A stretch of 63,595 bases of DNA, counting the filler, from Perkinsus chesapeaki ATCC PRA-425 (lineage: Eukaryota > Protista > Perkinsozoa): NCBI GenBank assembly GCA_013115145.1. It is 5 parts of 5 records of this genome, joined end to end, with 100 filler letters (N's around TTAATTAATTAA, not from the genome) between each part and the next. Parts side by side here need not be neighbours in the genome. Positions count along the whole stretch, not along the records: positions 1 to 12,972 come from JAAPAO010000802.1; positions 13,073 to 34,277 come from JAAPAO010000600.1; positions 34,378 to 48,337 come from JAAPAO010000767.1; positions 48,438 to 56,705 come from JAAPAO010000984.1; 1 more part is not named here. The stretch is one strand, 5' to 3'. Numbering within the stretch: the first letter of the stretch is position 1; every line of letters begins with the position of its first letter. The notes beneath the pieces are model-generated. The model was not told where the DNA came from and made no database searches. It was given only the letters and a program-made list of their open reading frames with translations. Shown piece by piece: positions 1 to 63,595 of this stretch. The position numbers and the translations under genes were made by a program.

Positions 1-1042
1 TATTGAGTTATTATAGTACTTGGTCCGGCACAGGGAGCTCGCGCATAAACTAAACCTTAGCGTCAAGCAACACCAATGAGGAGTGCGCAGCTGCCACTCA
101 CTTCCAGTGGAAGTCTTCCACAAGATCCATTAACGAGCGTCGCGGCCGACCTACTGTGGTATTGCCCCACAGTAAAAAGATCGATAAAGAAACGGCGACC
201 ATTTCTTTTTTGTTCTTCGACCTGATATCTCTCCCCCATACATTCGTTTTCGTAAACCTATGTTCACGCTCACTGATACCATCATCCATCTCGTGTCAGA
301 TGCGGAGTGTTATGCGCCGAATGTGGTTGGGCCAAGAATATAGGACGAGACCGATGAGGCTGCTGCTAATTGGAGCCATCAGACATCAAGGAGTATAAGC
401 CTAGTTCAGGCTACCTTCAAAGGTGATTCAGCTTTCTCATTCAATAGGCTTTCCTGGTAGTCCTATCAAGTATTATTCAAATAATAGGATTACCCTTTCG
501 TATGGAAAACAGTTAAGACCGAGGGTTGAACGCTGGTAGGGGGTGAAAGTCGTCAAGGACATCAAGTGTTATGGTGAAGAAACATGTTATGAAGGAATTC
601 AGGCCTTCAGTCGATTACTGGGCTGCCAGTGCTCTTATCCTACACGATGGACGTCAACGTAATACTAACGAGGCAACTAATCAATACCGTATAGGTAGAA
701 GACCGGCCCGCAGGCTGTTGCTTTAGCAGGCATAAACCAAGGCCCGAAGTCTAGACATCATTCAATGGAAATCTAAAGCTTCCTAGAATCTGCTAGTAGT
801 ACTGTCGAATCCAGGGCTGGGTGTTTGTAATGGACCATGCATGGTCCTGACTGGTGGCCCGCCCATTGCGGGCTTTGTCCTGTCAGCCACAGCTGGCCCT
901 CTCGAAGCTTGTTTCCGAGGATCTAACGCTCACGTCGAAGGAAGGATGGATGTATTGTACGGAATACTATCCGTAAACTTCCCTGTGTGCTGTTAACTTG
1001 ACTTACGAAATTCCCGAATACGCCCTCTCTATTATATACAAC

Positions 1043-1850
1043 TTACTTGTCTATATATTGCTCTACCTTTGCGATGTTACCCTTCACTCCATCGATTGCA
1101 GATTGTGTGCAGTCTACGAAAGTAACTCTACTGCATAGGCCAGCAAGGAGAGCAGATGCACCGATAATACCACCACCACAGCCAAGGTCGAATAGATGAA
1201 CTGATCTAGAATCTTCAATCTGAATGAACAACAACTCGTCAGATAAGACGTAGAGCAATCATATTAGTTCGATGTTGATGGTGCAAAAGGGGACTTTTTG
1301 ATGGAGTTCTTTATTTCATAAATTACCATTCACGATAGCCTAACTATTGAATATAACGCCGTACCGAGTATGTAATGTGACCAATACAGTGAAGGCAGTG
1401 TGAGTAATTAGCAATAATCATTATGTAAAATGAGTATACAGTACCAGTAACTATTTCACAGCCAGCAGCCCGCTCGAGGCATGTGTATCCTACATTATCA
1501 TAGCCTACTTGCACCCGTATTTTTAAGTAGGCCCGAAACCGTGGCCATGGTAGTTTAATTACTTTTATTTACTTATGAGAGTCGCGTTATCATCGTCAAA
1601 ATATCCTAGGTCGATTCGTGCATTCCATAATTTAAGTAATACTCAACAGACTATCCCCTCTCCATTAGCGCACCCCCTTTGCTTGTCTCCGCATTTCCGC
1701 CCTTTGAAACGCAGTCCGCATCCATTTCAGTGCGACTGTTGGCTGGGTTGAATATTCCTCCAAACCGGCTGCTGTCTGTTGATAACCTTCAAAAGTCGAG
1801 AGCAGTGATATGATCCTGGAAGTCGACAAGGATAGTGACGGTCGGGGCAT
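1043..1850 (-). CDS. METTL5: METTL5-like class I SAM-dependent methyltransferase (at least 2 exons; 3' extent uncertain, possibly reaching ~100)
   Basis: Exon from ATG at 1850 encodes LSTFEGYQQTAAGLEEYSTQPTVA, resembling the METTL5 N-terminal F..pk..LEQY.T motif. Next exon encodes SAM motif I LFDLGCGGGIIGASALLAGLCSRVTFVD and ends at a GTAAG donor. I could not locate the NPPF motif. Confidence 0.55.
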
Positions 1851-2620
1851 TCAGATAAGCAATGAAACTTTTCCTATCACATCACAGCTGTCCGCAAACC
1901 CTTCATCCTATCACACTGTACACGGTTCACAGCGGGAGCGCCTCGACCGAATTCCTGCTGCTGCTGCTGCTGACGACCAGTACAAGTTGTCTTAATTTTT
2001 CATTGACCAGAGTATTAGTCACCCGACTACTACCGGGGCTGCCTAGCTCGCCGATTACGACGGGTGTATTACAATACAGGTTTCTACTTATCAATGATAT
2101 ACAAGATGATCCCATCTTAACGCCGACTTTGTCGAGTATTATCTGAATTGTTAACGACTATGTTATCCTATAACCCCTCAGTTCAGTTGCCGACTACTTA
2201 CAACTACTCAGAAGCACCGGACCTTTCTTGACATCACGTTTTCATGCTCCCTTATCACGACACACAACAAACCCTCCAACCACTCCGGTTCCCCGGCCAC
2301 TCAGGGCAAGAGTCGAATGCCTGAATAGAGGGTCACAGAGGGATTGCGGACGAATACACTTCATGCTTCCCCTTGCCCCTTGAGGAGCTCGATATTTACC
2401 ACTGAAATTAGCTCGATTATACGTCTGTACTATACTCGTTTGAGGTTAAATATTGTTCAACTTCATCATCAACTTCAAAGCTAATCTATAACCTAATCCC
2501 AGTCAGGCCACAGCCACCCGATTCTCGACGCCATCCCCTCCAACAGCCCCTAGAGCTTACGGACCCCAACTCACCAGATGATACTCATCACAACACCAAC
2601 ACCAACAATAACAGAAACCA

Positions 2621-4846
2621 TTAAATTTCGTATCTGAAACTGCCTTCACCCAGCAAGTGTTCTTGATGCCACCCGTCCAGCAATAAAGTTAAGTCATCCA
2701 AGCTCTCCACGAAAATCGCCTCCACTCCCTCCCTGAGCTCCCCAGCGATCTCGGACCAATCCCGCTCGTTCCCGCGCGGCAAGACGACAACTCGGACCCC
2801 CTCCAGACTCGCCGCGACTATTTTCTCCCGAATGCCTCCCACACGATGGACCTCCCCACCGAGAGTGATAGCACCCGTAAAGCCGACGTCACCAGGCAAG
2901 GCTTGGCCCCGCTGATGCGCCCAAAACAAAGCTGCCACCGCGAGCCCGAGAGAAGGACCGTCCTTTCGAGCTGACATATCCGGCCCGATATTCACATGCA
3001 TCGGTGTCGATACTTTTGCCCAACTCGCTGCGACTCGTATGGTCTCCTGCAAAGTAGTGCCAACTTGTCCTGTTATGAGCCAGTCAGTACTCGGCAAACA
3101 CTCCACATCGAGGACTGCTCCGCCGGCTTCTGTCCACCCCAATCCAACCGCACGGGAGTCCCGCCGAGCTCGATCCAACCGAGCAACTTGGTTTCCCGGA
3201 TACGTCGGGAGCCCAAGCCAATCGCTGACATTTCCGCCAGACACTCGCATAGGTAGTTCATTTTCCCCCTCGCACAAGCGAACTACCGCGCGCCTGAAAA
3301 TTCGCCATAAGTTCGTCTGCATCTCTCGAACACCCAGCTCTCTACAATAAGATGTCGCAATTCTTTCGAGTGCGCACTCTTCAATTACCAGCGTATCTTT
3401 GCCTATATTACACGCCTTTTCGCACTCCGGAATGATATACTTCCGCCCGATCGCTATCTTCTCCTTGTTCACAAAGCCCGCAATTCTAACCACGTCAAAT
3501 CTGTTGGCCAACGCAGCTGGAACTTCCTCAACGGAGTTCGCCGTGCCGATAAACAACACCCCACTTAAATCTATCGGCACTTCGATGAAGTTATCTGTGA
3601 AACCTCCCGCCGATCCACAATCTAGAGCATCCAGCAACGCCGATGCCGGATCACCCATGCCTCCTCCTCCCATCGAATGAGCGCCTCCACCCAGCTTGTC
3701 TATTTCATCCAGCAGTATAACTGGATTTACTCTCCCACTGCTGATAAACGCATTAACCAGTTTGCCCGCTTGACTGCCAATATAAGTCCGTCGATGCCCC
3801 TTCAGCTCTCCAGCGTCCGACAGCCCCCCCAAAGATACAACCTCAAATCTCCTCCCAATTGCCTCGGCGATGCTCCGAGCGATCGTCGTTTTGCCGCACC
3901 CAGGCGGGCCCACCAGCAAAATCGGTCTCACTCTTCCGGGCGTGGAAGATATCATTTCGAGTGCGCAAACTTCCACCACGCGTTCCTTAACCTCCTCCAG
4001 CCCATAGTGTGTTTCTGACAACTTTTTCCTAACTGTTTTCAAATCGGTGATTTTCCGTGATCGTTCTCGCGGCAACGACAGCAATAAATCCAGATATTGC
4101 CTATTCGCCGCATACTCCTGGCTGCTCGGCTCAAGCTGACGCAGCCTCTTCACTTCCCTGTCAAACGCCCACCGGACCCTCGTCATATCATGCGGTATCT
4201 TTGCGCCCAAATCGATCAACTGATCGATATCGTCCCTAGTTTTTTCTCCTTCATTTCTACTTTTAATTAAATCAATAACCATCCGCGCCCTTCCCACCAA
4301 TCCTGGCTCCTCCAGCATTTTTATTTTCTCTTCGTCCGAAACTTCCAGCATCGTCGCCAGTGCGTCTGGCATCCAATGCAGGTCTCTAGCATCACATCGC
4401 GCCAACGCCTGTGACCATTTTACGGCGAATTCCGAATCCGCTCGAGCAAGCCTCTCACACATCTCCATTAGTTCTTCCCGAACTCTTCGAATTGCTGCCC
4501 TGTTATCGTGCGTATCTTTTCGCACTATGAAGATTCCATTTTCGCTCCTCTCCACCCGCACTTTAGGTATCATCATGCCTCTCTCCCCAATCTCCACCAG
4601 TGTTCCCACGCGGCTCTGCGCATGCGTGCAGATCGCATGGCCGCCAATTCCAACGTTTCCCTTCTCCCCCGTCGGAAGCGCCACATGCACCCCTGGTAGT
4701 ACCACTTCTTCAATTTCTCGCAGATTCTTTGGGAGCCCTGATCCTGGCCGCGGGACGAATCCCTTCGGCAAGCTCCCAGTGAAATTCGCGTCGCTCAAAC
4801 GGTGCGCTCGTGCTCGCAGCACAATTGTAGACGAACGGCGGAACAT
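2621..4846 (-). CDS. LON: Lon protease (AAA+ plus S16 protease), 741 aa, intronless, probable mitochondrial presequence
   Basis: Walker A GPPGCGKT, Walker B ILLDEIDK, GHRRTYIGS motif, catalytic Ser in KDGPS and Lys in GGIREK. N-terminus MFRRSSTIVLRARAHRLS is Arg/Ser-rich. Confidence 0.95.
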   Translation of the reverse strand: MFRRSSTIVLRARAHRLSDANFTGSLPKGFVPRPGSGLPKNLREIEEVVLPGVHVALPTGEKGNVGIGGHAICTHAQSRVGTLVEIGERGMMIPKVRVERSENGIFIVRKDTHDNRAAIRRVREELMEMCERLARADSEFAVKWSQALARCDARDLHWMPDALATMLEVSDEEKIKMLEEPGLVGRARMVIDLIKSRNEGEKTRDDIDQLIDLGAKIPHDMTRVRWAFDREVKRLRQLEPSSQEYAANRQYLDLLLSLPRERSRKITDLKTVRKKLSETHYGLEEVKERVVEVCALEMISSTPGRVRPILLVGPPGCGKTTIARSIAEAIGRRFEVVSLGGLSDAGELKGHRRTYIGSQAGKLVNAFISSGRVNPVILLDEIDKLGGGAHSMGGGGMGDPASALLDALDCGSAGGFTDNFIEVPIDLSGVLFIGTANSVEEVPAALANRFDVVRIAGFVNKEKIAIGRKYIIPECEKACNIGKDTLVIEECALERIATSYCRELGVREMQTNLWRIFRRAVVRLCEGENELPMRVSGGNVSDWLGLPTYPGNQVARLDRARRDSRAVGLGWTEAGGAVLDVECLPSTDWLITGQVGTTLQETIRVAASWAKVSTPMHVNIGPDMSARKDGPSLGLAVAALFWAHQRGQALPGDVGFTGAITLGGEVHRVGGIREKIVAASLEGVRVVVLPRGNERDWSEIAGELREGVEAIFVESLDDLTLLLDGWHQEHLLGEGSFRYEI

Positions 4847-4951
4847 CGACGAAACAATCTGGGGAAAGGCCTGTGAGTCAATTCACAAACGCAACGCCGC
4901 CAAACTAGTGACAAAAGTACGTGAAGTCATGGAGGCAAAAGCCAGTAATAT

Positions 4952-4995
4952 TACCCTTCCCGAGGATTGAACCCATGGCCTACTGCTCAAGAATG
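4952..4995 (-). other. Decayed tRNA 3'-end fragment (intergenic, upstream of Lon)
   Basis: Minus strand reads ggccatggg-TTCAATC-ctcgg-gaagggt-A: T-loop, 5-nt stem, 7-nt acceptor strand, discriminator A. No 5' half. Confidence 0.5.
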
Positions 4996-5047
4996 TCAAC
5001 AAGACTCAGTTGAGGATGGCTCAGTCTTACCTAAACAGCAGAGATAC

Positions 5048-5772
5048 CTAATCTTGCGCGCCGCGAAATTCACCCTCTTCGCTTCGTGGTCCACTTGTGA
5101 CGCTTTCACCCATTACCGAGTCATCACTCGAAAGCCGACTTGAGAGCAACTCCGGCAAGGCCCCTGGAGATGCTGTCAGCAAACTATGTAGATCCTCCGC
5201 TCTGAAGGAGGACGAAATACAGAACAACTCCACATAGGGCGGAATTTAAAGGAAGGCTCTAGGTTACGTAATAGATCACCTATACCTTTAATAAACATAA
5301 ACACCATTCAAAGATTCCTAATGCTCCCTCAACAACAACTGAGTACTACTACTACAACTACCGGAGGTGGTGATGTGAAGGTTAGCGGACCGTTATCTAT
5401 ACGCGATCCATAAGATATTTCACTCCTCACTTCACCGTTAAACTGTCGTAGTAATAAAAAAGTCCAGAAAACAAACCACACGCGCACCGATCCACTTCGA
5501 ACTGGTGCTGCTGCCACCCACTCACAGCAGAGCTGTATTCCTTTCCTCCCTGACCCTCAGATTTGTAACTTCAACATCATCCTCGTCCTCCTCCGCAGTT
5601 TCCCTTCGCTGCGGTTTCCAACCCTTCCGATCAAACAATCGATTCAATCCATCCCTAACTTCCCTCAAATCCTCGCATTTGGCAGCAACCTTAAGAATCC
5701 TCTCCGGCTCGAAATGCGGAAGACCGCTAACTCCCGCCAGCCAATCACCAATCACTTCGTCATTCGCCAACC
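5048..5772 (-). CDS. Unassigned coding exons, possibly a C-terminal extension of the ion channel gene
   Basis: Exon LANDEVIGDW...EEDEDDVEV follows a ccgtAG acceptor whose phase matches a potential donor at 6112 (GGG AAA AG|GTAGAA). No recognisable domain. Confidence 0.35.
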
Positions 5773-6109
5773 TACGGGCCGGAAAATTTCCACAATAGAG
5801 AAAACTCGCGTCCCTTTCGCGGACAATTCACTAAAGTTCCAGCTACACGCTGCTGCGTATTTTCTTGCAAAGCAGAGCCGATTGACCATTGCACCATGAA
5901 GAAATATCTTAATTTTACAGAGGTATAAAGCAGCATTACATACTTCTATCCATTTGATCACTTTAAGATCACCTGTCTTTATCACACTATTAATAATAGA
6001 GTGGTAAAGATGGTTAATGTTCAAGTGATAGACTAGAGTCTGGTGAAGATCGTAAAATAGTATTATGTATTCACCACAGCTTCCTCCATGCGCTTGGCAA
6101 CCCCTCATT

Positions 6110-9046
6110 CTACCTTTTCCCTTCCACGATCAATCCCTCCTCAATAAGGCCGCGTAAGCTTCTGCGAATTATCCCATTAATTTCCTTCTCGCCTTTGTCA
6201 GCCAATGAGTTCGCCAAAAGCAAGTCCAATTTAACTCCGAGTCGCCGACTATTGCTCTCCATACGATTCACAATACTCCTCTCGTTTCCCGCAAGTTCCT
6301 GCCGCACCTGACCACCACACGGCGTCACCTCCTCAAGCAATTCCATCATCCATGGGCCTACCCTCTCAAACTTTTTGTCCAAAGTGTACTGCACTCGCAG
6401 CAGATCCTTCCCTTTCGCCGGGCCCGCGATCCTCAAACACCCTTCGACGAATTCGGTGTAGGTGACCTGCCAACCCACACCTTCCCAAAGACCACCGTGG
6501 AAGATGATGACTATCGTTAAACAGGTAAAAACGTATCAGTAGCAAGCGGAGCTGTTACATATACTTGAGGCGTTCAAGTGGCGCGGAACGCCGACAGACT
6601 ACATTATTTTCATCACATATCTGTCCCAGTTCTACTGGGCCTTCGCCTCCGAAATCCTTACCCTTCTTGATTGACTTATATCAATCAGCCCAAACAGCTC
6701 CGCTGCATCACGAAGACTGACTTCCACAAACTTCAGCCGCTGCATTACATCCTCATTACGCAATACCTAATTGAGCTCCAATCAACCACTACCCAAAAAT
6801 CTCCATTTTTTGAAGATTGAAATTTTCAATATTACTTTCACAAACTCATCTTCGGATATCCACCCACGCCCATCTTTATCCGCCTCCTTGAAAACCTCGT
6901 GAAGATGATTAAATGCCTAATAATGCCCCACCCAGGGTTCGAACCCGGGTCGCGTGCATGACAAACTCACAGCTTGTCTAAATTCCTCGTTCCGCCGATT
7001 TTTCTCCTCATAATCCGTTCTCGACACCTCCAGCACCTGTGATTTCCTACACACGTTTTTCCAGCGGCAATCACTTACATTTTCGAGAATAACTCCCGTC
7101 ATCAATGACACTATAATAAAGTTCATGAAGAACACAAACGGTATTATCGTCAATGCGATGATCGACACATAGTGATTTGTGGCATAGAAACTGATGATAA
7201 ACAGGAATGTCGAACAACATTAAAAATCGGTAGCAATATTGCGCCATGTCTACTTTGTGTACATGCATGTAAATGCTTCCAGAACGAGCATATTTATAAT
7301 TTATCATATCCTATATTCGATACAAGTACGTACAAAGTGTTCGGAGCCAATGACTGAAAGAATACGTTCCTAGACTGGATCCGCTCCCATCCTTATCGAA
7401 CATCTATATAGATCTGGAATGCAGCACTTAGCCAGGCAGCTACTTCCAACGATTCTGATACCCTCCAACACAGCCAAGGCATCAATTCCCTCCACTACAT
7501 TTCCGGCCAGTTCTCCAAAGTGACCAGTTGAAACATGGTTAACATAGATTGAGGAACCGATCGGAATGGTGGCTGACCGTAGGTACCTGAAATAATACAG
7601 GCAAGATATGACAGTGTTATTGAGAGCTATTCGGCAGGCTTGCATTTTCCTTCAATAGGACTATATTGAGAAAGCTAAAACTCTACCAATATCGATTAAT
7701 GACGAGCAAAATCTTTCAGTGAACCTATTTCGCAGGCAAGGAAGTCAATCTTCACGAATGCTTCCAGGCCTCGTCAGACTATGTCCGTGCTTGTGGAATC
7801 CCGCCACTTTCAATCAAAGGAAATGCACAAAATTTTACAAAGTTAATAGCCCTCGATTAGTATCATGAATCCATCTTTTTAACATCGTGTGCCCCAAGAA
7901 GTTCGAAGAGAAAGATTCATTTTGCGAAGAGCACCGACTAGCAACGGAGAAGTGATGACAGTGTTACCCAAACCTTTGGCCAATAACTCCGAGTCAGGAT
8001 TGCCCAGATCATCCTTCCAGTCGTTGGCGATGTTCTTGGTGAATATCCTCATACCAACTGCTGCTACATAAATCAGAATTGTCATTAATATTACCATCCA
8101 CAACACCTAATAGCAATAACAGATGAGCCGCTGTCAAGTACCAAGATCGATTAATTAATCAATCAAGTGACACTGGCGATAACATATAGCTTTACGTCGG
8201 GAGACACTCCTCAAATGGCCGGCAAGACCAGTCACGCCTCGATCCGAGTACCCTTACAATTTTGAAAGCGCAATAGATGCCCCTCATTATTAGAGCCAAT
8301 GGCCGGAGGAATCGGAACAGTCGGGCGATTCTCGCCAGTCTCAGTAGTCTGCCGGTCCCTGAGGAGGAGAGTAACAAGGACGATAATATCTGGCTTACTT
8401 AAGAAGTTAAAGCTCGCCAAGCTTTCACCGGTGAAGAAGGGAACGATCCACATACCGACCACGTCCGATAGGACCAATAAGGTGTCGAACCAGTTCCATG
8501 TGTCACGAACCCAACTACGCCAACCCTCGTTCTCCAGACGAAGGAATAGTTCTACCGCAAAGATGACGAGAAAAATAGAGTTAATAATCAACCACGATAC
8601 GCTATCATCGTTAACGTCCAGATCGGTTTCAAGGCCAACTGAGACCGAATTGAGGAGGACCATTGCCGAGAAGAACATATTGGCTTTGCGGGACTCAACA
8701 GCGCGGATAGATACAGCGCGTACAGATAGTTGTCGAGTGACCAGCTTGCGCCAAAGGGAAGTGTTAATTCTTGGACGGATGTCATCTTCGGAACCGTTAA
8801 AGCTTGAAGAGTCGGGAATGACCTCGGAATCTGGGATGGTAATGCTGAGATGAGGCTTGGAACTCTTTGGGGTACCACTGTTAACCTGAGTATCATAGGT
8901 TGAAGCGAGGAAGATACGGAATAGGTCAGGATGCAAGGTCTTACTATTGATTTTTCTTTTTGCCGTGCGGCGACACTAAGCCTATCAAGCTTCCAGTTTC
9001 CATTAGATTCCCCTGTTGGAGTTGGAGGTACTGAAAGTGACGACAT
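6110..9046 (-). CDS. Single-domain 6TM voltage-gated cation channel (Ion_trans) with C-terminal EF-hands, multi-exon
   Basis: S1-S3 FFSAMVLLNSVSVGLET...WNWFDTLLV; S4 RLLRLARIARLFRFLRPL; S6 FMNFIIVSLMTGVILENV; EF-hands FKEADKDGRGWISEDEF and LFGLIDIS...VTYTEFVEGCLRIAGPAKGKDL. In-frame GT-AG introns at e.g. 8886-8944 and 6917-6970. ATG at 9046. Confidence 0.88.
6917..6970 (-). other. 54-nt intron consisting almost entirely of a sense tRNA 3' half (Asp/Glu-like)
   Basis: GTGAGtttgtcatgcacgcgacccggg-TTCGAAC-cctgg-gtggggc-A-ttattAG. Removing it joins NEEFRQA to AFNHLHEVF in frame. Confidence 0.75.
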
Positions 9047-9168
9047 ACCCAATAAAATTCACAGAGTAGAATAATCGATTCTGCGCAGTTATCGAGCGTT
9101 AGGAAAACTCAAGAATAGCAAGATTACGTAAGATTTACACACTAATCCATACTAGTAAATCTTTTAAA

Positions 9169-10415
9169 ATGAATATGAAATTCCTTACCTGGCTGTCCTC
9201 TGGCAGGCTGTCTCTTCTCGGTGCATCTGCAAATCTAATCATGGCCTGTATCGGAGTTGGTATCTTAGCTCTACCCAAGGTTTTGCAACAAGCTGGTTGG
9301 ATTGGTGGTTATATAATATTATTTATCGCATCACTATCATCGCTTTGGATGGCCATGCACCTTGCTGATGCTTGCACCGCCAAAACCTCCTCAGATGGCG
9401 TTGTCCCGACCTACCAGCAACTTGGAGAGATCACCTTCGGTGCGGCACCGAAGGCACCGACGGTGCCTTCGGTCGGGCCACTGTGATTCTCACCCTCGAC
9501 GTCCTCCTACTTGGTCTTTGTGTGGTCCTATTGATTCTATTCGCCGAAAATACTTTAAGGATCTCCCCCGGCTTAAATAAGACTCAATGGGTTCTGATCT
9601 ACGCCGCTGTGATGCTACCACTGGCATGCATCAGATCAGTCAAGCTCATCAGCTACCTCTCAATCATCGGCATACTTTCCGTCTTTGTATCGCTTATTCT
9701 AATAATTATAGCCTGTACTGCGGAGCTCCTCAGCAATGAAGACGCTACCGAATACTCTTTATTACGATTAACTCAACTTGGCAGCGCATTGGGCACGCTG
9801 ATGACTTCGTTTGGTCTCACCGGTCTCATACCAACGGTTATGAACAACATGGTCGACCCCGGTAAAATCGATCTTTCTATCTCCCTCGCCTTTCTCGTGG
9901 TGACTCTCATATACGTTTGCATCACCGCAGTCGGCTACGCAGCGTTCGGTGCTTCTATTGCCGAGTACGGTGATATTGTCAGTGCTATCTCGAATGGTTC
10001 TGATGAGCTTACTGATCTGTCATATTCTATTATTATTTTTATTCTTCTTTTATGTGCTTCACATTTCCTAGTGTTGTTCTGCCCAGTTGCCGCCGACTGC
10101 GAGTCTCTTCTGCCATCGAGCGCGCATCGACTTTGGGCGTATCTTGTTCGAGCGCTTCTCATCTCCGTCTGTACCGTGATCGCTGCGGTGGTGCCGGGAG
10201 TGGTGGATCTGATAGCTCTGCTGGGGTCGATCTGCGGCATCCCTAATGTAAGTCTAATATTATTGTGTAACTTCACCGAAGAATATAGAAATGAATATCA
10301 CTTTAAAAATGAGGCTTTCTATTCCTTACTTTGTGGATCGGATTCGCAATCCAATGACATGATAGTTTGCTCATTCTTATCATCCACAGTTAACCCAACA
10401 ATTAGGAGCAAATAG
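9169..10415 (+). pseudogene. Aa_trans (AAAP-family) amino-acid transporter, frameshifted near 9444-9466; 3' end also irregular
   Basis: NLIMACIGVGILALP and TYQQLGEITFG lie in one frame; the remaining TM helices lie in another. A 23-nt fold-back insertion accounts for the shift. Confidence 0.8.
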
Positions 10416-12690
10416 CCTTTAACTGTACAGCGTTAAGCTGAGGGGACAATCTTTGTGTAGCTAGTGTAGGTTTATAAGTCTGGGAAATGCTCATAGTTTC
10501 ACTTGGAGGGGTTAGTTAAATAGTAGCTCTGGGAAGTAGCTCAGTCGTTCAATGGATATATGACAAACAAGGACTAGCAAACGAGTTTTACGCTTTCGAA
10601 AAGATGAACGTTGTGGAATGTAAAAGACGATGTTTAGTTCCTATTTTCATATTCCTTTGCTCGCGCTTGTGTTCACGCGCCACATCATTGCACATCTTTC
10701 GGATGTCAAGCAATAGTTGACTCGGTAACGTTATTTGAATAAAGTTGAATCGAGGCAAGCAGCCGGAGCAGGAGGAATGCAATGTTAATATAATGTAGCG
10801 TATGACATGTGTTGATAGATTAATATATATGCAGACAATTGAAATTGAATCCACACGTTATATAAATGAGCCTAAGACGGGACAAGGGTTATCGATTGTT
10901 CAGAGCGGTATAGAAATGATCAATAAGTACGGCAATCGAGCTCAGAGGATTCCCCGTGAGTTCTCCGTGAACGTTAAAGTCATTTTGTGTGAGATTCAGT
11001 TTTTCTAAAGTTGTACGAAGGGCTTGCGTCTTAACTCAACCGGTCAAGGCAGTTCGCATGCGACAAAGGACTCTCTCTGTCAACCAACCTGATCCGCAGA
11101 CGTTGACTGTTCGTCAGCGTCTCGTAGTCTGTAGTCTTTTCATCACCAACAACGTAATCGTCAAGGACGGGAAATGCAAGAAGATCCTCCCAAGCGAATA
11201 CCTTTACATATCCCAAAACAACTCATTTTCAAATAAGGGCACGAAAGAACACCGAAGGATATCATCTGGAATCGGGAGCACAGCTGTAGATGCACAATCG
11301 TTGAAACCACTTGTCGATCAATCTCGTTATAATGCACAATTTATCATCATGATCTTGGCGCCGCAATCTAGCAATCTTGAAGCTAGAGCTACGGTAGAAT
11401 CTAGCGGGTAGATGACGCTCTTACTATTCGGCGTAATAACTTACTCGGGCTCTTATTACTTGGCTTATACTAGCATGACCTGGTAAACTAGAGGCTTATA
11501 CCGGCCGGACTGGCCGTGAATCACTATTTATGAATGGAGTTGATATCTCACTGTGTCCCTTTTGGGCGTTTACTGCCATGTATGAGTGACTTCAGGTTAT
11601 CCTGCTCCCTCTACTGTTCTATTGGAAAGCCTGTCTCATCGACTTGTATGGAATTCATGCATTATATCGTAACAGGATCATAAGGTTCACGTTCGAGATT
11701 ATAATAACAATTATTGCCCTTTATACTTTCGGGCATGGCTTGTAAGTCGATAAATGTATGAAAGTCCGCCTTTTCATTGAAGTCGTCAATAGCTCCTCAT
11801 CGGTTTTGAAAACTACCGGATTCATACGATTGAAAGATGCGTAAAAAGCCAACCACTTTTCCGCGTTGCAACGCCAGCCTTCTTTTATACATAACTGGAA
11901 TTAGTGCATCTCTTCTGGTATAATTCTGAGGAACCCGTCCCCTACTGAGAATGTAGGTTAATTTGTACCGCTCACGTTGCGGCTCTGTATTTAGTTTCCA
12001 ACCTATTCGATAATTGTCTGGAATTGGTCAACTTGCTTCCTTGTTCAGATACGACTCAATTAGGAATCTAGTTGAAGGTTAAGTCTCTTTAAAGCCTCGA
12101 TGGCTTTCGACCACCAAGCATCGCAGTATAGTATTTTCATACCGTATTTCTCTCTGATCTTCATTCCTTGACTTACTGGACCTCAACGGTCACTCATGCG
12201 ATATATAAATAACGTTTTTCCTCCAGGAGGCGGAGCCCCGTTCATCGTGTCTCTTTTTGTGTTGGTAAATAAAACGCTCTCTGAAAGTAGCAACTCTTCA
12301 GTCTGCCGCACTATGGAGCTGCTAATGCTCCGACAATTCCGTGATTCATCACACTAATCCTGATCATCGCTGATATATTCGACCCCGCATTTAGGAGTGG
12401 GGTATTAGTCTATTATAACATCTGAAGCTACTCGAGCAGCCCGGAGCGAGATCGCTATTTTTTGAGGAGCCGAATTTCAGAGTTATTGATTGATTGAATT
12501 TGAATTATCTCCTTCAATATGGGAAATGAATTCACCGATATTCAGTATTGAAAATGGCATATATATTGTTAAGCGTGCTTTCCTCAATCTCAGCTTCCAA
12601 TAGTGTCGTAGAGCTGTCTGCCCACAGAAAATGCGCAATTAATGCTCGGTTTCGTTAACTCCAGAAGATTCATTTGTCTATAACATTTTT

Positions 12691-12804
12691 ATGTCGGAAA
12701 GTTCGGGGCAGCGTATTGACGCGACAGATGAGGATGAGTTCGTTGGTGACACCTTGCCACCATTTGCGAATGACGAAATCAAAGAGAAGTTCCGAGAGCT
12801 CAAA
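12691..12804 (+). CDS. First exon of a gene cut by the gap; weak resemblance to the CCDC39 N-terminus
   Basis: ATG..MSESSGQRIDATDEDEFVGDTLPPFANDEIKEKFRELK followed by a GTAAGG donor. LPPFAN.E recalls ciliary CCDC39, from memory only. Confidence 0.35.
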
Positions 12805-12902
12805 GTAAGGGTTTATTCATACCACACTTCCGCTATATCGTGGTGAAGTTGGGGGGGGGATCGGGGGGTCAACCAATGATGAAAATCTACTGGAGTTCGA
12901 TA

Positions 12903-12972
12903 GGAGATATGTTACTAGTGATACGGAGGAGGAGATATAATAGAAAGGAGTTTGATAGGAAATATGTTACTA
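12903..12972 (+). repeat. ~40-45 bp AT-rich minisatellite remnant at contig end
   Basis: atatgttactagt and ggaggagatataat; reverse complement of the repeat at 48438-48525. Confidence 0.6.
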
Positions 12973-13072
12973 NNNNNNNNNNNNNNNNNNNNNNNNNNNN
13001 NNNNNNNNNNNNNNNNTTAATTAATTAANNNNNNNNNNNNNNNNNNNNNNNNNNNNNNNNNNNNNNNNNNNN
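12973..13072. other. Artificial scaffold gap linker
   Basis: N44-TTAATTAATTAA-N44 (stops in all six frames). Confidence 0.99.
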
Positions 13073-13145
13073 CCACTTCAATATACCCTGGGAGGTGGTA
13101 GTGGTGGTTTAGTATCGGCCACTTCAATATACCCTGGGAGGTGGT
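13073..13145 (+). repeat. 27-bp direct repeat, 46-bp period
   Basis: ccacttcaatataccctgggaggtggt at 13073 and 13119. Confidence 0.85.
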
Positions 13146-14539
13146 TTAAAAACTTCCAATTCGCCACCATCATCTAGGAGCTACAATTTTGGAGCTTTAG
13201 TGAAAACAATTTGAACGAATAAGGAACTTCAATTTGGATACATACTTCGTAACGCGACAAGGTCGACTTAGGCACCGTGGGGGGGGGGGGTACACCCAGG
13301 AAAGAACACTGGAGTAGAAGAGCAAACTAGACAAGCAAACGAAGAGAACACTCCATTGGGATCCATTCGTGCGCTCTAATCGCCACACTTCTCTCCCAGT
13401 ACCAGGGCAATAATTAGGAAATTATGGGAGCATTTCAGTGTGGGACGAGCAGTCCAATGCGGCATCAAACAGATCTGATGAGGGATGGCAGTAGTAAACC
13501 CACACATGCTGGGTAATAATGCAAACGAGTACTCCCGCAAAAGTCATTAACAGGCAAACTCTCAGAGCACAACCCGGGCAGCCAGACTACTGGTTGGATA
13601 AATCAGGTCGACGTCTTTCTATTTCAGTCAAGAGCTCTTGCCAAGATCCAGAGTATTTATCAGTCACTTCATCAATATGCATGGGATATTTCGATTCAGT
13701 CCCACTATTAGGGCACCATCGAATGTTACGAGAGTCTCAAAGAATTTCTTCGGAAGGAAACAAAGTCTAATCCAGCTATAGGGGCAGTCGCAGCCGAGAT
13801 TCGTTCTATGAGTCGGAGTCTGTGACATCCGCTGGTTCAAAATCTCAAAAGAGTATTTAGTCTCTCTTCCCCAGAACACGAGGGAAATTCTTGACAGTAT
13901 TACTTTACCACTGGCAAATCCCACGTTGGGGTTCCCAGCCCGATTAGTACGCGGTAGTTACCTTCCCAAAATCACGTCCAACCCTCTGCCCTAGTCACTA
14001 GGGCCTAGTGAGCTACCTGAGGATGCTAGAATGAAGGCATGCCTTTACGAGCCATCCAATAAAATTCCCTTCTCGGTTGAAACGCTCAGCAGAATATGGA
14101 TGATCAACGTTAATTGGACTTTGGGGAGAGACACCATAGAATTCATTCCGTCTCTCCTCAACAAAGCCAATGTCGAAATTAAACATTCCGCACTAGCCCG
14201 AATTACACAACCGTGTACTGTATGTACTGTAAGTAAAGGCAAATGGTCGCACTGAAATGTGAATCGATCAGAATGGCGAACGCTTTTTTGAATTCTCGTT
14301 GCAACGTGCCTTGTTGTGTTTGGTGGAGAGCAGCGTGTCGGTGATGTAAGCAGTTTATGAGCAGGAATACGCAGCTTCCACTTACTCTGCTTTGTTACTC
14401 CAACCAGGTTGAGCTAGAAAGATACTTTTAAGGCTTTTAAACTGTGTGTATTTAGGAGGTGTGAAAAGGATTTTTCAGTTGTTTTTCAAGGCCGTGTTCT
14501 TTCCAAGACTCGACCGAGCCATTTATTTTTTTGCCCAGA

Positions 14540-17500
14540 ATGCTGGTTAAGTGCGAAACTAAATCAAACAGGGTCAAAGGCCTTTCCTTCCACCCGAAGC
14601 AGACGTGGATCTTGGCCTCTCTCCATAACGGGTCAATCCAACTTTGGGACTACCGGTAAGAAGTAATGAAGAAAATGTGATAATTATGTCAGGCTTGGCA
14701 CTTTGATTGATACCTTTGACGAGCATGAAGGTCCAGTGAGGGGAGTGTGCTTCCATCGAACGCAACCATTGTTCGTGTCTGGTGGTGATGACTATAAAAT
14801 CAAGGTAATAAGGAGGGAATGTAAACTAATATAATAGATTATTAAAAGATCGTTATGTAAATGTTCGGGCCTTGCCCTGCTTTTCGGATTGAGCTGTTTA
14901 ATATGGTTGATGCATTTTCTGCTGGTAATGACTGTGGTTACTAGTGTTCGAAAGTACCAGTGTTTTATACACAGTTTGAACCAAAACTTGTGCAAGTTCT
15001 TTTTTGGAAATAAATAAATGCAGAATGGTCGAGGATGGTGCCGGAGTGACCTTGATATTATAAACGTTTGTTTCAAGTGTCATGAATGGTACTTTCCGAG
15101 CATGTTCTGAAAATCCGCAAATATATTGTCCCGGCAAAAACTACCTTCTAGGATTCGTATTATATCGTTTGTAAAAATAAGCCGGCGAAGAACGAATTCG
15201 CGTAACGGTTTATTTGTTTACAGTTGTTCAATTTAGGTTTTTATAAAATTATACTTTGGGAGCTTGGTGCTGATTATCGTTCTATAATATTTCAAGTGCT
15301 CAGGGATTTTTTGATTTATTTTTATTCAGGTTTGGAACTACCGTCTGCGTCGGTGCATCTTTACCTTGTTGGGCCATCTCGACTATATCCGAACGGTCCA
15401 ATTCCATAACGAGTAAAAATGGGGATATGGAAATTATTACTTTTCGAAGTTTGATTGAAATTATCAGTTTATCATCGGAATTGTTCTTCGCATTCTTACC
15501 CGGTGTTAAAATGAGCGGGGTAGTATTTGAAGCACAAGAGAGCTTTGATACTCCCGCGAACCAGGCAGATGGTGAATCTTGGTTCGACTAATCCGCGCTA
15601 CGTTAGCTATTTGAAAGGGAATTTTTGGGAGTATGGGCTGGGGGTCAAAGACTTGGGAATCTAGGGAAAGCCTGTGGACGTTCGGGCAGGAGGATGTGGT
15701 TTCATTCGTGTTGTCGGGGAAGTTCTAATCTGTGCTCCAAAGGTTTGGACCATCGCAGGAAATTCAAGGTTCTTGTATTACGGAGTTGTGTTACTGTTCC
15801 GGAGATATGATTTAAATTATTGTATATAATTATTATAATAAAATATGTTGCAAGGTCAAGGGGCTTGCTGGAGAGAAGAAGTTGGGCCGTTGATTGGATA
15901 ATAAATTATTGTCGAATTTCTTCAATTTTTGAAGGGGGTAGATTAACCTCGGGGGGAAGGAGGAGCATGCAAACCTTAATGATTGCATGAGTTGGGCTTT
16001 CAGGTACCCGTGGATTGTCTCGGCATCAGATGACCAAACTGTTAGGATATGGAATTGGCAGTCTCGGTCGTGTATAGCAGTGTTGACAGGTGAGGTTGAA
16101 GCGTGCATTTGGTGGAGAGAAGGATACGTTTTCAGGTCATAATCATTATGTTATGTGTGCGCAGTTTCATCCGACTCAAGATTTGGTAGTGAGTGCGAGT
16201 TTGGATCAAACTATTAGGGTTTGGGATACAACTGGGTTGAGGTATTTTGTATCATGCACTCTTCAACCTAAGATATACTTCTCAGGGATAAGACCGTCTC
16301 TATAGGATCGATGGGTGGAGGCATGATGGGACCCATGGGAGGTAAGAAAATAAATATTTTGATCGTTTTGAAAAAGTCGGGATTGATGGAGTGTAGATTC
16401 TATGTTGAACTACATCGTGTGTTTAATTTTGTACAGTATGTTTTATTATGTGTATGTAATCACATTATAATTGGTGATGGAATTGATTACGTGCTCCATC
16501 GTTATCGTCCAGTGCGTGTTGCTGACTAAATGATATTATAATAATACTGAGAATGGGCTAATACTGGGAGATTAAGTCGTTATCAAGTGATTTGGATTTT
16601 CAATAATTTATGTCTTTACCAAATTTAACAGCAAGACGAGTTTGGATCTTATTTGCCATCGAATGTGATGTTTAGAATAGACTGCGGGGAAGCAGTTTTA
16701 GTACTGCAATCGCACCCTCCATGAACGAGAAATCGTTAGCGGGAAAATCACTAAGTCATATTGACTTGCAGCCGACCAGGATCGTCGCGATCGTTGAACC
16801 CTCATTGCGTGAATGAGTTCGAATGATGTTTCATACATGTCACTCCGCTGTCCCCGATTGTGTCGATATTTCTCAGGTGCTGGAGGATCGAGAGGAGGCG
16901 GCTCGTTGGGCGCTGGAGCGGACATGTTCGGAACCACCGATGCGGTTGTGAAGTAAAAAGAATAAGACTCTTCTCCAGTTCTGTTTTGGGTGCTGCGAGT
17001 TTTTCTGCCTGTAGACATTTCTATAAAATATAATTAGTAATATGATTTTGTACCATTTTTATTCATATGGACTACAGTTGGCGATATTATCGGACGTTCG
17101 TTTTTCGAAGTGGGCGCCCTAAGCCTCAAACCCAATCAGGACCTTTTCTAGAATCGTCTGATGGTTACAGTATCACCGTTATAATGTGTTGAGGAATATA
17201 AACGATGTCGAAACTTTCGACATCGAAAGAGTCCTCAGAAAATTTTTCGGGTATTTTTTCAGCGGAGTGGTTTTTTCTGACACTTATGGCGTTAGAATTG
17301 ATATGGTAATTAATTTACGCGCCTTAAAATTGGAAGCATTTTTATGCCTTCTTGTAGTAATAACTTTTTTAATATGTCAGCAGGAGGGATGGAGTTGTTA
17401 GTCTGCCAACAGTAGTTAATATTATTATTATTGCTACTAGATTGTACTGTATGGATTTGACAATACAGGGACACTGTAAAGTATTGCTAATATAAAGTAT

Positions 17501-20500
17501 TAATCGTACGGGATGTGCCGATAAAATAGAGAAATAAAAAAATTAGTGCCAGCGAAAGTGTTGTGAGTTATACATGACACAATAATACGCTTTTATGGTA
17601 TATAAATATGGCAGTGATAAACCAATCGTAGTTTAATTCATTTTTTCCAGATACGTTCTTGAAGGTCACGAGCGTGGAGTAAACTGGGCATCGTTCCATC
17701 CCACTATGCCATTAATCGTTTCTGGTGAGGGCGATTTTTTCCGGAAGAATTTTGATTTTTTCCCGTAGGGTCGGATGACAGACTTATCAAGATTTGGCGA
17801 ATGGGCGATGGCAAAGCGTGGGAGGTTGACACACTTAGGGGTCATTTCAACAACGTCTCTGCAGTGGCTTTTACGAGTAAGAAGAATATTTAATTATACC
17901 ATATTTCCGTCTGATCGTAAGCCTGTCGAATAGGGAGTTTCATGTACTAGGTAACTTTGACTTAATCCCGCGTACAGCACGTTTCAGCAAGACTTTTTTC
18001 TTTTATAATTCGCCGGAAATTTTTCTGCCGGAATTTTTTCCCGGAAATTTTTTGGCGGTGGAAGATAATATTGTGTTATTCTCCAGCTAAGAAGGATCTG
18101 ATAATTTCCGATTCGGAAGATCGCACCATCAGAGTTTGGGACGCCACTAAGAGGGTTGCGATACACACCTTCAGGTAGGATGAAAGATTCTTCAGAGGTT
18201 GATTCGTGATCCTCAGGCGTGAGAACGATCGATTTTGGATACTCGCGGTGCACCCTACCAATAGCCTTATTGCCGCAGGTAAGATTCTTGAGGCCAGAAA
18301 ATGTGCAGTTGGAACGTTATTGAATTTTGACATGTTATTCATAAATGATATTGATAGTGATATCTTAATTCCTTTTTTTCAGGCCATGACTCTGGCATGG
18401 TTGTATTCAAGCTTGATAGGGAGAGACCAGTGTTCGCCTTGGGGAGCGCGAGTGGTCATAGTGGACAAGTAATACGAATGGGGAAATGATTTTTTATTGC
18501 TGCTTCACAGTATTGATATTACTTATATACACTGCGCGTCAAATTCTTATCAACTACGGTTTCTTCGATCTTGAAATTTAAATATCACGTATTTGGTATT
18601 ATGCGCTTGGTATATTGTGAAAATAGCTGTTATAGCTGACATACACAGGTGATTTCAGTGAGCTAGTCGCAGTCGTGCCAGATATATGGGAAAAGTAAGC
18701 CGACAAATTGTTATGAACTACTTTGAAAACTAATCTAACATGAGGATATCACAAGAACCGAGGGACCCTCATCTCAATCTTCTTCTATTCTTTTAGTCTC
18801 TTTATCTGGCCAAGGATGGTTATTTAACAGTACAGAATATCGATCAAGCTAAGGTGCAGCCGGGAACTACTGAGAGTAGGTCGGAGGTTCGATCCCTGGT
18901 GCGGGCATTTTATTGGTATTTATTTCCTAAGTCATTGGTAAGCTTGTTGAACCATCACTGTGATTAAATTTTCATTGATATTCATTCGCCCATTTTTGTT
19001 CATCGGGTAGGTTGTTGTTTTTCAGTCACGCCACAGACGACAAGTCTGGCGACTCTGAGGAGGCCACCGAATGCGATGGTATCGTCCTTGCGGCAATTGA
19101 TGGTGAATCCGTATTCCAGTACGGATATGAACGCAATTGTCATGTACATGGACCAGCAGAATGTTTGTAATAGGGGCAATAATCGATCAGGTGATCGATA
19201 TCTTTCTAGCGAGATCATCTTGCGCTGGCTTTCTCGAATTTTTTTTCGGCTAAATATGTAGACGAGCACGCATTCATTCCAAGACTGAAGGATTTGGATG
19301 GGGCAGTTTGGTTATCATCGTTTACCTGATCGATTGTGGTTAATTTGATAACTATCCTGGTAGATTATCAGCTCCGAAAAAATCGATTAAGTGATCGATT
19401 ATGTTATAGCTTATATTCCAGGTTCCTATGATCTATACACCTGCACCAACGCCCAGCTAACTCAAGGTCTCCGGGATCCCCTTGCCCCCAAGGAAGGAGC
19501 ATCTTGCAATGGAGCATGCTTTGTCAGTCGCAACAGGCTCGCGGTAATTAAAGTTGTCTTAATTTCGTACGCGAAAATTTTGTATTTTTATGCGTTTCTG
19601 AGAGCGAGTTATTCAGCAAGAGATTATTATATTATGAAGTATTTATTATAATATCTTTATTAATAATACTACTAGTTGTCTATAATAAGATAAGATCGAT
19701 ATAATATAGAGAATCGAAAAATGAAAGGGGAGTCAATTTTATGTGGTTTTTTCGAGATTGTTTGCGCGCTAAGCGTATTGTGAGTAAAACTGATATTTTC
19801 AATAATTATTATAAATACAATTTCAAAAGGGCGTGTAAGATTATTAACTCTTTAATTGTTGTTATGATAGTAAGATCGTACACGCGTAACTATTTTATAT
19901 TTTCAATATCAGGTGCTTCACAGGGATAACACTTTGGGGCTGTATAATCTCAATAATGAGCTGGTTAAGAAATTCGAACCTCCGGTGCCGAAGAATCAGA
20001 GTAATGTGGAGGCTATATATCAAGGAGGGAATAACAAGGTAATAGTTAAATCGATCAGGTGATCGATTATCTAGCATGCGTTCAGTGCCTTTTATAGTGC
20101 GGGAGTATCATGCATTTCGCCGAGATCCCCTATGTCGAGATGGGGATTTCTGAGCGGAAATTTCTGGGGAATTTTCGCTTTCGCTGGCGGCGAGGTTGTT
20201 TGGTGCAGAGTCGTTATTTTATATTTATACAATCGATCGCGTGATCGATTTTGTTTTCAAGGTTCTGCTCCGGTCCGGTGAAGTGGTGCAGCTCTTTGAC
20301 TTCAACGCTAGAAGTGTCGTTGGCGAGATCACCGTGGCTGGTGGGGTGAGATACGTTGTATGGAGCAAGAATATGGAGTAGGCACAGGTTCGATCCCGGC
20401 ACCTGTCATTATTCCTGTATTTTTAGTTATGTTGCATTCCTGGGGAAGCACAATATTACTTTGGCGAACGGACGCAATCTGGAGCTCTTGCATTCTTTGC

Positions 20501-23500
20501 ATGAGAATGTGAGGGTTAAATCAGGGGTAATATTTCGGGGAGAAAAGAGGGCAATTTTTTTCCTATGACAAATGGTTTGAAAATGCGGATGTTTAGGAGA
20601 ACGTGTTTTGGTTTTTTTGCGGGGAATTTTGGGCGTTATTAGTTGCAAATTTTTGGGCTGATCCGGAAATGAATATTCCTGTTTGAAAGAGCTGATGAGA
20701 ATAGAAGATCATTCAGAACTTTTCTGCATTTTTCAGAAAATTTTCAGCAAAATTTTCGGTGATTTTTGTGGAATTTTTTGTCAGGTATGGGACGAGACTC
20801 AACCAGGAGTGTTTGTGTTCACAACATTATCACATTTGAAGTATACGATAATAAATGGAGATTATGGCATTATCAACAGTAGGCGAAATTATACCATATT
20901 TCCGTCCGATCTTGATCACAGCGCGGACTGCATTGTAGAGTCGTTTCGAGAATAAAGTTAGTTGATCAGTATCAGGGAGAGAATCTTAGTTGAGCGGTAT
21001 CCGTGTCAAATCACCTTCGACTCGACGCGAGCCTGTGGGCTGTTGGTGCTGCTGCTACTGCTTCGATTGCTTATAGTGGGCACTTCTGAAGTACCTAGGT
21101 TTAGCGTAAAGTCGTTGAGCAAATAGAATTAACGATGGTAACACCATACGCGTTGGGCGGTTGCGAGATAAATTTTGGTACTTGCGAATGCATTACGATT
21201 GACTATGCCGAAAAGATTTAAATTGGAAAGTTACTTTCGCTTGGGCAGGCTTGGCTGAAGTTTACTATCTGTGTCGGGTGACGAAGCAAACGGTTGTCTA
21301 TCTGGACAGGGAGAATGCTATCCATAAGCGCCCTCTTAATAATGCAGAGTAGGTTGCAGCGTGCATTTCGGGGTGGAGAAAGATGCGTTTTTTGTTAGGT
21401 ACTGCTTTAAGGTTGCATTGTGGCAGAAACGGTATGATGATGTTAAGAAATGGATCAAGCAAGCTCGAGTGTGTGGAAATGTCAGCATAGGGTAATAGGA
21501 GGGGTATCTTAGGTTGATGGGGGGAAGATGCGCGAGAGGTTGGAAGGCGGTCGATGATGAACACGCTTTAGCTTCGATTGTGAATATGAGAATCCATTTA
21601 CAGACCGAGTCTTCCAAACTCATGAGAAAGGTTCGCACATTTTTTGAAGAAAAAGATTTCTATTGCCATTTTGGTATCAAATTGATGTATGGTTAATGAT
21701 ACCATTACCTCTGTAGTATTACATTGTGTATCAATATATACTTTAGAAGAGGGCTTATGTGGATAGATACTCATTATTATCAACTTATTATATTCTATCT
21801 ATCACCGTCGCTCGGTCACTCTGGTCAACAAGTAACACATTTTCTTCCAGCTATTCAACACCAACACAGTGTGTTTCCGATTCATCCTTTTTTCCGATTT
21901 TTCGAGTTTTTTCGTTTTTTTTGTTCCTTCGTGAAGCCTTATTTTTGTATGCTAAAAGGTGGTGCTTGGCGTAGCTTACCAATTTCTGCGCAGCTTTCAT
22001 ACCGTATTTTCCTGCAGGTACCTTAAATCTAAGGGGTACCCAGAAGTAGCCCTTCAATTCGTTGATGATCCGCTCACGCGGTTCAATTTGAGTCTTGAAT
22101 TTGGTCATCTCGACGAAGCCCTCAGTTGTGCGAAGAGGATCGACCAGAAAGTAAGTCGCAGGTTCGAATCCCAGGAGAGGTATTTTTATTTTAGGAGGTT
22201 TGGGGTCGACTCGGTAAGGAGGCATTGAGGCAAGGAAATGTCCAGGTAAGATATTACGGATTCTCTCGTGAGTTTTCAAATTGATTTTTCGTGGAAATTG
22301 GCGGCAGTTGGGATAAGGGTGGAAAATTAGGTTTTTTCGCCTAGAAATTTTTGGGGAATCTTCTCACAGATAAGTAGTGTATCGAAGAGTGTAAATCATT
22401 CTAAAAATATCATTTCTAGAGGGTGAATGACGATGTATTTTGGGAAAAATATTTTTCAGATGGTTGAAATGGTGTACCAGAAGACGAGGAATCTTTCCGG
22501 CTTGTCATTCCTTTATTTGTCCACCGGAAACCGCGACAAGCTGAAAAAGATGTTGACGATTGCCAAAAAGAGGAATGATCCTATGGAAAGGTAACTGGGT
22601 TTTCTTGCAATTTTATTGCATTTTATTGGTTAGGTTCAATACTGCTATGTATCTTGGGGATGTTGAGGAGCGCGCGAGGGTGTTGGCTGAGGCGGGACAG
22701 TTGCCGTTGGCCGCAATTATGGCTAGTAATAAGGAGGATATCGATGAACGATTTAATATGGGAGAATTGTCAAACGATTTATAATGGGGAAATCTTAATG
22801 TTTAATTAGTTTCTTGTTTACCTTTTGTACACTTTTCTGTGAAGATTGGATTGTGCTCCGCACGGGCCAAAAATTGTGAATATAATAGGTTTGTAGAGGG
22901 AGAAAAAATATGATTTACACGGTTCTAGTGGGAATGTTTGGTGGTGTTGTAGATTCATTTGAGTTTATTATTTTTATGCAATTACTTGCTCAATTTCTAT
23001 ATTTCTGTATCTCTGTCGCACTTGAATCTAAGCTGGATTTGTGTCCAACTCCACGTGAACGACTTTATCATTCTAGCAATAACTAAGAGGAGATTTCTGA
23101 GCTTAATTCTTCTACTTGGTCGATTGGTACGAAGATACGGAAGTCGCGCCATGAGTGGATAGTAGGGATTTGTATTATGTTTCAGAAACATACGGGCTGG
23201 ATGATCTCTATCAGGAGTTATCTGCCGGCAATCAAGCGCTGACTGGTAAGTGTAAGGAGGATTAATGATTATTATTTTTCGGTTTTTCTATCAGAAAGCG
23301 CGCCGGATGTCAAGTCGTCGTTGTTGCAGCCTCCAGTGCCGCTAACGCAAGCAGCCACGACCAACTGGCCTTTCTTGATGAGCATGGAGCAGATCTTCGA
23401 TAATAAATGGGCGGGTGTTGAGGAGGCAGCGCCGGCTGAGGAGGAGCAGCAGCAAACGTTCTTGCCGGGCTTCGATGATGAGGAAGAAAACGTCGCCAAT

Positions 23501-26406
23501 GCAGGAGGGTTTGATGGTAATCGAAAGGGCGTGGGTACGAATCCTGGTAGAGTCATTTTCAGCGTGGGGAGATGATGCTTTGGCTGCACCAGATGAAGAG
23601 GTTGATGTTGGAAATGCGTGGGGATCTGATGAAGATCTTGGTAGGAATGGGGGTATAGCGAAATCGATCACGTGATCGATTCTGTAGAAATTTTTGAAAA
23701 ATTTTCATTCCGGGCATTTGCTGGAGGTTTCTAGTGGTTTCGTGGAAAAAATAGAGGGACTGGGAATGACTTTCCTATTTAAGAAGCCGAAAAATTACGG
23801 GGACGATTTCAACTGAGGCCGGAGGTAGCTCAGAATATCTTCCTTTTCAGGTCTTGGAGATATAGATTTGCCTGCCAGTCCTCAAGATGAAGCGATTGAC
23901 GAGAGCATCGTGACACCAGGTAAGCGCGAGCTGGTGAGGGTTTGTGATGGTTTTGGTGGGCAGGTGAAGGATTCTGTAGAAGGTGGTTGAGAAATAGAAA
24001 ACTCGTGCCGGACTTGATCGCTGCTGGGGAGTTTGATGAAGCGTTGGGAATGCTGCAGAGGAGGTAATGGTTAAGATACGATGACGGAGGGACAACCGTG
24101 GGGAAGAACAATTTCGGCAGTTTGGTGATATTACAAAGTCGTATCAAATCTTCCTTGTTGCTCGAACTACCTTTCGGATCGTTGAACTGCTTCGCGAACG
24201 AACGGATGGGAGCGGTTAAGAATATGCAGTATATTAAAGCCTCGAAAATTGGTGTGTAAGTTGGGGAATAATATTAGTTTGGAATGTCGAATTGACAAAT
24301 GTTATCAAGTTGATGATACAGAAAGTTTTGCCTAATAATGTCTGTGAATCGAAAAAGTAAAATTATCGTAAGATTTTCTAATTTCCAAATAGTAGTGAAA
24401 GTACCAAAAGAAATCGTCTATCGTCGTTGAGATTTTTGGGTAAAATCGATATTTTCGTGAAAAATATTTTCTCCTCAGGATCGGCCTGATCAACGCAGCA
24501 CCATTAAAGCCGCTGTTCGAAGAGATCTACTCCGCCACTCGCTGCAGGTAAAAAATTTTCCCGCCGGAAAAGAATTATTTTTCCAGTTTGCCGTCGTTGC
24601 CGCTGGAACCCTCTGTTGGGCTTCCGGTCGTCACTGCTACGAGCAAGCTTGGTGTGCCGAATGCGGAAATAGAACCAGCAGGGTTGTTCACGGTAGGAGG
24701 CAAAATCTGATATGAAAGATTTCTTGTACCAGGTTCAATTTTTGTTGGGAAAGCTGAGAGAAGGACACAAGCTTACTACGATGGGGAAGTTCAAGGATTC
24801 TCTGGAGGTGTTTAGATATGTAAGATGAAATCGATCGGGTAATCGATTTGGTCGATAGCTAATGTCATATATCTGAGGGATGGGAAGCGGTCTGCCGTCG
24901 TGGCCCGGAGTGTTTCGTTCGAACTGTTCGGAAGGTCGGTTCTCGAGAAAAAACTTTACAGATTTAGGATCATTCTAATGCAAGTGTTAGCTGCTTTGCT
25001 ACAATCGATCACGCGATCGATTTTGGTAACGTTAGGTTCTTCAAGCGTGCACTATGGCAACTGCTGCTAATAGTGAGGAGGAAGCTCAGTTGACCGAGTT
25101 CATCGAGGTTTGCTCTCAGTAATAGCAAATTATTTTTTCCACGGAAAAAATTATATTTCCGTTCTCAGATACGTACAGGGCATGCGGCTGGAGACTACCA
25201 GAAGGGAGCTTCCTCACGATCAGGTGAGATGCGTTATTGATTGAAAAAATGAATCTTTCTCGAAAGTTAGAGTTCGTGAAAGAGTTGTTCTCGTTTCGCG
25301 CTCGTAAGTGATTTGGCGAGCAGTGGCATCGGAAAATTAGTTACTTGGTCTACAGGAAATATTTTTCGCACATTTTTCTGTTAGAAATTGGAAGAGTATT
25401 TTCAGTTGAAGAAAAGAGTTGAAACATTTTCCCAATTATTCTGACATTGTCGCATTGAAAAGTAGAAGCAAGAGAAGGAATGCGCAAAGGTCGCAGTGTG
25501 TCGCACGGCTTTGTGCGGCACAGAGTTGGACTGAACCAAAAAATGTCTCGGAAAACGCATATGAAAAGCGGGAAATAGAACATTGAAGGGACCGTGGAGG
25601 CGCTATGATTGGTGAAAGTAATTTAATTCACTTGTCGTTTTTTCAGGTCTCTCGATCCTTGGAGCTCTCGGCATACTTCACCTGTGTGAATCTCCAACCA
25701 TCTCATCATTTACTCACCTTGAGAGCGGCCATGACACAGTGCTTTAAAGCGCATAATTACCTTACTGCAGCTAACATGGCTCGTAAGATATTTTGGGTTG
25801 AATTTTGGGAAGATTCATTTTAGGTCGATTGATGTTGGGCAATTTTGGGGCTAGTAAGACTCCAGAGGTTGTCAACCAGGCCAGGAAGATCTTGGCGGTT
25901 TGCGAGCAGCGCGGGACAGATGCGCACGAAATCGATTTTGATAGCAACGACACCGATCCTAAACTGACTATCTGCTCGAGATCGATGAGCGTCATATACC
26001 CCAACCGAGGTAAGGCAGTGCAAAAAAATACAGAAAATGCCAGAAAGTTGTGAAACTTTGGGAGATTCTTAATGAAGATTTTGTGGTTGATATACTTGTT
26101 TCCTTTTAAGAAAATAAGTCTCGCGAAATACTGGGACGATATGCTACCGATCTTCCTTTCTAGTGAATTGACCACGTTCGAGCGGCGGTTTTAAATCTAG
26201 TAAGATATTCCTATAGATAATATCATTCAGGTGAGGCTGTCGTCCGATGTCCCTATTGTAATGCCGACTACAAGGCAGAGTTCGCTGGAAGTCTCTGCGA
26301 TGTGTGCCAACTCTCAGAAATCGGTGCCCGTAAGTCTCCTGGAAATCACCAATACCTATTTATCACTTTTGTAGGTGTGCTCGGTGTGCAGTTCCGACCT
26401 CTGTAG
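14540..26406 (+). CDS. COPA: Coatomer subunit alpha (COPI), many exons
   Basis: [31 protein letters not shown]; WD40 repeats ([39 protein letters not shown]); [11 protein letters not shown]; C-terminal CPYCNA...[10 protein letters not shown]; stop at 26404-26406. Confidence 0.97.
18876..18911 (+). other. tRNA 3'-end fragment starting at the donor site of COPA intron 18876-19025
   Basis: GTAGGtcggagg-TTCGATC-cctgg-tgcgggc-A-tttt. Confidence 0.7.
19167..19421 (+). mobile_element. 255-nt COPA intron with a subterminal palindrome at both ends (candidate introner/MITE-like)
   Basis: aatcgatcaggtgatcgata at 19181-19200 and aatcgattaagtgatcgatt at 19381-19400. Flanking exons join as DQQNV-C-SYDLY. 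Confidence 0.55.
20039..20261 (+). mobile_element. 223-nt COPA intron with a subterminal palindrome at both ends (candidate introner/MITE-like)
   Basis: aatcgatcaggtgatcgatt at 20049-20068 and aatcgatcgcgtgatcgatt at 20231-20250. CAAG|GT occurs at both junctions. Confidence 0.6.
20378..20426 (+). other. 49-nt COPA intron made of a tRNA 3'-end fragment
   Basis: GTAGGcacagg-TTCGATC-ccggc-acctgtc-A-ttattcctgtatttttAG. Confidence 0.7.
22151..22194 (+). other. 44-nt COPA intron made of a tRNA 3'-end fragment plus oligo-T
   Basis: GTAAGtcgcagg-TTCGAAT-cccag-gagaggt-A-tttttattttAG. Confidence 0.75.
23641..23850 (+). repeat. 210-nt COPA intron with one perfect 20-bp palindrome near the donor
   Basis: AATCGATCACGTGATCGATT at 23662-23681; no partner seen at the 3' end. 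Confidence 0.7.
24820..25035 (+). mobile_element. 216-nt COPA intron with a subterminal palindrome at both ends (candidate introner/MITE-like)
   Basis: aatcgatcgggtaatcgatt at 24829-24848 and aatcgatcacgcgatcgatt at 25003-25022. Exons join as VFRY|VLQA. Confidence 0.6.
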
Positions 26407-26551
26407 AGACAAAAGCGCACGCCCGGCTGATCGATTTGATCTGGTCGGTAGGTTTCTGGTCGGCAATATTTCCTTTGAGATTTCGGTTTGGGTTTGGCTT
26501 GATTGAGGGGTAATTTTCAAGTGTAATTGAAATCACTGTTTCCATTGTAAA

Positions 26552-27824
26552 ATGTCCGACACTCCGGCTGATAACCACAATGAAGAGGAGCAGAAGGACC
26601 AGGAGCAACCTCAATCTTTGCAGCTCAAGGTGAGATCACGTCTCAATATCATTATTTATTCGTAAGTTAGAGAAGTATTTATTTGTCTTGCAGTCTGTAA
26701 CTTACAGATGGTTGAAATCTCATTGTCGCTCAATCGCTAGGGACAGAACTCTACTAACATCCGAGAGCGTTTTCACTAACGGTTGGCTTCGGCAGAATTC
26801 GGAGGCCGGAATTCGCTCGGACGTTTCACTGTGGATCGGGTTCGCAGATTGGTGATCAGCCATATGGTTATTATCTCGAATGTATTCATCAAAAACCGTG
26901 GCTCGTTTAGGGTGACGGATTGCAATGGTGCCGTTGCAGACTGGTTTATGATAACTGACCGCGTCGATGAATCGTGAGCTTGAAATAATTAATTTTAAAG
27001 TTTCGTGCCGGAGTGTTCGGTTGTTATTTGGCTGATTGATTAGGTGAAGAATGCCGAAGGTAAAGAAGTGATATTCAAGCTGAAGCGAGGCACCCCTCTG
27101 CGCAAGGTGAGGGCGAACAGAACGACGAGATTGGACCACATATATTATCAATGACAATTTATCATTGCTTGTGTGAATATATATAATAGCAGTCCTGCTA
27201 GTAACGTTTCTCTCCGTGTGGAGATTCGCGGGCGTTTCATGACGAGATGCAATCGTCATGATCGTTTTCTAATTTATCGTTTATTATACCGGTTCAATTG
27301 CATTCGTTCCAATCCTCGCATGAGGGATAATTGTAACCGTTAGTTGTTAAGAGTGTTCGAAGAGAAACTGTGCGGTATTAGCAATTTTTCTCTCCAGGAA
27401 TTTTCCGCCTTCGGTATTTTTCTCTCGTTTTATGCGCGTGAATTCAAAACCTGCTTGGGCGGTGTGTCTGTGATCTTTTCATTTCAGTTGATGGATGCCT
27501 ATTGCACTAGAGAGGGTTTGCCAACAGACGGCGTGAGATTTCTATATGATGGAGAGAGAATAAACCGCGATCAAACCCCTCAGGAGTTGGACATGCAGGA
27601 TCAGGATGAAATCGATGTAAATATTTTTTATGCTAGAAATCTAGAATGATAACCAATAAGTCAAGATGTTCGTTAATAACGAATCGTTATCCATGATATG
27701 AGCTGACCTTCTCATTGTAGCTAGTTTCCGGCGATGACCAACTGTCAGGATTTCATTGTGTGTTTCATTTGCGTTACTTTTTTAGGCTCTTGTGGAACAG
27801 ACTGGCGGTTTCGGTTGCTCTTAA
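26552..27824 (+). CDS. SUMO: SUMO precursor, 4 exons
   Basis: QLKVKNAEGKEVIFKLKRGTPLRKLMDAYCTREG...VRFLYDGERIN...DQDEIDALVEQTGG plus FGCS tail. Confidence 0.95.
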
Positions 27825-29388
27825 AATGGAGAATGCTGATGCGGTTTATGCGGGATAAATACGAGAAGCTTCTATAATATAATTTGTGTTGAGTTATTGG
27901 AAGTAACAAGGCCGACAGGAACAATCAAGGCAGTACTGAGTACGTAGACTCCGATTAATCGGAAATTGCCCGACTAAAAACGTGCAATGACGTTCGTCGC
28001 ACCCAACGTCCCTTGGAAGTGCTACTCGGTATCAAAAAGGCATCAGGCATCATGGTTTTTAGATGGGCTCAGAAGTGCCGCGAGAACAGGCTACTCGACC
28101 ACAAGGTTACAAGGTCTGGTAGAGCACTGGTGCTTGCACTCTGCAAGTTGTACATCTGTTTCATCTTTTGTTATAATAAGTTATTATTAATAACCAAGAC
28201 TAGGCAAGAGGGGAGTCTACAGAGACTTCTTATCACAGGGGGAATTAACTGTGCACGCATGTACGCTAATTACGCTATTCAACGTCATGGTGACGTTAAG
28301 TAGAGCTCCCGTCATCCACAGTACCGTGGAGCAAACCTAAAGCCTTCTGTGGCAGCGAGTTCAAGTTCTGAACCGAACCTGGGGTTCAGGACTCGCGAAC
28401 AGAAGCAACTAAGCACCGCTGCTTCACTGGCTTTCAAGAGCGTTTTATGGAGTTTAGATTACACAGCGCGTAATTGCTCGATTTCACGCAAATTATACGT
28501 AAAACTCGCGATGTGTAAAAGCATGTACTCATCCCATGGTATGCGTATCATATATAAATGTTGCGGTAATTATGAAATAATACGCCAAGAGTCCGGCAAT
28601 CAAGCGGATCTAGGGTTTCTGAGGAAACATCAATCTCAATCTCTGGTTGGCGTTAGATAGGCGTCGGGCCTAAGACATGGACTATTCTAGGCTAGGATTT
28701 CTAGCCACATTCCTACTAATGGATGCGTTACCGCGAGCTTTGACACAACGTAAACGTACGGATCCAAAGCCCGTTACTTTGTGCAAGGTCAATCGGAGAG
28801 TACTCGGGACACGTGTGACCTGCGTGATCAAGGATTGGCCGGTCAAAATCATGACGGCGAAGCAACGCCACTGCCTTTTGCGGCAGTGGACGCGCGCGGT
28901 ATATTACGGCTCCGAGCAGAACCGAGCCGTTTAAGATTTTGACCATTTTAAAGCATAAAACCCCTATGTTGACATAGTATATTTTGTACGCGTTGTGTAA
29001 TATGCGTTTTACGTACAGTGGAACCGCTCTGGTTGCAGAGATTGGGCCACTGAGACTGGACTGACGTCGGCGCGTGCATCAGTTTATGCTATGATTCCAA
29101 CTATAAATTTCAGAATATCATTCACCATCTCATGTGAAACTTATTGTACACGCAACCCGCCAGATTCCTTATGAAGAGGCTGATCAACAGCTGAAGCTGG
29201 AAAGTATTATCTTACACCGATACCGTACGACTCTCTGAGACGTAACATGAAAAACGGTGCTTAAGTTAATGAGGATGCTTATCAATGATAAGTTATGATA
29301 ATGGGCGATATGCCATGCGGTGCATGGCGTACATATCGTATGCTACATTCAACGGAGCACAATGGTAAAACGTTCGACAACTCAAACG

Positions 29389-30219
29389 TTAACACGGTAC
29401 GAACGGCAACCTCAAACCGTCTACCAACTGTAGATGGAGCTCTCTGTGTAGAAAATCATAGGCCAAAGCCCGGTTACCGGTCCAATAGCTTTCTTGCGAT
29501 GGGTAGATATATTCACCAAACCTCTTCAACGATTCTTCAAAGTTCGGATCGAATGCTTCAAGCAACTTCGTGAAGTTCGTATAAGGGGTCTTTATTAGGG
29601 AAATTGAAAACCCACCCAAGATGTAGTCGGAATCACTCAAGTGCATGTCAAACTTGCCGAGCTCCCTACCATCCTTGCTAATGGTGCAAGTGCTATCATA
29701 TACGGCCCCAACGTTGCTTAATCTCTCCTTGGAGCCGAATGTGACCCTGTAACCATTGTGGGAGCAGAAGTCCTGATCGAGGAGTGACACGTAACATGCT
29801 GTGTAGCTGAAACTAAGCCTGCCCCCGAGAACGATCTTATCGAAACCATACGGAGAGATTTCGATGTCTCCTTTCTCAAGGAAAGACTTGGGAATCCCCA
29901 TATACCAGCCAAATCTGCTCAACCTAGAGCGGGTATCCTCGAAGAGTACCAGGTTAAGAAGCGAGGCATTGTACATGGCGGAGCCCTTAACATGTTGACC
30001 GGTTAAGCTCAAGCCGTGAAGATCCATGGTTCCAATGGTGGACGGAGGGTCTCTCTTGACTACCAGGACCATTTGAACTCCTTTGGAGGGAGAATATGTC
30101 TCAACACAGTAGGCACCGTGAAGAAGGAAGGCTACGTTTTTCGTAGGCAGACATGGGGAGGCTGCGATACTTGTAGACAGAGTAGCAGCAATCAGGATGA
30201 GATGGAGACTGCCGGTCAT
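29389..30219 (-). CDS. Intronless putative secreted protein of unknown function (~276 aa from Met at 30219)
   Basis: Long ORF with signal-peptide-like start MTGSLHLILIAATLSTSIAASP; no recognised domain. Confidence 0.7.
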   Translation of the reverse strand: MTGSLHLILIAATLSTSIAASPCLPTKNVAFLLHGAYCVETYSPSKGVQMVLVVKRDPPSTIGTMDLHGLSLTGQHVKGSAMYNASLLNLVLFEDTRSRLSRFGWYMGIPKSFLEKGDIEISPYGFDKIVLGGRLSFSYTACYVSLLDQDFCSHNGYRVTFGSKERLSNVGAVYDSTCTISKDGRELGKFDMHLSDSDYILGGFSISLIKTPYTNFTKLLEAFDPNFEESLKRFGEYIYPSQESYWTGNRALAYDFLHRELHLQLVDGLRLPFVPC

Positions 30220-30324
30220 TTGGGGTGACAGAGAGAAGAGTACTAACAAGCGGTGTAGTTGGACTGTAATGCAAGCTACGACTTCTGATCGTTCGTATAT
30301 TTTCCTTTTCAGCAACAAGCTTAG

Positions 30325-30729
30325 CTCAAACACAAGTGAGAGACGAGACAACTAAGGATAAGAAGAAACCTCAGGATCGTAAAACCCTCAACCCAGACTG
30401 GAAGCCGGGACTCGACTATCAAGCACAATTGATCAGGTTTCACTAGTTCCACGCAGCTTATGGAGAGGCCCCGCGCTAAAGTAATTAGGAAGGGGCGCGT
30501 TCAACTGGTGGTGGTACACGTGCGGTGTGAGAACCCCACTCGGGTACTCATCCCTGCTACGTGCTCTAATACATGAAAAGCCATGAAGACTATATGAGCG
30601 GTGGCAACCCACCGGGAGCTATTCAGAAGCTCTTAGAAATAAATAGTTATGGTCCTCATTACGGGCCTACAGTAAATAAGGTTATGCGTCGAAGCTCTCT
30701 ACATTATGAGCTATAGCACACGTGCAACC
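30325..30729 (-). repeat. ~405-bp element, copy 1 of 2, directly 5' of the secreted-protein ORF
   Basis: Colinear similarity to 32572-32989 (shared blocks tagttccacgcag, ggtacacgt.cggtg, tgctacgtgctc, atatgagcggtg..acccaccg, gctattca.aagctc, ttatgcgtcgaagctc, cgtgcaac). Confidence 0.85.
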
Positions 30730-31511
30730 TGGCTTCGGTGTTGAAGGTACAAAATGGAGAAGCGGTGCTCGGCAGAACTCTTCGATGCGGATAACGTGCA
30801 TTTGATCACCGATTTGCATCGAGTCGAGTTACAAGTAATCATGGATATTTCTCATGTGGAGAATAACAACTTATCGGGCTACTTATTATCGAAGTCAAGG
30901 CACCACTATGAGATGCAGTTTTCTGGTCATTGACAATGACTGTCAATGGCCCATTTATAATGCCCATTAGACTCTCAATACATGACCTGTGCAACCGACG
31001 TACCACATGTAGCCCAGTCGTTGCCGTCAGTTTTGCAAACATGGTTACGTGCGGAGCACAAATGGAAAGCCGCAAAACTTGAAAACTGCAAAACCATGCC
31101 ATGGTATCCTTCCTCACGCTAATAGCATCTGTTAAGGAGACAGTCTCCGTACCACGTGCTATGCTATTGAGTGGATAACTTGAAAAACAAAGCAACAATG
31201 CTGGTAGTTCGATAACTTGAATGATCTGGTTATGAGAGACAGCGTAATAGCCATCGAAGTAGATAAGTCTCGTTAGCTAGAATGAGTACGGTATGCATGC
31301 TAGTAGAGGTCACGGATGTTCTGTAAACGTATTGAGAAATACAGAAGAGCATACATCATAGTTACCAAGTGCCTTTACAGCATCACGTTTTGCCTTCACC
31401 AGTTCTCCGGCAAAAGCGGCAAATTGAAAACGGCCAGCATACCAAGCACGATAGGACTCCTATCATAGAAGATAAAAAATGTGAGCATCTTGCTCACTAT
31501 TACAGTAATCA

Positions 31512-32495
31512 TCACTCTTGTGAGTTTGCCTCCTTATCTACTAATGTTCCGTAGAAGAATTTGAAAATGGTTCTAGCTGTGCTCAAGTTGCCGGTACCGC
31601 CTCTCATTGGCCAAGCATGTCCAACACCTTCCATTGAGGCCAGGTAAACTTCCTTCCCAACAGGACAGGTCGTGTATGCTTCAAGAACAGCGCCTCCTCG
31701 CTGACCAACTCTCCTTCTCGATTTCCTATCGCAATTCATCCTCTTAGCCCATCTCGAGAAGTCACTCTCTACAGACGGAAAGGTCAAAAATGGGTGATCA
31801 CGGTCATCACGGCGCCCATTGTAAGGCACAAGCTTATCGTCCTTGCCATTTATTTTGATAATCCTCTGCACCTCACTAGGGGTAGGCTTGAAGGCATCAT
31901 CACATACCTTATACCCTCTTTTTAGTCCAGGTTCGAGAGTTAAGATACCAGCAACTGAGGCCGCTTGAGAAACGATGTTATAGCATAATAGAGCTTCAGC
32001 TAGCATTCCACCGTTGCTAACACCGAGGGCGTACACTGGCATGTTGGTGACGTTAATTCTTCTTTCAACCTCAGGGATGAGTTGCTTCACAAAATCAATG
32101 TCATCGACTGACTTGTTAGATTGACAGCAGGTACCGGCATTGTAGCCCCACCCCCAGATCGATCCATTCCCAAAGTCAGGGCTCTGGAGAGGGCAGGGTG
32201 TGACTAGGGTAGCATTAAACTTCCTAGCTCTCTCCTTGATGCCATACAATACCATGTTCTCTTTCTGCCACTCGTCACACTTGTCTTGTGCTGGATCCCA
32301 GTCAACCAAAGTGAAGATTATGGCACTCGGTTTCTCCTTCCCAGAGTACGTCCAAAACGCCCGAGGCCTCCCCTGGTGGAGGAGCGTTGAACGCGTGTCA
32401 GTCCATATGTCGGGCTCGCTCGAGATGTCTGCCTTCAGACCATAAGCTCCTATGCTTAATCCAAAGACTACCAGGATGACAACCGGATAGGACAT
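31512..32495 (-). CDS. Secreted alpha/beta-hydrolase, PHB-depolymerase/LpqC-like esterase, 327 aa, intronless
   Basis: Signal peptide; YNAGTCC, DDIDFVKQLI, nucleophile elbow GVSNGG, acid DDKLVPY, His in GVGHAWP. Confidence 0.85.
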   Translation of the reverse strand: MSYPVVILVVFGLSIGAYGLKADISSEPDIWTDTRSTLLHQGRPRAFWTYSGKEKPSAIIFTLVDWDPAQDKCDEWQKENMVLYGIKERARKFNATLVTPCPLQSPDFGNGSIWGWGYNAGTCCQSNKSVDDIDFVKQLIPEVERRINVTNMPVYALGVSNGGMLAEALLCYNIVSQAASVAGILTLEPGLKRGYKVCDDAFKPTPSEVQRIIKINGKDDKLVPYNGRRDDRDHPFLTFPSVESDFSRWAKRMNCDRKSRRRVGQRGGAVLEAYTTCPVGKEVYLASMEGVGHAWPMRGGTGNLSTARTIFKFFYGTLVDKEANSQE

Positions 32496-32571
32496 TTTGA
32501 GGAAAAGTCACTATAAATGGTCTCAGCCATCGAGAAGGAGCTCAATCGTAGACTTGGTTAGGGGAGACGGA

Positions 32572-32989
32572 CTCAAATGAGGGTGATAGATAAGAAGCTA
32601 TTGATATGAGGAAACCACACAATTGTAAAAACCCGCTACCCTGAATGAACCCGTGACTCGAGTATCACGCGCGATTGATCAAATTCGTTAGTTCCACGCA
32701 GATAAGAAGGGTCCCCACGCTTAAGTGACTAGGAATGGGCGCGCTCCACTGGTCGAGGTACACGTACGGTGCTACCGCCCCAATCGGATTCTCGTCTTTG
32801 CTACGTGCTCCACGATACGATAAGTCATAATGACGATATGAGCGGTGACACCCACCGAAAGCTATTCATAAGCTCAGAACCTAAAGCTCTTGGAAGTGAT
32901 TAAGAAGCTCACGACAAGCCTACAATAAATAAGATTATGCGTCGAAGCTCATTACATTGTGACGTAGACCCTGTGGCACGCGTGCAACA
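32572..32989 (-). repeat. ~418-bp element, copy 2 of 2, directly 5' of the esterase
   Basis: Colinear diverged copy of 30325-30729. Confidence 0.85.
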
Positions 32990-33601
32990 CCACCCGGGGG
33001 GTGGTGACGTATCACCCTCTTACTCAAAATGATAGTGGAGGGGAATGTTGCGAGCAATGGTAGTTCTTATCTTAGTTGCCGAACGCAAAATACTAATACA
33101 GCTGCTGACGAATGGCGTATAGTATACACTGTATACATGATAATGATAAGCTTCAGATATTCTGCTAAGGAAGATGGCCAAACCTGTTGCCCGGACGCTA
33201 AGTCCAATGCCTCAGGTATGCCAATGTCGGGCTATTCGTGTGTGGCAATCGTACGTGTACCCGAGAAAAAGATATCAAGTGAATCAGCTAAAACTTTAGA
33301 TACCTTCAACAGGAATGGGAGAGAGAACATCTCCCGTATGCTTACACTGAGTGGATTGGCACGCGTGCGTTTGAGGTGTTGAGCGGGACCACGTGATATC
33401 AGAATCCTGCTGCTGGTGAGGGTGGTAGTACAGATGCTGTACAAGATATAAAGGGATATCAAGGTTGCTTAGCTCGCGGGCCATACTTGCAGGCTGCCAC
33501 CCTGCGTTCTGGCCTCGTATCGAGATATAAACAAAGCTGATAAGCCGTCAAACTATTGATTAAACCGCTGACAAATCAACTCTGAAGATGAGCCATGAAG
33601 C

Positions 33602-33658
33602 TAGCAGGAAGCTGGTAACCAGCTTCCTGCTACCAGCTTACTAACCACTGGTTAGTAA
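33602..33658. repeat. Nested perfect inverted repeats
   Basis: tagcaggaagctggt-a-accagcttcctgcta (15-bp arms) followed by ttactaacc...ggttagtaa. Confidence 0.9.
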
Positions 33659-34277
33659 CCAGCTGCTGGTTCCTAATAACAATATTGAAGATTAATTAGA
33701 CTCCTCAGAAGCCATTCCTCTGATGAGATAGCTAGTAACCATAGAAAATAATGGCAATCAATAGCGTCTGAATCAAAGGACTCTACACTCTACTAAGTAG
33801 AGTAATCCTCCAAGAGGACCTCTTACCAAGAAGTGCCCTACTAGAGCCTACTAGGAGGGTTTTAGGTTCCATGTCGGAGGTTAGACAACGATATCGATAG
33901 ACGGTCCTACGCATGGTTCACGTTTATCATGGAGGGGTTCAACAATAACCAGTAATGCGGGAGTGTGACGAATAAGACTAATATAGTTATACTACGTATA
34001 ACGCAGTAGTACGATTATATCTGAAGCTACATGAATCTGTTCCAAGCAACTTGTTTGAAACTAGATCGTCCATACTCACAGGCTGTGAGTCACAGCTCCT
34101 TACTCGGGGGGCATCAACGGCATGTCTGCTTATTAAAAAATCAATGAATAGTGTGAGAGTTTAGGATGCTCCCCAGCCGCCTGCTCATTGCCACTGTTCT
34201 TGCGTACAGTACGCGCAATCTAAAGACCCAATTTCGTGTGGCGAGCTCAACTTCTTAACTAGTGCTCATATCAACCT

Positions 34278-34377
34278 NNNNNNNNNNNNNNNNNNNNNNN
34301 NNNNNNNNNNNNNNNNNNNNNTTAATTAATTAANNNNNNNNNNNNNNNNNNNNNNNNNNNNNNNNNNNNNNNNNNNN
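34278..34377. other. Artificial scaffold gap linker
   Basis: N44-TTAATTAATTAA-N44. Confidence 0.99.
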
Positions 34378-34443
34378 TGATGTGGGGGGGAAAATTTCAA
34401 GTCGTGGTGCTAGCGAGCCCGCATATTGGTTGTAGTGAGCCCT

Positions 34444-34480
34444 GTGGCCGCGGGTTCGACCCCTGGAAAACACATTTTTT
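34444..34480 (+). other. Decayed tRNA 3'-end fragment (Val-like) with T6
   Basis: gtggccgcggg-TTCGACC-cctgg-aaaacac-A-tttttt. Follows a GTGAG, possibly intronic in a gene cut by the gap. Confidence 0.6.
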
Positions 34481-34869
34481 CTGTCCTTTCATTTTCATTC
34501 TTGCTTTGTGGACTGTTTCGAATAAGTTTTCACAGGGGAGTAGACGACGCTAACCTTGTTAGGAAAATCCAATTATAAAGAACTATTCACATCCCAAAGT
34601 AAACTCAGAAGTCGAATACCAATGATGACGTCTAGAACAAGAGATGACTGGCGAGATATATAGAGGGGTCTATCTTCAATAGTTTACAGCTGCATAGTTG
34701 ATTCTCTAGAAGCATAGGATGTTATCGATTCCAGTATGAGGTTCTAAGTTAACCTCTCTTGAATCTTAGAGATTTACTCGAACCTACTCGGGATAGTAAA
34801 ATGCTTTGAATTGATTGTCAGTGCATTCGTACTGCCCTATTCCCCTTATTAAGGGGTACCACCTATTTA

Positions 34870-37800
34870 ATGGTTGTTACCAATACTAGCGAAGGGACGG
34901 GCTCGAGCCCTATTAAAGACACCACAGACAACGCCAATGGCAGTCCTTCCCCACCGGCCACTGAAGCATCGAAGACCGGCAAGGAAGACAAAATAGAAAT
35001 TGATGCTAGATTTGACGCGGTTGAATTTTTCAAAGAAGAGTTGAAAAATGAGGATGTATCTGAGAGAGCCAAATGCGCTAGGAGAATGCATTTGATAGCC
35101 AATCATATAGGACCACAGAAAACGGTGTCGATTTTGGTAAGGGTAGATAGCTGTGGCATTTGAGGAGAGAGCGGTTTGCAGATACCTGTTATATGGGATG
35201 CAATACAGAAGAAGGGAATATGTGCCGATGATGATGAGGTAGTCTATGTGGGGTTCACAAGTTAACCTATTTTGGATCTTTGTTATCGAGCTTTGCAGTG
35301 ATATTCTAGAATCTTGTATCGGTATTACTAGTCATAGTGGAGCGTTGAATGTTGAGCTTAGAACGCATGCATTTGTTGCTTGTGTTTACGGTAGTCACAT
35401 ACCCTCTATGAAAATTTTCTCCCCACTAGTAACATATGTCTTTTCAAACGTTTCATTATCTAGCAACACATCCGATCAAACTCTCTATGGTATATCATCA
35501 TTTATAAGACTTCCGAAGCATTAAATGATGAATCCCTGCTGCCCAGGTCCTCTATGCGATGGCCTCCAGCCTGCCTAATCTCATTCCTCATGTGGATGGA
35601 AGATACGAGGTATTAGCGCTCGAGTCAACCTCTGACGTATCTTTTTCTCCCTGTAGTCGTTGGTGCCCCCATTGGAGTGTTTGGCCGGCCAGGATGAAAC
35701 GGTTATTAGGAACACCGCTGTCCAAGGGCTTGTAAAAGTCGCTGAAACCAGCGATGCTATTTGTCAACAGTATTGCTTTCCGGCACTAGTGAGGTAGAAC
35801 TTTCGGGGGGATACGGCTCAGTGTATGACTCGTTGGTCTATTATGTGAGTCTGATTATCAGATTTTTTTATGGTTGTATGGTTTATATTGTGACATGAGA
35901 CACATAGGTGTATATTATTAATTCTTATTACGCGGTATAGTAGTATTAGTATAGGTCAATATATAATCATTATGTTTGTTAATACCGCTATGTACACCCC
36001 TATATAAGGCGATATGGAATGGCACTACTCCGCTCCACCATACATTTCAAAGAATCAATGTCATGTTGCTAACGTGTAGACTAACAGTGATGATAGCTGC
36101 GTTTGTTGAGAGGGCCCGAGGAATGACCCAGCCCGCGCAAGGATACAAGTGCTGTCAATCGATTCTTATGCTCTAATGATCTTGAAGTCATCAGATGGAA
36201 GTCCAATGAGCGCTTCAGTGTTGATCTGTAGTTCCATCAGTACTGCATGGCCATTAGTATGATCGTTTGGAGATCATTTCTACCTGATTCTGTTGTCCAT
36301 AAAATAATCTCCCTTGCATTTCCACGGTTGTTGTATTTCAGGTTAGCTGCTGGTGAATGGTTCACTTCTAGAGTCAGCGCATGTTCCTTGGCACCGGGTA
36401 GGATACTTGGCTGATAGTGATAGGTCTGTTGCAGCATTGCAGTGACTAGGTATATACAATCATTGTAGCGAGCAACAGAAGGCTGAGATAAGGAGGATAT
36501 TTGCCAGTCTGGCGACGGATGAATCTCCTATGGTTAAAAGGGCTGCGGCACAGCAGACACGGTAATAAAGGGAAGGGATGCTTTAGCTTCGTAACAGTGA
36601 CCCTGCAATTCATCGACAGAGACCTTATGTGGGTGGGGGTAGGACATTCTGAGGGAACTTACGAAAATATTTATGTATAAGTATATTTTCTATGGCGATT
36701 TAAACGGGAAATTCAGAGCCTCTCTGGGAGGCGGACAGATGCTTGATTACGACTAGGAAAAAGGGAGAGGGGCTGAGTTGAGAAAAGCTAAACGGTCGCA
36801 TTAATTACTCCGTCATGTGGGATTTTAGAGCAACAGTTGTGGGAGCCGAGCCCAGAAGTAGCGCAAAGAGTGCCCCCTCCTTCGCTAGGAGAATATTTTC
36901 TATCAAATTTTCTGGTACTTCTCGGGACTGGGATTGATATTCGACCTGGCATGTGTTACCGGTACCTACTATCTATTATTTTGAGCCCGTATCTGAAACG
37001 TTGGTCCCGAATCGAGCGACTTAGATGGTTTGTCAAGGACATAGCGAAGAGTCTCATTAATGGGGTGATGTTCCTTTATGCTGGTCCTTTAGATACTTGT
37101 TTAATGTGGTTGATAAGGACTCTATAGTGTCAGAGTTATTGGTAATACACAAAGCTCAGGCGATTGATAGTGTCCAGGATGCTATAAGGTAGTAGCTGTT
37201 GTTGTTGTTTTGATATAATAGGTTCATGGTATTGATTTTTAGGGAAGCATGTGTTCATACTACCTTAGTATTGGCGGAGAAACTGAGCGAGGAGGAGAAC
37301 AGGTAGTAGGAGGGTAGGCTTGGGATTATAGGAGTCGTAAAGTGAATAAATTGTATCAACAATTATATAATTATTGCGTATCATATGAACCATATAATCC
37401 GTATTGGCTCTCTCGGTTCTTCTGCATTGTTGACAATAATAGACCTTATGCTTACTTTTTGTGTCTTTTTAGGCAATACACTTTATGGGCGGTGACATTA
37501 TTTTTTACGGATCGTTCATGGAGGGTGAGGATCCTCATGGCCAAGTACTTTGACAGACTGTGTCAAGCATTAGGGTAGGTCTTGGTGGGTTATAAGGGCT
37601 CGCTTGGGAATAGAACCAGGGATCGTTGGGTTTACTGTCTGGTACTCTACCGAGGGGCTATTGTTCCAGGCCAGAGCTGACGACATCAGAGCTCCTTCAG
37701 CCCTTCACAGGGCTTCTAAAGGACCCTGAGCAGGACGTTCGCATAGCTGCTGTCGAGGATATTGATAAGGCCGTCACTGTGCTATCGGTAATGCAGCTGT

Positions 37801-39767
37801 TCAGTGCACACATCAAGCTTGGATACGTGCAATCAGGTCGATCAGCTTCAATCGTTCATCGTGCCCCAATTTTCGGCATTGGCAAGGGACCAATCTCAGC
37901 CAGTTAGAGCTGCTTTAGCTAATGTTATTGGAGCAGTTGCTGAATCTCTTGGTAGTACTGGGGGCGGTTGTTGAAGGCAGCCTTATGGGCAGCCTGTAGC
38001 ACTAGTGTTTCGGGAGGACAAAACCTATTTCTAACGGGGAGCCTGGACAGGGGTGACGATGCCGCGGGAATTCCAGCGCGCTTTAGTCTGATCTCCTCCC
38101 CAGTTGAGCTCTGGAATGGTGTTAGAGAATTAGTTCTTCAGTATCTGGACGTGCAACAATTTACCGAAAATGTGTGGGCGAGTTTTCTCGGTTTCGAGAT
38201 ATGTAGGGGAAATTATCCACATATTTGAGCAATAAATAAAAGGGCCGTGTTTGATGATTAGGTCGTGAAGCTACTCAAAAGACACTGCTTAATTTAATAC
38301 TAGATCTAATGAAGGATGAGCATCATACAGTAAGGCTTAATATGGTATCACAGGCAGCTACTATATGTGGGGTAAGGAATAGATTCTGATAGAATTTTAG
38401 GAGATTGCTGAAAGGTGCTTGGCTTGGACACTATGGTGTCGTCAGTGCTTGGAACTGTGCAATCACTGATAATGGATAACCAATGGAGGATCCGTTTGGC
38501 GGTGATACAGCAGATGCCTAAGTAATAGGAAGCCAGTATCCTCGGTTAAGGTTTGGATTAGGCTGGCTGGTCTGTTTGGACCAGAGCTATTTCAACAGAA
38601 GCTTGAAGGGTTGTTTCTGAGTAGTTTAAACGACAGTGTGTATAGTGTTAGGGAGGCGGTTATTGACAATATACAGGTAATACAAGGAAGGATGCTGCTT
38701 ACATTGGGTTAGACGCAATTACCACCCTAGCGGGAATGTGTTTATATTGCGAAGATATACTAACTCCAATGTAAAGAATGTTCCTAGAACGAAAAGACAC
38801 ATCGCACTTATTCTTTCTGTGAGCACTTGACGTTCCTCACTGGCTACTTACTGGGGAGTTGATAGGGAAAGAGTGGTATGATGGATGAGAGTAGTTGGAA
38901 TGGAGCCGTCTAGGTTTGCATTTCGCTGTTTGTGGCAGCTGAAAGTAATGGACAGTAATTCTGCTCTGTATTTTCGTGCGCATTGGAGGCTTCGATATCA
39001 TCATTGGTTACTCACTAGTCATTTTCTTTTCAACGTGATTTTTCAGCCCATATCTGAGGTCTTCGGCGCCCAATGGACCGAGGAGCATTTGCTTCCTAAA
39101 ATCGTGGAGCAATACCATCAAGTTCAAGGACAGGGATACAGTGGACGCCTCACCACACTGCAGGCGGTGGGATTGTTCGGCGGCGAGTTTCCCTAGTAGT
39201 GTTAGTGGTATTTAGTTGCCACGATTGACGTATGTGATGAGCTCTGAGCAAGTGGAGCAGCATATTATGCCGGTGTTGGTTAAAGCTACAAAGGATCCTG
39301 TACCGAATGTTAGGTAGTACGGTATATAAGGGGGATTGTGATAAAGGGGAAGAGTAAATGGTGTATTTGGGGGGAGGGGCAGTGATGTGCATTACTCCAG
39401 TAGTAAGATATTTTTTGTGTTATATATCAGCACTAGACGTTAAGTGATATTCTCATGAGAGCGTTCATCGAGCAGTAGGTGTAAATATGTATTTGATGAT
39501 GACAAGGTTAGGATTGTGGTAAGTGACAATATTATTCCTAGGTTCACTGCATGTGAGTGTCTCATTTGGATGTTGGAGAATCATAAGTTGGATAACCCAA
39601 TGATGGTCACTCAGTCATTAGAGCCAACTGTAAAGGATGTCTTAGCTCATGAGAAGGATGCTGATGTGAAGTAAAAATGCCCTAGCCAGGGATAGAACCG
39701 AGGACCTTTTGATATCTGCAGGTATATTGCGCAGAAAGCATTGGATGTATGCATTAAAGTGACGTAG
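34870..39767 (+). CDS. PPP2R1A: Protein phosphatase 2A scaffold subunit A (PR65, HEAT repeats), multi-exon
   Basis: FFKEELKNEDVSER...IGPQKT; LAAGEWFTSRVSACSL; LLKDPEQDVRIAA; DPVPNVR; EKDADVKYIAQKAL. Confidence 0.93.
37598..37662 (-). pseudogene. Near full-length decayed tRNA (Tyr-like, GTA), antisense inside PP2A-A intron 37575-37669
   Basis: Minus strand: tagcccctCGGTAGAGt-accagacaGTAaaccc-aacgatc-cctgg-TTCTATT-cccaa-gcgagcc. D-loop, anticodon and T regions recognisable; stems broken. Confidence 0.6.
39671..39721 (-). other. 51-nt PP2A-A intron made of an antisense tRNA 3' half plus T5
   Basis: Reverse complement reads aaaaggtcctcgg-TTCTATC-cctgg-ctagggc-A-ttttt-ac. The host donor GTAAAAA is the complement of the T-tract end. 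Confidence 0.7.
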
Positions 39768-40467
39768 CTATGGTGATAGCTGTTGGCAATATAACAACAC
39801 GTCGTTTCTGACACCTCTAGCTGTCGCCTCTAGCATCCTTATTATCATCATCATCACCTATTAGTATACTTCCCAATATAAAGCTATTGCTGTATATATT
39901 AGTTTCGCCATTATCATTGCTGCCGATGTTGGGACAGTTATAAGAAAGGAGAGAAAGGGAATAGTTTATCATTTCTCATTGCTATGGGGTTAGCATAGTA
40001 GTGCTGATGATGATGGCATTGTGTTTGCGTTGAGAAATTGCAAGATTTCAAGATATTGCAGAAGGTTCAGAGTTAGTGTATGCCAAAAACATAAATGGAC
40101 GGGGAATTTCTATGCACTCTTGTCGTTCAGCTGGATCTAAATGTATAATACCTATCCGCTTGGTATTTTACTACCTGGGTTGATGCTGTAGTAGAGATAC
40201 TCTTTTTGTTGACTGATGAAGGGATAGACAATGTAGGAGAGAGTATTGAAAATATAAGACATAAAAAGTAGCGCAAATGAAGGAAACGTGAGGGGAATAT
40301 TAAGAAAGACATAAGGGAAATATTGGAGTTAGTGGGAGGAAGATAACGGAAAGAGGGTACATTCAAAAGCGAGGAATTGAGGGAGATAGTAAAAGTGGAT
40401 TGTGGATGGAATAAAAATGGCTTCATTAATCGCTTTGGTTGCTTTAGCTGTCCGGTCCTTATCATTT

Positions 40468-43400
40468 ATGAGCAGCGGTAATATAAGGCATTACGGTGAT
40501 GTTAGTGAGGCCGTTCTGCGAGAGGAAGCTACGGCTACTTCATATCGTCAAGTCCCGAGTAGACAAGCAGCAGCAGCATCATCAGGGGAAGGACCAAGGC
40601 GGGAGTCCGAGGTAATGATGCTATATAGTTCGATATGACCCAGAGGAATGACAGGTGTTGCTGAGGGCGAAGCAGAAGGCGGATGAGCTTCATAGGGCAT
40701 TTGAGGAGGTTAGGAAAACCAAAGGGGACTTGAGCGCTGCGGTGCCGGGCTCGGACAGGGAGGTCAAGAACAAGCTGAGGCTTATAGGGGAGCCTATATG
40801 CCTTTTTGGAGAGGACCCAGCGGATAGGAGAGGACGGCTGAAGCTATTGTTGTCAAAGGCTAAGTACCAGGAGATGTTGAAGCCATCGGGAAAGGAGAGT
40901 GGAAGGGGTAGTAAGGGATGGTGATGCTATGCATTGATGATTGTGTTATTATACTTTACTATAATGCCAGGCTGTGTTGTCTACGTAAGTGCACAGAAGC
41001 CATCTTAGCACATATTACTTGTTGGTCGATGACTGTGTTATATAATATTATAATTAAGAGGGATGCTCATTGTGTTTCAGATGATAAGAGAGGCGGCAAA
41101 CCCGAGCAAGCTGAGTTGTTCTTCACTATTGGCAGTGAGAATCTCAAGGCTAAAAGGAGGAAGCTTTGGGAGATAAGTCGACAGAAATCTAAGAAGGTAG
41201 TGTGTTGGTAGTGGTTGCTATTAACGATACATTAGAACTGTTACGCTCTCTAACGATTGGATGCTTTTGGGATGAAACTATTAGGTCGTTCAACGAAGGA
41301 AATTGAAAGTGAAATTTCGCGCAAATGTTTGATCGGTTCTCCATCACTGAGCTCATGAAACGAGGTCAAACGAGTTGAGGCGGTTGATGGAGGGAAAATC
41401 AGGCTAATATCTCAACACTGGCTTTTCTGGTCCTTCGAAAATAAGAGACAGCTGTGTTTGGTAAGAATATTGCTTTCTCACTACCACCACTCAGGCGCTA
41501 GAGGCCGAGCGTGCAGATTTCCACAAGACTATTGATTACGACTATAACAGACGTTTCACTGTTCTGGCTGATACGCTGAAGTAAGGCGAGGTGAACGATC
41601 TGGGGGGGGGACTTAGAATCGACAGCAATTTTGAACGAGCAAGGTTTTATAGTTTTTGGAGAGGATTTACTGTGTCCGTTAGAAGTGGGCGGTCACCTTA
41701 TCTGCTCCCTTTTCGGCTGATGTAGGTCGGCTCACACTATAGAGGAGTTCACTGGCGCTGGTTCGGAGAGTCGGCCATTGTCCCATATAAGATTATCGAA
41801 GGCGGTGAGAGGAGCTGATACGGAGGGTCAAGCTTCAAGGGTTGCTGTTGCTAGTTGGAGCGGTTTTATTGGGGTAAGATAGGATAGTAGTAGCAAGTTG
41901 CTTGATCTGGGATGGACTAATTAGATTTGGACGGCAGACGAGACGATGAAACATCTGTATACTTTGGGATCGGAAGGCCACGGTCATTCAGATAGGTGAG
42001 GTGATGGAATTTGGTGAGTGTGAATTGTTACTGGCACTTTGGTTGCCGCCATGAGGAAGGAATGCTGAAGAATCGCATAGGTTGAAGTTTACTACATATC
42101 TCGCAAACGGGTGTACTTGTGTGATTCGGTGGCCTCCCTTTCTGTCAACTTTTCTCATAACAATACTTTTCCCGGTGCTTTCAGATGTCAAGGAGTAGCG
42201 TGGCATCCTAATGGCAAGCAGTTGGCCAGCGCTGGTGCTGACCATAATGTAGGAGGAATGGAATGTTCTTAGAGCATGTCCTCGGTTCGAGATTTGGACA
42301 TCCTGGACTTAGCATACAATCGTCGACCACCGCTCCGTTGTTGTTTTTCCAGATATGTATATGGAATTTGCCTACAGCGGATATCGACCCGAATATTGGT
42401 GATGTCGTGGGTATCCAGCCTGCAGCGGTACTGGAAGGCCACGAGCTTCGAGTCAATAATGTGGAGTATGTCCCGGTAAGACGAGCTTCGGAATGTCGGT
42501 CGAAAATTGCGGACTAAGACCATATCATCTCATTGTCGGTTGAGACAGCACAACCTTCGATTTCACTTCAGCTCAAGTCTCTCGTAATTCCTTTCCACTG
42601 CGCATTCCCCCGATGAACGCCCAGGTCCTCACCAGCCTGTTATGGCCTTAGCCATTCGTCCTTGCTGAGAGGCGCACCTTTTAGTTGATAGTTTCGAAAC
42701 TCATGAACCTGTTCCTAGGATTCGCTTGATAGGAAATTTCAACTGAAAGTCTTATTTCGAAGAGATATTGGTTCAGTTAACTTAATCATCGTGCCCCCTC
42801 GGCACTGTTCTTGGTCAGGTCTATCCCCAGCTATTAGCCTCAACATCTCACGATGACACCTGGCGTCTCTGGGACGTTGAGAGGCAGGAGGAGATACTAC
42901 TTCAAGAAGGCCACGACCATCCTGTAGTCGCCCTCGCATTCAGAGTAGCTTCTCTTATTGTGTCGGTAGGTTTTCGGCCTTGCCGTTCATCCTTGTGGAT
43001 CGCTGGTAGCGACCTCGGACATGGGGGGTGTGGTAAGAGTTTGGGATCTTCGAACCGGCCGAACTGTGCTCTCTTTAACTTCGGATGACGGTGGACACTG
43101 CAAAGGTACTTCGCTTCGTTGAACCCTTTTGGTGGTACACAGTTCTCTCAGGCGTCTTGGCTGTTGATTTCTCGCCGAATGGTTTCCAGCTGGCCACCGG
43201 AGGTATGGACAACAGCGTTAAGATTTGGGATCTACGAAGGCGGCGCAGACTTGAGAATCTGTGAGCCATCTATCGGGATGCCTTGCGTATCGCCATGTTG
43301 CTTTTAGTCCTGCCCACGAGAAGCTGATCTCGGATATACGTTTCGCTCCCGATGGTCGACTGCTTCTCACAGCAGGTTATGATGGTGTTGCTAAACTGTG

Positions 43401-43784
43401 GAGCACACTGGACTGGACAGATGTTCGTAATCTACCTGTTGCGTGCAACAAGGTCAGAACAGATGGGGCGGCTGTGGACTCGACAGTGTCGAGACTATCC
43501 ACCATGCGTTTCGCGTTTCGTGAGATCTCGGCATCTGAAGCGGTTCGCCTAGTCAGGTCTCCTCAGTATTGGGGCCCTTGCACTGCGCGGCTTCTGTTCG
43601 CAATTATTGTGGTTAACTTGAGTAAAAGCTCTCATTTGTTGTTGGTCATCAGATCATGTCGGCCGATATTGACGGCTCAGTGGTGGCTACTGCGGGCTTC
43701 GACAGACAATTTAAGATATGGAAGTTACCGAGCGATGATGAAGTTAAGAAAGCTGACGAAGATGTTGAGATGAAGGCGCAGTAG
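40468..43784 (+). CDS. PRPF4: U4/U6 snRNP protein Prp4 (SFM domain plus WD40), multi-exon
   Basis: [33 protein letters not shown]; [23 protein letters not shown]; [24 protein letters not shown]; [12 protein letters not shown]. Confidence 0.93.
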
Positions 43785-44854
43785 ATTATTGGTGAATCAT
43801 TTCTAACGTATAACATTACGGGTTGTGTTTGAGAGTGTTGGACGGAACAAGCGAACGATAGGATCTATGCTAGAGGTTGACAGGTATAGCGACACACACG
43901 TGGTACGAGTCACATGTAGCATCTCCCGCAAATAATTACAACCTCGGTCCAATCTGGATCCTCAACGCTTCGCTTTGATGTCTTGTGCTACACAATGCTG
44001 CTACAGAAACGCACTAGAATGATTCTGTAAAAAATATGTTACCTTATTCTTAAATGAGGGGAGCAAAGACGTATCGCTCAGAAGCCCGTTTCTATTTGCT
44101 CTGTCAAAGTTGTAAGATCTCACCGCCACTGCACCTGCAACTTTGTCAACATTACATGTTGAGTATCTGAATGAGTGTTTGTTGATGGCCTTCATTTGAG
44201 AACAGGCAGCGACTATAAGGTCTGTCAGTAAGAAGAGAACCCAAGTGGAAGATTTGAGAAACGGTTCGTCGTTCCGTGCGCGGGGTGTCACACCAGAAAG
44301 GTGACAGATTCTGAATATGGGAGGATGAAATAACGCTTGGAATATCCTAGATCCGATTGGTAACGGGCAAATCGAGTCACTCGAGGGATGTATATAAAGT
44401 GAGGGGGTACACGGACAGGAGGTGCAGGAAAGAAAGAGTGGAAGAAATGGAAGCGCGTTGCACAGATCCAGCTGGTGCCGATACGAAACTGATGCGCCGG
44501 TGCTGGCCCGCAAACATACACAGGTCAGGGCGATCAATTTCGAAGTCTCACGAACTACAACGGGGCTCGGAGCCCCGGGCTCCCCATTTGTCGATCGTCG
44601 AGAAGTAACTGAGCTCATGTCGCATTGCTCATCAGTGATGAGTCATCACTCACGGCTGTGCGGATGCGCACCTAGCTGTGTCACAGCTGATGTGACTCGA
44701 GTCGAGGCTATAGCGTTGGAACACAGTTGTTACAGCGAGTTGGAGCGAGTTGAGGGCTCCAACTGAGGTGTAGTGACCAACTCGCTGGCCATACCAGGAA
44801 ATGATACCGTGCCCCCTTTCCTCTTAGTAGTTTATAATATAATACAGCGATATC

Positions 44855-45244
44855 ATGCTAATTTGTATGATATTATCCGTCTCTACCATCACGTTGGCCT
44901 CTGCGATAGTAATCAGGCCTCCTTCTCCTACGGGGCCGTACTTCTATATTAGTGGTAAGGTGTGTATTGAAACCAATTGGACCAGTGGGTCTATTATCCT
45001 CGGAGCAAGCTGCGGTGCACAGAAAGAATATTCAGATAAACTTTACTATGAGGTGTCCGGTGAAACATCTTATCATATCAAAGAGAAAAGCTGGAAGAAC
45101 CACGATAGCTTCCTTGAGCGTGTTAACAATGATTGCCGTGCCGGTGGCGCTCCCACCGATCTGTATATGTACAGGAAAATCGATAAAGGTATACTAACAC
45201 AGTTCCAGGATGATGTGGTGGTATTCCAGAAGGGCGCCTGCTAA
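44855..45244 (+). CDS. Small intronless secreted protein (129 aa), unknown function
   Basis: Signal-like MLICMILSVSTITLASA; four Cys in the mature part, the last one C-terminal. Confidence 0.6.
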   Translation: MLICMILSVSTITLASAIVIRPPSPTGPYFYISGKVCIETNWTSGSIILGASCGAQKEYSDKLYYEVSGETSYHIKEKSWKNHDSFLERVNNDCRAGGAPTDLYMYRKIDKGILTQFQDDVVVFQKGAC

Positions 45245-46710
45245 CTATAGTTCAATGTGGTGTTAAGCAAACCAGTCTGGTCTTCAATTCAGCAGTTCAT
45301 TAGGGAGTGCAAGATACTGGTGGGTTTGGTGTCGTTCTTTGCTATGTAAGTAATGGTTCTCTGCATATTCTAACCCTTTATATTAGTCCTATCAAATTCG
45401 TTGAGAAATAAGTTTTCATTAAACAACCACTGTACTGAGTTGTTGTACAAAAGGCGTAATGAGCGTACACAAGTATCAGCCGAAACCGTGAACATCGTGG
45501 TATCGCATAATGAGTCTCATATCCAACTTTTACCTACAATGCTCAAGATCCTTTGATCATCGAGTCTCAGAGGAAGAATCTCGGATAGGTTCTTGTGCGG
45601 GCGCGCAATTCGCGCCATCAATGATTTCAAAGCCATCCCGTCTCACCCGGGGCCGACGCTTCTACTTCCCTCACTGGCTCCAAATCATTGACACTTCTTT
45701 CACACTATTGGAGGCCACTGCCTCCAGGTAAGTGAGCAATGTGCTGCTATGTAGAGACTAACATGACCCATCATGCTAGCTAGAATTGTTGAGAAGGTAT
45801 GTGGTCATGGCGCAGCGAGCGCAGCCCACGGATCAGATTCGTGTCTCCCCGAAAAGTAATTCTTGCGTGAGCAATATGTCGAGAAACGGAGGAGCAATCA
45901 CAATAGAGAATAATAACTGGAACGCCTCTGTTCGCTCTGAAGGGTGGTGTGCGGTACGCCACACACCTCACTTCAGCCCATCTGTCGCTCAGCGAGCGGC
46001 GATTAGTGGATCTTTAGCACCTTGTACATGCGTGCAGCACTCGAGTCTGTGGTGCGCCTTGTTTTCAGGTGTGGCTTTCTCTTTAGACTCTACACCACCC
46101 TCATGAGCCGGTGGGGGAGCTATAATCAATTCAATGTGGCTCATAACGAGTTAGTAAAAAGGCCAAAACAACTTCGTGTCATGAAATTTGGTGGCTGAGC
46201 AAGCTCGGTCACAGAAGTTCGGGAGCCCCAGCGCAAGTCTGTTACGCTTGATCCGTATTCTATATATCGTCCGCCATCGACCGCATAATTTTGCTCGATA
46301 GCACTCGAGCAGAGTGGTGAAGGTACCTGAGTGGTCATTCCACTAGCTTCGCGGCCTTTTCGACTTTATGACAGCTATCTGCTACATGCATCTAAGGAAA
46401 TACTATTTCGTTCTGAGCCGTATGGGTTTGTTCTTGGGCTTCACCAGTTTGGCCTTGGCTTTCCTTATTAGGTGTAGCCTCCCCTTACATCCTAATCATT
46501 AGGACCGTCGCGATCAGGTCATTCGACAATCATCCGCATTAAGTGCCCTTGTTACTTTTGGACGATCATTTTTTCCGTCTAACTTTGCTGTTGTTCGTGC
46601 AGTAAGGATCGCCCTGGCTTCAAACGCTTTCATATTTTCTCGCTTTCTAGTAACCACACTGATAGTAGCCAATGAGGTGTGTTTGTAGGCTTTTAAATAC
46701 AGTGTATTCA

Positions 46711-47841
46711 ATGGTCGACCCCATCCATCTTACTATTTTAGGCATCTTTCTACTGGGGACTATCCATCCGTGCAGTGCCAGGAAAGACGTAGCTATCACC
46801 AGCCAAGGGTGGCTTCTACCACCAGGATATTTATGCCAGTTGTTCACTATGGGGGTGAACAGATTTGTCTTGGAAGGAGCTACGCTACTCAATGATGGCA
46901 GCATTTTAGACGACGATTTAAGAAATAATATTACCGCAGCTAATGAAATTACTGACTGCGCCAAGAAGTCCGGAGTGAGACCGACTGTTGCTCTTTACAC
47001 GGATGACTATCCCTTCGATAAGTGCACTCCTGAAGACTTTAACTATACAAACTTTCGAGATCAAGCTCAAGCTCTAGTGACTAATTACGGTGTGGATGAG
47101 GTGCTCTTCTGGATTTGGGCAGGAAACTTTCAAGAATGCTCTTGGCAAATGGCAAGGAATATTAGCAATGTTATTCGGCATCACCTGAGGACGACAAGTG
47201 GAAAGACAGTTAAAGCATCACTCGGGTGAGTAGTAAATATTTAACATATGGCATGATCCATGTTATATGAAGTGATCAACAATGTTTTAGGTTTGCTGCG
47301 GAGCCAATAAATACTCCTTTGTGGGACTACATCAAGAAAGCAGATGTTGGCAACTACTTTGACACCATTTCCGTCCATTTTGGAAGCCCAGGCCTATTCG
47401 ATGCGCGTGTTATTGATATATCCTTTACAAGAGAAATTATTGAACACCTCACCACTTTGGGGGTATCAAGATCCCAAGTACAGCTATCGGTAAGTGCATG
47501 TTGCAAAATGAGGGAGTTCCGTAAAGGGACTGTCCAAATCAGATAATGAGTTATCATATGCATCTTAGATTGAAACAAGTGGCTTCCTCCTGTCGACTCT
47601 AATGCCGATGGCATACAACGAGCTTATAAAAAAGGGTGCTCCTTACTTTGGTGATGGACATTTCGAGGGTTTCGTATATCACTCTCAGAAGCAAGTTCAC
47701 GAGAAGGTGGCGCTGATAAGGGATGAACGTTTGGAAGGCTTCTCTTTACAACATATATTTTTCGACCTGATGTCCAACGATACTCGCTCGTTGCTGCATG
47801 CTGCATTGTATCATTCGCGAGATCCATCCCCACAAGAGTGA
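46711..47841 (+). CDS. Secreted GH18 chitinase-like protein, 3 exons, catalytic motif degenerate
   Basis: Signal peptide; C-terminal YHSQKQVHEKVALIRDERLEGFSLQHIFFDL...SLLHAA matches the GH18 last strand region; YGVDEVLFWIW occupies the DxxDxDxE position. Confidence 0.65.
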
Positions 47842-48337
47842 TCATGCTACCATAGAGAGTTTTGCTGGCGGCTGTTGTACGACGAAGTGAATAACTATCA
47901 TCTCGTTAGGAGCTTCTGGAATGATCCAGAGAAGATCTATCGTTCTTCCGAAGACCTTTTTTAACAAATATTTAGTCACTTGAGGTTTTCTGATCATTTA
48001 TTAGCAGTGACCAAGTCACCTATGAGGCCAGCTCGCCTCCGATTATCGTTGGTCGTGTAGCACCTCTTAAACGCTTAGCCTTGTGTTGGGAGTCTGGCTG
48101 ATGGCTGTTAAAAAGTCGTGCCTGGATAAAAGTTCGTGGGGTAAGAAACTAAATGAAGTCGCACCGTATGCAAAAACGCGTAGCAAATAATACACTTCTC
48201 TCCTCTCTCCTATGTGAAGTTCACATATTCCAATGTTACCCCGGAAGACTTTTCACAGAACGACGTTTTACAACACACTATACACCCACCACGGCGCATG
48301 TTTCTTAATTTCTGCGCTACTGACAATGAGTAGTACT

Positions 48338-48437
48338 NNNNNNNNNNNNNNNNNNNNNNNNNNNNNNNNNNNNNNNNNNNNTTAATTAATTAANNNNNNN
48401 NNNNNNNNNNNNNNNNNNNNNNNNNNNNNNNNNNNNN
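48338..48437. other. Artificial scaffold gap linker
   Basis: N44-TTAATTAATTAA-N44. Confidence 0.99.
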
Positions 48438-48525
48438 ACTAGTAACATATTTTATATTATATCTCCTCCTACTCCGCACTAGTAACATATTTTATATTAT
48501 ATCTCCTCCTCCTACTCCGCACTAG
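48438..48525 (+). repeat. 40-43 bp minisatellite, 2+ copies, intronic, truncated by the gap
   Basis: actagtaacatattttatattatatctcctcct(cct)actccgc repeated. Confidence 0.9.
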
Positions 48526-50686
48526 GATCTTCTATCTTTCGAGGAGTGAGGTTTTCTGCGTCCGATAATCTCCATCCCTCAGGTCCTCCGTGATGACGAG
48601 TTAGTGACGATCGACGGGACCATTCCCACCGAGGAGGAGCCGTCTGTAGTTTACGCCCTGCCACCACCAACAGCAACAACAGTCGATACCACAGAGAGGC
48701 ATATACGGCTTGATGAAGCATCAACTTCAACGCCGAAAAAAAGAAGTTTTCGAGAAGTTCGCAAGGGAACGCCGAAACCAAAGAGTCGAGCGTCGGAGGA
48801 GAGCTCAGAATCTAGCAGTGATGAGAGTTCCGATGAGGGCAGCTCCGACAGCGAAAGCGATGAAACTGTTTCGGAGGTGGTTAAGACGGTTAAACCTGTT
48901 GCGAACGAGGAGACGTCATCTTCGAGTTCGGAGAGCAGCGAATCTTCTGAGAGCTCGGAGAGTGAGTCAGAGCCGACACCTGAAGCGAAGCGAAGGAGAG
49001 TTGATGAGAGGAAGGTTATAGGAAACGGTAAAGTGAGGTTTGTGGCTGCAAAGGATAGTGGTTTGGAGAAGACTGATGAGACGGCTTGGAGGTAATAGTG
49101 GGTAAAACGCTGAAGTCCGAACAACGATGAAGATTTGATCCGATGTTTTGATATCGACCTGGCGAGATTGTTCTTTCCTATCTGTAATATATCGTATGTC
49201 TGTCGTAGGAAAAACGATCTTTCTGCTTCCTCTTTTTCGGAAATGAATATCTTGTCGATCGAAAAACTTTCTACGAAAGGCCACCTTCCGGAGCTCAAGT
49301 CGATCCTCTCCAGCTTGGTCAGAATTTTTTGAAATATTTCCGAACTTTGTCGAGTCAGGTTTAATGACTGGCATGAGAAGACTGAGGATTTGCGTGCCGG
49401 TCAGTGCTTGAAGTTCCGCTGTCTGAAGGCAGATCCAGTAACGGGGAGCAGCAGATTGGGAGACGCGGAGGTAGTAGGGTGTGGGATTCGAACCTGGGTC
49501 GTTTGCATGAAAGAATGAGTGCAGGTTTGGAAGCTTTTGGCGATGGATGAAGGGAAGGCTGTTTTAGTGGATGAGAAAGGCCGGCATGATGTAGGAGTGG
49601 GAAAACCTTTATAGTGCGAAAAGATACTGTAAAACCATTATGGCGCGAAAAGATTCTGTAAAACCTTTATGGCGCGAAAAGATTCTGTAAAACCTTTATG
49701 GTGAGAAGAGATACTGTAAAACCTTTATGGCGCGAAAAGATTCTGTAAAACCTTTATGGTGAGAAAAGATACTGTAAAACCTTTATGGCGCGAAAAGATT
49801 CTGTAAAACCTTAATGGCGCGAAAAGATACTGTAAAGTAAAACCTTTATGGCGCGAAAAGATTCTGTAAAACCTTTATGGCGTGAAAAGATTCTGTAAAA
49901 TCTTTATGGCGCGAAAAGATTCTGTAAAATCTTTATGGCGCGAAAAGATTCTGTAGAATCTTTATGGTGAGAAAAGATTCTGTAAAACCTTTATACAGAA
50001 GTGCCCCACGAACTGCATTGATGTTTGGATGCTTTTAGGTGATTCCAGAGAAGGATATGTTCGGGCTGATGATACACGATCCTGTTAGTGATAAAAAATT
50101 GGAAGATATAAATAATGGGGATAAACAAGGTGATGGTTGAGGGAGGATTTGAACCTGGGCAGATGGATACATTCTTTAGAGGCGCACGTCGCTTCCCCAA
50201 GCGGCCATAAAGGCCCTAGGATTTCCTCTCTGGCGTACGTGCCTCCGACGGCGACGGACAAGGCCGCTCAGAAACGACAGAAAAAGAAGTTTGGTGCGAT
50301 ACGGCGTCAAGTGGAGTGGTGGCTGAACCGATCTAATTGGGAGAAGGACGAACATCTTAGGAGCTTGGTAAAGGACATGTGCATGCGTGCAGGTTTGTTG
50401 TGTCACACTGTCCCTGTAGGCGTATCCTGGGACGCATTGGGTGCCTATACATGAGTTGATGAAGTTCGATCGGCTTCGAGACTTGTCGGACGACCAAGGG
50501 GAAGTGGTTCATGTCTTACGAACGGAGCGATGCGGCAAACAAGGTCGGAGGGCATCCAATCAACCTTTCAAGAATCTTTCTTGTGTGTCAGATCCACGGG
50601 TTGAGGTCTCACCAGATGGGTTCTATGTTCGCCATAAATGCTGGGCGGAGGCGGATACTTCTGGAGGGCCGAAAAAGGCGGCTTAG
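48526..50686 (+). CDS. 5'-truncated nuclear protein: Ser/Glu-rich region plus C-terminal La motif; N-terminal and Tudor-like segments resemble coilin
   Basis: La motif IRRQVEWWLNRSNWEKDEHLRSL...WVPIHELMKFDRLRDL...VEVSPDGFYVR. Exons join in frame across introns 48546-48582, 49471-49524, 49591-50038 and 50130-50179. Confidence 0.75.
49471..49524 (-). other. 54-nt intron made of an antisense tRNA 3' half (Glu-like)
   Basis: Reverse complement reads ctttcatgcaaacgacccagg-TTCGAAT-cccac-accctac. It shares tcatgca..cgaccc.ggttcgaa.cc with the intron at 6917-6970. Confidence 0.75.
49602..49993 (+). repeat. 29-bp tandem minisatellite, ~13 copies, inside intron 49591-50038
   Basis: Unit aaaacctttatggcgcgaaaagattctgt with point variants, head-to-tail. 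Confidence 0.95.
50130..50179 (-). other. 50-nt intron containing an antisense tRNA 3'-end fragment
   Basis: Reverse complement reads gcccagg-TTCAAAT-cctcc-ctcaacc-A-tcac. Confidence 0.6.
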
Positions 50687-50727
50687 ATGTCAGTTAGAGT
50701 GTTTCTTTAAATGATTTGAATGTTTGT

Positions 50728-50763
50728 AAAAATACCGGGCGTGGGATTCGAACCTGTGCGGAT
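50728..50763 (-). other. Leu-like tRNA 3'-end fragment plus T5 in the 94-bp spacer between the La-motif and RING genes
   Basis: Minus strand reads atccgcacagg-TTCGAAT-cccac-gcccggt-A-ttttt. Confidence 0.7.
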
Positions 50764-50780
50764 AGGACTGTTATAATTCA

Positions 50781-52745
50781 ATGTCATCGTCATCATCCAG
50801 TTCGCCTGTCCAAAGGCTCTACTGCCACAACTGCCGCAGAGTAACAGCGTCGACGAGGTCCGATCCCTGGAGATGCAACTCGTGCCTCGGATATTTTGTA
50901 GAGAAGTGGGACTCTGGTGTGGATAAAATAGAGACACCGTGGTCGCTCGAAGCCGAACGCGATGAAATCATGGACGCGGAGTCGACAAATGTGCAGGTGA
51001 TAAGGATGCTTCGCTCCAGTAGAAGAAAGTAATTTTCAGGCGAGTGACTCTCAGTCTGCTGCTGGTGAGGATATGGCACCTCCGGACTATCCAGCGCCAC
51101 CTATTGCGATAGCGGTTGACATAATGGAGCCTGCCCCTCGAATGGAGCCGGCGGATGAGGCGTGGAATGTAATATGAGCGGAGGGAAATGGTGTTATAGA
51201 TTTATGTGTACAAATGTTAAGATGTACATACCTTTATGTAAATGCAAAGCTTCACGGTTTCTACAGAGTGATGATAGGATCAATGAAATTAGTTTATTTT
51301 TATGGGCATTTTTAAATGTCTAGGGCTGTGGTGTATGGGGTGGTGCGGAGCCTAATTTGGGAGCATCTTTGGTTGATGCACGCATATTAGTATCATTCAC
51401 CTCCGCGTTTTTCATCGATCTACTTCTCAAAGCTGTGACCGGAAAACTACCACGATTCGTGATCCTCGAGGCTCCAAAGATAGAATCTCGGCCGGCTATA
51501 CCAACTATACGGCGAATGAGCCCGTATAGTTGGTGATTGGTCAGCGTCGTTGGAATTGTGTTATTTAGGCGGTTCGTCGGAGTCGCGCAGCGTCGTGGTG
51601 GATACCGCCATCCCGAGATCATCAAGCCATGGGAAGGGATGCATTCGAGTAATAATGAATTTTGCTATTTGCTAAAATTGGGGGATTTTCTTGTCACCAG
51701 TATTGTTGCGATGCAATGTAATGTTTCCCGATCCGATGTGTGCCAATGACTTCAAGGTTATGTGTTGACATGGCTCACTGTGATGAATGATAGGGTATAT
51801 TATTAGCTACGGATTATAACCCTAATTTATATTATACACTCTCAAGCTGTACGCTCAAAACAGGCCGACAAAGAAATCTTGCCAACGAGGTATCTTTGCG
51901 CACTATGAAGAATTTCCCTCAGTAATTCGCATCCGTTCGGTCGTGGTCATGAAGTTGTCCTGGGCATGGATGCCATGCCGTTCCTGTTGGGCTCATCGAT
52001 GGCCGCTGCTGGTCGACCGTCAAGTGGAGCTGGAGGGAATCAGCAAAGGAATGGAGTGTCTCCTCTGGAGAGAGCTCTACTGCAGCAGGTTCTTATGGCG
52101 ACTTTCAATCACGCTGGGATGCGTAATAATTTAGTGGCGCGCGGTCGCGGTGGTGAAATGTGCATCAGATTCTCATGCTACTTCACCGTCGATTTTATCT
52201 CGGTTTAGAGATGTCACAGCAACGCAGCAGGATGAGCAAGACGAATGTGCGATATGTCAAGTAAGGGGAATGGAGGGAATTATGTCTTAATGACTGGAAA
52301 TAGAAAGTTATTAATCACAAGTAGTGCTTTAGACCTTTCATGTGTGAGGTTCATGCTTATTTTGGTTAACTAGCTCATAATGTAACTTTCCTAGTTGCGG
52401 AGCGGACAACGGAGCTCCACAATGCTGGCTATATCCCTCGCTATGTAGAGCTCACCGCACCGAATGTGTTCGTGGAAAATTACTGGAGTCTCGTCGGAGC
52501 GCCAAAAAGTCTCTTGTTCTCTTTCTCAGTGTCGATACGTCTGTGGCGATGTGCTTAATCGTATACGTGATGCTATACCGGGTGATGTACCTTGCAGTTG
52601 CCCCCATGCATTTCACAAACAATGCATTCGACCGTGGCTTCAACAGGTAGCTTCAAGCTGCTGACGCTGACGCTGTCGATTTTCATTGGTTTTTCAGCAC
52701 AATTCCTGTCCCGTTTGCCGATATGAACTCCCGACAGAATCGTAA
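50781..52745 (+). CDS. RNF115/RNF126-type RING-H2 E3 ubiquitin ligase, multi-exon
   Basis: N-terminal zinc ribbon YCHNCRR...RCNSCLGYFVE; RING-H2 ECAICQ...[28 protein letters not shown]. Confidence 0.88.
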
Positions 52746-53495
52746 TCACATCATCGATCGTTGTTTTTTGCGTAATCCTGTTCGACAAGCAAGTCGGCGG
52801 TTCCGGCCGACGACTTTGCGATTGTCGTATCCGTCTGAATCGAAATCTCACAGTCTCTTTTAAACGTGAAGATACCCATTGTAACATAAAGAGCACGTTA
52901 CTGCCACGGATATTTCGTCACTCGCCACGAAATGTCAGGCCTGGTTTGTTCAATTGCTTAGAGGCTGTAGGTGAGTGAGTGGAAGCGTTGCGTTGAGTAT
53001 GTCAAGATTTTGGGGAAAAGTTGGGGGAAATACGGTATGAATGTTGCACGCATGCGCATAGGCTAGCACGAGCAAAACTGGGACACACTGGGGAGGAAAT
53101 CACACACTTTGGAGGGTACATTGTCGCGGCAGACAATTTATCATTTATTATATCATTACTCTTAGTAGTTAGTTTCGGTGAGCAAGCTCCAATTCCAGTT
53201 TGCTTGTCGGCTGGACTTTAAGCTAGAACATGCTGCTGCTGTGGTAGAGTAGTTCAATTGGGTATATCGAACCTGTCAGCTGCTGCTGCTGTGTGCTTAT
53301 GAGTATTATGTATCCATATCCCCTGTGATTTTAGGGGTATATTGTTTTATCCAACCATTTGCTGTAACGCTACGTACGCTGTCTATCAACGAAAATTCGC
53401 CTAAGTTGGTGCAGGATTTGGTAGCTGGCTCGCCGAATGGCATTGAAATTGTATTAGTTTTATTTTCTTTGGATCCATAAGGTTTTCCCTCTATA

Positions 53496-55940
53496 ATGCT
53501 TTCTCGTTGCATCTCAGCGTCAACTGCTGCACTGCCGAGGCTGGCTGCCACATCACGTTTTTTTTCAACTCACGGGGCTCTTGCCGACAAACTTAAAGGG
53601 ATTGTCGACGAAGCCAAGTCCACCGGGACGTGAGTCTGCACCCAAGTTGTTATGTTATTATCTTTGCTTCCAACAGGTACAAGTCCGAAAGGATTATCAC
53701 TTCTCCACAAGGAGCAAGCTTATATGTTGAAGGCAGCAAGCAAAGAGAGATACTTAATTTTTGTAAGATGATTCTAACCGGTTCATCCATCGGCCACAGT
53801 GTATGGTAGATTGCGTCGTAGTCTGTCGTTGAGGTGTCTCCGCTTGTTTAGTGCGTAGAATCGGATCGTTTTTTCATGCGAGAATAATAGAGCTATAATA
53901 TAGAATGTTTCAAGAAGGGTCTGATGCTTCCTTCTGGGCTGGGATCCTTCCCTAGAAGTTTCGTAGTAACTTTGGCGTCAGCAACACATTTCTGTGGCGT
54001 TAGTTGGTTCGTATGACTTGGCAATGACTGAAGGTGCAGCGTTGCAAAAAGAGAAATTGAGAGGGAAATTTCACCGAACCCGAAACCCTAAAATTTAACG
54101 GAAAAAACCCGAAACCCGATTTCGACCGTTCTTGTGATATGGAGGAGTCTTCCCACGCAGGGTCCAATGGGCAGTTTATCACTTTTTCCGAAACTTGTCA
54201 CACTGTTTTCTCTCAGGCGCGAACAACTACCTTGGTCTGTCTAACGATCCTGAGCTGGTCGCTGCCGCCAAGGAGACATTAGGAAGCCATGGCTTCGGGC
54301 TCAGCAGTGTCCGGTTCATTTGTGGAACTCAGGATATTCACAAAAAGTTGGAGAAGACGATTGCCAAGGTAAGGAAGGGTCTCAAGTTGAGCTCATTGGT
54401 ATCTTTCGTGGTTCAGTTTCACGGTATGGAGGATTGCATACTTTTCCCGTCCTGTTTTGATGCCAATGGCGGCATTTTTGAGACGCTGCTGGGCCCAGAG
54501 GATGCTGTCATTTCCGACGCTCTCAATCATGCTAGTATCATCGATGGCATTAGGTTGTGCAAGGCACAAAGATTCAGGTGGGATTGATCGGGTGGATAGT
54601 TTGTTAAGTTTTCATTATGGCGATCCGGGTTCAATTCATTGTATTGTAGATATAACCATATGGATATGGATGATTTAGAGGCAAGGCTGGAAGAATCCAA
54701 AAGCGCCAATGTAACCCGTATCAGCGATTTCATCTCGCTCAACCATTTAGTGCAGATTCGTCTAATAGTAACTGATGGCGTTTTCTCAATGGACGGCGAT
54801 GTGGCGCCGCTGGACAAGATAGTTGAGCTTGCCAAGAAGTGATCGATCGTTGTCATTGCCGAAGTGGCACACTTCTCTTAGGTATCCTAATACCTATGTT
54901 ATGGTGGATGAATGTCACGCTACAGGAGTCTTCGGTGCCAACGGACGAGGCACTCCTGATATGTTTGGCGTTAAGGTTGATATTATCAATTCTACACTGG
55001 GGAAGGCTTTAGGTGGGCCGATGACCGCTACGGTTGTTCAGTCGATATTACTTTCCTACAAGTCCCGAAATGAGCGGAAGGTCTTGAGATAATTTGATTA
55101 TAATGGCTTTATTTGAAATAAATCATCTTCACGAAATTGATGTCACCTGCCCCTCGTGGCTGACTGCTACGAACTTCATGTTCCGTCAACGGCGGCGGCG
55201 GCCACTCGTAGACGTTGGGAGAAGTGTCATGTTCATAGAGGCGGTTTGCGATCTTACTGATGCTTGTTAATATATCAATAATATTTATCTTTACTATTCA
55301 AAGCGTCATACGTACGTTCCTACTCTCTCGACCAGGTGGTGCTACTGGAGGATACACAGCGGCAAGTAGCGACATCATCGAGGTTATGCGACAGAAGGCC
55401 CGTCCTTACCTTTTCAGCAACTCGGTAGCTCCCAGTGTTGTTGGTGCCAGCCAGGTTAGCCTTCCAATGCCTAATTGTTGTGATGCCCATTTTAGGTCGC
55501 ATTTGATCGCTTGGAAAAGACACCTGAGCTGCAAGAAAGGCTTGCTAAAAATACGGCCTACTTCAGGTTTGCCGTTGATGTTGTTAAATTGCCACCTGGT
55601 CTTTCAGGAAATCCCTCAATCGTGCCGGTTTCACGATCCTAGGGGATGATCGCTGCCCTATAGTGCCTGTCTTACTGGGGGACGCGAGACTTGCTACACA
55701 GTTTGCCGATGCACTCCTTGACAGGGATATCTATGTTATTGGCTTCAGCTATCCGGTTGTTCCCAAAGGTCAAGCGAGGATCAGAGTGAGTTGTGAACTT
55801 GTACCGTTTCAATACTGCTGCTCGTACAGGTTCAACTGTCAGCTGCCCACACTGAAAAACAGCTTCAGAAGGCGGTCGCGGCCTTCATTTCGGTTGGGAA
55901 GGAATTAGGCGTACTCGAGCCTATAACCGGGGATGCGTAA
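53496..55940 (+). CDS. GCAT: 2-amino-3-ketobutyrate CoA ligase (glycine C-acetyltransferase), mitochondrial, multi-exon
   Basis: [91 protein letters not shown]; presequence [16 protein letters not shown]. Confidence 0.96.
54578..54649 (+). other. GCAT intron containing a decayed sense tRNA (Glu-like) anticodon/T-arm fragment
   Basis: ttttcattatggcgatccggg-TTCAATT-c; related to the fragments at 6917 and 49471. Confidence 0.5.
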
Positions 55941-56705
55941 GATGACGTTGCTATCATGGTGGAGGCCTGCTGCCTGTTGAACGTACGAATATGGCAGTTA
56001 CGCGATGTTTACAGAAAGTGGCCGTAAAGAGACTAAAGATGGCGATATTTCATGGTTTACAGATTTCTAGTTCTTACTCAATCTCTTGCTGCTTCTGTTG
56101 CGTTCTTTGAGATATCGTCTGATTCCATATTTTGTCAGCAGCCTTGAGTAGTGTACATCAACACACGTATAACTCGTTATCTTAACCTCTTCTGCTTGAG
56201 TTGGTTAATATTATACACAGCGAGTTGGTGCAGTGAGAGAAGTTCGGTTGTGGCCCACAAATTCAAGCCCGAAATCTAGAGTCAGATTCCCTGCAATCAA
56301 GTATCGCTATCCTGGTGTATAATTAGTCGATAAGGGTTCGTATTGCGTGAGGCCTTTGGTGATGGACTTAAAGGCTCAACCTACAACGCTATTAGGGGAG
56401 CTAGTAGTATATCAGTAGGTAGAGTGAAACACCACAGACACATTGTTCAGCACGCGCCCAATCATTGATTGGAAATCAACAAAACAAAACAAATATACGT
56501 GTGGCGCTGCCAAGGTTGAGCTTAGCGAAGTGAACCCCTTCGATTTCGAGCGCGCTATACCCCGCAAGGGCAAACGGATGCTAGATTTATATATTTTTCC
56601 ACAGCCAAAAAGTCACGTCACGTGAGGCGTCCGAAGGACTTTGGGTTAAGCGAGAGACCCAATCTCGAAGACTGGTAAAGTGTAAACTGGAAGCTCTTCT
56701 GATAG

Positions 56706-56805
56706 NNNNNNNNNNNNNNNNNNNNNNNNNNNNNNNNNNNNNNNNNNNNTTAATTAATTAANNNNNNNNNNNNNNNNNNNNNNNNNNNNNNNNNNNNNNN
56801 NNNNN
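56706..56805. other. Artificial scaffold gap linker
   Basis: N44-TTAATTAATTAA-N44. Confidence 0.99.
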
Positions 56806-57021
56806 CCAGTGCAGAAGGGCAAGCCAGGGCAGAAGGGCAAGCCAGTGCAGAAGGGCAAGCCAGTGCAGAAGGGCAAGCCAGTGCAGAAGGGCAAGCCAGT
56901 GCAGAAGGGCAAACCGGTAGAGAAGGGCAAGCCAGGGCAGAAGGGCAAGCCAGTGCAGAAGGGCAAGCCAGGGCAGAAGGGCAAGCCAGTGCAGAAGGGC
57001 AAGCCAGTGCAGAAGGGCAAG
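56806..57021 (+). repeat. 18-bp coding tandem repeat (~12 copies, truncated by gap) encoding (QKGKPV/G)n
   Basis: Unit ccagtgcagaagggcaag. The + frame stays open to RRTYKK and a GTGAG donor at about 57076. Confidence 0.9.
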
Positions 57022-58227
57022 CTCCTCGGGGAGTTCTTGCTGACAGCAGTTCATCGAAGGAGGACATACAAGAAGGTGAGAAGACAGTCTGTTGAACGTG
57101 TTTGTGATATAGTCATACCTGCAGGTGTCATTTCGAGGGAATCATGAAGTGATGTAACAGATCGAGTAGGCCCTGGAGAAGCTGCGCATCAGGTGCCCTG
57201 AACCAACTCATTTGTATCGTTTCTAAGCATTATTACCAATGTTGTTTACTGTTAACATTTCCCTATAATATCGAATACTTGAGTCATTACGCTGTCAATT
57301 AGTACCGGCTAACGAGAATGATAATTAATCGTGTTGTGGGAAAGGCTCTCAGCTATGTCGGAAATATAGCTATGTCTGCGAGAAAGAAAATTTCCGACAA
57401 GATTTCATAAAGTTTAGTTTTCGAGATTGGGTCGCTTTATCTGTAAAACTTAAAGCTCCCAGGTGGAGTCACGAGTCTGAGCAAAGCTGAAGAAGAATAT
57501 TTCAGTCCCGACAGTACCACACAACTTTATACCGTACTGCTCGTCGACGGGCTCAAACGGTCGATAGGAGCGCTTGAAAGGGGATGTGATAGAAAATAAT
57601 ATTTACTTATAAGTTGAATATGTCGTATAATCATTAACAGTATAGGATTGTCAATCTTTGTAAAAGTTGAATACAACCAAAGCATATCTAATAAGTATAT
57701 ACTGTAGGATATATAACAGTAACGATATAGGGTTGTCGATGCTGAGGAGCGTCGCGCTGTCAACCCGGTAGACACCAAACTAGTCTTCAGTAGATAAGCC
57801 TCTCATGAAATTAGCGGTATTCCACCTATACCTGCTCTTTTGGATTTACTGGCACAGGAAACCTTCCATAAATGCACATCAGCGCATATAAGATCTTCTC
57901 CCGTGCTTCCATGGTATTCTGTAACGCCGTAATGATGCACACTGTGTATTAACGACACATGAACGTTTGAACGGTTTGTATATTCTCTTTGGTCAGTATA
58001 CAGCCTCAAGTCTATTGTAGTTTGCGATAGTTGACTCCTATTAGGGGTGAAACAAGTTGAAACTTGTATCTATTCATATCCACCTGACTACTACTAATAG
58101 AGCCATATCGGCTGCTTCATTATACTGTACGAAAATGCGTTGCACTGGGGCATCGAAGATCGAATAATGAGGAGAATATTCATTAAGATGAATGATATTA
58201 ATTTCAGTAAAATAAGGTATTCAATTA

Positions 58228-60698
58228 ATGACAAACAGGAGGCAAGATAAGACTAAAAAGCGAAAACAGAAACGGGGAAGAAAAGCTCCTCAATTGAAAT
58301 GTGGGTCAGATGAGGAAATAAACGGAATACAACAGGTAGACGACTAACGTGGTCAAGAGAATGTGGATTAGTAAATACTACAGGCAATCGAGTATTGGAA
58401 ACATGAGTGTATGTCATATAGAAGAGACAGTCGATACGGTATGGGAATATGTTGTTTACCATCACTACTTACTAATAGAGATCTCATTGAATCTTATGCC
58501 GTGAAAGATACAACAGTAACAATTCTTTATAGTGCGTGCTGTATGAGTTCTAACAGGCTGGCTGCTTGCATGGTGATGAATATCCCTTCATTGTTAAAGT
58601 CAAGCCATGCTTTGATTACTTAACGAACACTCAAAAAAGGGATGTAATCGAGACAATGCTGGCAATGTCACGTAATGGTGCAGCTACACCAGATATCAAT
58701 GAAGAGCACAAACAGGAATTAGGAGTATTTCTATTAAACTCATTTTCTCAATACTTTTGTCAATCAGCTGACCCTTGATACAGTACCAGCTGAATTGATT
58801 GCCTTACTCGACGAATGTGTTGGCCTTGAGAAGGTCAGTGATGAGATGAACGAGTCCACTACTGTAAGTCATCACAGAAGCCACACTTTATCATTAATTC
58901 CCTACAGACTTGTGACACCGACACACTACAATACCACCATATTGATAAGGTCCATATGACTTCAACTTCATCTGTATGTTCAACTTCATCAGATATCCGA
59001 CTGCTCTCCTACCTGTAAGGGTAGAATTGCTACTCTTCCTTCTTATGTGGTTGAATTAAAGACGGATATTGGCTGGATCAGAGTAAAAGCGGACACTGAC
59101 TGTCTTACTGGTCTGAATGCATGTAAACAATCATAGATGATTAATTTTATTATCGAACTAGCAGGCACAATCCATAATGATATTGACATACTGTTGAGAC
59201 CGATCATCCCTGACGGTGCCATTTACCCCACACGAGAGATATTTAAAGTGCATTTGAGTGTGCTGGTCTGCGCCGCCGAAGAAAAGTGTTCATTTTTAAG
59301 ACTGTCAGGTGAAGTCTATCAAGTATCCTTCTACCTAGTAGTGCGTTCTTGGCAGGTTCTGTGATGACTGCTAACGACAGGGCGTCTCCTAGCCAGCATT
59401 GCACCAACGTTATCAGATGCTTAGATGGTTATTGGTACGAACTGATATCGATTGAATTATCATAGTCAATTCACATAGGGAGTTCGACCCAACACGAACA
59501 GAATGTGTGTCACCCCCAAGCCCGAGATGGAGTAGCCGATCCTACCCTCCCGATGTATCCTGTCGAGATGTTGATGATTGTGAGCTTGTCAAACTGTATG
59601 AATGAAAACCCATCAGGAGAGTCGATTGCTTCTGCTCAGTGGCAATTCAGTCATAGATGCTTTACATCCTCAACTCACTTGTCGGTATGATATCGGAGAG
59701 GTTCGAGAATACGCCAAACAACTTGGCGTACAATATTACGATGAAGATCCCAAGGATGATATCGCTCTCTTAATTGTAGAGGAATTGGCGATACGATTCA
59801 CTCAGGCCATTCGACCGAGAAAATCAAGTTAAGATATCATCCACCAATTTCCAATATACTCATCCTTGTCAGAGTATTTCCTTTACGAACCTCCTCGATT
59901 GGCCCATTTGAGAGGAAGTGTTCAAGCAAAACTGCCAGTAGCTATTCCATCAACTTATTCCTCCTACTATTAATCTTTAGGAGGCAATGGCTAATATCAT
60001 GCCTGGTGCAGTAGACAGCACCCATATAGAGTTGGCCAGGATGATGCTCAGTGGAACTGACATCCGTTCTTCAGTTGACGAAGATATCTTGGAAGGTAAG
60101 GAATTGGTAAGCCATGGGCAGAAGAGCCTTGCATAGCAGATACTCCTATAACTGAGAGTGAGAGCCTTCCCACTAGTGCACCGGTATATAGAAGTAAAGT
60201 GGGGTCTAGACCACGAGAGAGCGGGAGGGATAGTGGGATTATAGGGGTTAGCTGGGATACCAAGCAAAGAGCTTGGCATGCTCAATGGAACAAGAAGGAT
60301 GGGAAACGGGTTGATCGACGCTTCTCCGCTTCACGCTTTGGTGACGATGAGGCTTTGCAGCTGGCGATACGTAAGGATAACTGATCTTCCGTATGAGTTT
60401 TCTCCCATCATGCTTCCTCAGAATGTCGCAGAGATGCCGAGATACGTGGTGAAGCTGTGCCGAGTAAACACGGTACAGCGGTAAAGCAAAGTGGAGTGGT
60501 GGGGGTGAAGTGGAACCCTCCCCACTTCTGGGTTGCGGGGTGGTATGAGAATCGTAGACTAATCCAGAAGTACTTCTCTATTCTCGAGTATGGTAGCGAA
60601 CAGGCGGCCTTGGATGCAGCTATCGGTAAGACACCTCATTAACACTTCACTCAACTCATTCTTCCTCAGCGTGTCGTCGAGCTCACGTACCCGAATAA
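58228..60698 (+). CDS. ApiAP2-type protein with two tandem C-terminal AP2 domains, multi-exon (5' exons tentative)
   Basis: AP2-1 SGIIGVSWDTKQRAWHAQWNKKDGKRVDRRFSASRFGDDEALQLAI; AP2-2 QSGVVGVKWNPPHFWVAGWYENRRLIQKYFSILEYGSEQAALDAAI; each split by an intron just before CRR. Basic N-terminal exon MTNRRQDKTKKRKQKRGRK. Confidence 0.75.
58368..59134 (+). repeat. 767-bp near-identical direct repeat, copy 1 (offset 4461 bp)
   Basis: Matches 62829-63595 almost base for base, exons and introns alike; more diverged similarity extends ~110 bp upstream. Confidence 0.95.
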
Positions 60699-61119
60699 TT
60701 TGTTTAAGAAGATGTTTTCTATCTCATGGTCACAAGTGGCCACTTCAATTTCCACCCAGTAAAGCTCAGTCTTGTGTTCCAGCCCCAGTTGATTGTCGTC
60801 CTAATATTAAATCAATTCTGCTGTATGCGTACACCCTTTTTCACTTCCTGATTCCGCATGACCGACTTCACAGGATTGATCTGACCATCTTGTCTGTCAT
60901 GGACTATTGCTTACGGTCTTAAAGTCCTGAGAGTGCTTACAGTGTATCAGTTCATAATTTATTGTGACAAGACCGATACGTGACTACGTCTTGAGAAGTT
61001 GTGCTATGTGTTGACTGTAATTTATAGATGACAGTGTAGTTGTACGCTTGTTGAGGAAATGATTGAGAATGACCAAGGATAATAAAACAGCTTCACGATT
61101 GCCTACTGAACGACAAGAT

Positions 61120-61280
61120 GCTAACCGACACTCGAAAAAGAGAAGTGATCAAGACAGTGCTGACAATGTCACGTAATGGTGCAGCTACACCAGATATCAG
61201 TGAAGAGCACAAACAGGAATTGGAAGTATTTCTATTAAACTTACTTTTCGATATTTTTGCCAATCAGCTATCCCTTGTGA
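61120..61280 (+). repeat. Partial diverged third copy of the duplicated exon
   Basis: Encodes LTDTRKREVIKTVLTMSRNGAATPDISEEHKQELE, matching 58620-58780. Confidence 0.85.
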
Positions 61281-62707
61281 ATCTGATGACTTCGCTGCTA
61301 CGCTCCAGATTGTGCACTTTTTTACCAACAGTCAACTTGTGAATTGAAATAGCTCATCTCAGCGGGGCTATTTAGACACATTCTCAGTCAATTATTCAGC
61401 GGTCATCGTCACTATAATGCATCAACACAAGTCATTGATACTGGACTAGTTCTAGCTAATAGACTCAAAACCTTGCACTTGGCAAGGGAAGAAGGCTCGG
61501 CTCTCTGAGTCCCACATAGCATCGCAATGCAGGAGAGCAGATATTAGTTGATATTGAACTTGATTAAAGGTTAAAGGCTCCCCTTACACGGCATACATAC
61601 AAACAAAGCCTTTAGTATCGGGAATCTTGTATTCAACACATCTACTTCCCGAAGGACATGACTTGGGGAACTACTCAAAGATACTTCTGCCAAACATAAG
61701 TTACTACTTACCAGGAATCCTTTGCAGTCTAGAAGGCATCTTGCCAATGACTCCACATAAACAGGGGTAGACTTCACTCTATCTGGAGCAGGGGGACAAG
61801 GATTAGTTTCAGGAGTACATATCATATAACCAACGTCACCCTGAAGATTGGCAATTCTTCCGATTGTGTCATCCTATGCATGTTGTTGATCACTACATAT
61901 AAAGCGAACCTGTTCTGTCCGTTAGGACACTCGCACGACCCAATAAACTTCTGTGCATTCCTGTCATATCCACAGGGACTGGCCGGTCTCCCGTAGTAAT
62001 CATCTTGTGTTGTATCTGCTCACGATAATATTAACGAGTCTTAATTTGCCTCACTCATGTTGTTTGCTGATTTGTGCTCAGATAAGTACCTGAATAGCTT
62101 TACTTCTCCACATCAACTATCCACTGGACCTACCTGCGATGGGCACTCTGAGCTTCGCTCCCACTTAACAGAACGGAACACCCTATCACCATCATACCTA
62201 GACTCGCTGCGAGCATCGTGGAACGCCTGGAAAGGACAATGCCTGAGGAAGGCTGAGTATAATCAATCATACTAGGATACTAAGTATTCCATCATCCTGC
62301 CGAGGCGATTTATGGCGTGACACGAATGTTTCGGGGGCGAATGATCACCCGTCACGGCAGTCACAGTCGAAAAGTGACCGAAGGCAACCTGCAAAAAGGA
62401 AGAAGCAAGAAGACCTTTGACCATTACGAGTGGTATGGCAATTAGCATATAGATTCTAGCCGTCGCTATACTCTACTATTGAAACAAGCAGTATTATGCC
62501 AATTACGATTCTGAACCCTCAACTCTGCTACGTTTCACCTTCCACACTGGCGCTGTGACGCTCTTTTTCCGAATGTCGCCTAACTATCGGTGATGGTCCA
62601 TCATAGGCAAATTGAGCTCATAACTCTCTGCAAATACGAGATTGTTAAACTGAGTTGAGTTGAATAACTTCACGTTTATAAGGTAATGCAAATTACTAAT
62701 GCCTAAA

Positions 62708-63595
62708 ATGAGACAAGGTAAGAAAAATCAAAGACGGGGAAGTAAAGCTCCTCGGTGGGAGAGTGGGTCAGAAAATGAAATAAACGGAATACAGCAGGTA
62801 GATGACTTCTGTGATCATGAGATACTAAATTAGTAAATACTACAGGCAATCGAGTATTGGAAACATGAGTGTATGTCATATAGAAGAGACAGTCGATACG
62901 GTATGGGAATATGTTGTTTACCATCACTACTTACTAATAGAGATCTCATTGAATCTTATGCCGTGAAAGATACAACAGTAACAATTCTTTATAGTGCGTG
63001 TTGTATGAGTTCTAATAGGCTGGCTGCTTGCATGGTGATGAATATCCCTTCATTGTTAAAGTCAAGCCATGCTTTGATTATTTAACGAACACTCAAAAAA
63101 GGGATGTGATCGAGACAATGCTCGCAATGTCACGTAATGGTGCAGCTACACCAGATATCAACGAAGAGCACGAACAGGGATTGGAAGTATTTCTATTAAA
63201 CTCATTTCTCAATACTTTTGTCAATCAGCTAACCCTTGATACAGTACCAGCTGAATTGATTGCCTTACTCGACGAATGTGTTGGCCTTGAGAAGGTCAGT
63301 GATGAGATGAACGAGTCCACTACTGTAAGTCATCACAGAAGCCACACTTTATCATTAATTCCCTACAGACTTGTGACACCGACACACTACAATACCACCA
63401 TATTGATAAGGTCCATATGACTTCAACTTCATCTGTATGTTCAACTTCATCAGATATCCGACTGCTCTCCTACCTGTAAGGGTAGAATTGCTACTCTTCC
63501 TTCTTATGTGGTTGAATTAAAAACGGATATTGGCTGGATCAGAGTAAAAGCGGACACTGACTGTCTTACTGGTCTGAATGCATGTAAACAATCAT
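62708..63595 (+). CDS. Paralog of the 5' part of the AP2 gene, running off the window
   Basis: ATG at 62708, MRQGKKNQRRGSKAPRWESGSENEINGIQQ, then exons near-identical to 58368-59134. Confidence 0.65.

Follow-up and report, generated by a model that had tools for sequence, protein, structure and literature searches.

Why should the 3' ends of tRNA genes recur, stripped of most of the tRNA, in the introns and at the gene junctions of a protist that parasitises shellfish? An earlier note on the window (the whole 63,595-nucleotide stretch of Perkinsus chesapeaki DNA analysed here, five parts joined with filler) reported a tRNA T-loop at 12 places. All 12 lie where the note put them; they are a selection out of 31 GGTTCRA and 7 GGTTCTA matches in the window. 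The pattern is real. A strict B-box pattern matches 11 times (10 sites, one a palindromic double) against 0.51 ± 0.69 in 100 shuffles, and the B box with exact spacing, A and T-rich tail occurs 8 times against 0.02 in the shuffled window; the enrichment of box plus correct spacing that the note expected is thus larger than its own rough figure of 10 against ~4. The A and T tail stand at offset 0 in 6 of the 10 perfect-box matches and at most once at each of 12 other offsets. The discriminator A (tRNA position 73) is in exact register at 9 of the 12 sites, 4-6 T follow it at five of these nine, and an added CCA is absent from the sites, as claimed.

A profile of 50 outside tRNAs (the references being viral or prokaryotic, partly pattern-selected, and fetched in part by one site's own motif) yields 19 matches, the top 12 of which comprise 11 of the 12 noted sites and a strong one that the note's set had missed, with its box at 23534 in the intron 23517-23562. 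The remaining site, 54578, is not among the 19: its tRNA resemblance ends after the loop and it scores 3.6 bits in leave-one-out, whereas the other 11 score 12-35 bits, so that it is weak while the 11 hold. The leave-one-out scores are bimodal and new matches above 6-12 bits occur at background level; a continuum of decayed copies was sought in the window by box-mismatch and profile scans and was not found.

The resulting 13 sites (Table 1) amount to about one per 5 kb (13 per 63,243 bases, ~205 per Mb); the possible relic at 25783..25823 is left out of this count. Ten are intronic and three are not, eight are sense and five antisense, and nine have distinct perfect B boxes, the other four having one mismatch each. 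The relic at 4948..4981 is sense relative to its adjoining genes. Introns hold relics in both orientations, as the note had said, its word 'validated' standing here for protein homology or reading frame only, by which introns are defined throughout. The six short introns measure 54, 49, 44, 51, 54 and 50 nt as described; the 18876 site is also intronic, but in an intron of 150 nt. A 6-nt exon may lie at 18930-18935, and 50726-50765 may be a 40-nt UTR intron. None of 124 homologues has an insertion at the position of the 39671 intron, and the aminotransferase gene at 54578 is presumably glycine C-acetyltransferase-like.

Table 1. tRNA 3'-end relics of the window and the introns or junctions that hold them
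Feature	Coordinates	Strand	Remarks
tRNA 3'-end relic, tRNA positions 44-77	4948..4981	-	perfect B box; gene junction upstream of Lon protease gene
54-nt intron, EF-hand ion-channel gene	6917..6970	-	relic starting at about the anticodon arm; gap relative to P. olseni protein
relic at 5' end of 150-nt alpha-COP intron 18876-19025	18876..18911	+	donor 10 nt upstream of box
49-nt alpha-COP intron, composed of the relic	20378..20426	+	tRNA profile and register
44-nt alpha-COP intron, composed of the relic	22151..22194	+	equal length and unchanged box in diverged Perkinsus copy
46-nt alpha-COP intron with relic (box 23534)	23517..23562	+	Leu-type variable arm; 1 box mismatch; 29 bits
41-nt alpha-COP intron, possible heavily decayed relic	25783..25823	+	2 box mismatches; at most 6 bits leave-one-out
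relic upstream of PP2A scaffold (A) subunit gene	34445..34479	+	perfect box, six T
95-nt PP2A-A intron (gene +)	37575..37669	-	antisense, nearly full-length tRNA relic, D-loop to T-arm
51-nt PP2A-A intron (gene +), composed of an antisense relic	39671..39721	-	splice donor formed by reversed T-run
54-nt intron, La-domain-like gene (+), composed of an antisense relic	49471..49524	-	reading frame; weak La match; T-run lost
50-nt intron, La-domain-like gene, with antisense relic	50130..50179	-	reading frame; T-run lost
antisense relic, junction of La-domain-like gene and zinc-ribbon protein gene	50729..50762	-	perfect box, five T
72-nt intron, aminotransferase class I/II gene	54578..54649	+	weak, truncated box-like site

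Judged by their sequence, the sites are old relics of tRNA genes, about 30 bases long, and neither tRNAs nor a SINE. The 20-base motif of 18886, in the 18876 relic, lies within called tRNAs at 55 of 63 loci and exactly matches real tRNA genes; the 23-base motif of 23534 is tRNA-Leu at both of its two loci. The 3' end of 22151 matches 22 bases of tRNA-Leu exactly in two metagenome contigs, which shows only a possible tRNA end and not its source. The 37575 relic aligns to tRNA profile positions 16-63, from D-loop to T-arm; it alone of the 13 reaches the D-loop region, and the other 12 lack the A box or 5' half. The note's derivation of the sites from tRNA genes of more than one isotype, bearing the T-run of the genomic 3' end but lacking CCA, is supported. 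Its companion claim, that they do not function as tRNAs, stands equally well: 5' halves are missing in 12 of 13, ARAGORN and Rfam find no tRNA in the window (37575 likewise has no Rfam tRNA match), and the outer T-stem forms 8 of 36 Watson-Crick pairs, compared with 123 of 147 in real tRNAs. Only the 6917 site has a fully pairable T-stem.

Divergence is not spread evenly over the relics. Mean pairwise identity at positions 63-71 is 0.34, and whichever way a relic is turned, its stem and acceptor letters show an excess of G when read on the sense strand of the host gene (skew +0.56 versus -0.44, Fisher P=2e-6). Other letters are kept: G46 in 10 of 13, C48 in 12 of 13 and, in the 12 complete sites, Y72 in all and A73 in 10. 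Two further ideas were set aside. Selection against T-stem pairing was suggested by own halves pairing below swapped ones (P=0.012), an effect that weakened to P=0.09 on permutation within orientation and was dropped as a consequence of strand bias; a chimeric origin by recombination in the T-loop is possible but superfluous, since the two 22151 copies differ by single-base changes at positions 50-51. Relics are also more similar within genes than between them (0.61 versus 0.54, P=0.019), a post hoc comparison with gene groups assigned by eye.

The B box has fared otherwise than the stems. Perfect boxes number 10 in the window against 0.67, those with one mismatch 28 against 22, and those with two 194 against 230. 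In a simulation of uniform decay the stems need p of at least 0.3, at which at least 36 one-mismatch relics are predicted; uniform neutral decay thus fits badly with decayed stems and scarce damaged boxes. C48, which took no part in picking the perfect-box sites, is present in 9 of 9, and it belongs to the B-box consensus (PMC3159450). The note's proposal that the insertions are merely tolerated therefore fits poorly, because the stems have been overwritten while the box has been kept. Its side remark that they may be extra-TFIIIC (ETC) sites has become the best reading: with modest confidence, the sites can be taken for old 3' remnants of several tRNA genes whose B box is likely selected as a putative, ETC-like TFIIIC site. 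They carry the B-box consensus, an intact Pol III gene is absent from them, and their occurrence in both orientations and at three non-intronic places is consistent with a DNA element.

Comparison with other Perkinsus sequences covers three sites (22151, 23517 and the Lon junction, the last by back-translation). A diverged Perkinsus copy in a sequencing run has the 22151 intron at the same length with 6 of 44 positions different, whereas 13 of 31 third codon positions differ in the same copy (P=0.007); within the intron, 0 of 11 box positions are changed against 5 of 14 free ones (P=0.046). The perfect box was the reason for choosing 22151, so that a fair probability of seeing 0 of 11 box changes on the other branch is 0.02-0.07. 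The second copy of 23517 from that run has a perfect box, judged by the differences listed, and the window's own copy has one box mismatch. A further diverged contig, apart from those aligned across the 22151 intron, is hinted at for 22204. The extended motif can be fitted to all four P. olseni fusion (read-through) predictions at one place only, the junction before Lon; the seven other proteins tested allow one other compatible offset. In a P. marinus-type read-through ORF the 23517 position holds a 42-nt intron with at least 3 (sense) or at least 2 (antisense) box mismatches, so that the 23517 site is not universal. Among PP2A-A representatives, a search found none that reads through the element introns.

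The first alternative is that the sites are functionless scraps of tRNA genes decaying neutrally, their intact boxes due to search bias and their T-runs to constraint on splice signals. Raw material would be plentiful, P. marinus having more than 500 tRNA copies in five types (PMC3706591); the free positions of 22151 differ at a near-neutral level, one orthologous intron is without the box, 23534 is damaged, and 54578 and 25783 are weak. Against it, no single rate of decay explains both the stems and the scarcity of damaged boxes. The bimodal scores, the unchanged box of the diverged 22151 copy and an element apparently retained at the P. olseni Lon junction, where Lon is 68% identical, likewise speak against it, and this explanation is unlikely, though it keeps some weight.

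A second alternative, which is compatible with later selection of the box, makes tRNA 3' halves into ready-made intron cassettes whose insertion into exons creates new introns without a transposon. Here the relation of relic to splice signals is the pertinent evidence. Seven introns of 44-54 nt hold little besides the relic, the donor lies 9-10 nt ahead of the box in three of six sense introns (the 150-nt one included), five of nine look-alikes of the 22151 piece among the genomic matches listed have the donor position as their exact start, four of four distinct single-contig loose ends show an AG within the next 10 letters, and at 39671 the donor is the reversed T-run. The correspondence between variable loop and donor, and between T-run and pyrimidine tract, is real. 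The note's proposal that the oligo-T serves as polypyrimidine tract is supported where the T-run adjoins a splice site; at 49471 and 50130 the T-run is lost. Insertion itself is a different matter. A short class of 39-61 nt makes up 28 of the 57 mapped introns, so that the small size of relic introns is not special, and minimal intron size by itself imposes similar spacing; three host introns measure 72-150 nt, and three of the 13 sites are not intronic at all. Near-identical copies are absent, no intron-less (joined) DNA form of 22151 appeared in the read comparison, and the P. marinus-type sequence has the 23517 intron without a compatible box. An origin of these introns as inserted cassettes is accordingly doubtful. 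Two RNA-like runs cover the SUMO gene but reach alpha-COP in short, diverged pieces only, and are uninformative on splicing or expression; a bacterial promoter scan of the window was empty and is irrelevant here.

A signal in RNA, either an enhancer of splicing or a small RNA excised with the intron, might instead maintain the loop sequence. Ten of the 13 sites are intronic, and the B box differs little from its reverse complement, so that a similar RNA motif could appear either way round and orientation leaves such a motif possible. The hairpin, however, is lost, three sites lie at gene junctions, and most short introns splice without the box (of the 28 short introns of two genes, 4 carry it), all of which makes an RNA-level signal improbable. 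Dispersed, tRNA-derived, T-tailed sequences at this density would suit a tRNA-derived SINE or Introner family that is active or was so recently. Such a family is nevertheless largely refuted and very improbable, and an ongoing insertion wave is likewise unsupported, given the lack of an A box in 12 of 13, of a common body and of the many near-identical intron copies with transposon ends that define Introners (none at these sites), the nearest other genomic copies of the 22151 piece (the one element compared, and narrowly) being 83-89% identical over 36-47 bases, and the diverged copy sharing the intron together with its piece.

Under the preferred reading, selection of the box as a putative TFIIIC site, the source would be intronic tRNA genes or pieces of them from which deletion removed the 5' half together with the A box; 37575 resembles an intermediate of this kind. 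What remained would be the box and those parts that serve the spliceosome, namely the variable loop for donor positions +3 to +5, and the terminator for the pyrimidine tract in sense relics or for the donor in antisense ones. By analogy with ETC sites of yeast and worm, TFIIIC bound there would not lead to RNA synthesis but would affect chromatin boundaries, nuclear positioning or SMC loading.

Perkinsus belongs to the lineage next to dinoflagellates, whose chromatin is unusual. Across yeast, worm and mammals, counts of ETC sites run from eight into the thousands, mostly with unclear origin; here tRNA-gene ancestry is readable base by base, and the relics grade from an almost complete gene (37575) down to the box alone, which offers a direct test case for the co-option of Pol III promoters as chromatin sites. 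If the density holds beyond this gene-rich window, there would be thousands per genome, and should intron positions prove lineage-specific as well, a new source of spliceosomal introns. The most far-reaching version, in which tRNA genes by the thousands became dual-purpose mini-introns, bringing both splice signals at birth and a selected TFIIIC anchor every few kb that organises chromosomes, is unlikely. Among the papers that literature searches listed, none joins TFIIIC and Perkinsus and none describes B boxes or tRNA fragments from introns of Perkinsus.

Known systems resemble these sites in part. tRNA pseudogenes and tRNA-derived SINEs are dispersed, T-tailed and intronic in both orientations, as the relics are; unlike them, the relics share neither a body nor a tail, lack the A box or 5' half in 12 of 13 cases, include no young copies, and conserve the box while their stems are rewritten. 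Introners are near-identical transposon copies, and the relics share with them repeated short introns of one build but are diverse, old, tRNA-derived and in some cases not intronic; a term search of the main text of the Introner paper (PMC9860276) finds neither Perkinsus nor tRNA. Dada DNA transposons of P. marinus (PMC3706591) make their cut within the A box of tRNA genes and are able to link pieces of tRNA with other DNA, so that they are a possible source of 3' tRNA pieces; the genus is the same and the 37575 relic begins near the A-box region, whereas the other 12 start far downstream of it, and neither transposon sequence nor target-site duplication was seen at the sites. The isolated B boxes of Dictyostelium rDNA have the same conserved G and C upstream of the core (positions 46 and 48); according to PMC3159450, they lie on the rDNA palindrome with no tRNA homology outside the box, whereas the relics keep the tRNA register to position 73 and a T-run. 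Closest are ETC sites, of which S. cerevisiae has eight, all intergenic, and C. elegans 224-268 (PMC3395662; bioRxiv 10.64898/2026.04.27.721182). Like S. cerevisiae ETC and S. pombe COC sites, the relics appear as isolated B boxes that belong to no transcribed tRNA gene; conservation of the box in relatives, a feature of those sites, holds here for some of the compared positions and not for 23517 in the P. marinus-type ORF. Where yeast ETC has a 10-base 3' extension the relics conserve Y72 and A73 about 10 bases 3' of the box, a possible likeness of position. In contrast to yeast and worm ETC, the relics are known from sequence, are mostly intronic at about one per 5 kb, overlap splice signals, and derive visibly from whole tRNA 3' ends, terminator included.

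All 12 sites at which an earlier note had reported a tRNA T-loop (the B box) are present in the window, and so is the enrichment that it claimed: the strict pattern matches 11 times, against 0.51 in shuffles, and the box followed at exact tRNA spacing by A and a T-rich tail occurs 8 times, against 0.02. The tail stands at offset 0 in 6 of 10 perfect-box hits and at most once at any other offset. A matrix built from the 12 sites recovers 11 of them at 12-35 bits in leave-one-out scoring; 54578 reaches 3.6 bits and is the weak member of the set. The same matrix yields one new strong site, 23534 (29 bits), further new hits in the window being level with shuffles. The 13 sites counted are ~30-base elements, 10 of them intronic and 3 at gene junctions, with 8 in sense and 5 in antisense orientation relative to the host or neighbouring gene; an element is present in 6 of 57 mapped introns, and in 4 of the 28 that measure 39-61 nt.

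The five contigs of the window, separated by N linkers, include two exons matched at 100%, by the annotated P. chesapeaki alpha-COP (P0121) and PP2A scaffold subunit (P0125). Exact spliced matching of these proteins gives 39 alpha-COP and 18 PP2A-A introns, the annotations being predictions, with two of the 39 visibly mis-annotated relative to the P. olseni protein. Independent support comes from P. olseni alpha-COP, which runs unbroken across 4/4 alpha-COP element introns, and from PP2A-A homologues, which carry an insertion in 0 of 124 cases at residue 654 and in 4 of 146 at residue 317. For intron 6917 the support is a gap relative to a P. olseni protein, and for introns 49471, 50130 and 54578 it is reading frame.

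To judge by their sequences, the elements derive from tRNA genes. Of the 19 hits of a profile built from 50 outside tRNAs, the 12 highest all belong to the 13 sites, and the PP2A-A relic at 37575 aligns to the profile over D-loop, anticodon arm and T-arm. The variable arm and T-arm of 23534 are found in tRNA-Leu at 2/2 loci. A 20-base part of 18886, a piece in the 18876 intron, lies within called tRNAs at 55 of 63 loci, representing eight amino-acid types; at those tRNA loci the next letters are always able to pair, whereas the window's are not. Present-day tRNAs are ruled out, none being called in the window, and the earlier description of the copies as non-functional is upheld. When two DNA runs, X1 and X2, which may be where the window's DNA came from, were aligned to 22060-22270, X1 gave 3 other loci and X2 gave 9 short pieces (6 of them listed); the pieces listed are 83-89% identical over 36-47 bases and limited to the intron, and AG follows within 10 letters in 4/4 distinct single-contig loose ends (among 11 of 18 loose ends listed), so these pieces resemble further mini-introns with this architecture.

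Selection appears to keep the box while the stem letters are rewritten, and the evidence for such selection is new here. Outer T-stem positions form Watson-Crick pairs in 8/36 cases, against 123/147 in real tRNAs (the tRNAs used for reference come from viruses or prokaryotes, and some were chosen by pattern). Stem and acceptor letters have a G/C skew of +0.56 where the element is sense and -0.44 where it is antisense (P=2e-6): whatever the orientation, G prevails over C on the sense strand of the host gene, as it does in ordinary introns (+0.21 to +0.26). Perfect boxes number 10 against 0.67 shuffled and one-mismatch boxes 28 against 22 (shuffle maximum 31); two-mismatch boxes show no excess over shuffles. 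That the elements are neutral tRNA-gene relics is unlikely. In a simulation of uniform decay from 47 real tRNA halves, run without strand bias, the stems require a per-site change of at least 0.3, which predicts at least 36 one-mismatch relics per 9 perfect ones and makes C48 (tRNA numbering) in 9/9 improbable (P<=0.007).

Other Perkinsus lineages bear on the same point. X2 carries a diverged alpha-COP copy, with residue 715 as in P. olseni, that covers intron 22151 gap-free; 6/44 intron positions differ, against 13/31 third codon positions in the listed flanks (P=0.007), counts read from the distance to the piece's end, with 9 of 30 differences, near the ends, falling outside those listed. 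None of 11 box positions differs, against 5/14 free positions (P=0.046); allowing for the perfect box having guided the choice of site, the fair chance comes to 0.02-0.07. At 23517 a diverged contig has a perfect box, three acceptor-strand changes and no gap among those listed; two ordinary short introns, by contrast, have 4 and 3 gap events listed (40 of 321 substitutions and 12 of 34 gaps were covered). There is a hint of a further diverged contig at 22204, and the counts for intron 22151 are those of the first diverged copy. The Lon ORF has 68% identity to P. olseni and 57% identity to P. marinus. In P. olseni, 4/4 gene predictions extending across the pre-Lon junction are, by back-translation of the proteins, compatible with C48, box, Y72 and A73 at a single place, the junction itself, with the orientation unchanged; the 7 other proteins tested offered 1 compatible offset. 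Counter-evidence comes from P0123, a P. marinus-type ORF that reads through the intron: 14 codons are inserted where intron 23517 lies, and the box has at least 3 mismatches in sense or at least 2 in antisense orientation, so the intron exists there without the element.

It is quite unlikely that tRNA-relic pieces created introns. The fit is a striking one, in that seven introns of 44-54 nt hold hardly anything beyond the relic and 3/6 sense introns have their donor 9-10 nt upstream of the box, but minimal intron size by itself forces similar spacing. Moreover, P0123 has the 23517 intron without the box. A signal acting at the RNA level is distinctly improbable as the account of the elements. 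A SINE or Introner is scarcely credible: mean identity of 0.34 at positions 63-71 rules out one young repeat, and the tRNA-derived SINE of the earlier note is not borne out.

Other features of the window are tabulated. The ATCGAT palindrome could represent either MITE ends or another motif for DNA binding, the two similar alpha-COP introns suggest another repeated mini-intron family, and the Lon ORF is a possible old lateral transfer.

Other features, by window position
Position	Feature	Observation
4211, 19182, 19382, 20050, 20232, 23663, 24830, 25004	Spaced palindrome of two ATCGAT hexamers with a variable six-base spacer	8 copies vs 0.02 shuffled; six paired, 10-22 nt in from either end in three alpha-COP introns of 216-255 nt; one within Lon coding sequence; also on many other contigs
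2621-4882 (-)	Lon protease ORF	Intron-less; below the two Perkinsus proteins, the top hits are Lon from bacteria or metagenomes, 34-40%
14400-27900	Second alpha-COP + SUMO copy in X2	Diverged, Perkinsus-like, of comparable depth and not present in X1; a stretch ~330 bases shorter takes the place of one SUMO intron; read as mixed culture, hybrid or polyploid sample
14632-14692, 24064-24478, 37952-38203	Public gene models	Appear mis-spliced; disagree with P. olseni or PDB homologues
16090-16135, 21349-21398	Short alpha-COP introns	Strong mutual resemblance along most of the sequence
16243-16275	44-nt alpha-COP intron, greater part	Matched by 6-9 other contigs
18525-18700	High-copy repeat in alpha-COP intron	Depth 6-10 times flanks
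18930-18935	Possible in-frame 6-nt micro-exon	Preceded by AG and followed by GT, inside the 150-nt alpha-COP intron; skipped by annotated proteins
26517-27869	SUMO gene	Three GT-AG introns confirmed by RNA-like contigs, which have extra 5' letters at 26517 resembling a spliced leader
30459-30709, 32703-32962	Diverged duplicate upstream block	Before two minus-strand, intron-less ORFs
49600-49995	Tandem array	29-nt unit, inside an intron
56806-57020	Tandem array	18-nt coding-like unit, contig start
58258-59150, 62720-63595	Duplicated block	Near-identical, 4.46 kb apart

On balance the elements are predicted to be extra-TFIIIC-like (ETC-like) B-box DNA sites from tRNA genes. Their likely history starts with tRNA genes, whole or in pieces, arriving in introns and at junctions; the 5' half was then lost, and what remained was reduced to the box. 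Perkinsus carries tRNA genes in hundreds of copies, along with Dada transposons, by which tRNA genes are cut (PMC3706591). Among the papers that literature searches listed, none describes such elements in Perkinsus; they go unmentioned in the consulted passages of PMC3101222 and PMC9399869, both on Perkinsus, and in an Introner survey searched by term (PMC9860276).

A B box kept in sequence and free of structure, in either orientation, in introns and at junctions, has the anatomy of an ETC site, and the elements would belong there by likeness only. By that analogy, the box is a candidate for TFIIIC binding, with a possible chromatin role. Yeast ETC sites, as treated in parts of PMC3395662, have boxes and a 10-base 3' extension conserved between species, bind TFIIIC alone, and show insulator and tether activity; in C. 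elegans, condensin binding at tRNA genes requires TFIIIC (bioRxiv 10.64898/2026.04.27.721182, in part). Outside the box, the relic seems to persist only if splicing makes use of it: 6/7 complete sense elements keep the T-run, 3/4 antisense intronic ones have lost it (small numbers), and the fourth, 39671, retains it, with its reverse as the splice donor. The pattern is real, and from sequence the elements would be an ETC-like variant of a kind already known; the upstream G and C included in the Dictyostelium box consensus (PMC3159450, in part) are also kept in the Perkinsus elements.

Follow-up and report, generated by a model that had tools for sequence, protein, structure and literature searches.

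Here we report that four introns of the coatomer alpha gene (COPA) of Perkinsus chesapeaki carry copies of one 20-nt palindrome close to their splice sites, and that a divergent second allele has kept these palindromes while its intron interiors have become unalignable. This places a palindromic intron repeat in the perkinsids, the sister group of dinoflagellates; our literature searches found no description of such a repeat in perkinsids. An intron with inverted repeats at its two ends is usually taken for a recent transposon insertion (an introner). The same anatomy occurs here at intron positions that predate the separation of P. chesapeaki from P. olseni, with the repeat conserved and the remainder free to change, and this separates the question of how an intron originated from that of the present role of the repeat within it. 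The reading that we favor, tentatively, is that the palindrome is a dispersed, selectively maintained cis element near splice sites, perhaps an RNA clasp or hairpin of repeat origin.

The COPA gene and its introns

The window analyzed here is a stretch of 63,595 nt, filler included, made of five joined parts of the P. chesapeaki genome. COPA lies on its plus strand at 14540..26406, was identified by tblastn with Vitrella COPA and by exact mapping of NCBI protein FOL47_009008, and has about 38-39 introns. P. chesapeaki is a parasite with a clam as its host. Intron lengths in the gene are bimodal, with 20 introns of 37-61 nt beside 19 of 104-698 nt, a distribution at odds with the "genome of tiny introns" assumed in the first-pass annotation. 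The four introns that carry the motif, all on the plus strand, are intron 1 (19167..19421, 255 nt, phase 1), intron 2 (20039..20261, 223 nt, phase 0), intron 3 (23641..23850, 210 nt, phase 1) and intron 4 (24820..25035, 216 nt, phase 0). Reading frame and homology to Vitrella COPA agree on their boundaries, and the junction peptides of FOL47_009008 match all four exactly. The COPA locus was absent from the P. chesapeaki RNA-labelled runs (X1 and X2; 4 Mb of contigs each), so the splice sites rest on homology and annotation.

Seven palindromes next to splice sites

The motif is the 20-mer AATCGATCACGTGATCGATT, which consists of three stacked palindromic hexamers (ATCGAT, CACGTG and ATCGAT) in a dyad-symmetric repeat of 20-22 nt. 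A pattern search allowing 0-3 mismatches returned exactly seven matches, at 19181, 19381, 20049, 20231, 23662, 24829 and 25003, compared with none in 100 dinucleotide-preserving shuffles, and all seven fall within introns 1-4 of COPA. Intron 1 holds c1 (19181..19200, two mismatches, 14 nt from the donor) and c2 (19381..19400, two mismatches, 21 nt from the acceptor), together with a degenerate internal, eighth copy at 19314..19335. Intron 2 holds c3 (20049..20068, one mismatch, 10 nt from the donor) and c4 (20231..20250, one mismatch, 11 nt from the acceptor), and intron 4 holds c6 (24829..24848, three mismatches, 9 nt from the donor) and c7 (25003..25022, one mismatch, 13 nt from the acceptor). 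The perfect copy, c5 (23662..23681, 21 nt from the donor), stands by itself in intron 3, where a search for a degenerate 3' partner gave nothing significant. If each copy were placed uniformly within its own intron, all seven would lie so near splice sites with a probability of about 2e-5.

Within the repeat, two 8-nt arms are conserved and the 4-nt center varies (ACGT, AGGT, GCGT, GGGT, AAGT or ACGC). Sequence context is also shared: two introns have GTAATAG...TCTAGC at their 5' ends, and two have TAC-palindrome-TTTG at their 3' ends, where 26 nt are 92% identical. Beyond this the interiors are unrelated: eight introns of 210-258 nt, when aligned, share only the 20-26 nt palindrome blocks and have a mean column identity of 39%. 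On all three points, the palindromes near splice sites, the common flanks and the unrelated interiors, the first-pass annotation described the introns correctly; its interpretation of them is only partly supported.

Two half-sites, whose membership in the motif family is uncertain, lie outside the coding region, one (AATCGATCAG, 14262..14287) some 275 nt before the COPA start codon and the other (TGATCGATT, 26411..26436) in the 3' UTR about 20 nt after the stop codon; over 26 nt they are 81% complementary. The piece was also scanned against Rfam and for tRNAs, with nothing relevant returned and no Rfam family matched.

Distribution beyond the four introns

Tens of further copies are present in DNA contigs of P. 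chesapeaki, many of them paired on one contig, with unrelated flanks (flank consensus agreement just 0.44-0.6). The motif is absent from 15 of the 19 COPA introns longer than 100 nt and from all long introns of the genes next to COPA, so it is not needed for long introns to be spliced. The proposal that it is a general device for such introns fails on this count, and also on the long P. olseni orthologs that lack it and the one intron with a single copy. When the other long COPA introns were searched for terminal inverted repeats of their own, none were found. A further 20 kb or so from P. chesapeaki, reached through paralogs of a neighboring gene (L004 and L010), contains neither a copy nor a half-site. 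Within this sample, too small for a genome-wide claim, the palindrome is rare and clustered at COPA; expressed as density, seven copies fall in 6 kb and none in some 35 kb of P. chesapeaki sequence elsewhere.

Two broader searches were set aside. A metagenome scan for paired ATCGAT-N6-ATCGAT returned more than 120 loci, all (GATC)n/(GATA)n microsatellites and none with two true palindromes, and was uninformative because the pattern is too permissive for tetranucleotide repeats. A donor-proximal hairpin in all Perkinsus introns was not supported as a general rule (mean z -0.41 in P. chesapeaki, p = 0.08), and introns of P. olseni and Vitrella showed no such signal.

Complementary intron ends and predicted folds

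Copies at opposite ends of an intron are Watson-Crick complementary at 16-18 of 20 positions, and a helix of 17-19 bp between two copies is predicted to be possible in introns 1, 2 and 4. Their 5' and 3' ends form predicted duplexes of -26 to -33 kcal/mol, with complementarity well beyond shuffled sequence (z = -5.2, -5.3 and -4.7, respectively). Among the 19 COPA introns longer than 100 nt, these three alone are clearly significant; another, whose annotated boundary is doubtful, has z = -2.7, and the remaining 15 are not significant. The introns orthologous to these three in P. olseni (180-223 nt) show no end complementarity.

The best predicted folds of introns 2 and 4, by minimum free energy, join the two copies of each intron (19 of 20 pairs for c3 with c4, 18 of 20 for c6 with c7), and the predicted helix leaves 21-22 unpaired nt between the splice sites. 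Intron 1 behaves differently, with c1 pairing in its best predicted fold with the internal copy and not with the 3' copy. A single copy can also fold, as a predicted 8-bp hairpin of about -7 to -9 kcal/mol compared with -26 to -30 kcal/mol for the inter-copy duplex. Covariation specific to same-intron pairs was not found: copies within an intron are no more complementary than copies from different introns, and c4 with c7 matches at 20 of 20 positions. Having an identical palindrome in several introns of one transcript carries a risk of inter-intron pairing, a point that weighs against a clasp. The suggestion of a selected pairing of splice sites stands in part, with end complementarity of z about -5 in three introns, predicted pairing in introns 2 and 4 and allele conservation on its side, and the lack of same-intron covariation against it.

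Age of the introns and of the palindrome

The positions and phases of all four introns are common to two COPA loci of P. olseni, where the orthologs measure 223, 180, 51 and 184-185 nt and all lack the 20-mer. The comparison with another Perkinsus that the first-pass annotation proposed, for intron presence or absence, accordingly finds the introns present and the motif missing. Local alignment of the P. olseni introns in search of 20-mer relics gave scores no better than those of shuffles. The one candidate that stands out there is position-matched: intron 2 contains a perfect 15-nt palindrome (AATCGAC-T-GTCGATT), 16 nt from the donor, whose outer arms are those of the 20-mer and whose inner bases are different, so that dyad symmetry has been kept despite the changed bases. 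From these sequences, intron 2 at least probably had its palindrome already in the common ancestor of P. chesapeaki and P. olseni. Many introns of P. chesapeaki are expanded relative to those of P. olseni.

None of the four positions is found in the COPA genes of Vitrella, Symbiodinium or Marchantia, which makes them Perkinsus-specific in that comparison. Just 5 of the 38-39 Perkinsus positions are common to Vitrella or Symbiodinium, implying that many introns were gained in the Perkinsus lineage.

These observations bear on the view of the introns as introner or MITE insertions. Recent creation by an introner is contradicted by the positions and phases common to P. olseni, by offsets of 9-21 nt from the splice sites, by the restriction of shared sequence to 20-26 nt and by the lack of a target-site duplication; duplications of TA, TTA or longer were looked for by eye without success, and the copies have no direct repeats consistently beside them. 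Intron 2 reads CAAG|GT at either junction, which had been likened to such a duplication, but the CAAG on its upstream side belongs to conserved coding sequence, and TTCAG stands at the end of the ortholog in P. olseni. Ancient creation is still compatible with the Perkinsus-specific positions and the shorter palindrome in P. olseni intron 2.

A second allele retains the palindromes

A second COPA allele of equal depth (run X4) differs from the first by 9-17% in exons and, in a small intron, by more than 30%. The alignment of this allele spans exon and palindrome and ends at or just past the inner edge of the palindrome (23681, 20070 and 24864), resuming in intron 4 exactly at 25003, the start of c7. 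No differences are listed across 23646-23681, a segment that includes c5. The intron interiors between these points are replaced by unalignable sequence. Every assessable palindrome copy is retained, and no presence/absence polymorphism was seen. This retention beside interiors that cannot be aligned points to constraint on the palindromes, which do not behave as junk sequence.

Possible roles of the palindrome

The element probably derives from a small repeat of foldback or MITE-like type, one that took up residence in a few long introns already in place before it arrived. Its present role would most likely lie in the pre-mRNA, as a structure holding the two ends of an intron together. The helix between two copies would loop out some 150-180 nt and leave 21-35 unpaired nt from donor to acceptor, and we infer that the spliceosome would then meet a geometry resembling that of the default introns of 37-61 nt. 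What the analysis shows is the location, conservation, genomic spread and predicted energetics of the palindrome; formation of the helix in vivo and an effect on splicing are proposed. Intron 3, like intron 2 of P. olseni, has one copy only, which counts against a clasp and better fits a hairpin or a protein site.

It is possible that the palindrome acts instead at the DNA level, as a site for a protein that binds as a dimer (a transcription factor, an insulator or chromatin factor, a recombinase or a transposase), and that it lies in introns as the place where a compact genome has non-coding space. Perfect dyad symmetry with conserved arms around a variable 4-nt center is typical of dimer-bound sites, single copies would suffice for such a site, as would symmetry kept with other inner bases, and the half-sites before the start codon and in the 3' UTR, the strong clustering in one gene and the absence of same-intron covariation are in keeping with it. 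However, a DNA site leaves unexplained why all copies lie within 21 nt of a splice site, nor does it account for the conserved flanks that set 5'-type copies apart from 3'-type copies; no factor is known for the palindrome, and its core is just as strongly conserved on the transcribed strand, which fits an RNA role equally well.

We consider it rather unlikely that the copies are the inert terminal-repeat remains of a MITE-like or introner-like DNA transposon that either created the introns ancestrally or entered short ones. Copies do occur genome-wide and often in pairs, the outer edges of paired copies in COPA span a MITE-sized 194-220 bp, and clustering in one gene resembles local hopping. 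The length of intron 3, 210 nt compared with 51 nt in P. olseni, is as expected for a lineage-specific insertion, and the expansion of many P. chesapeaki introns, the many introns gained in the Perkinsus lineage and the inverted-repeat-bearing introners of related lineages (PMC7789003) all agree with such a history. Yet there is no target-site duplication, neither the introns nor the genomic copies have related interiors, copies lie at varying distances from the splice sites, and all four positions are common to P. olseni. The 21-35 nt left in total outside the copies could not have made up a complete earlier intron, and each end is a self-contained palindrome and not one arm of a terminal inverted repeat. 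Nor does an inert relic predict what the divergent allele shows, where the palindromes and not the interiors are conserved, and no presence/absence polymorphism was seen.

More doubtful is a vocabulary of reusable, selected modules some 10-20 nt downstream of donors, in which the palindrome would be a shared clasp marking a defined set of long introns. COPA offers three candidate donor-proximal modules: the ATCGAT-CACGTG-ATCGAT palindrome, a GGTTCGAWYCC block resembling a tRNA T-arm or B-box, and a 25-nt block with a possible 5S-like segment. If so, the clasp may be self-paired or read by a trans-acting factor, in the service of splicing or regulation, and the palindrome may be neither a transposon relic nor an intron-specific structure. 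Finally, it is very improbable that the duplex or hairpin is a substrate for an RNase III/Dicer-type enzyme or other RNA-binding factor, yielding small RNAs from COPA and a few other genes, or regulated retention of their introns, skipping of exons or circular RNA, a purely inferential reading without an Rfam match, for which a predicted duplex of about 17-19 bp, the several copies per transcript that permit inter-intron pairing, the small set of loci, and the ability of either strand to target every copy (the sequence being palindromic) can be cited.

Returning to the clasp, four introns of one essential gene make a small and tractable system, in which one can ask whether pairing of intron ends helps a spliceosome tuned to introns of about 45 nt to handle introns of about 220 nt. 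Related Perkinsus species are reportedly transfectable.

Comparison with known systems

Introners are bracketed by inverted repeats in Amoebophrya and bear terminal inverted repeats in dinoflagellates and Aureococcus (PMC7789003; bioRxiv 10.1101/2020.10.14.339549; PMC9860276). The Perkinsus introns resemble those of Amoebophrya and dinoflagellates in having short inverted repeats just inside both ends, a predicted hairpin joining the exon boundaries and recurrence in many introns of one genome, in an alveolate lineage related to theirs. They differ in being canonical GT-AG introns at positions common to another species, without direct repeats or target-site duplication, with unrelated interiors and with a motif conserved between divergent alleles; similarity over the whole length of the introns was not found. 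Their ends are full palindromes of fixed sequence, whereas Amoebophrya lacks a family-specific inverted-repeat motif, and copy number is apparently low, with tens detected as opposed to thousands.

With MITEs and foldback elements the repeat shares terminal inverted symmetry, although each copy is a full palindrome, a span of about 200 bp, dispersal and residence in introns. It departs from them in having no target-site duplication, no homologous interior and no observed insertion or presence/absence polymorphism, and in ends that are apparently conserved beyond the neutral rate. Dyad-symmetric protein sites of the E-box or recombinase type have the same two conserved inverted arms around a variable center of 4-6 nt, and the CACGTG core of the perfect copy is that of an E-box, but they are not characterized by strict adjacency to splice sites, and the palindrome has no known binder.

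Yeast introns can form "zipper" stems between the 5' splice site and the branchpoint. Further precedents for pairing of intron ends are found in the (AC)n/(GT)n structured introns of fish (PMC4691745) and in the Amoebophrya introns with their bracketing inverted repeats (PMC7789003). In the yeast and fish introns, as in Perkinsus, complementary segments near the splice sites are predicted to shorten the effective intron, and complementarity of the ends exceeds that of shuffled controls in introns 1, 2 and 4. As for the evolution of the pairing, the segments are kept in the second allele, the P. olseni orthologs are unpaired, and same-intron pairs are not better matched than others. Fish and yeast introns use simple repeats or intron-specific pairs, whereas Perkinsus reuses a single 20-nt palindrome across introns and loci, one that is predicted to be able to fold on itself as well.

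A palindrome beside the splice sites of COPA introns

The 21,205-bp P. chesapeaki contig at window positions 13073-34277 carries COPA: a C-terminal exon query recovers a P. olseni fragment at 86% identity, and a Vitrella COPA query recovers P. chesapeaki FOL47_009008 (1307 aa), which maps onto the window with 0 mismatches. The gene lies on the plus strand (14540-26406) and has 39 annotated introns of bimodal length, 20 at 37-61 nt and 19 at 104-698 nt; a SUMO-like gene follows ~150 nt downstream. The public model contains two likely errors, within 14632-14692 and 24064-24478. The first intron is better set at 14656-14692 (GTAAGA donor), which brings back the conserved SIQLWDYR, and annotated exon 24121-24255, whose 45 extra residues are missing in P. 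olseni and Vitrella, probably lies inside one 415-nt intron.

Here we report that the 20-mer AATCGATCACGTGATCGATT occurs seven times at 0-3 mismatches and never in 100 shuffles, with an eighth, degenerate copy at 19314-19335. All copies fall inside four introns, numbered 1-4 (19167-19421, 20039-20261, 23641-23850 and 24820-25035), whose boundaries were set from reading frame, homology and the junction peptides of the annotated protein. Each of the seven lies 9-21 nt from a splice site (P ~2e-5 under uniform placement within the same introns), confirming the first-pass annotation, which had placed palindromes near both ends of three introns and near the donor of the fourth. Its claims of shared context and unrelated interiors are likewise borne out: introns 1 and 2 have extra flanks in common at their 5' copies, introns 2 and 4 at their 3' copies (92% over 26 nt), and the interiors do not align.

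Palindrome half-sites are also present upstream of the COPA start codon (14262-14287) and ~20 nt past the stop codon (26411-26436); the 26-nt segments holding them are 81% mutually complementary, possibly by chance. Position 10 is G in three of the four 5' copies, creating CAG|GTGATC or GGG|GTAATC (19187-19196, 20055-20064, 24835-24844), sequences that resemble a 5' splice site and lie 19-24 nt beyond the true donor. A cryptic donor at 19191 would keep the reading frame.

Age of the introns and transposon hallmarks

Annotated COPA proteins of P. chesapeaki, P. olseni (loci L002 and L007) and Vitrella were mapped to genomic DNA and then aligned; Symbiodinium and Marchantia COPA were included later in the comparison of intron positions. 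Position and phase coincide between the two Perkinsus species for 37 introns, including all four palindrome introns, whose P. olseni orthologs (223, 180, 51 and 185 nt) lack the 20-mer even allowing 4 mismatches. Orthologous introns lacking the motif are the outcome that the first-pass annotation had set as refuting an introner origin, and for the period after the species split, at least, that origin fails; an ancient element of this kind could still have acted, as the positions are confined to Perkinsus among the lineages compared. Only five Perkinsus positions are common to Vitrella or Symbiodinium, none of them belonging to introns 1-4, which are Perkinsus-lineage introns on this comparison. 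At 16 nt from its donor, intron 2 of P. olseni contains AATCGAC-T-GTCGATT, a 15-nt palindrome that is perfect in haplotype L007 and shows a single change in L002. Because its outer arms are those of the P. chesapeaki copy, the intron 2 copy is probably ancestral to both species. The inner bases differ, with dyad symmetry kept.

COPA introns number 38-39 in Perkinsus, 43 in Vitrella and at least 55 in Symbiodinium, at almost wholly lineage-specific positions (window, L002, L005, L008, L009). The gene spans 11.9 kb in P. chesapeaki versus 7.7 kb in P. olseni, since a dozen orthologous introns measure 200-600 nt in the former and ~50 nt in the latter.

No consistent target-site duplication was found around the palindrome copies. 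The CAAG|GT at both junctions of intron 2, earlier likened to such a duplication, is rejected as coding sequence next to an AAG acceptor that occurs by chance, because P. olseni has TTCAG there. Offsets from the splice sites vary among copies, the 21-35 nt outside the copies is too short for a complete earlier intron, and a search of the other long COPA introns found none with its own terminal inverted repeats.

Genomic copies and a second allele

Logan contigs of two P. chesapeaki DNA runs were placed on 19100-25099. Beyond the locus itself, ~56 contigs per run touch this segment partially and pile up on the palindromes, with depth of 207-360 in the bins of both intron 2 copies, the intron 3 copy and the 3' copy of intron 4 (baseline 96) and loose ends at 20068, 20251, 23661, 23681 and 25003. 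Flanks of palindrome-bearing contigs have no consensus (agreement 0.44-0.6), and many contigs link two different palindromes, with 20-21 nt on one side, and so carry two copies. Given this pile-up, the unrelated flanks and the pairing of copies, the repeat unit is the palindrome alone, dispersed and often paired, with tens of copies detected as a rough lower bound. None occurs in ~20 kb of further sequence from P. chesapeaki or in the remaining 15 kb of the COPA contig; COPA is a strong local cluster.

The 2022 run (X4) contains a second COPA allele or homeolog at a depth equal to that of the reference allele, not seen in the 2020 run, which suggests that the X4 sample is a hybrid, polyploid or mixed culture. 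Its exons differ from the reference by 9-17% and the small intron 23920-23963 by >30%. The alignment enters the palindrome introns from the exon, ends at or just past the inner palindrome edge (23681, 20070, 24864) and picks up again exactly at 25003; the interiors are unalignable and of other length (intron 3: 162 nt in the reference, 183 nt in the second allele). No difference is listed within 23646-23681, a statement covering intron 3 only, the other copies being known by alignment extent alone; a 6-nt insertion moves the 5' copy of intron 4 relative to its donor, and the region stays alignable. Conservation is thus stronger in the palindromes than in the flanking coding exons, with zero-difference support from intron 3 only, and this points to selection or some homogenising process.

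Predicted RNA folding

A single copy is predicted to form an 8-bp hairpin (-6.7 to -9.1 kcal/mol) and two copies a 17-19 bp duplex (-23 to -30 kcal/mol). In minimum-free-energy folds of introns 2 and 4 both copies pair together, enclosing ~150-160 nt, so that 21-22 unpaired nt separate the donor from the acceptor. Of the 19 introns >100 nt in the P. chesapeaki gene, end-to-end complementarity is clearly significant in introns 1, 2 and 4 alone (z ~ -5); one more, with a doubtful annotated boundary, has z = -2.7, and none of 11 P. olseni introns tested is significant. The proposed pairing of intron ends is supported to this extent, but not by the best fold of intron 1, where the 5' copy pairs with the internal degenerate copy and forced end-to-end pairing costs 5 kcal/mol, nor by covariation. 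Same-intron copies are not better matched than different-intron copies (the 3' copy of intron 2 and that of intron 4 are 20/20 complementary); the sole suggestive case is the 5' copy of intron 4, where the partner copy in that intron fits the deviations best. A clasp required by long introns generally is excluded, since 15 of the 19 COPA introns >100 nt manage without the palindrome.

Other repeated blocks on the contig

A second COPA intron motif, GGTTCGAWYCC, resembling a tRNA T-arm or Pol III B-box, follows the donor at a distance of 9-18 nt at 18886, 20387, 22161 and 23535, in four mostly short introns (18876-19025, 20378-20426, 22151-22194, 23517-23562). Stretches of 33-38 nt in these introns are matched at ~85% identity by further genomic contigs, and P. 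olseni L002 introns 6494-6586, 7395-7456 and 7925-8018, two of them orthologous, contain related blocks (CCTGGTTCGACTC, CAGTTCGAATCCGG). ARAGORN and Rfam found no gene at these blocks. The 25-nt block AATTATACCATATTTCCGTCYGATC recurs with 96% identity at 17892-17916 and 20887-20911, 8-15 nt past the donor of two different COPA introns, and may contain a 5S-rRNA-like segment, CGTCTGATC; in P. olseni, the similar GCCATACCCGTATC occurs in orthologous intron 4819-4971.

Elsewhere, a ~250-nt repeat (30459-30709 and 32703-32962; 75-84% identity) lies directly 5' of two minus-strand ORFs that are unrelated to each other (30351-29392 and 32495-31515) and could be a shared promoter or 5' element, or else a dispersed repeat. 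The latter ORF (single exon, 327 aa) has, judged by eye, a hydrophobic start resembling a signal peptide and a GVSNGG serine-hydrolase-like motif; it has no Pfam match, and its only two detectable relatives are P. chesapeaki paralogs (52% and 64% identity).

Candidate functions and precedents

We favour a conserved cis element beside splice sites over a recent mobile element. Placed first, tentatively and at somewhat under an even chance, is a role at the RNA level, in which the palindrome would act as a clasp when paired and as a hairpin when single; placement beside splice sites, distinct 5'-type and 3'-type flanks and energetics all fit. A DNA-level site for a dimeric protein, which seems unlikely, would match the arm-spacer-arm design, the single copies, the half-sites at both gene ends and the clustering in one gene. 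Slightly more doubtful still is an inert MITE or introner relic: the paired, dispersed, ~200-bp anatomy and intron gain in the lineage's history are in keeping with it, but transposon hallmarks are missing and conservation in the X4 allele is hard to reconcile with inertness. A small-RNA or regulated-isoform role is hypothetical and very improbable.

Full-text literature searches found neither this palindrome nor introners described in Perkinsus. Intron-end inverted repeats are already known in related lineages; new here is a single fixed palindrome that sits in introns of old position and is apparently under constraint. Precedents for an RNA-level role are the inverted-repeat introns of Amoebophrya (PMC7789003) and AC/GT structured introns (PMC4691745). 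In Vitrella (L005), runs of (CA)n, (GACA)n or (GA)n open many COPA introns and runs of (TG)n or (TCTG)n close them, which gives introns such as 2168-2304 and 5069-5228 significant end complementarity (z -3.7 and -4.3). In this end-to-end repeat complementarity, the Vitrella COPA introns are like the AC/GT structured introns of fish.
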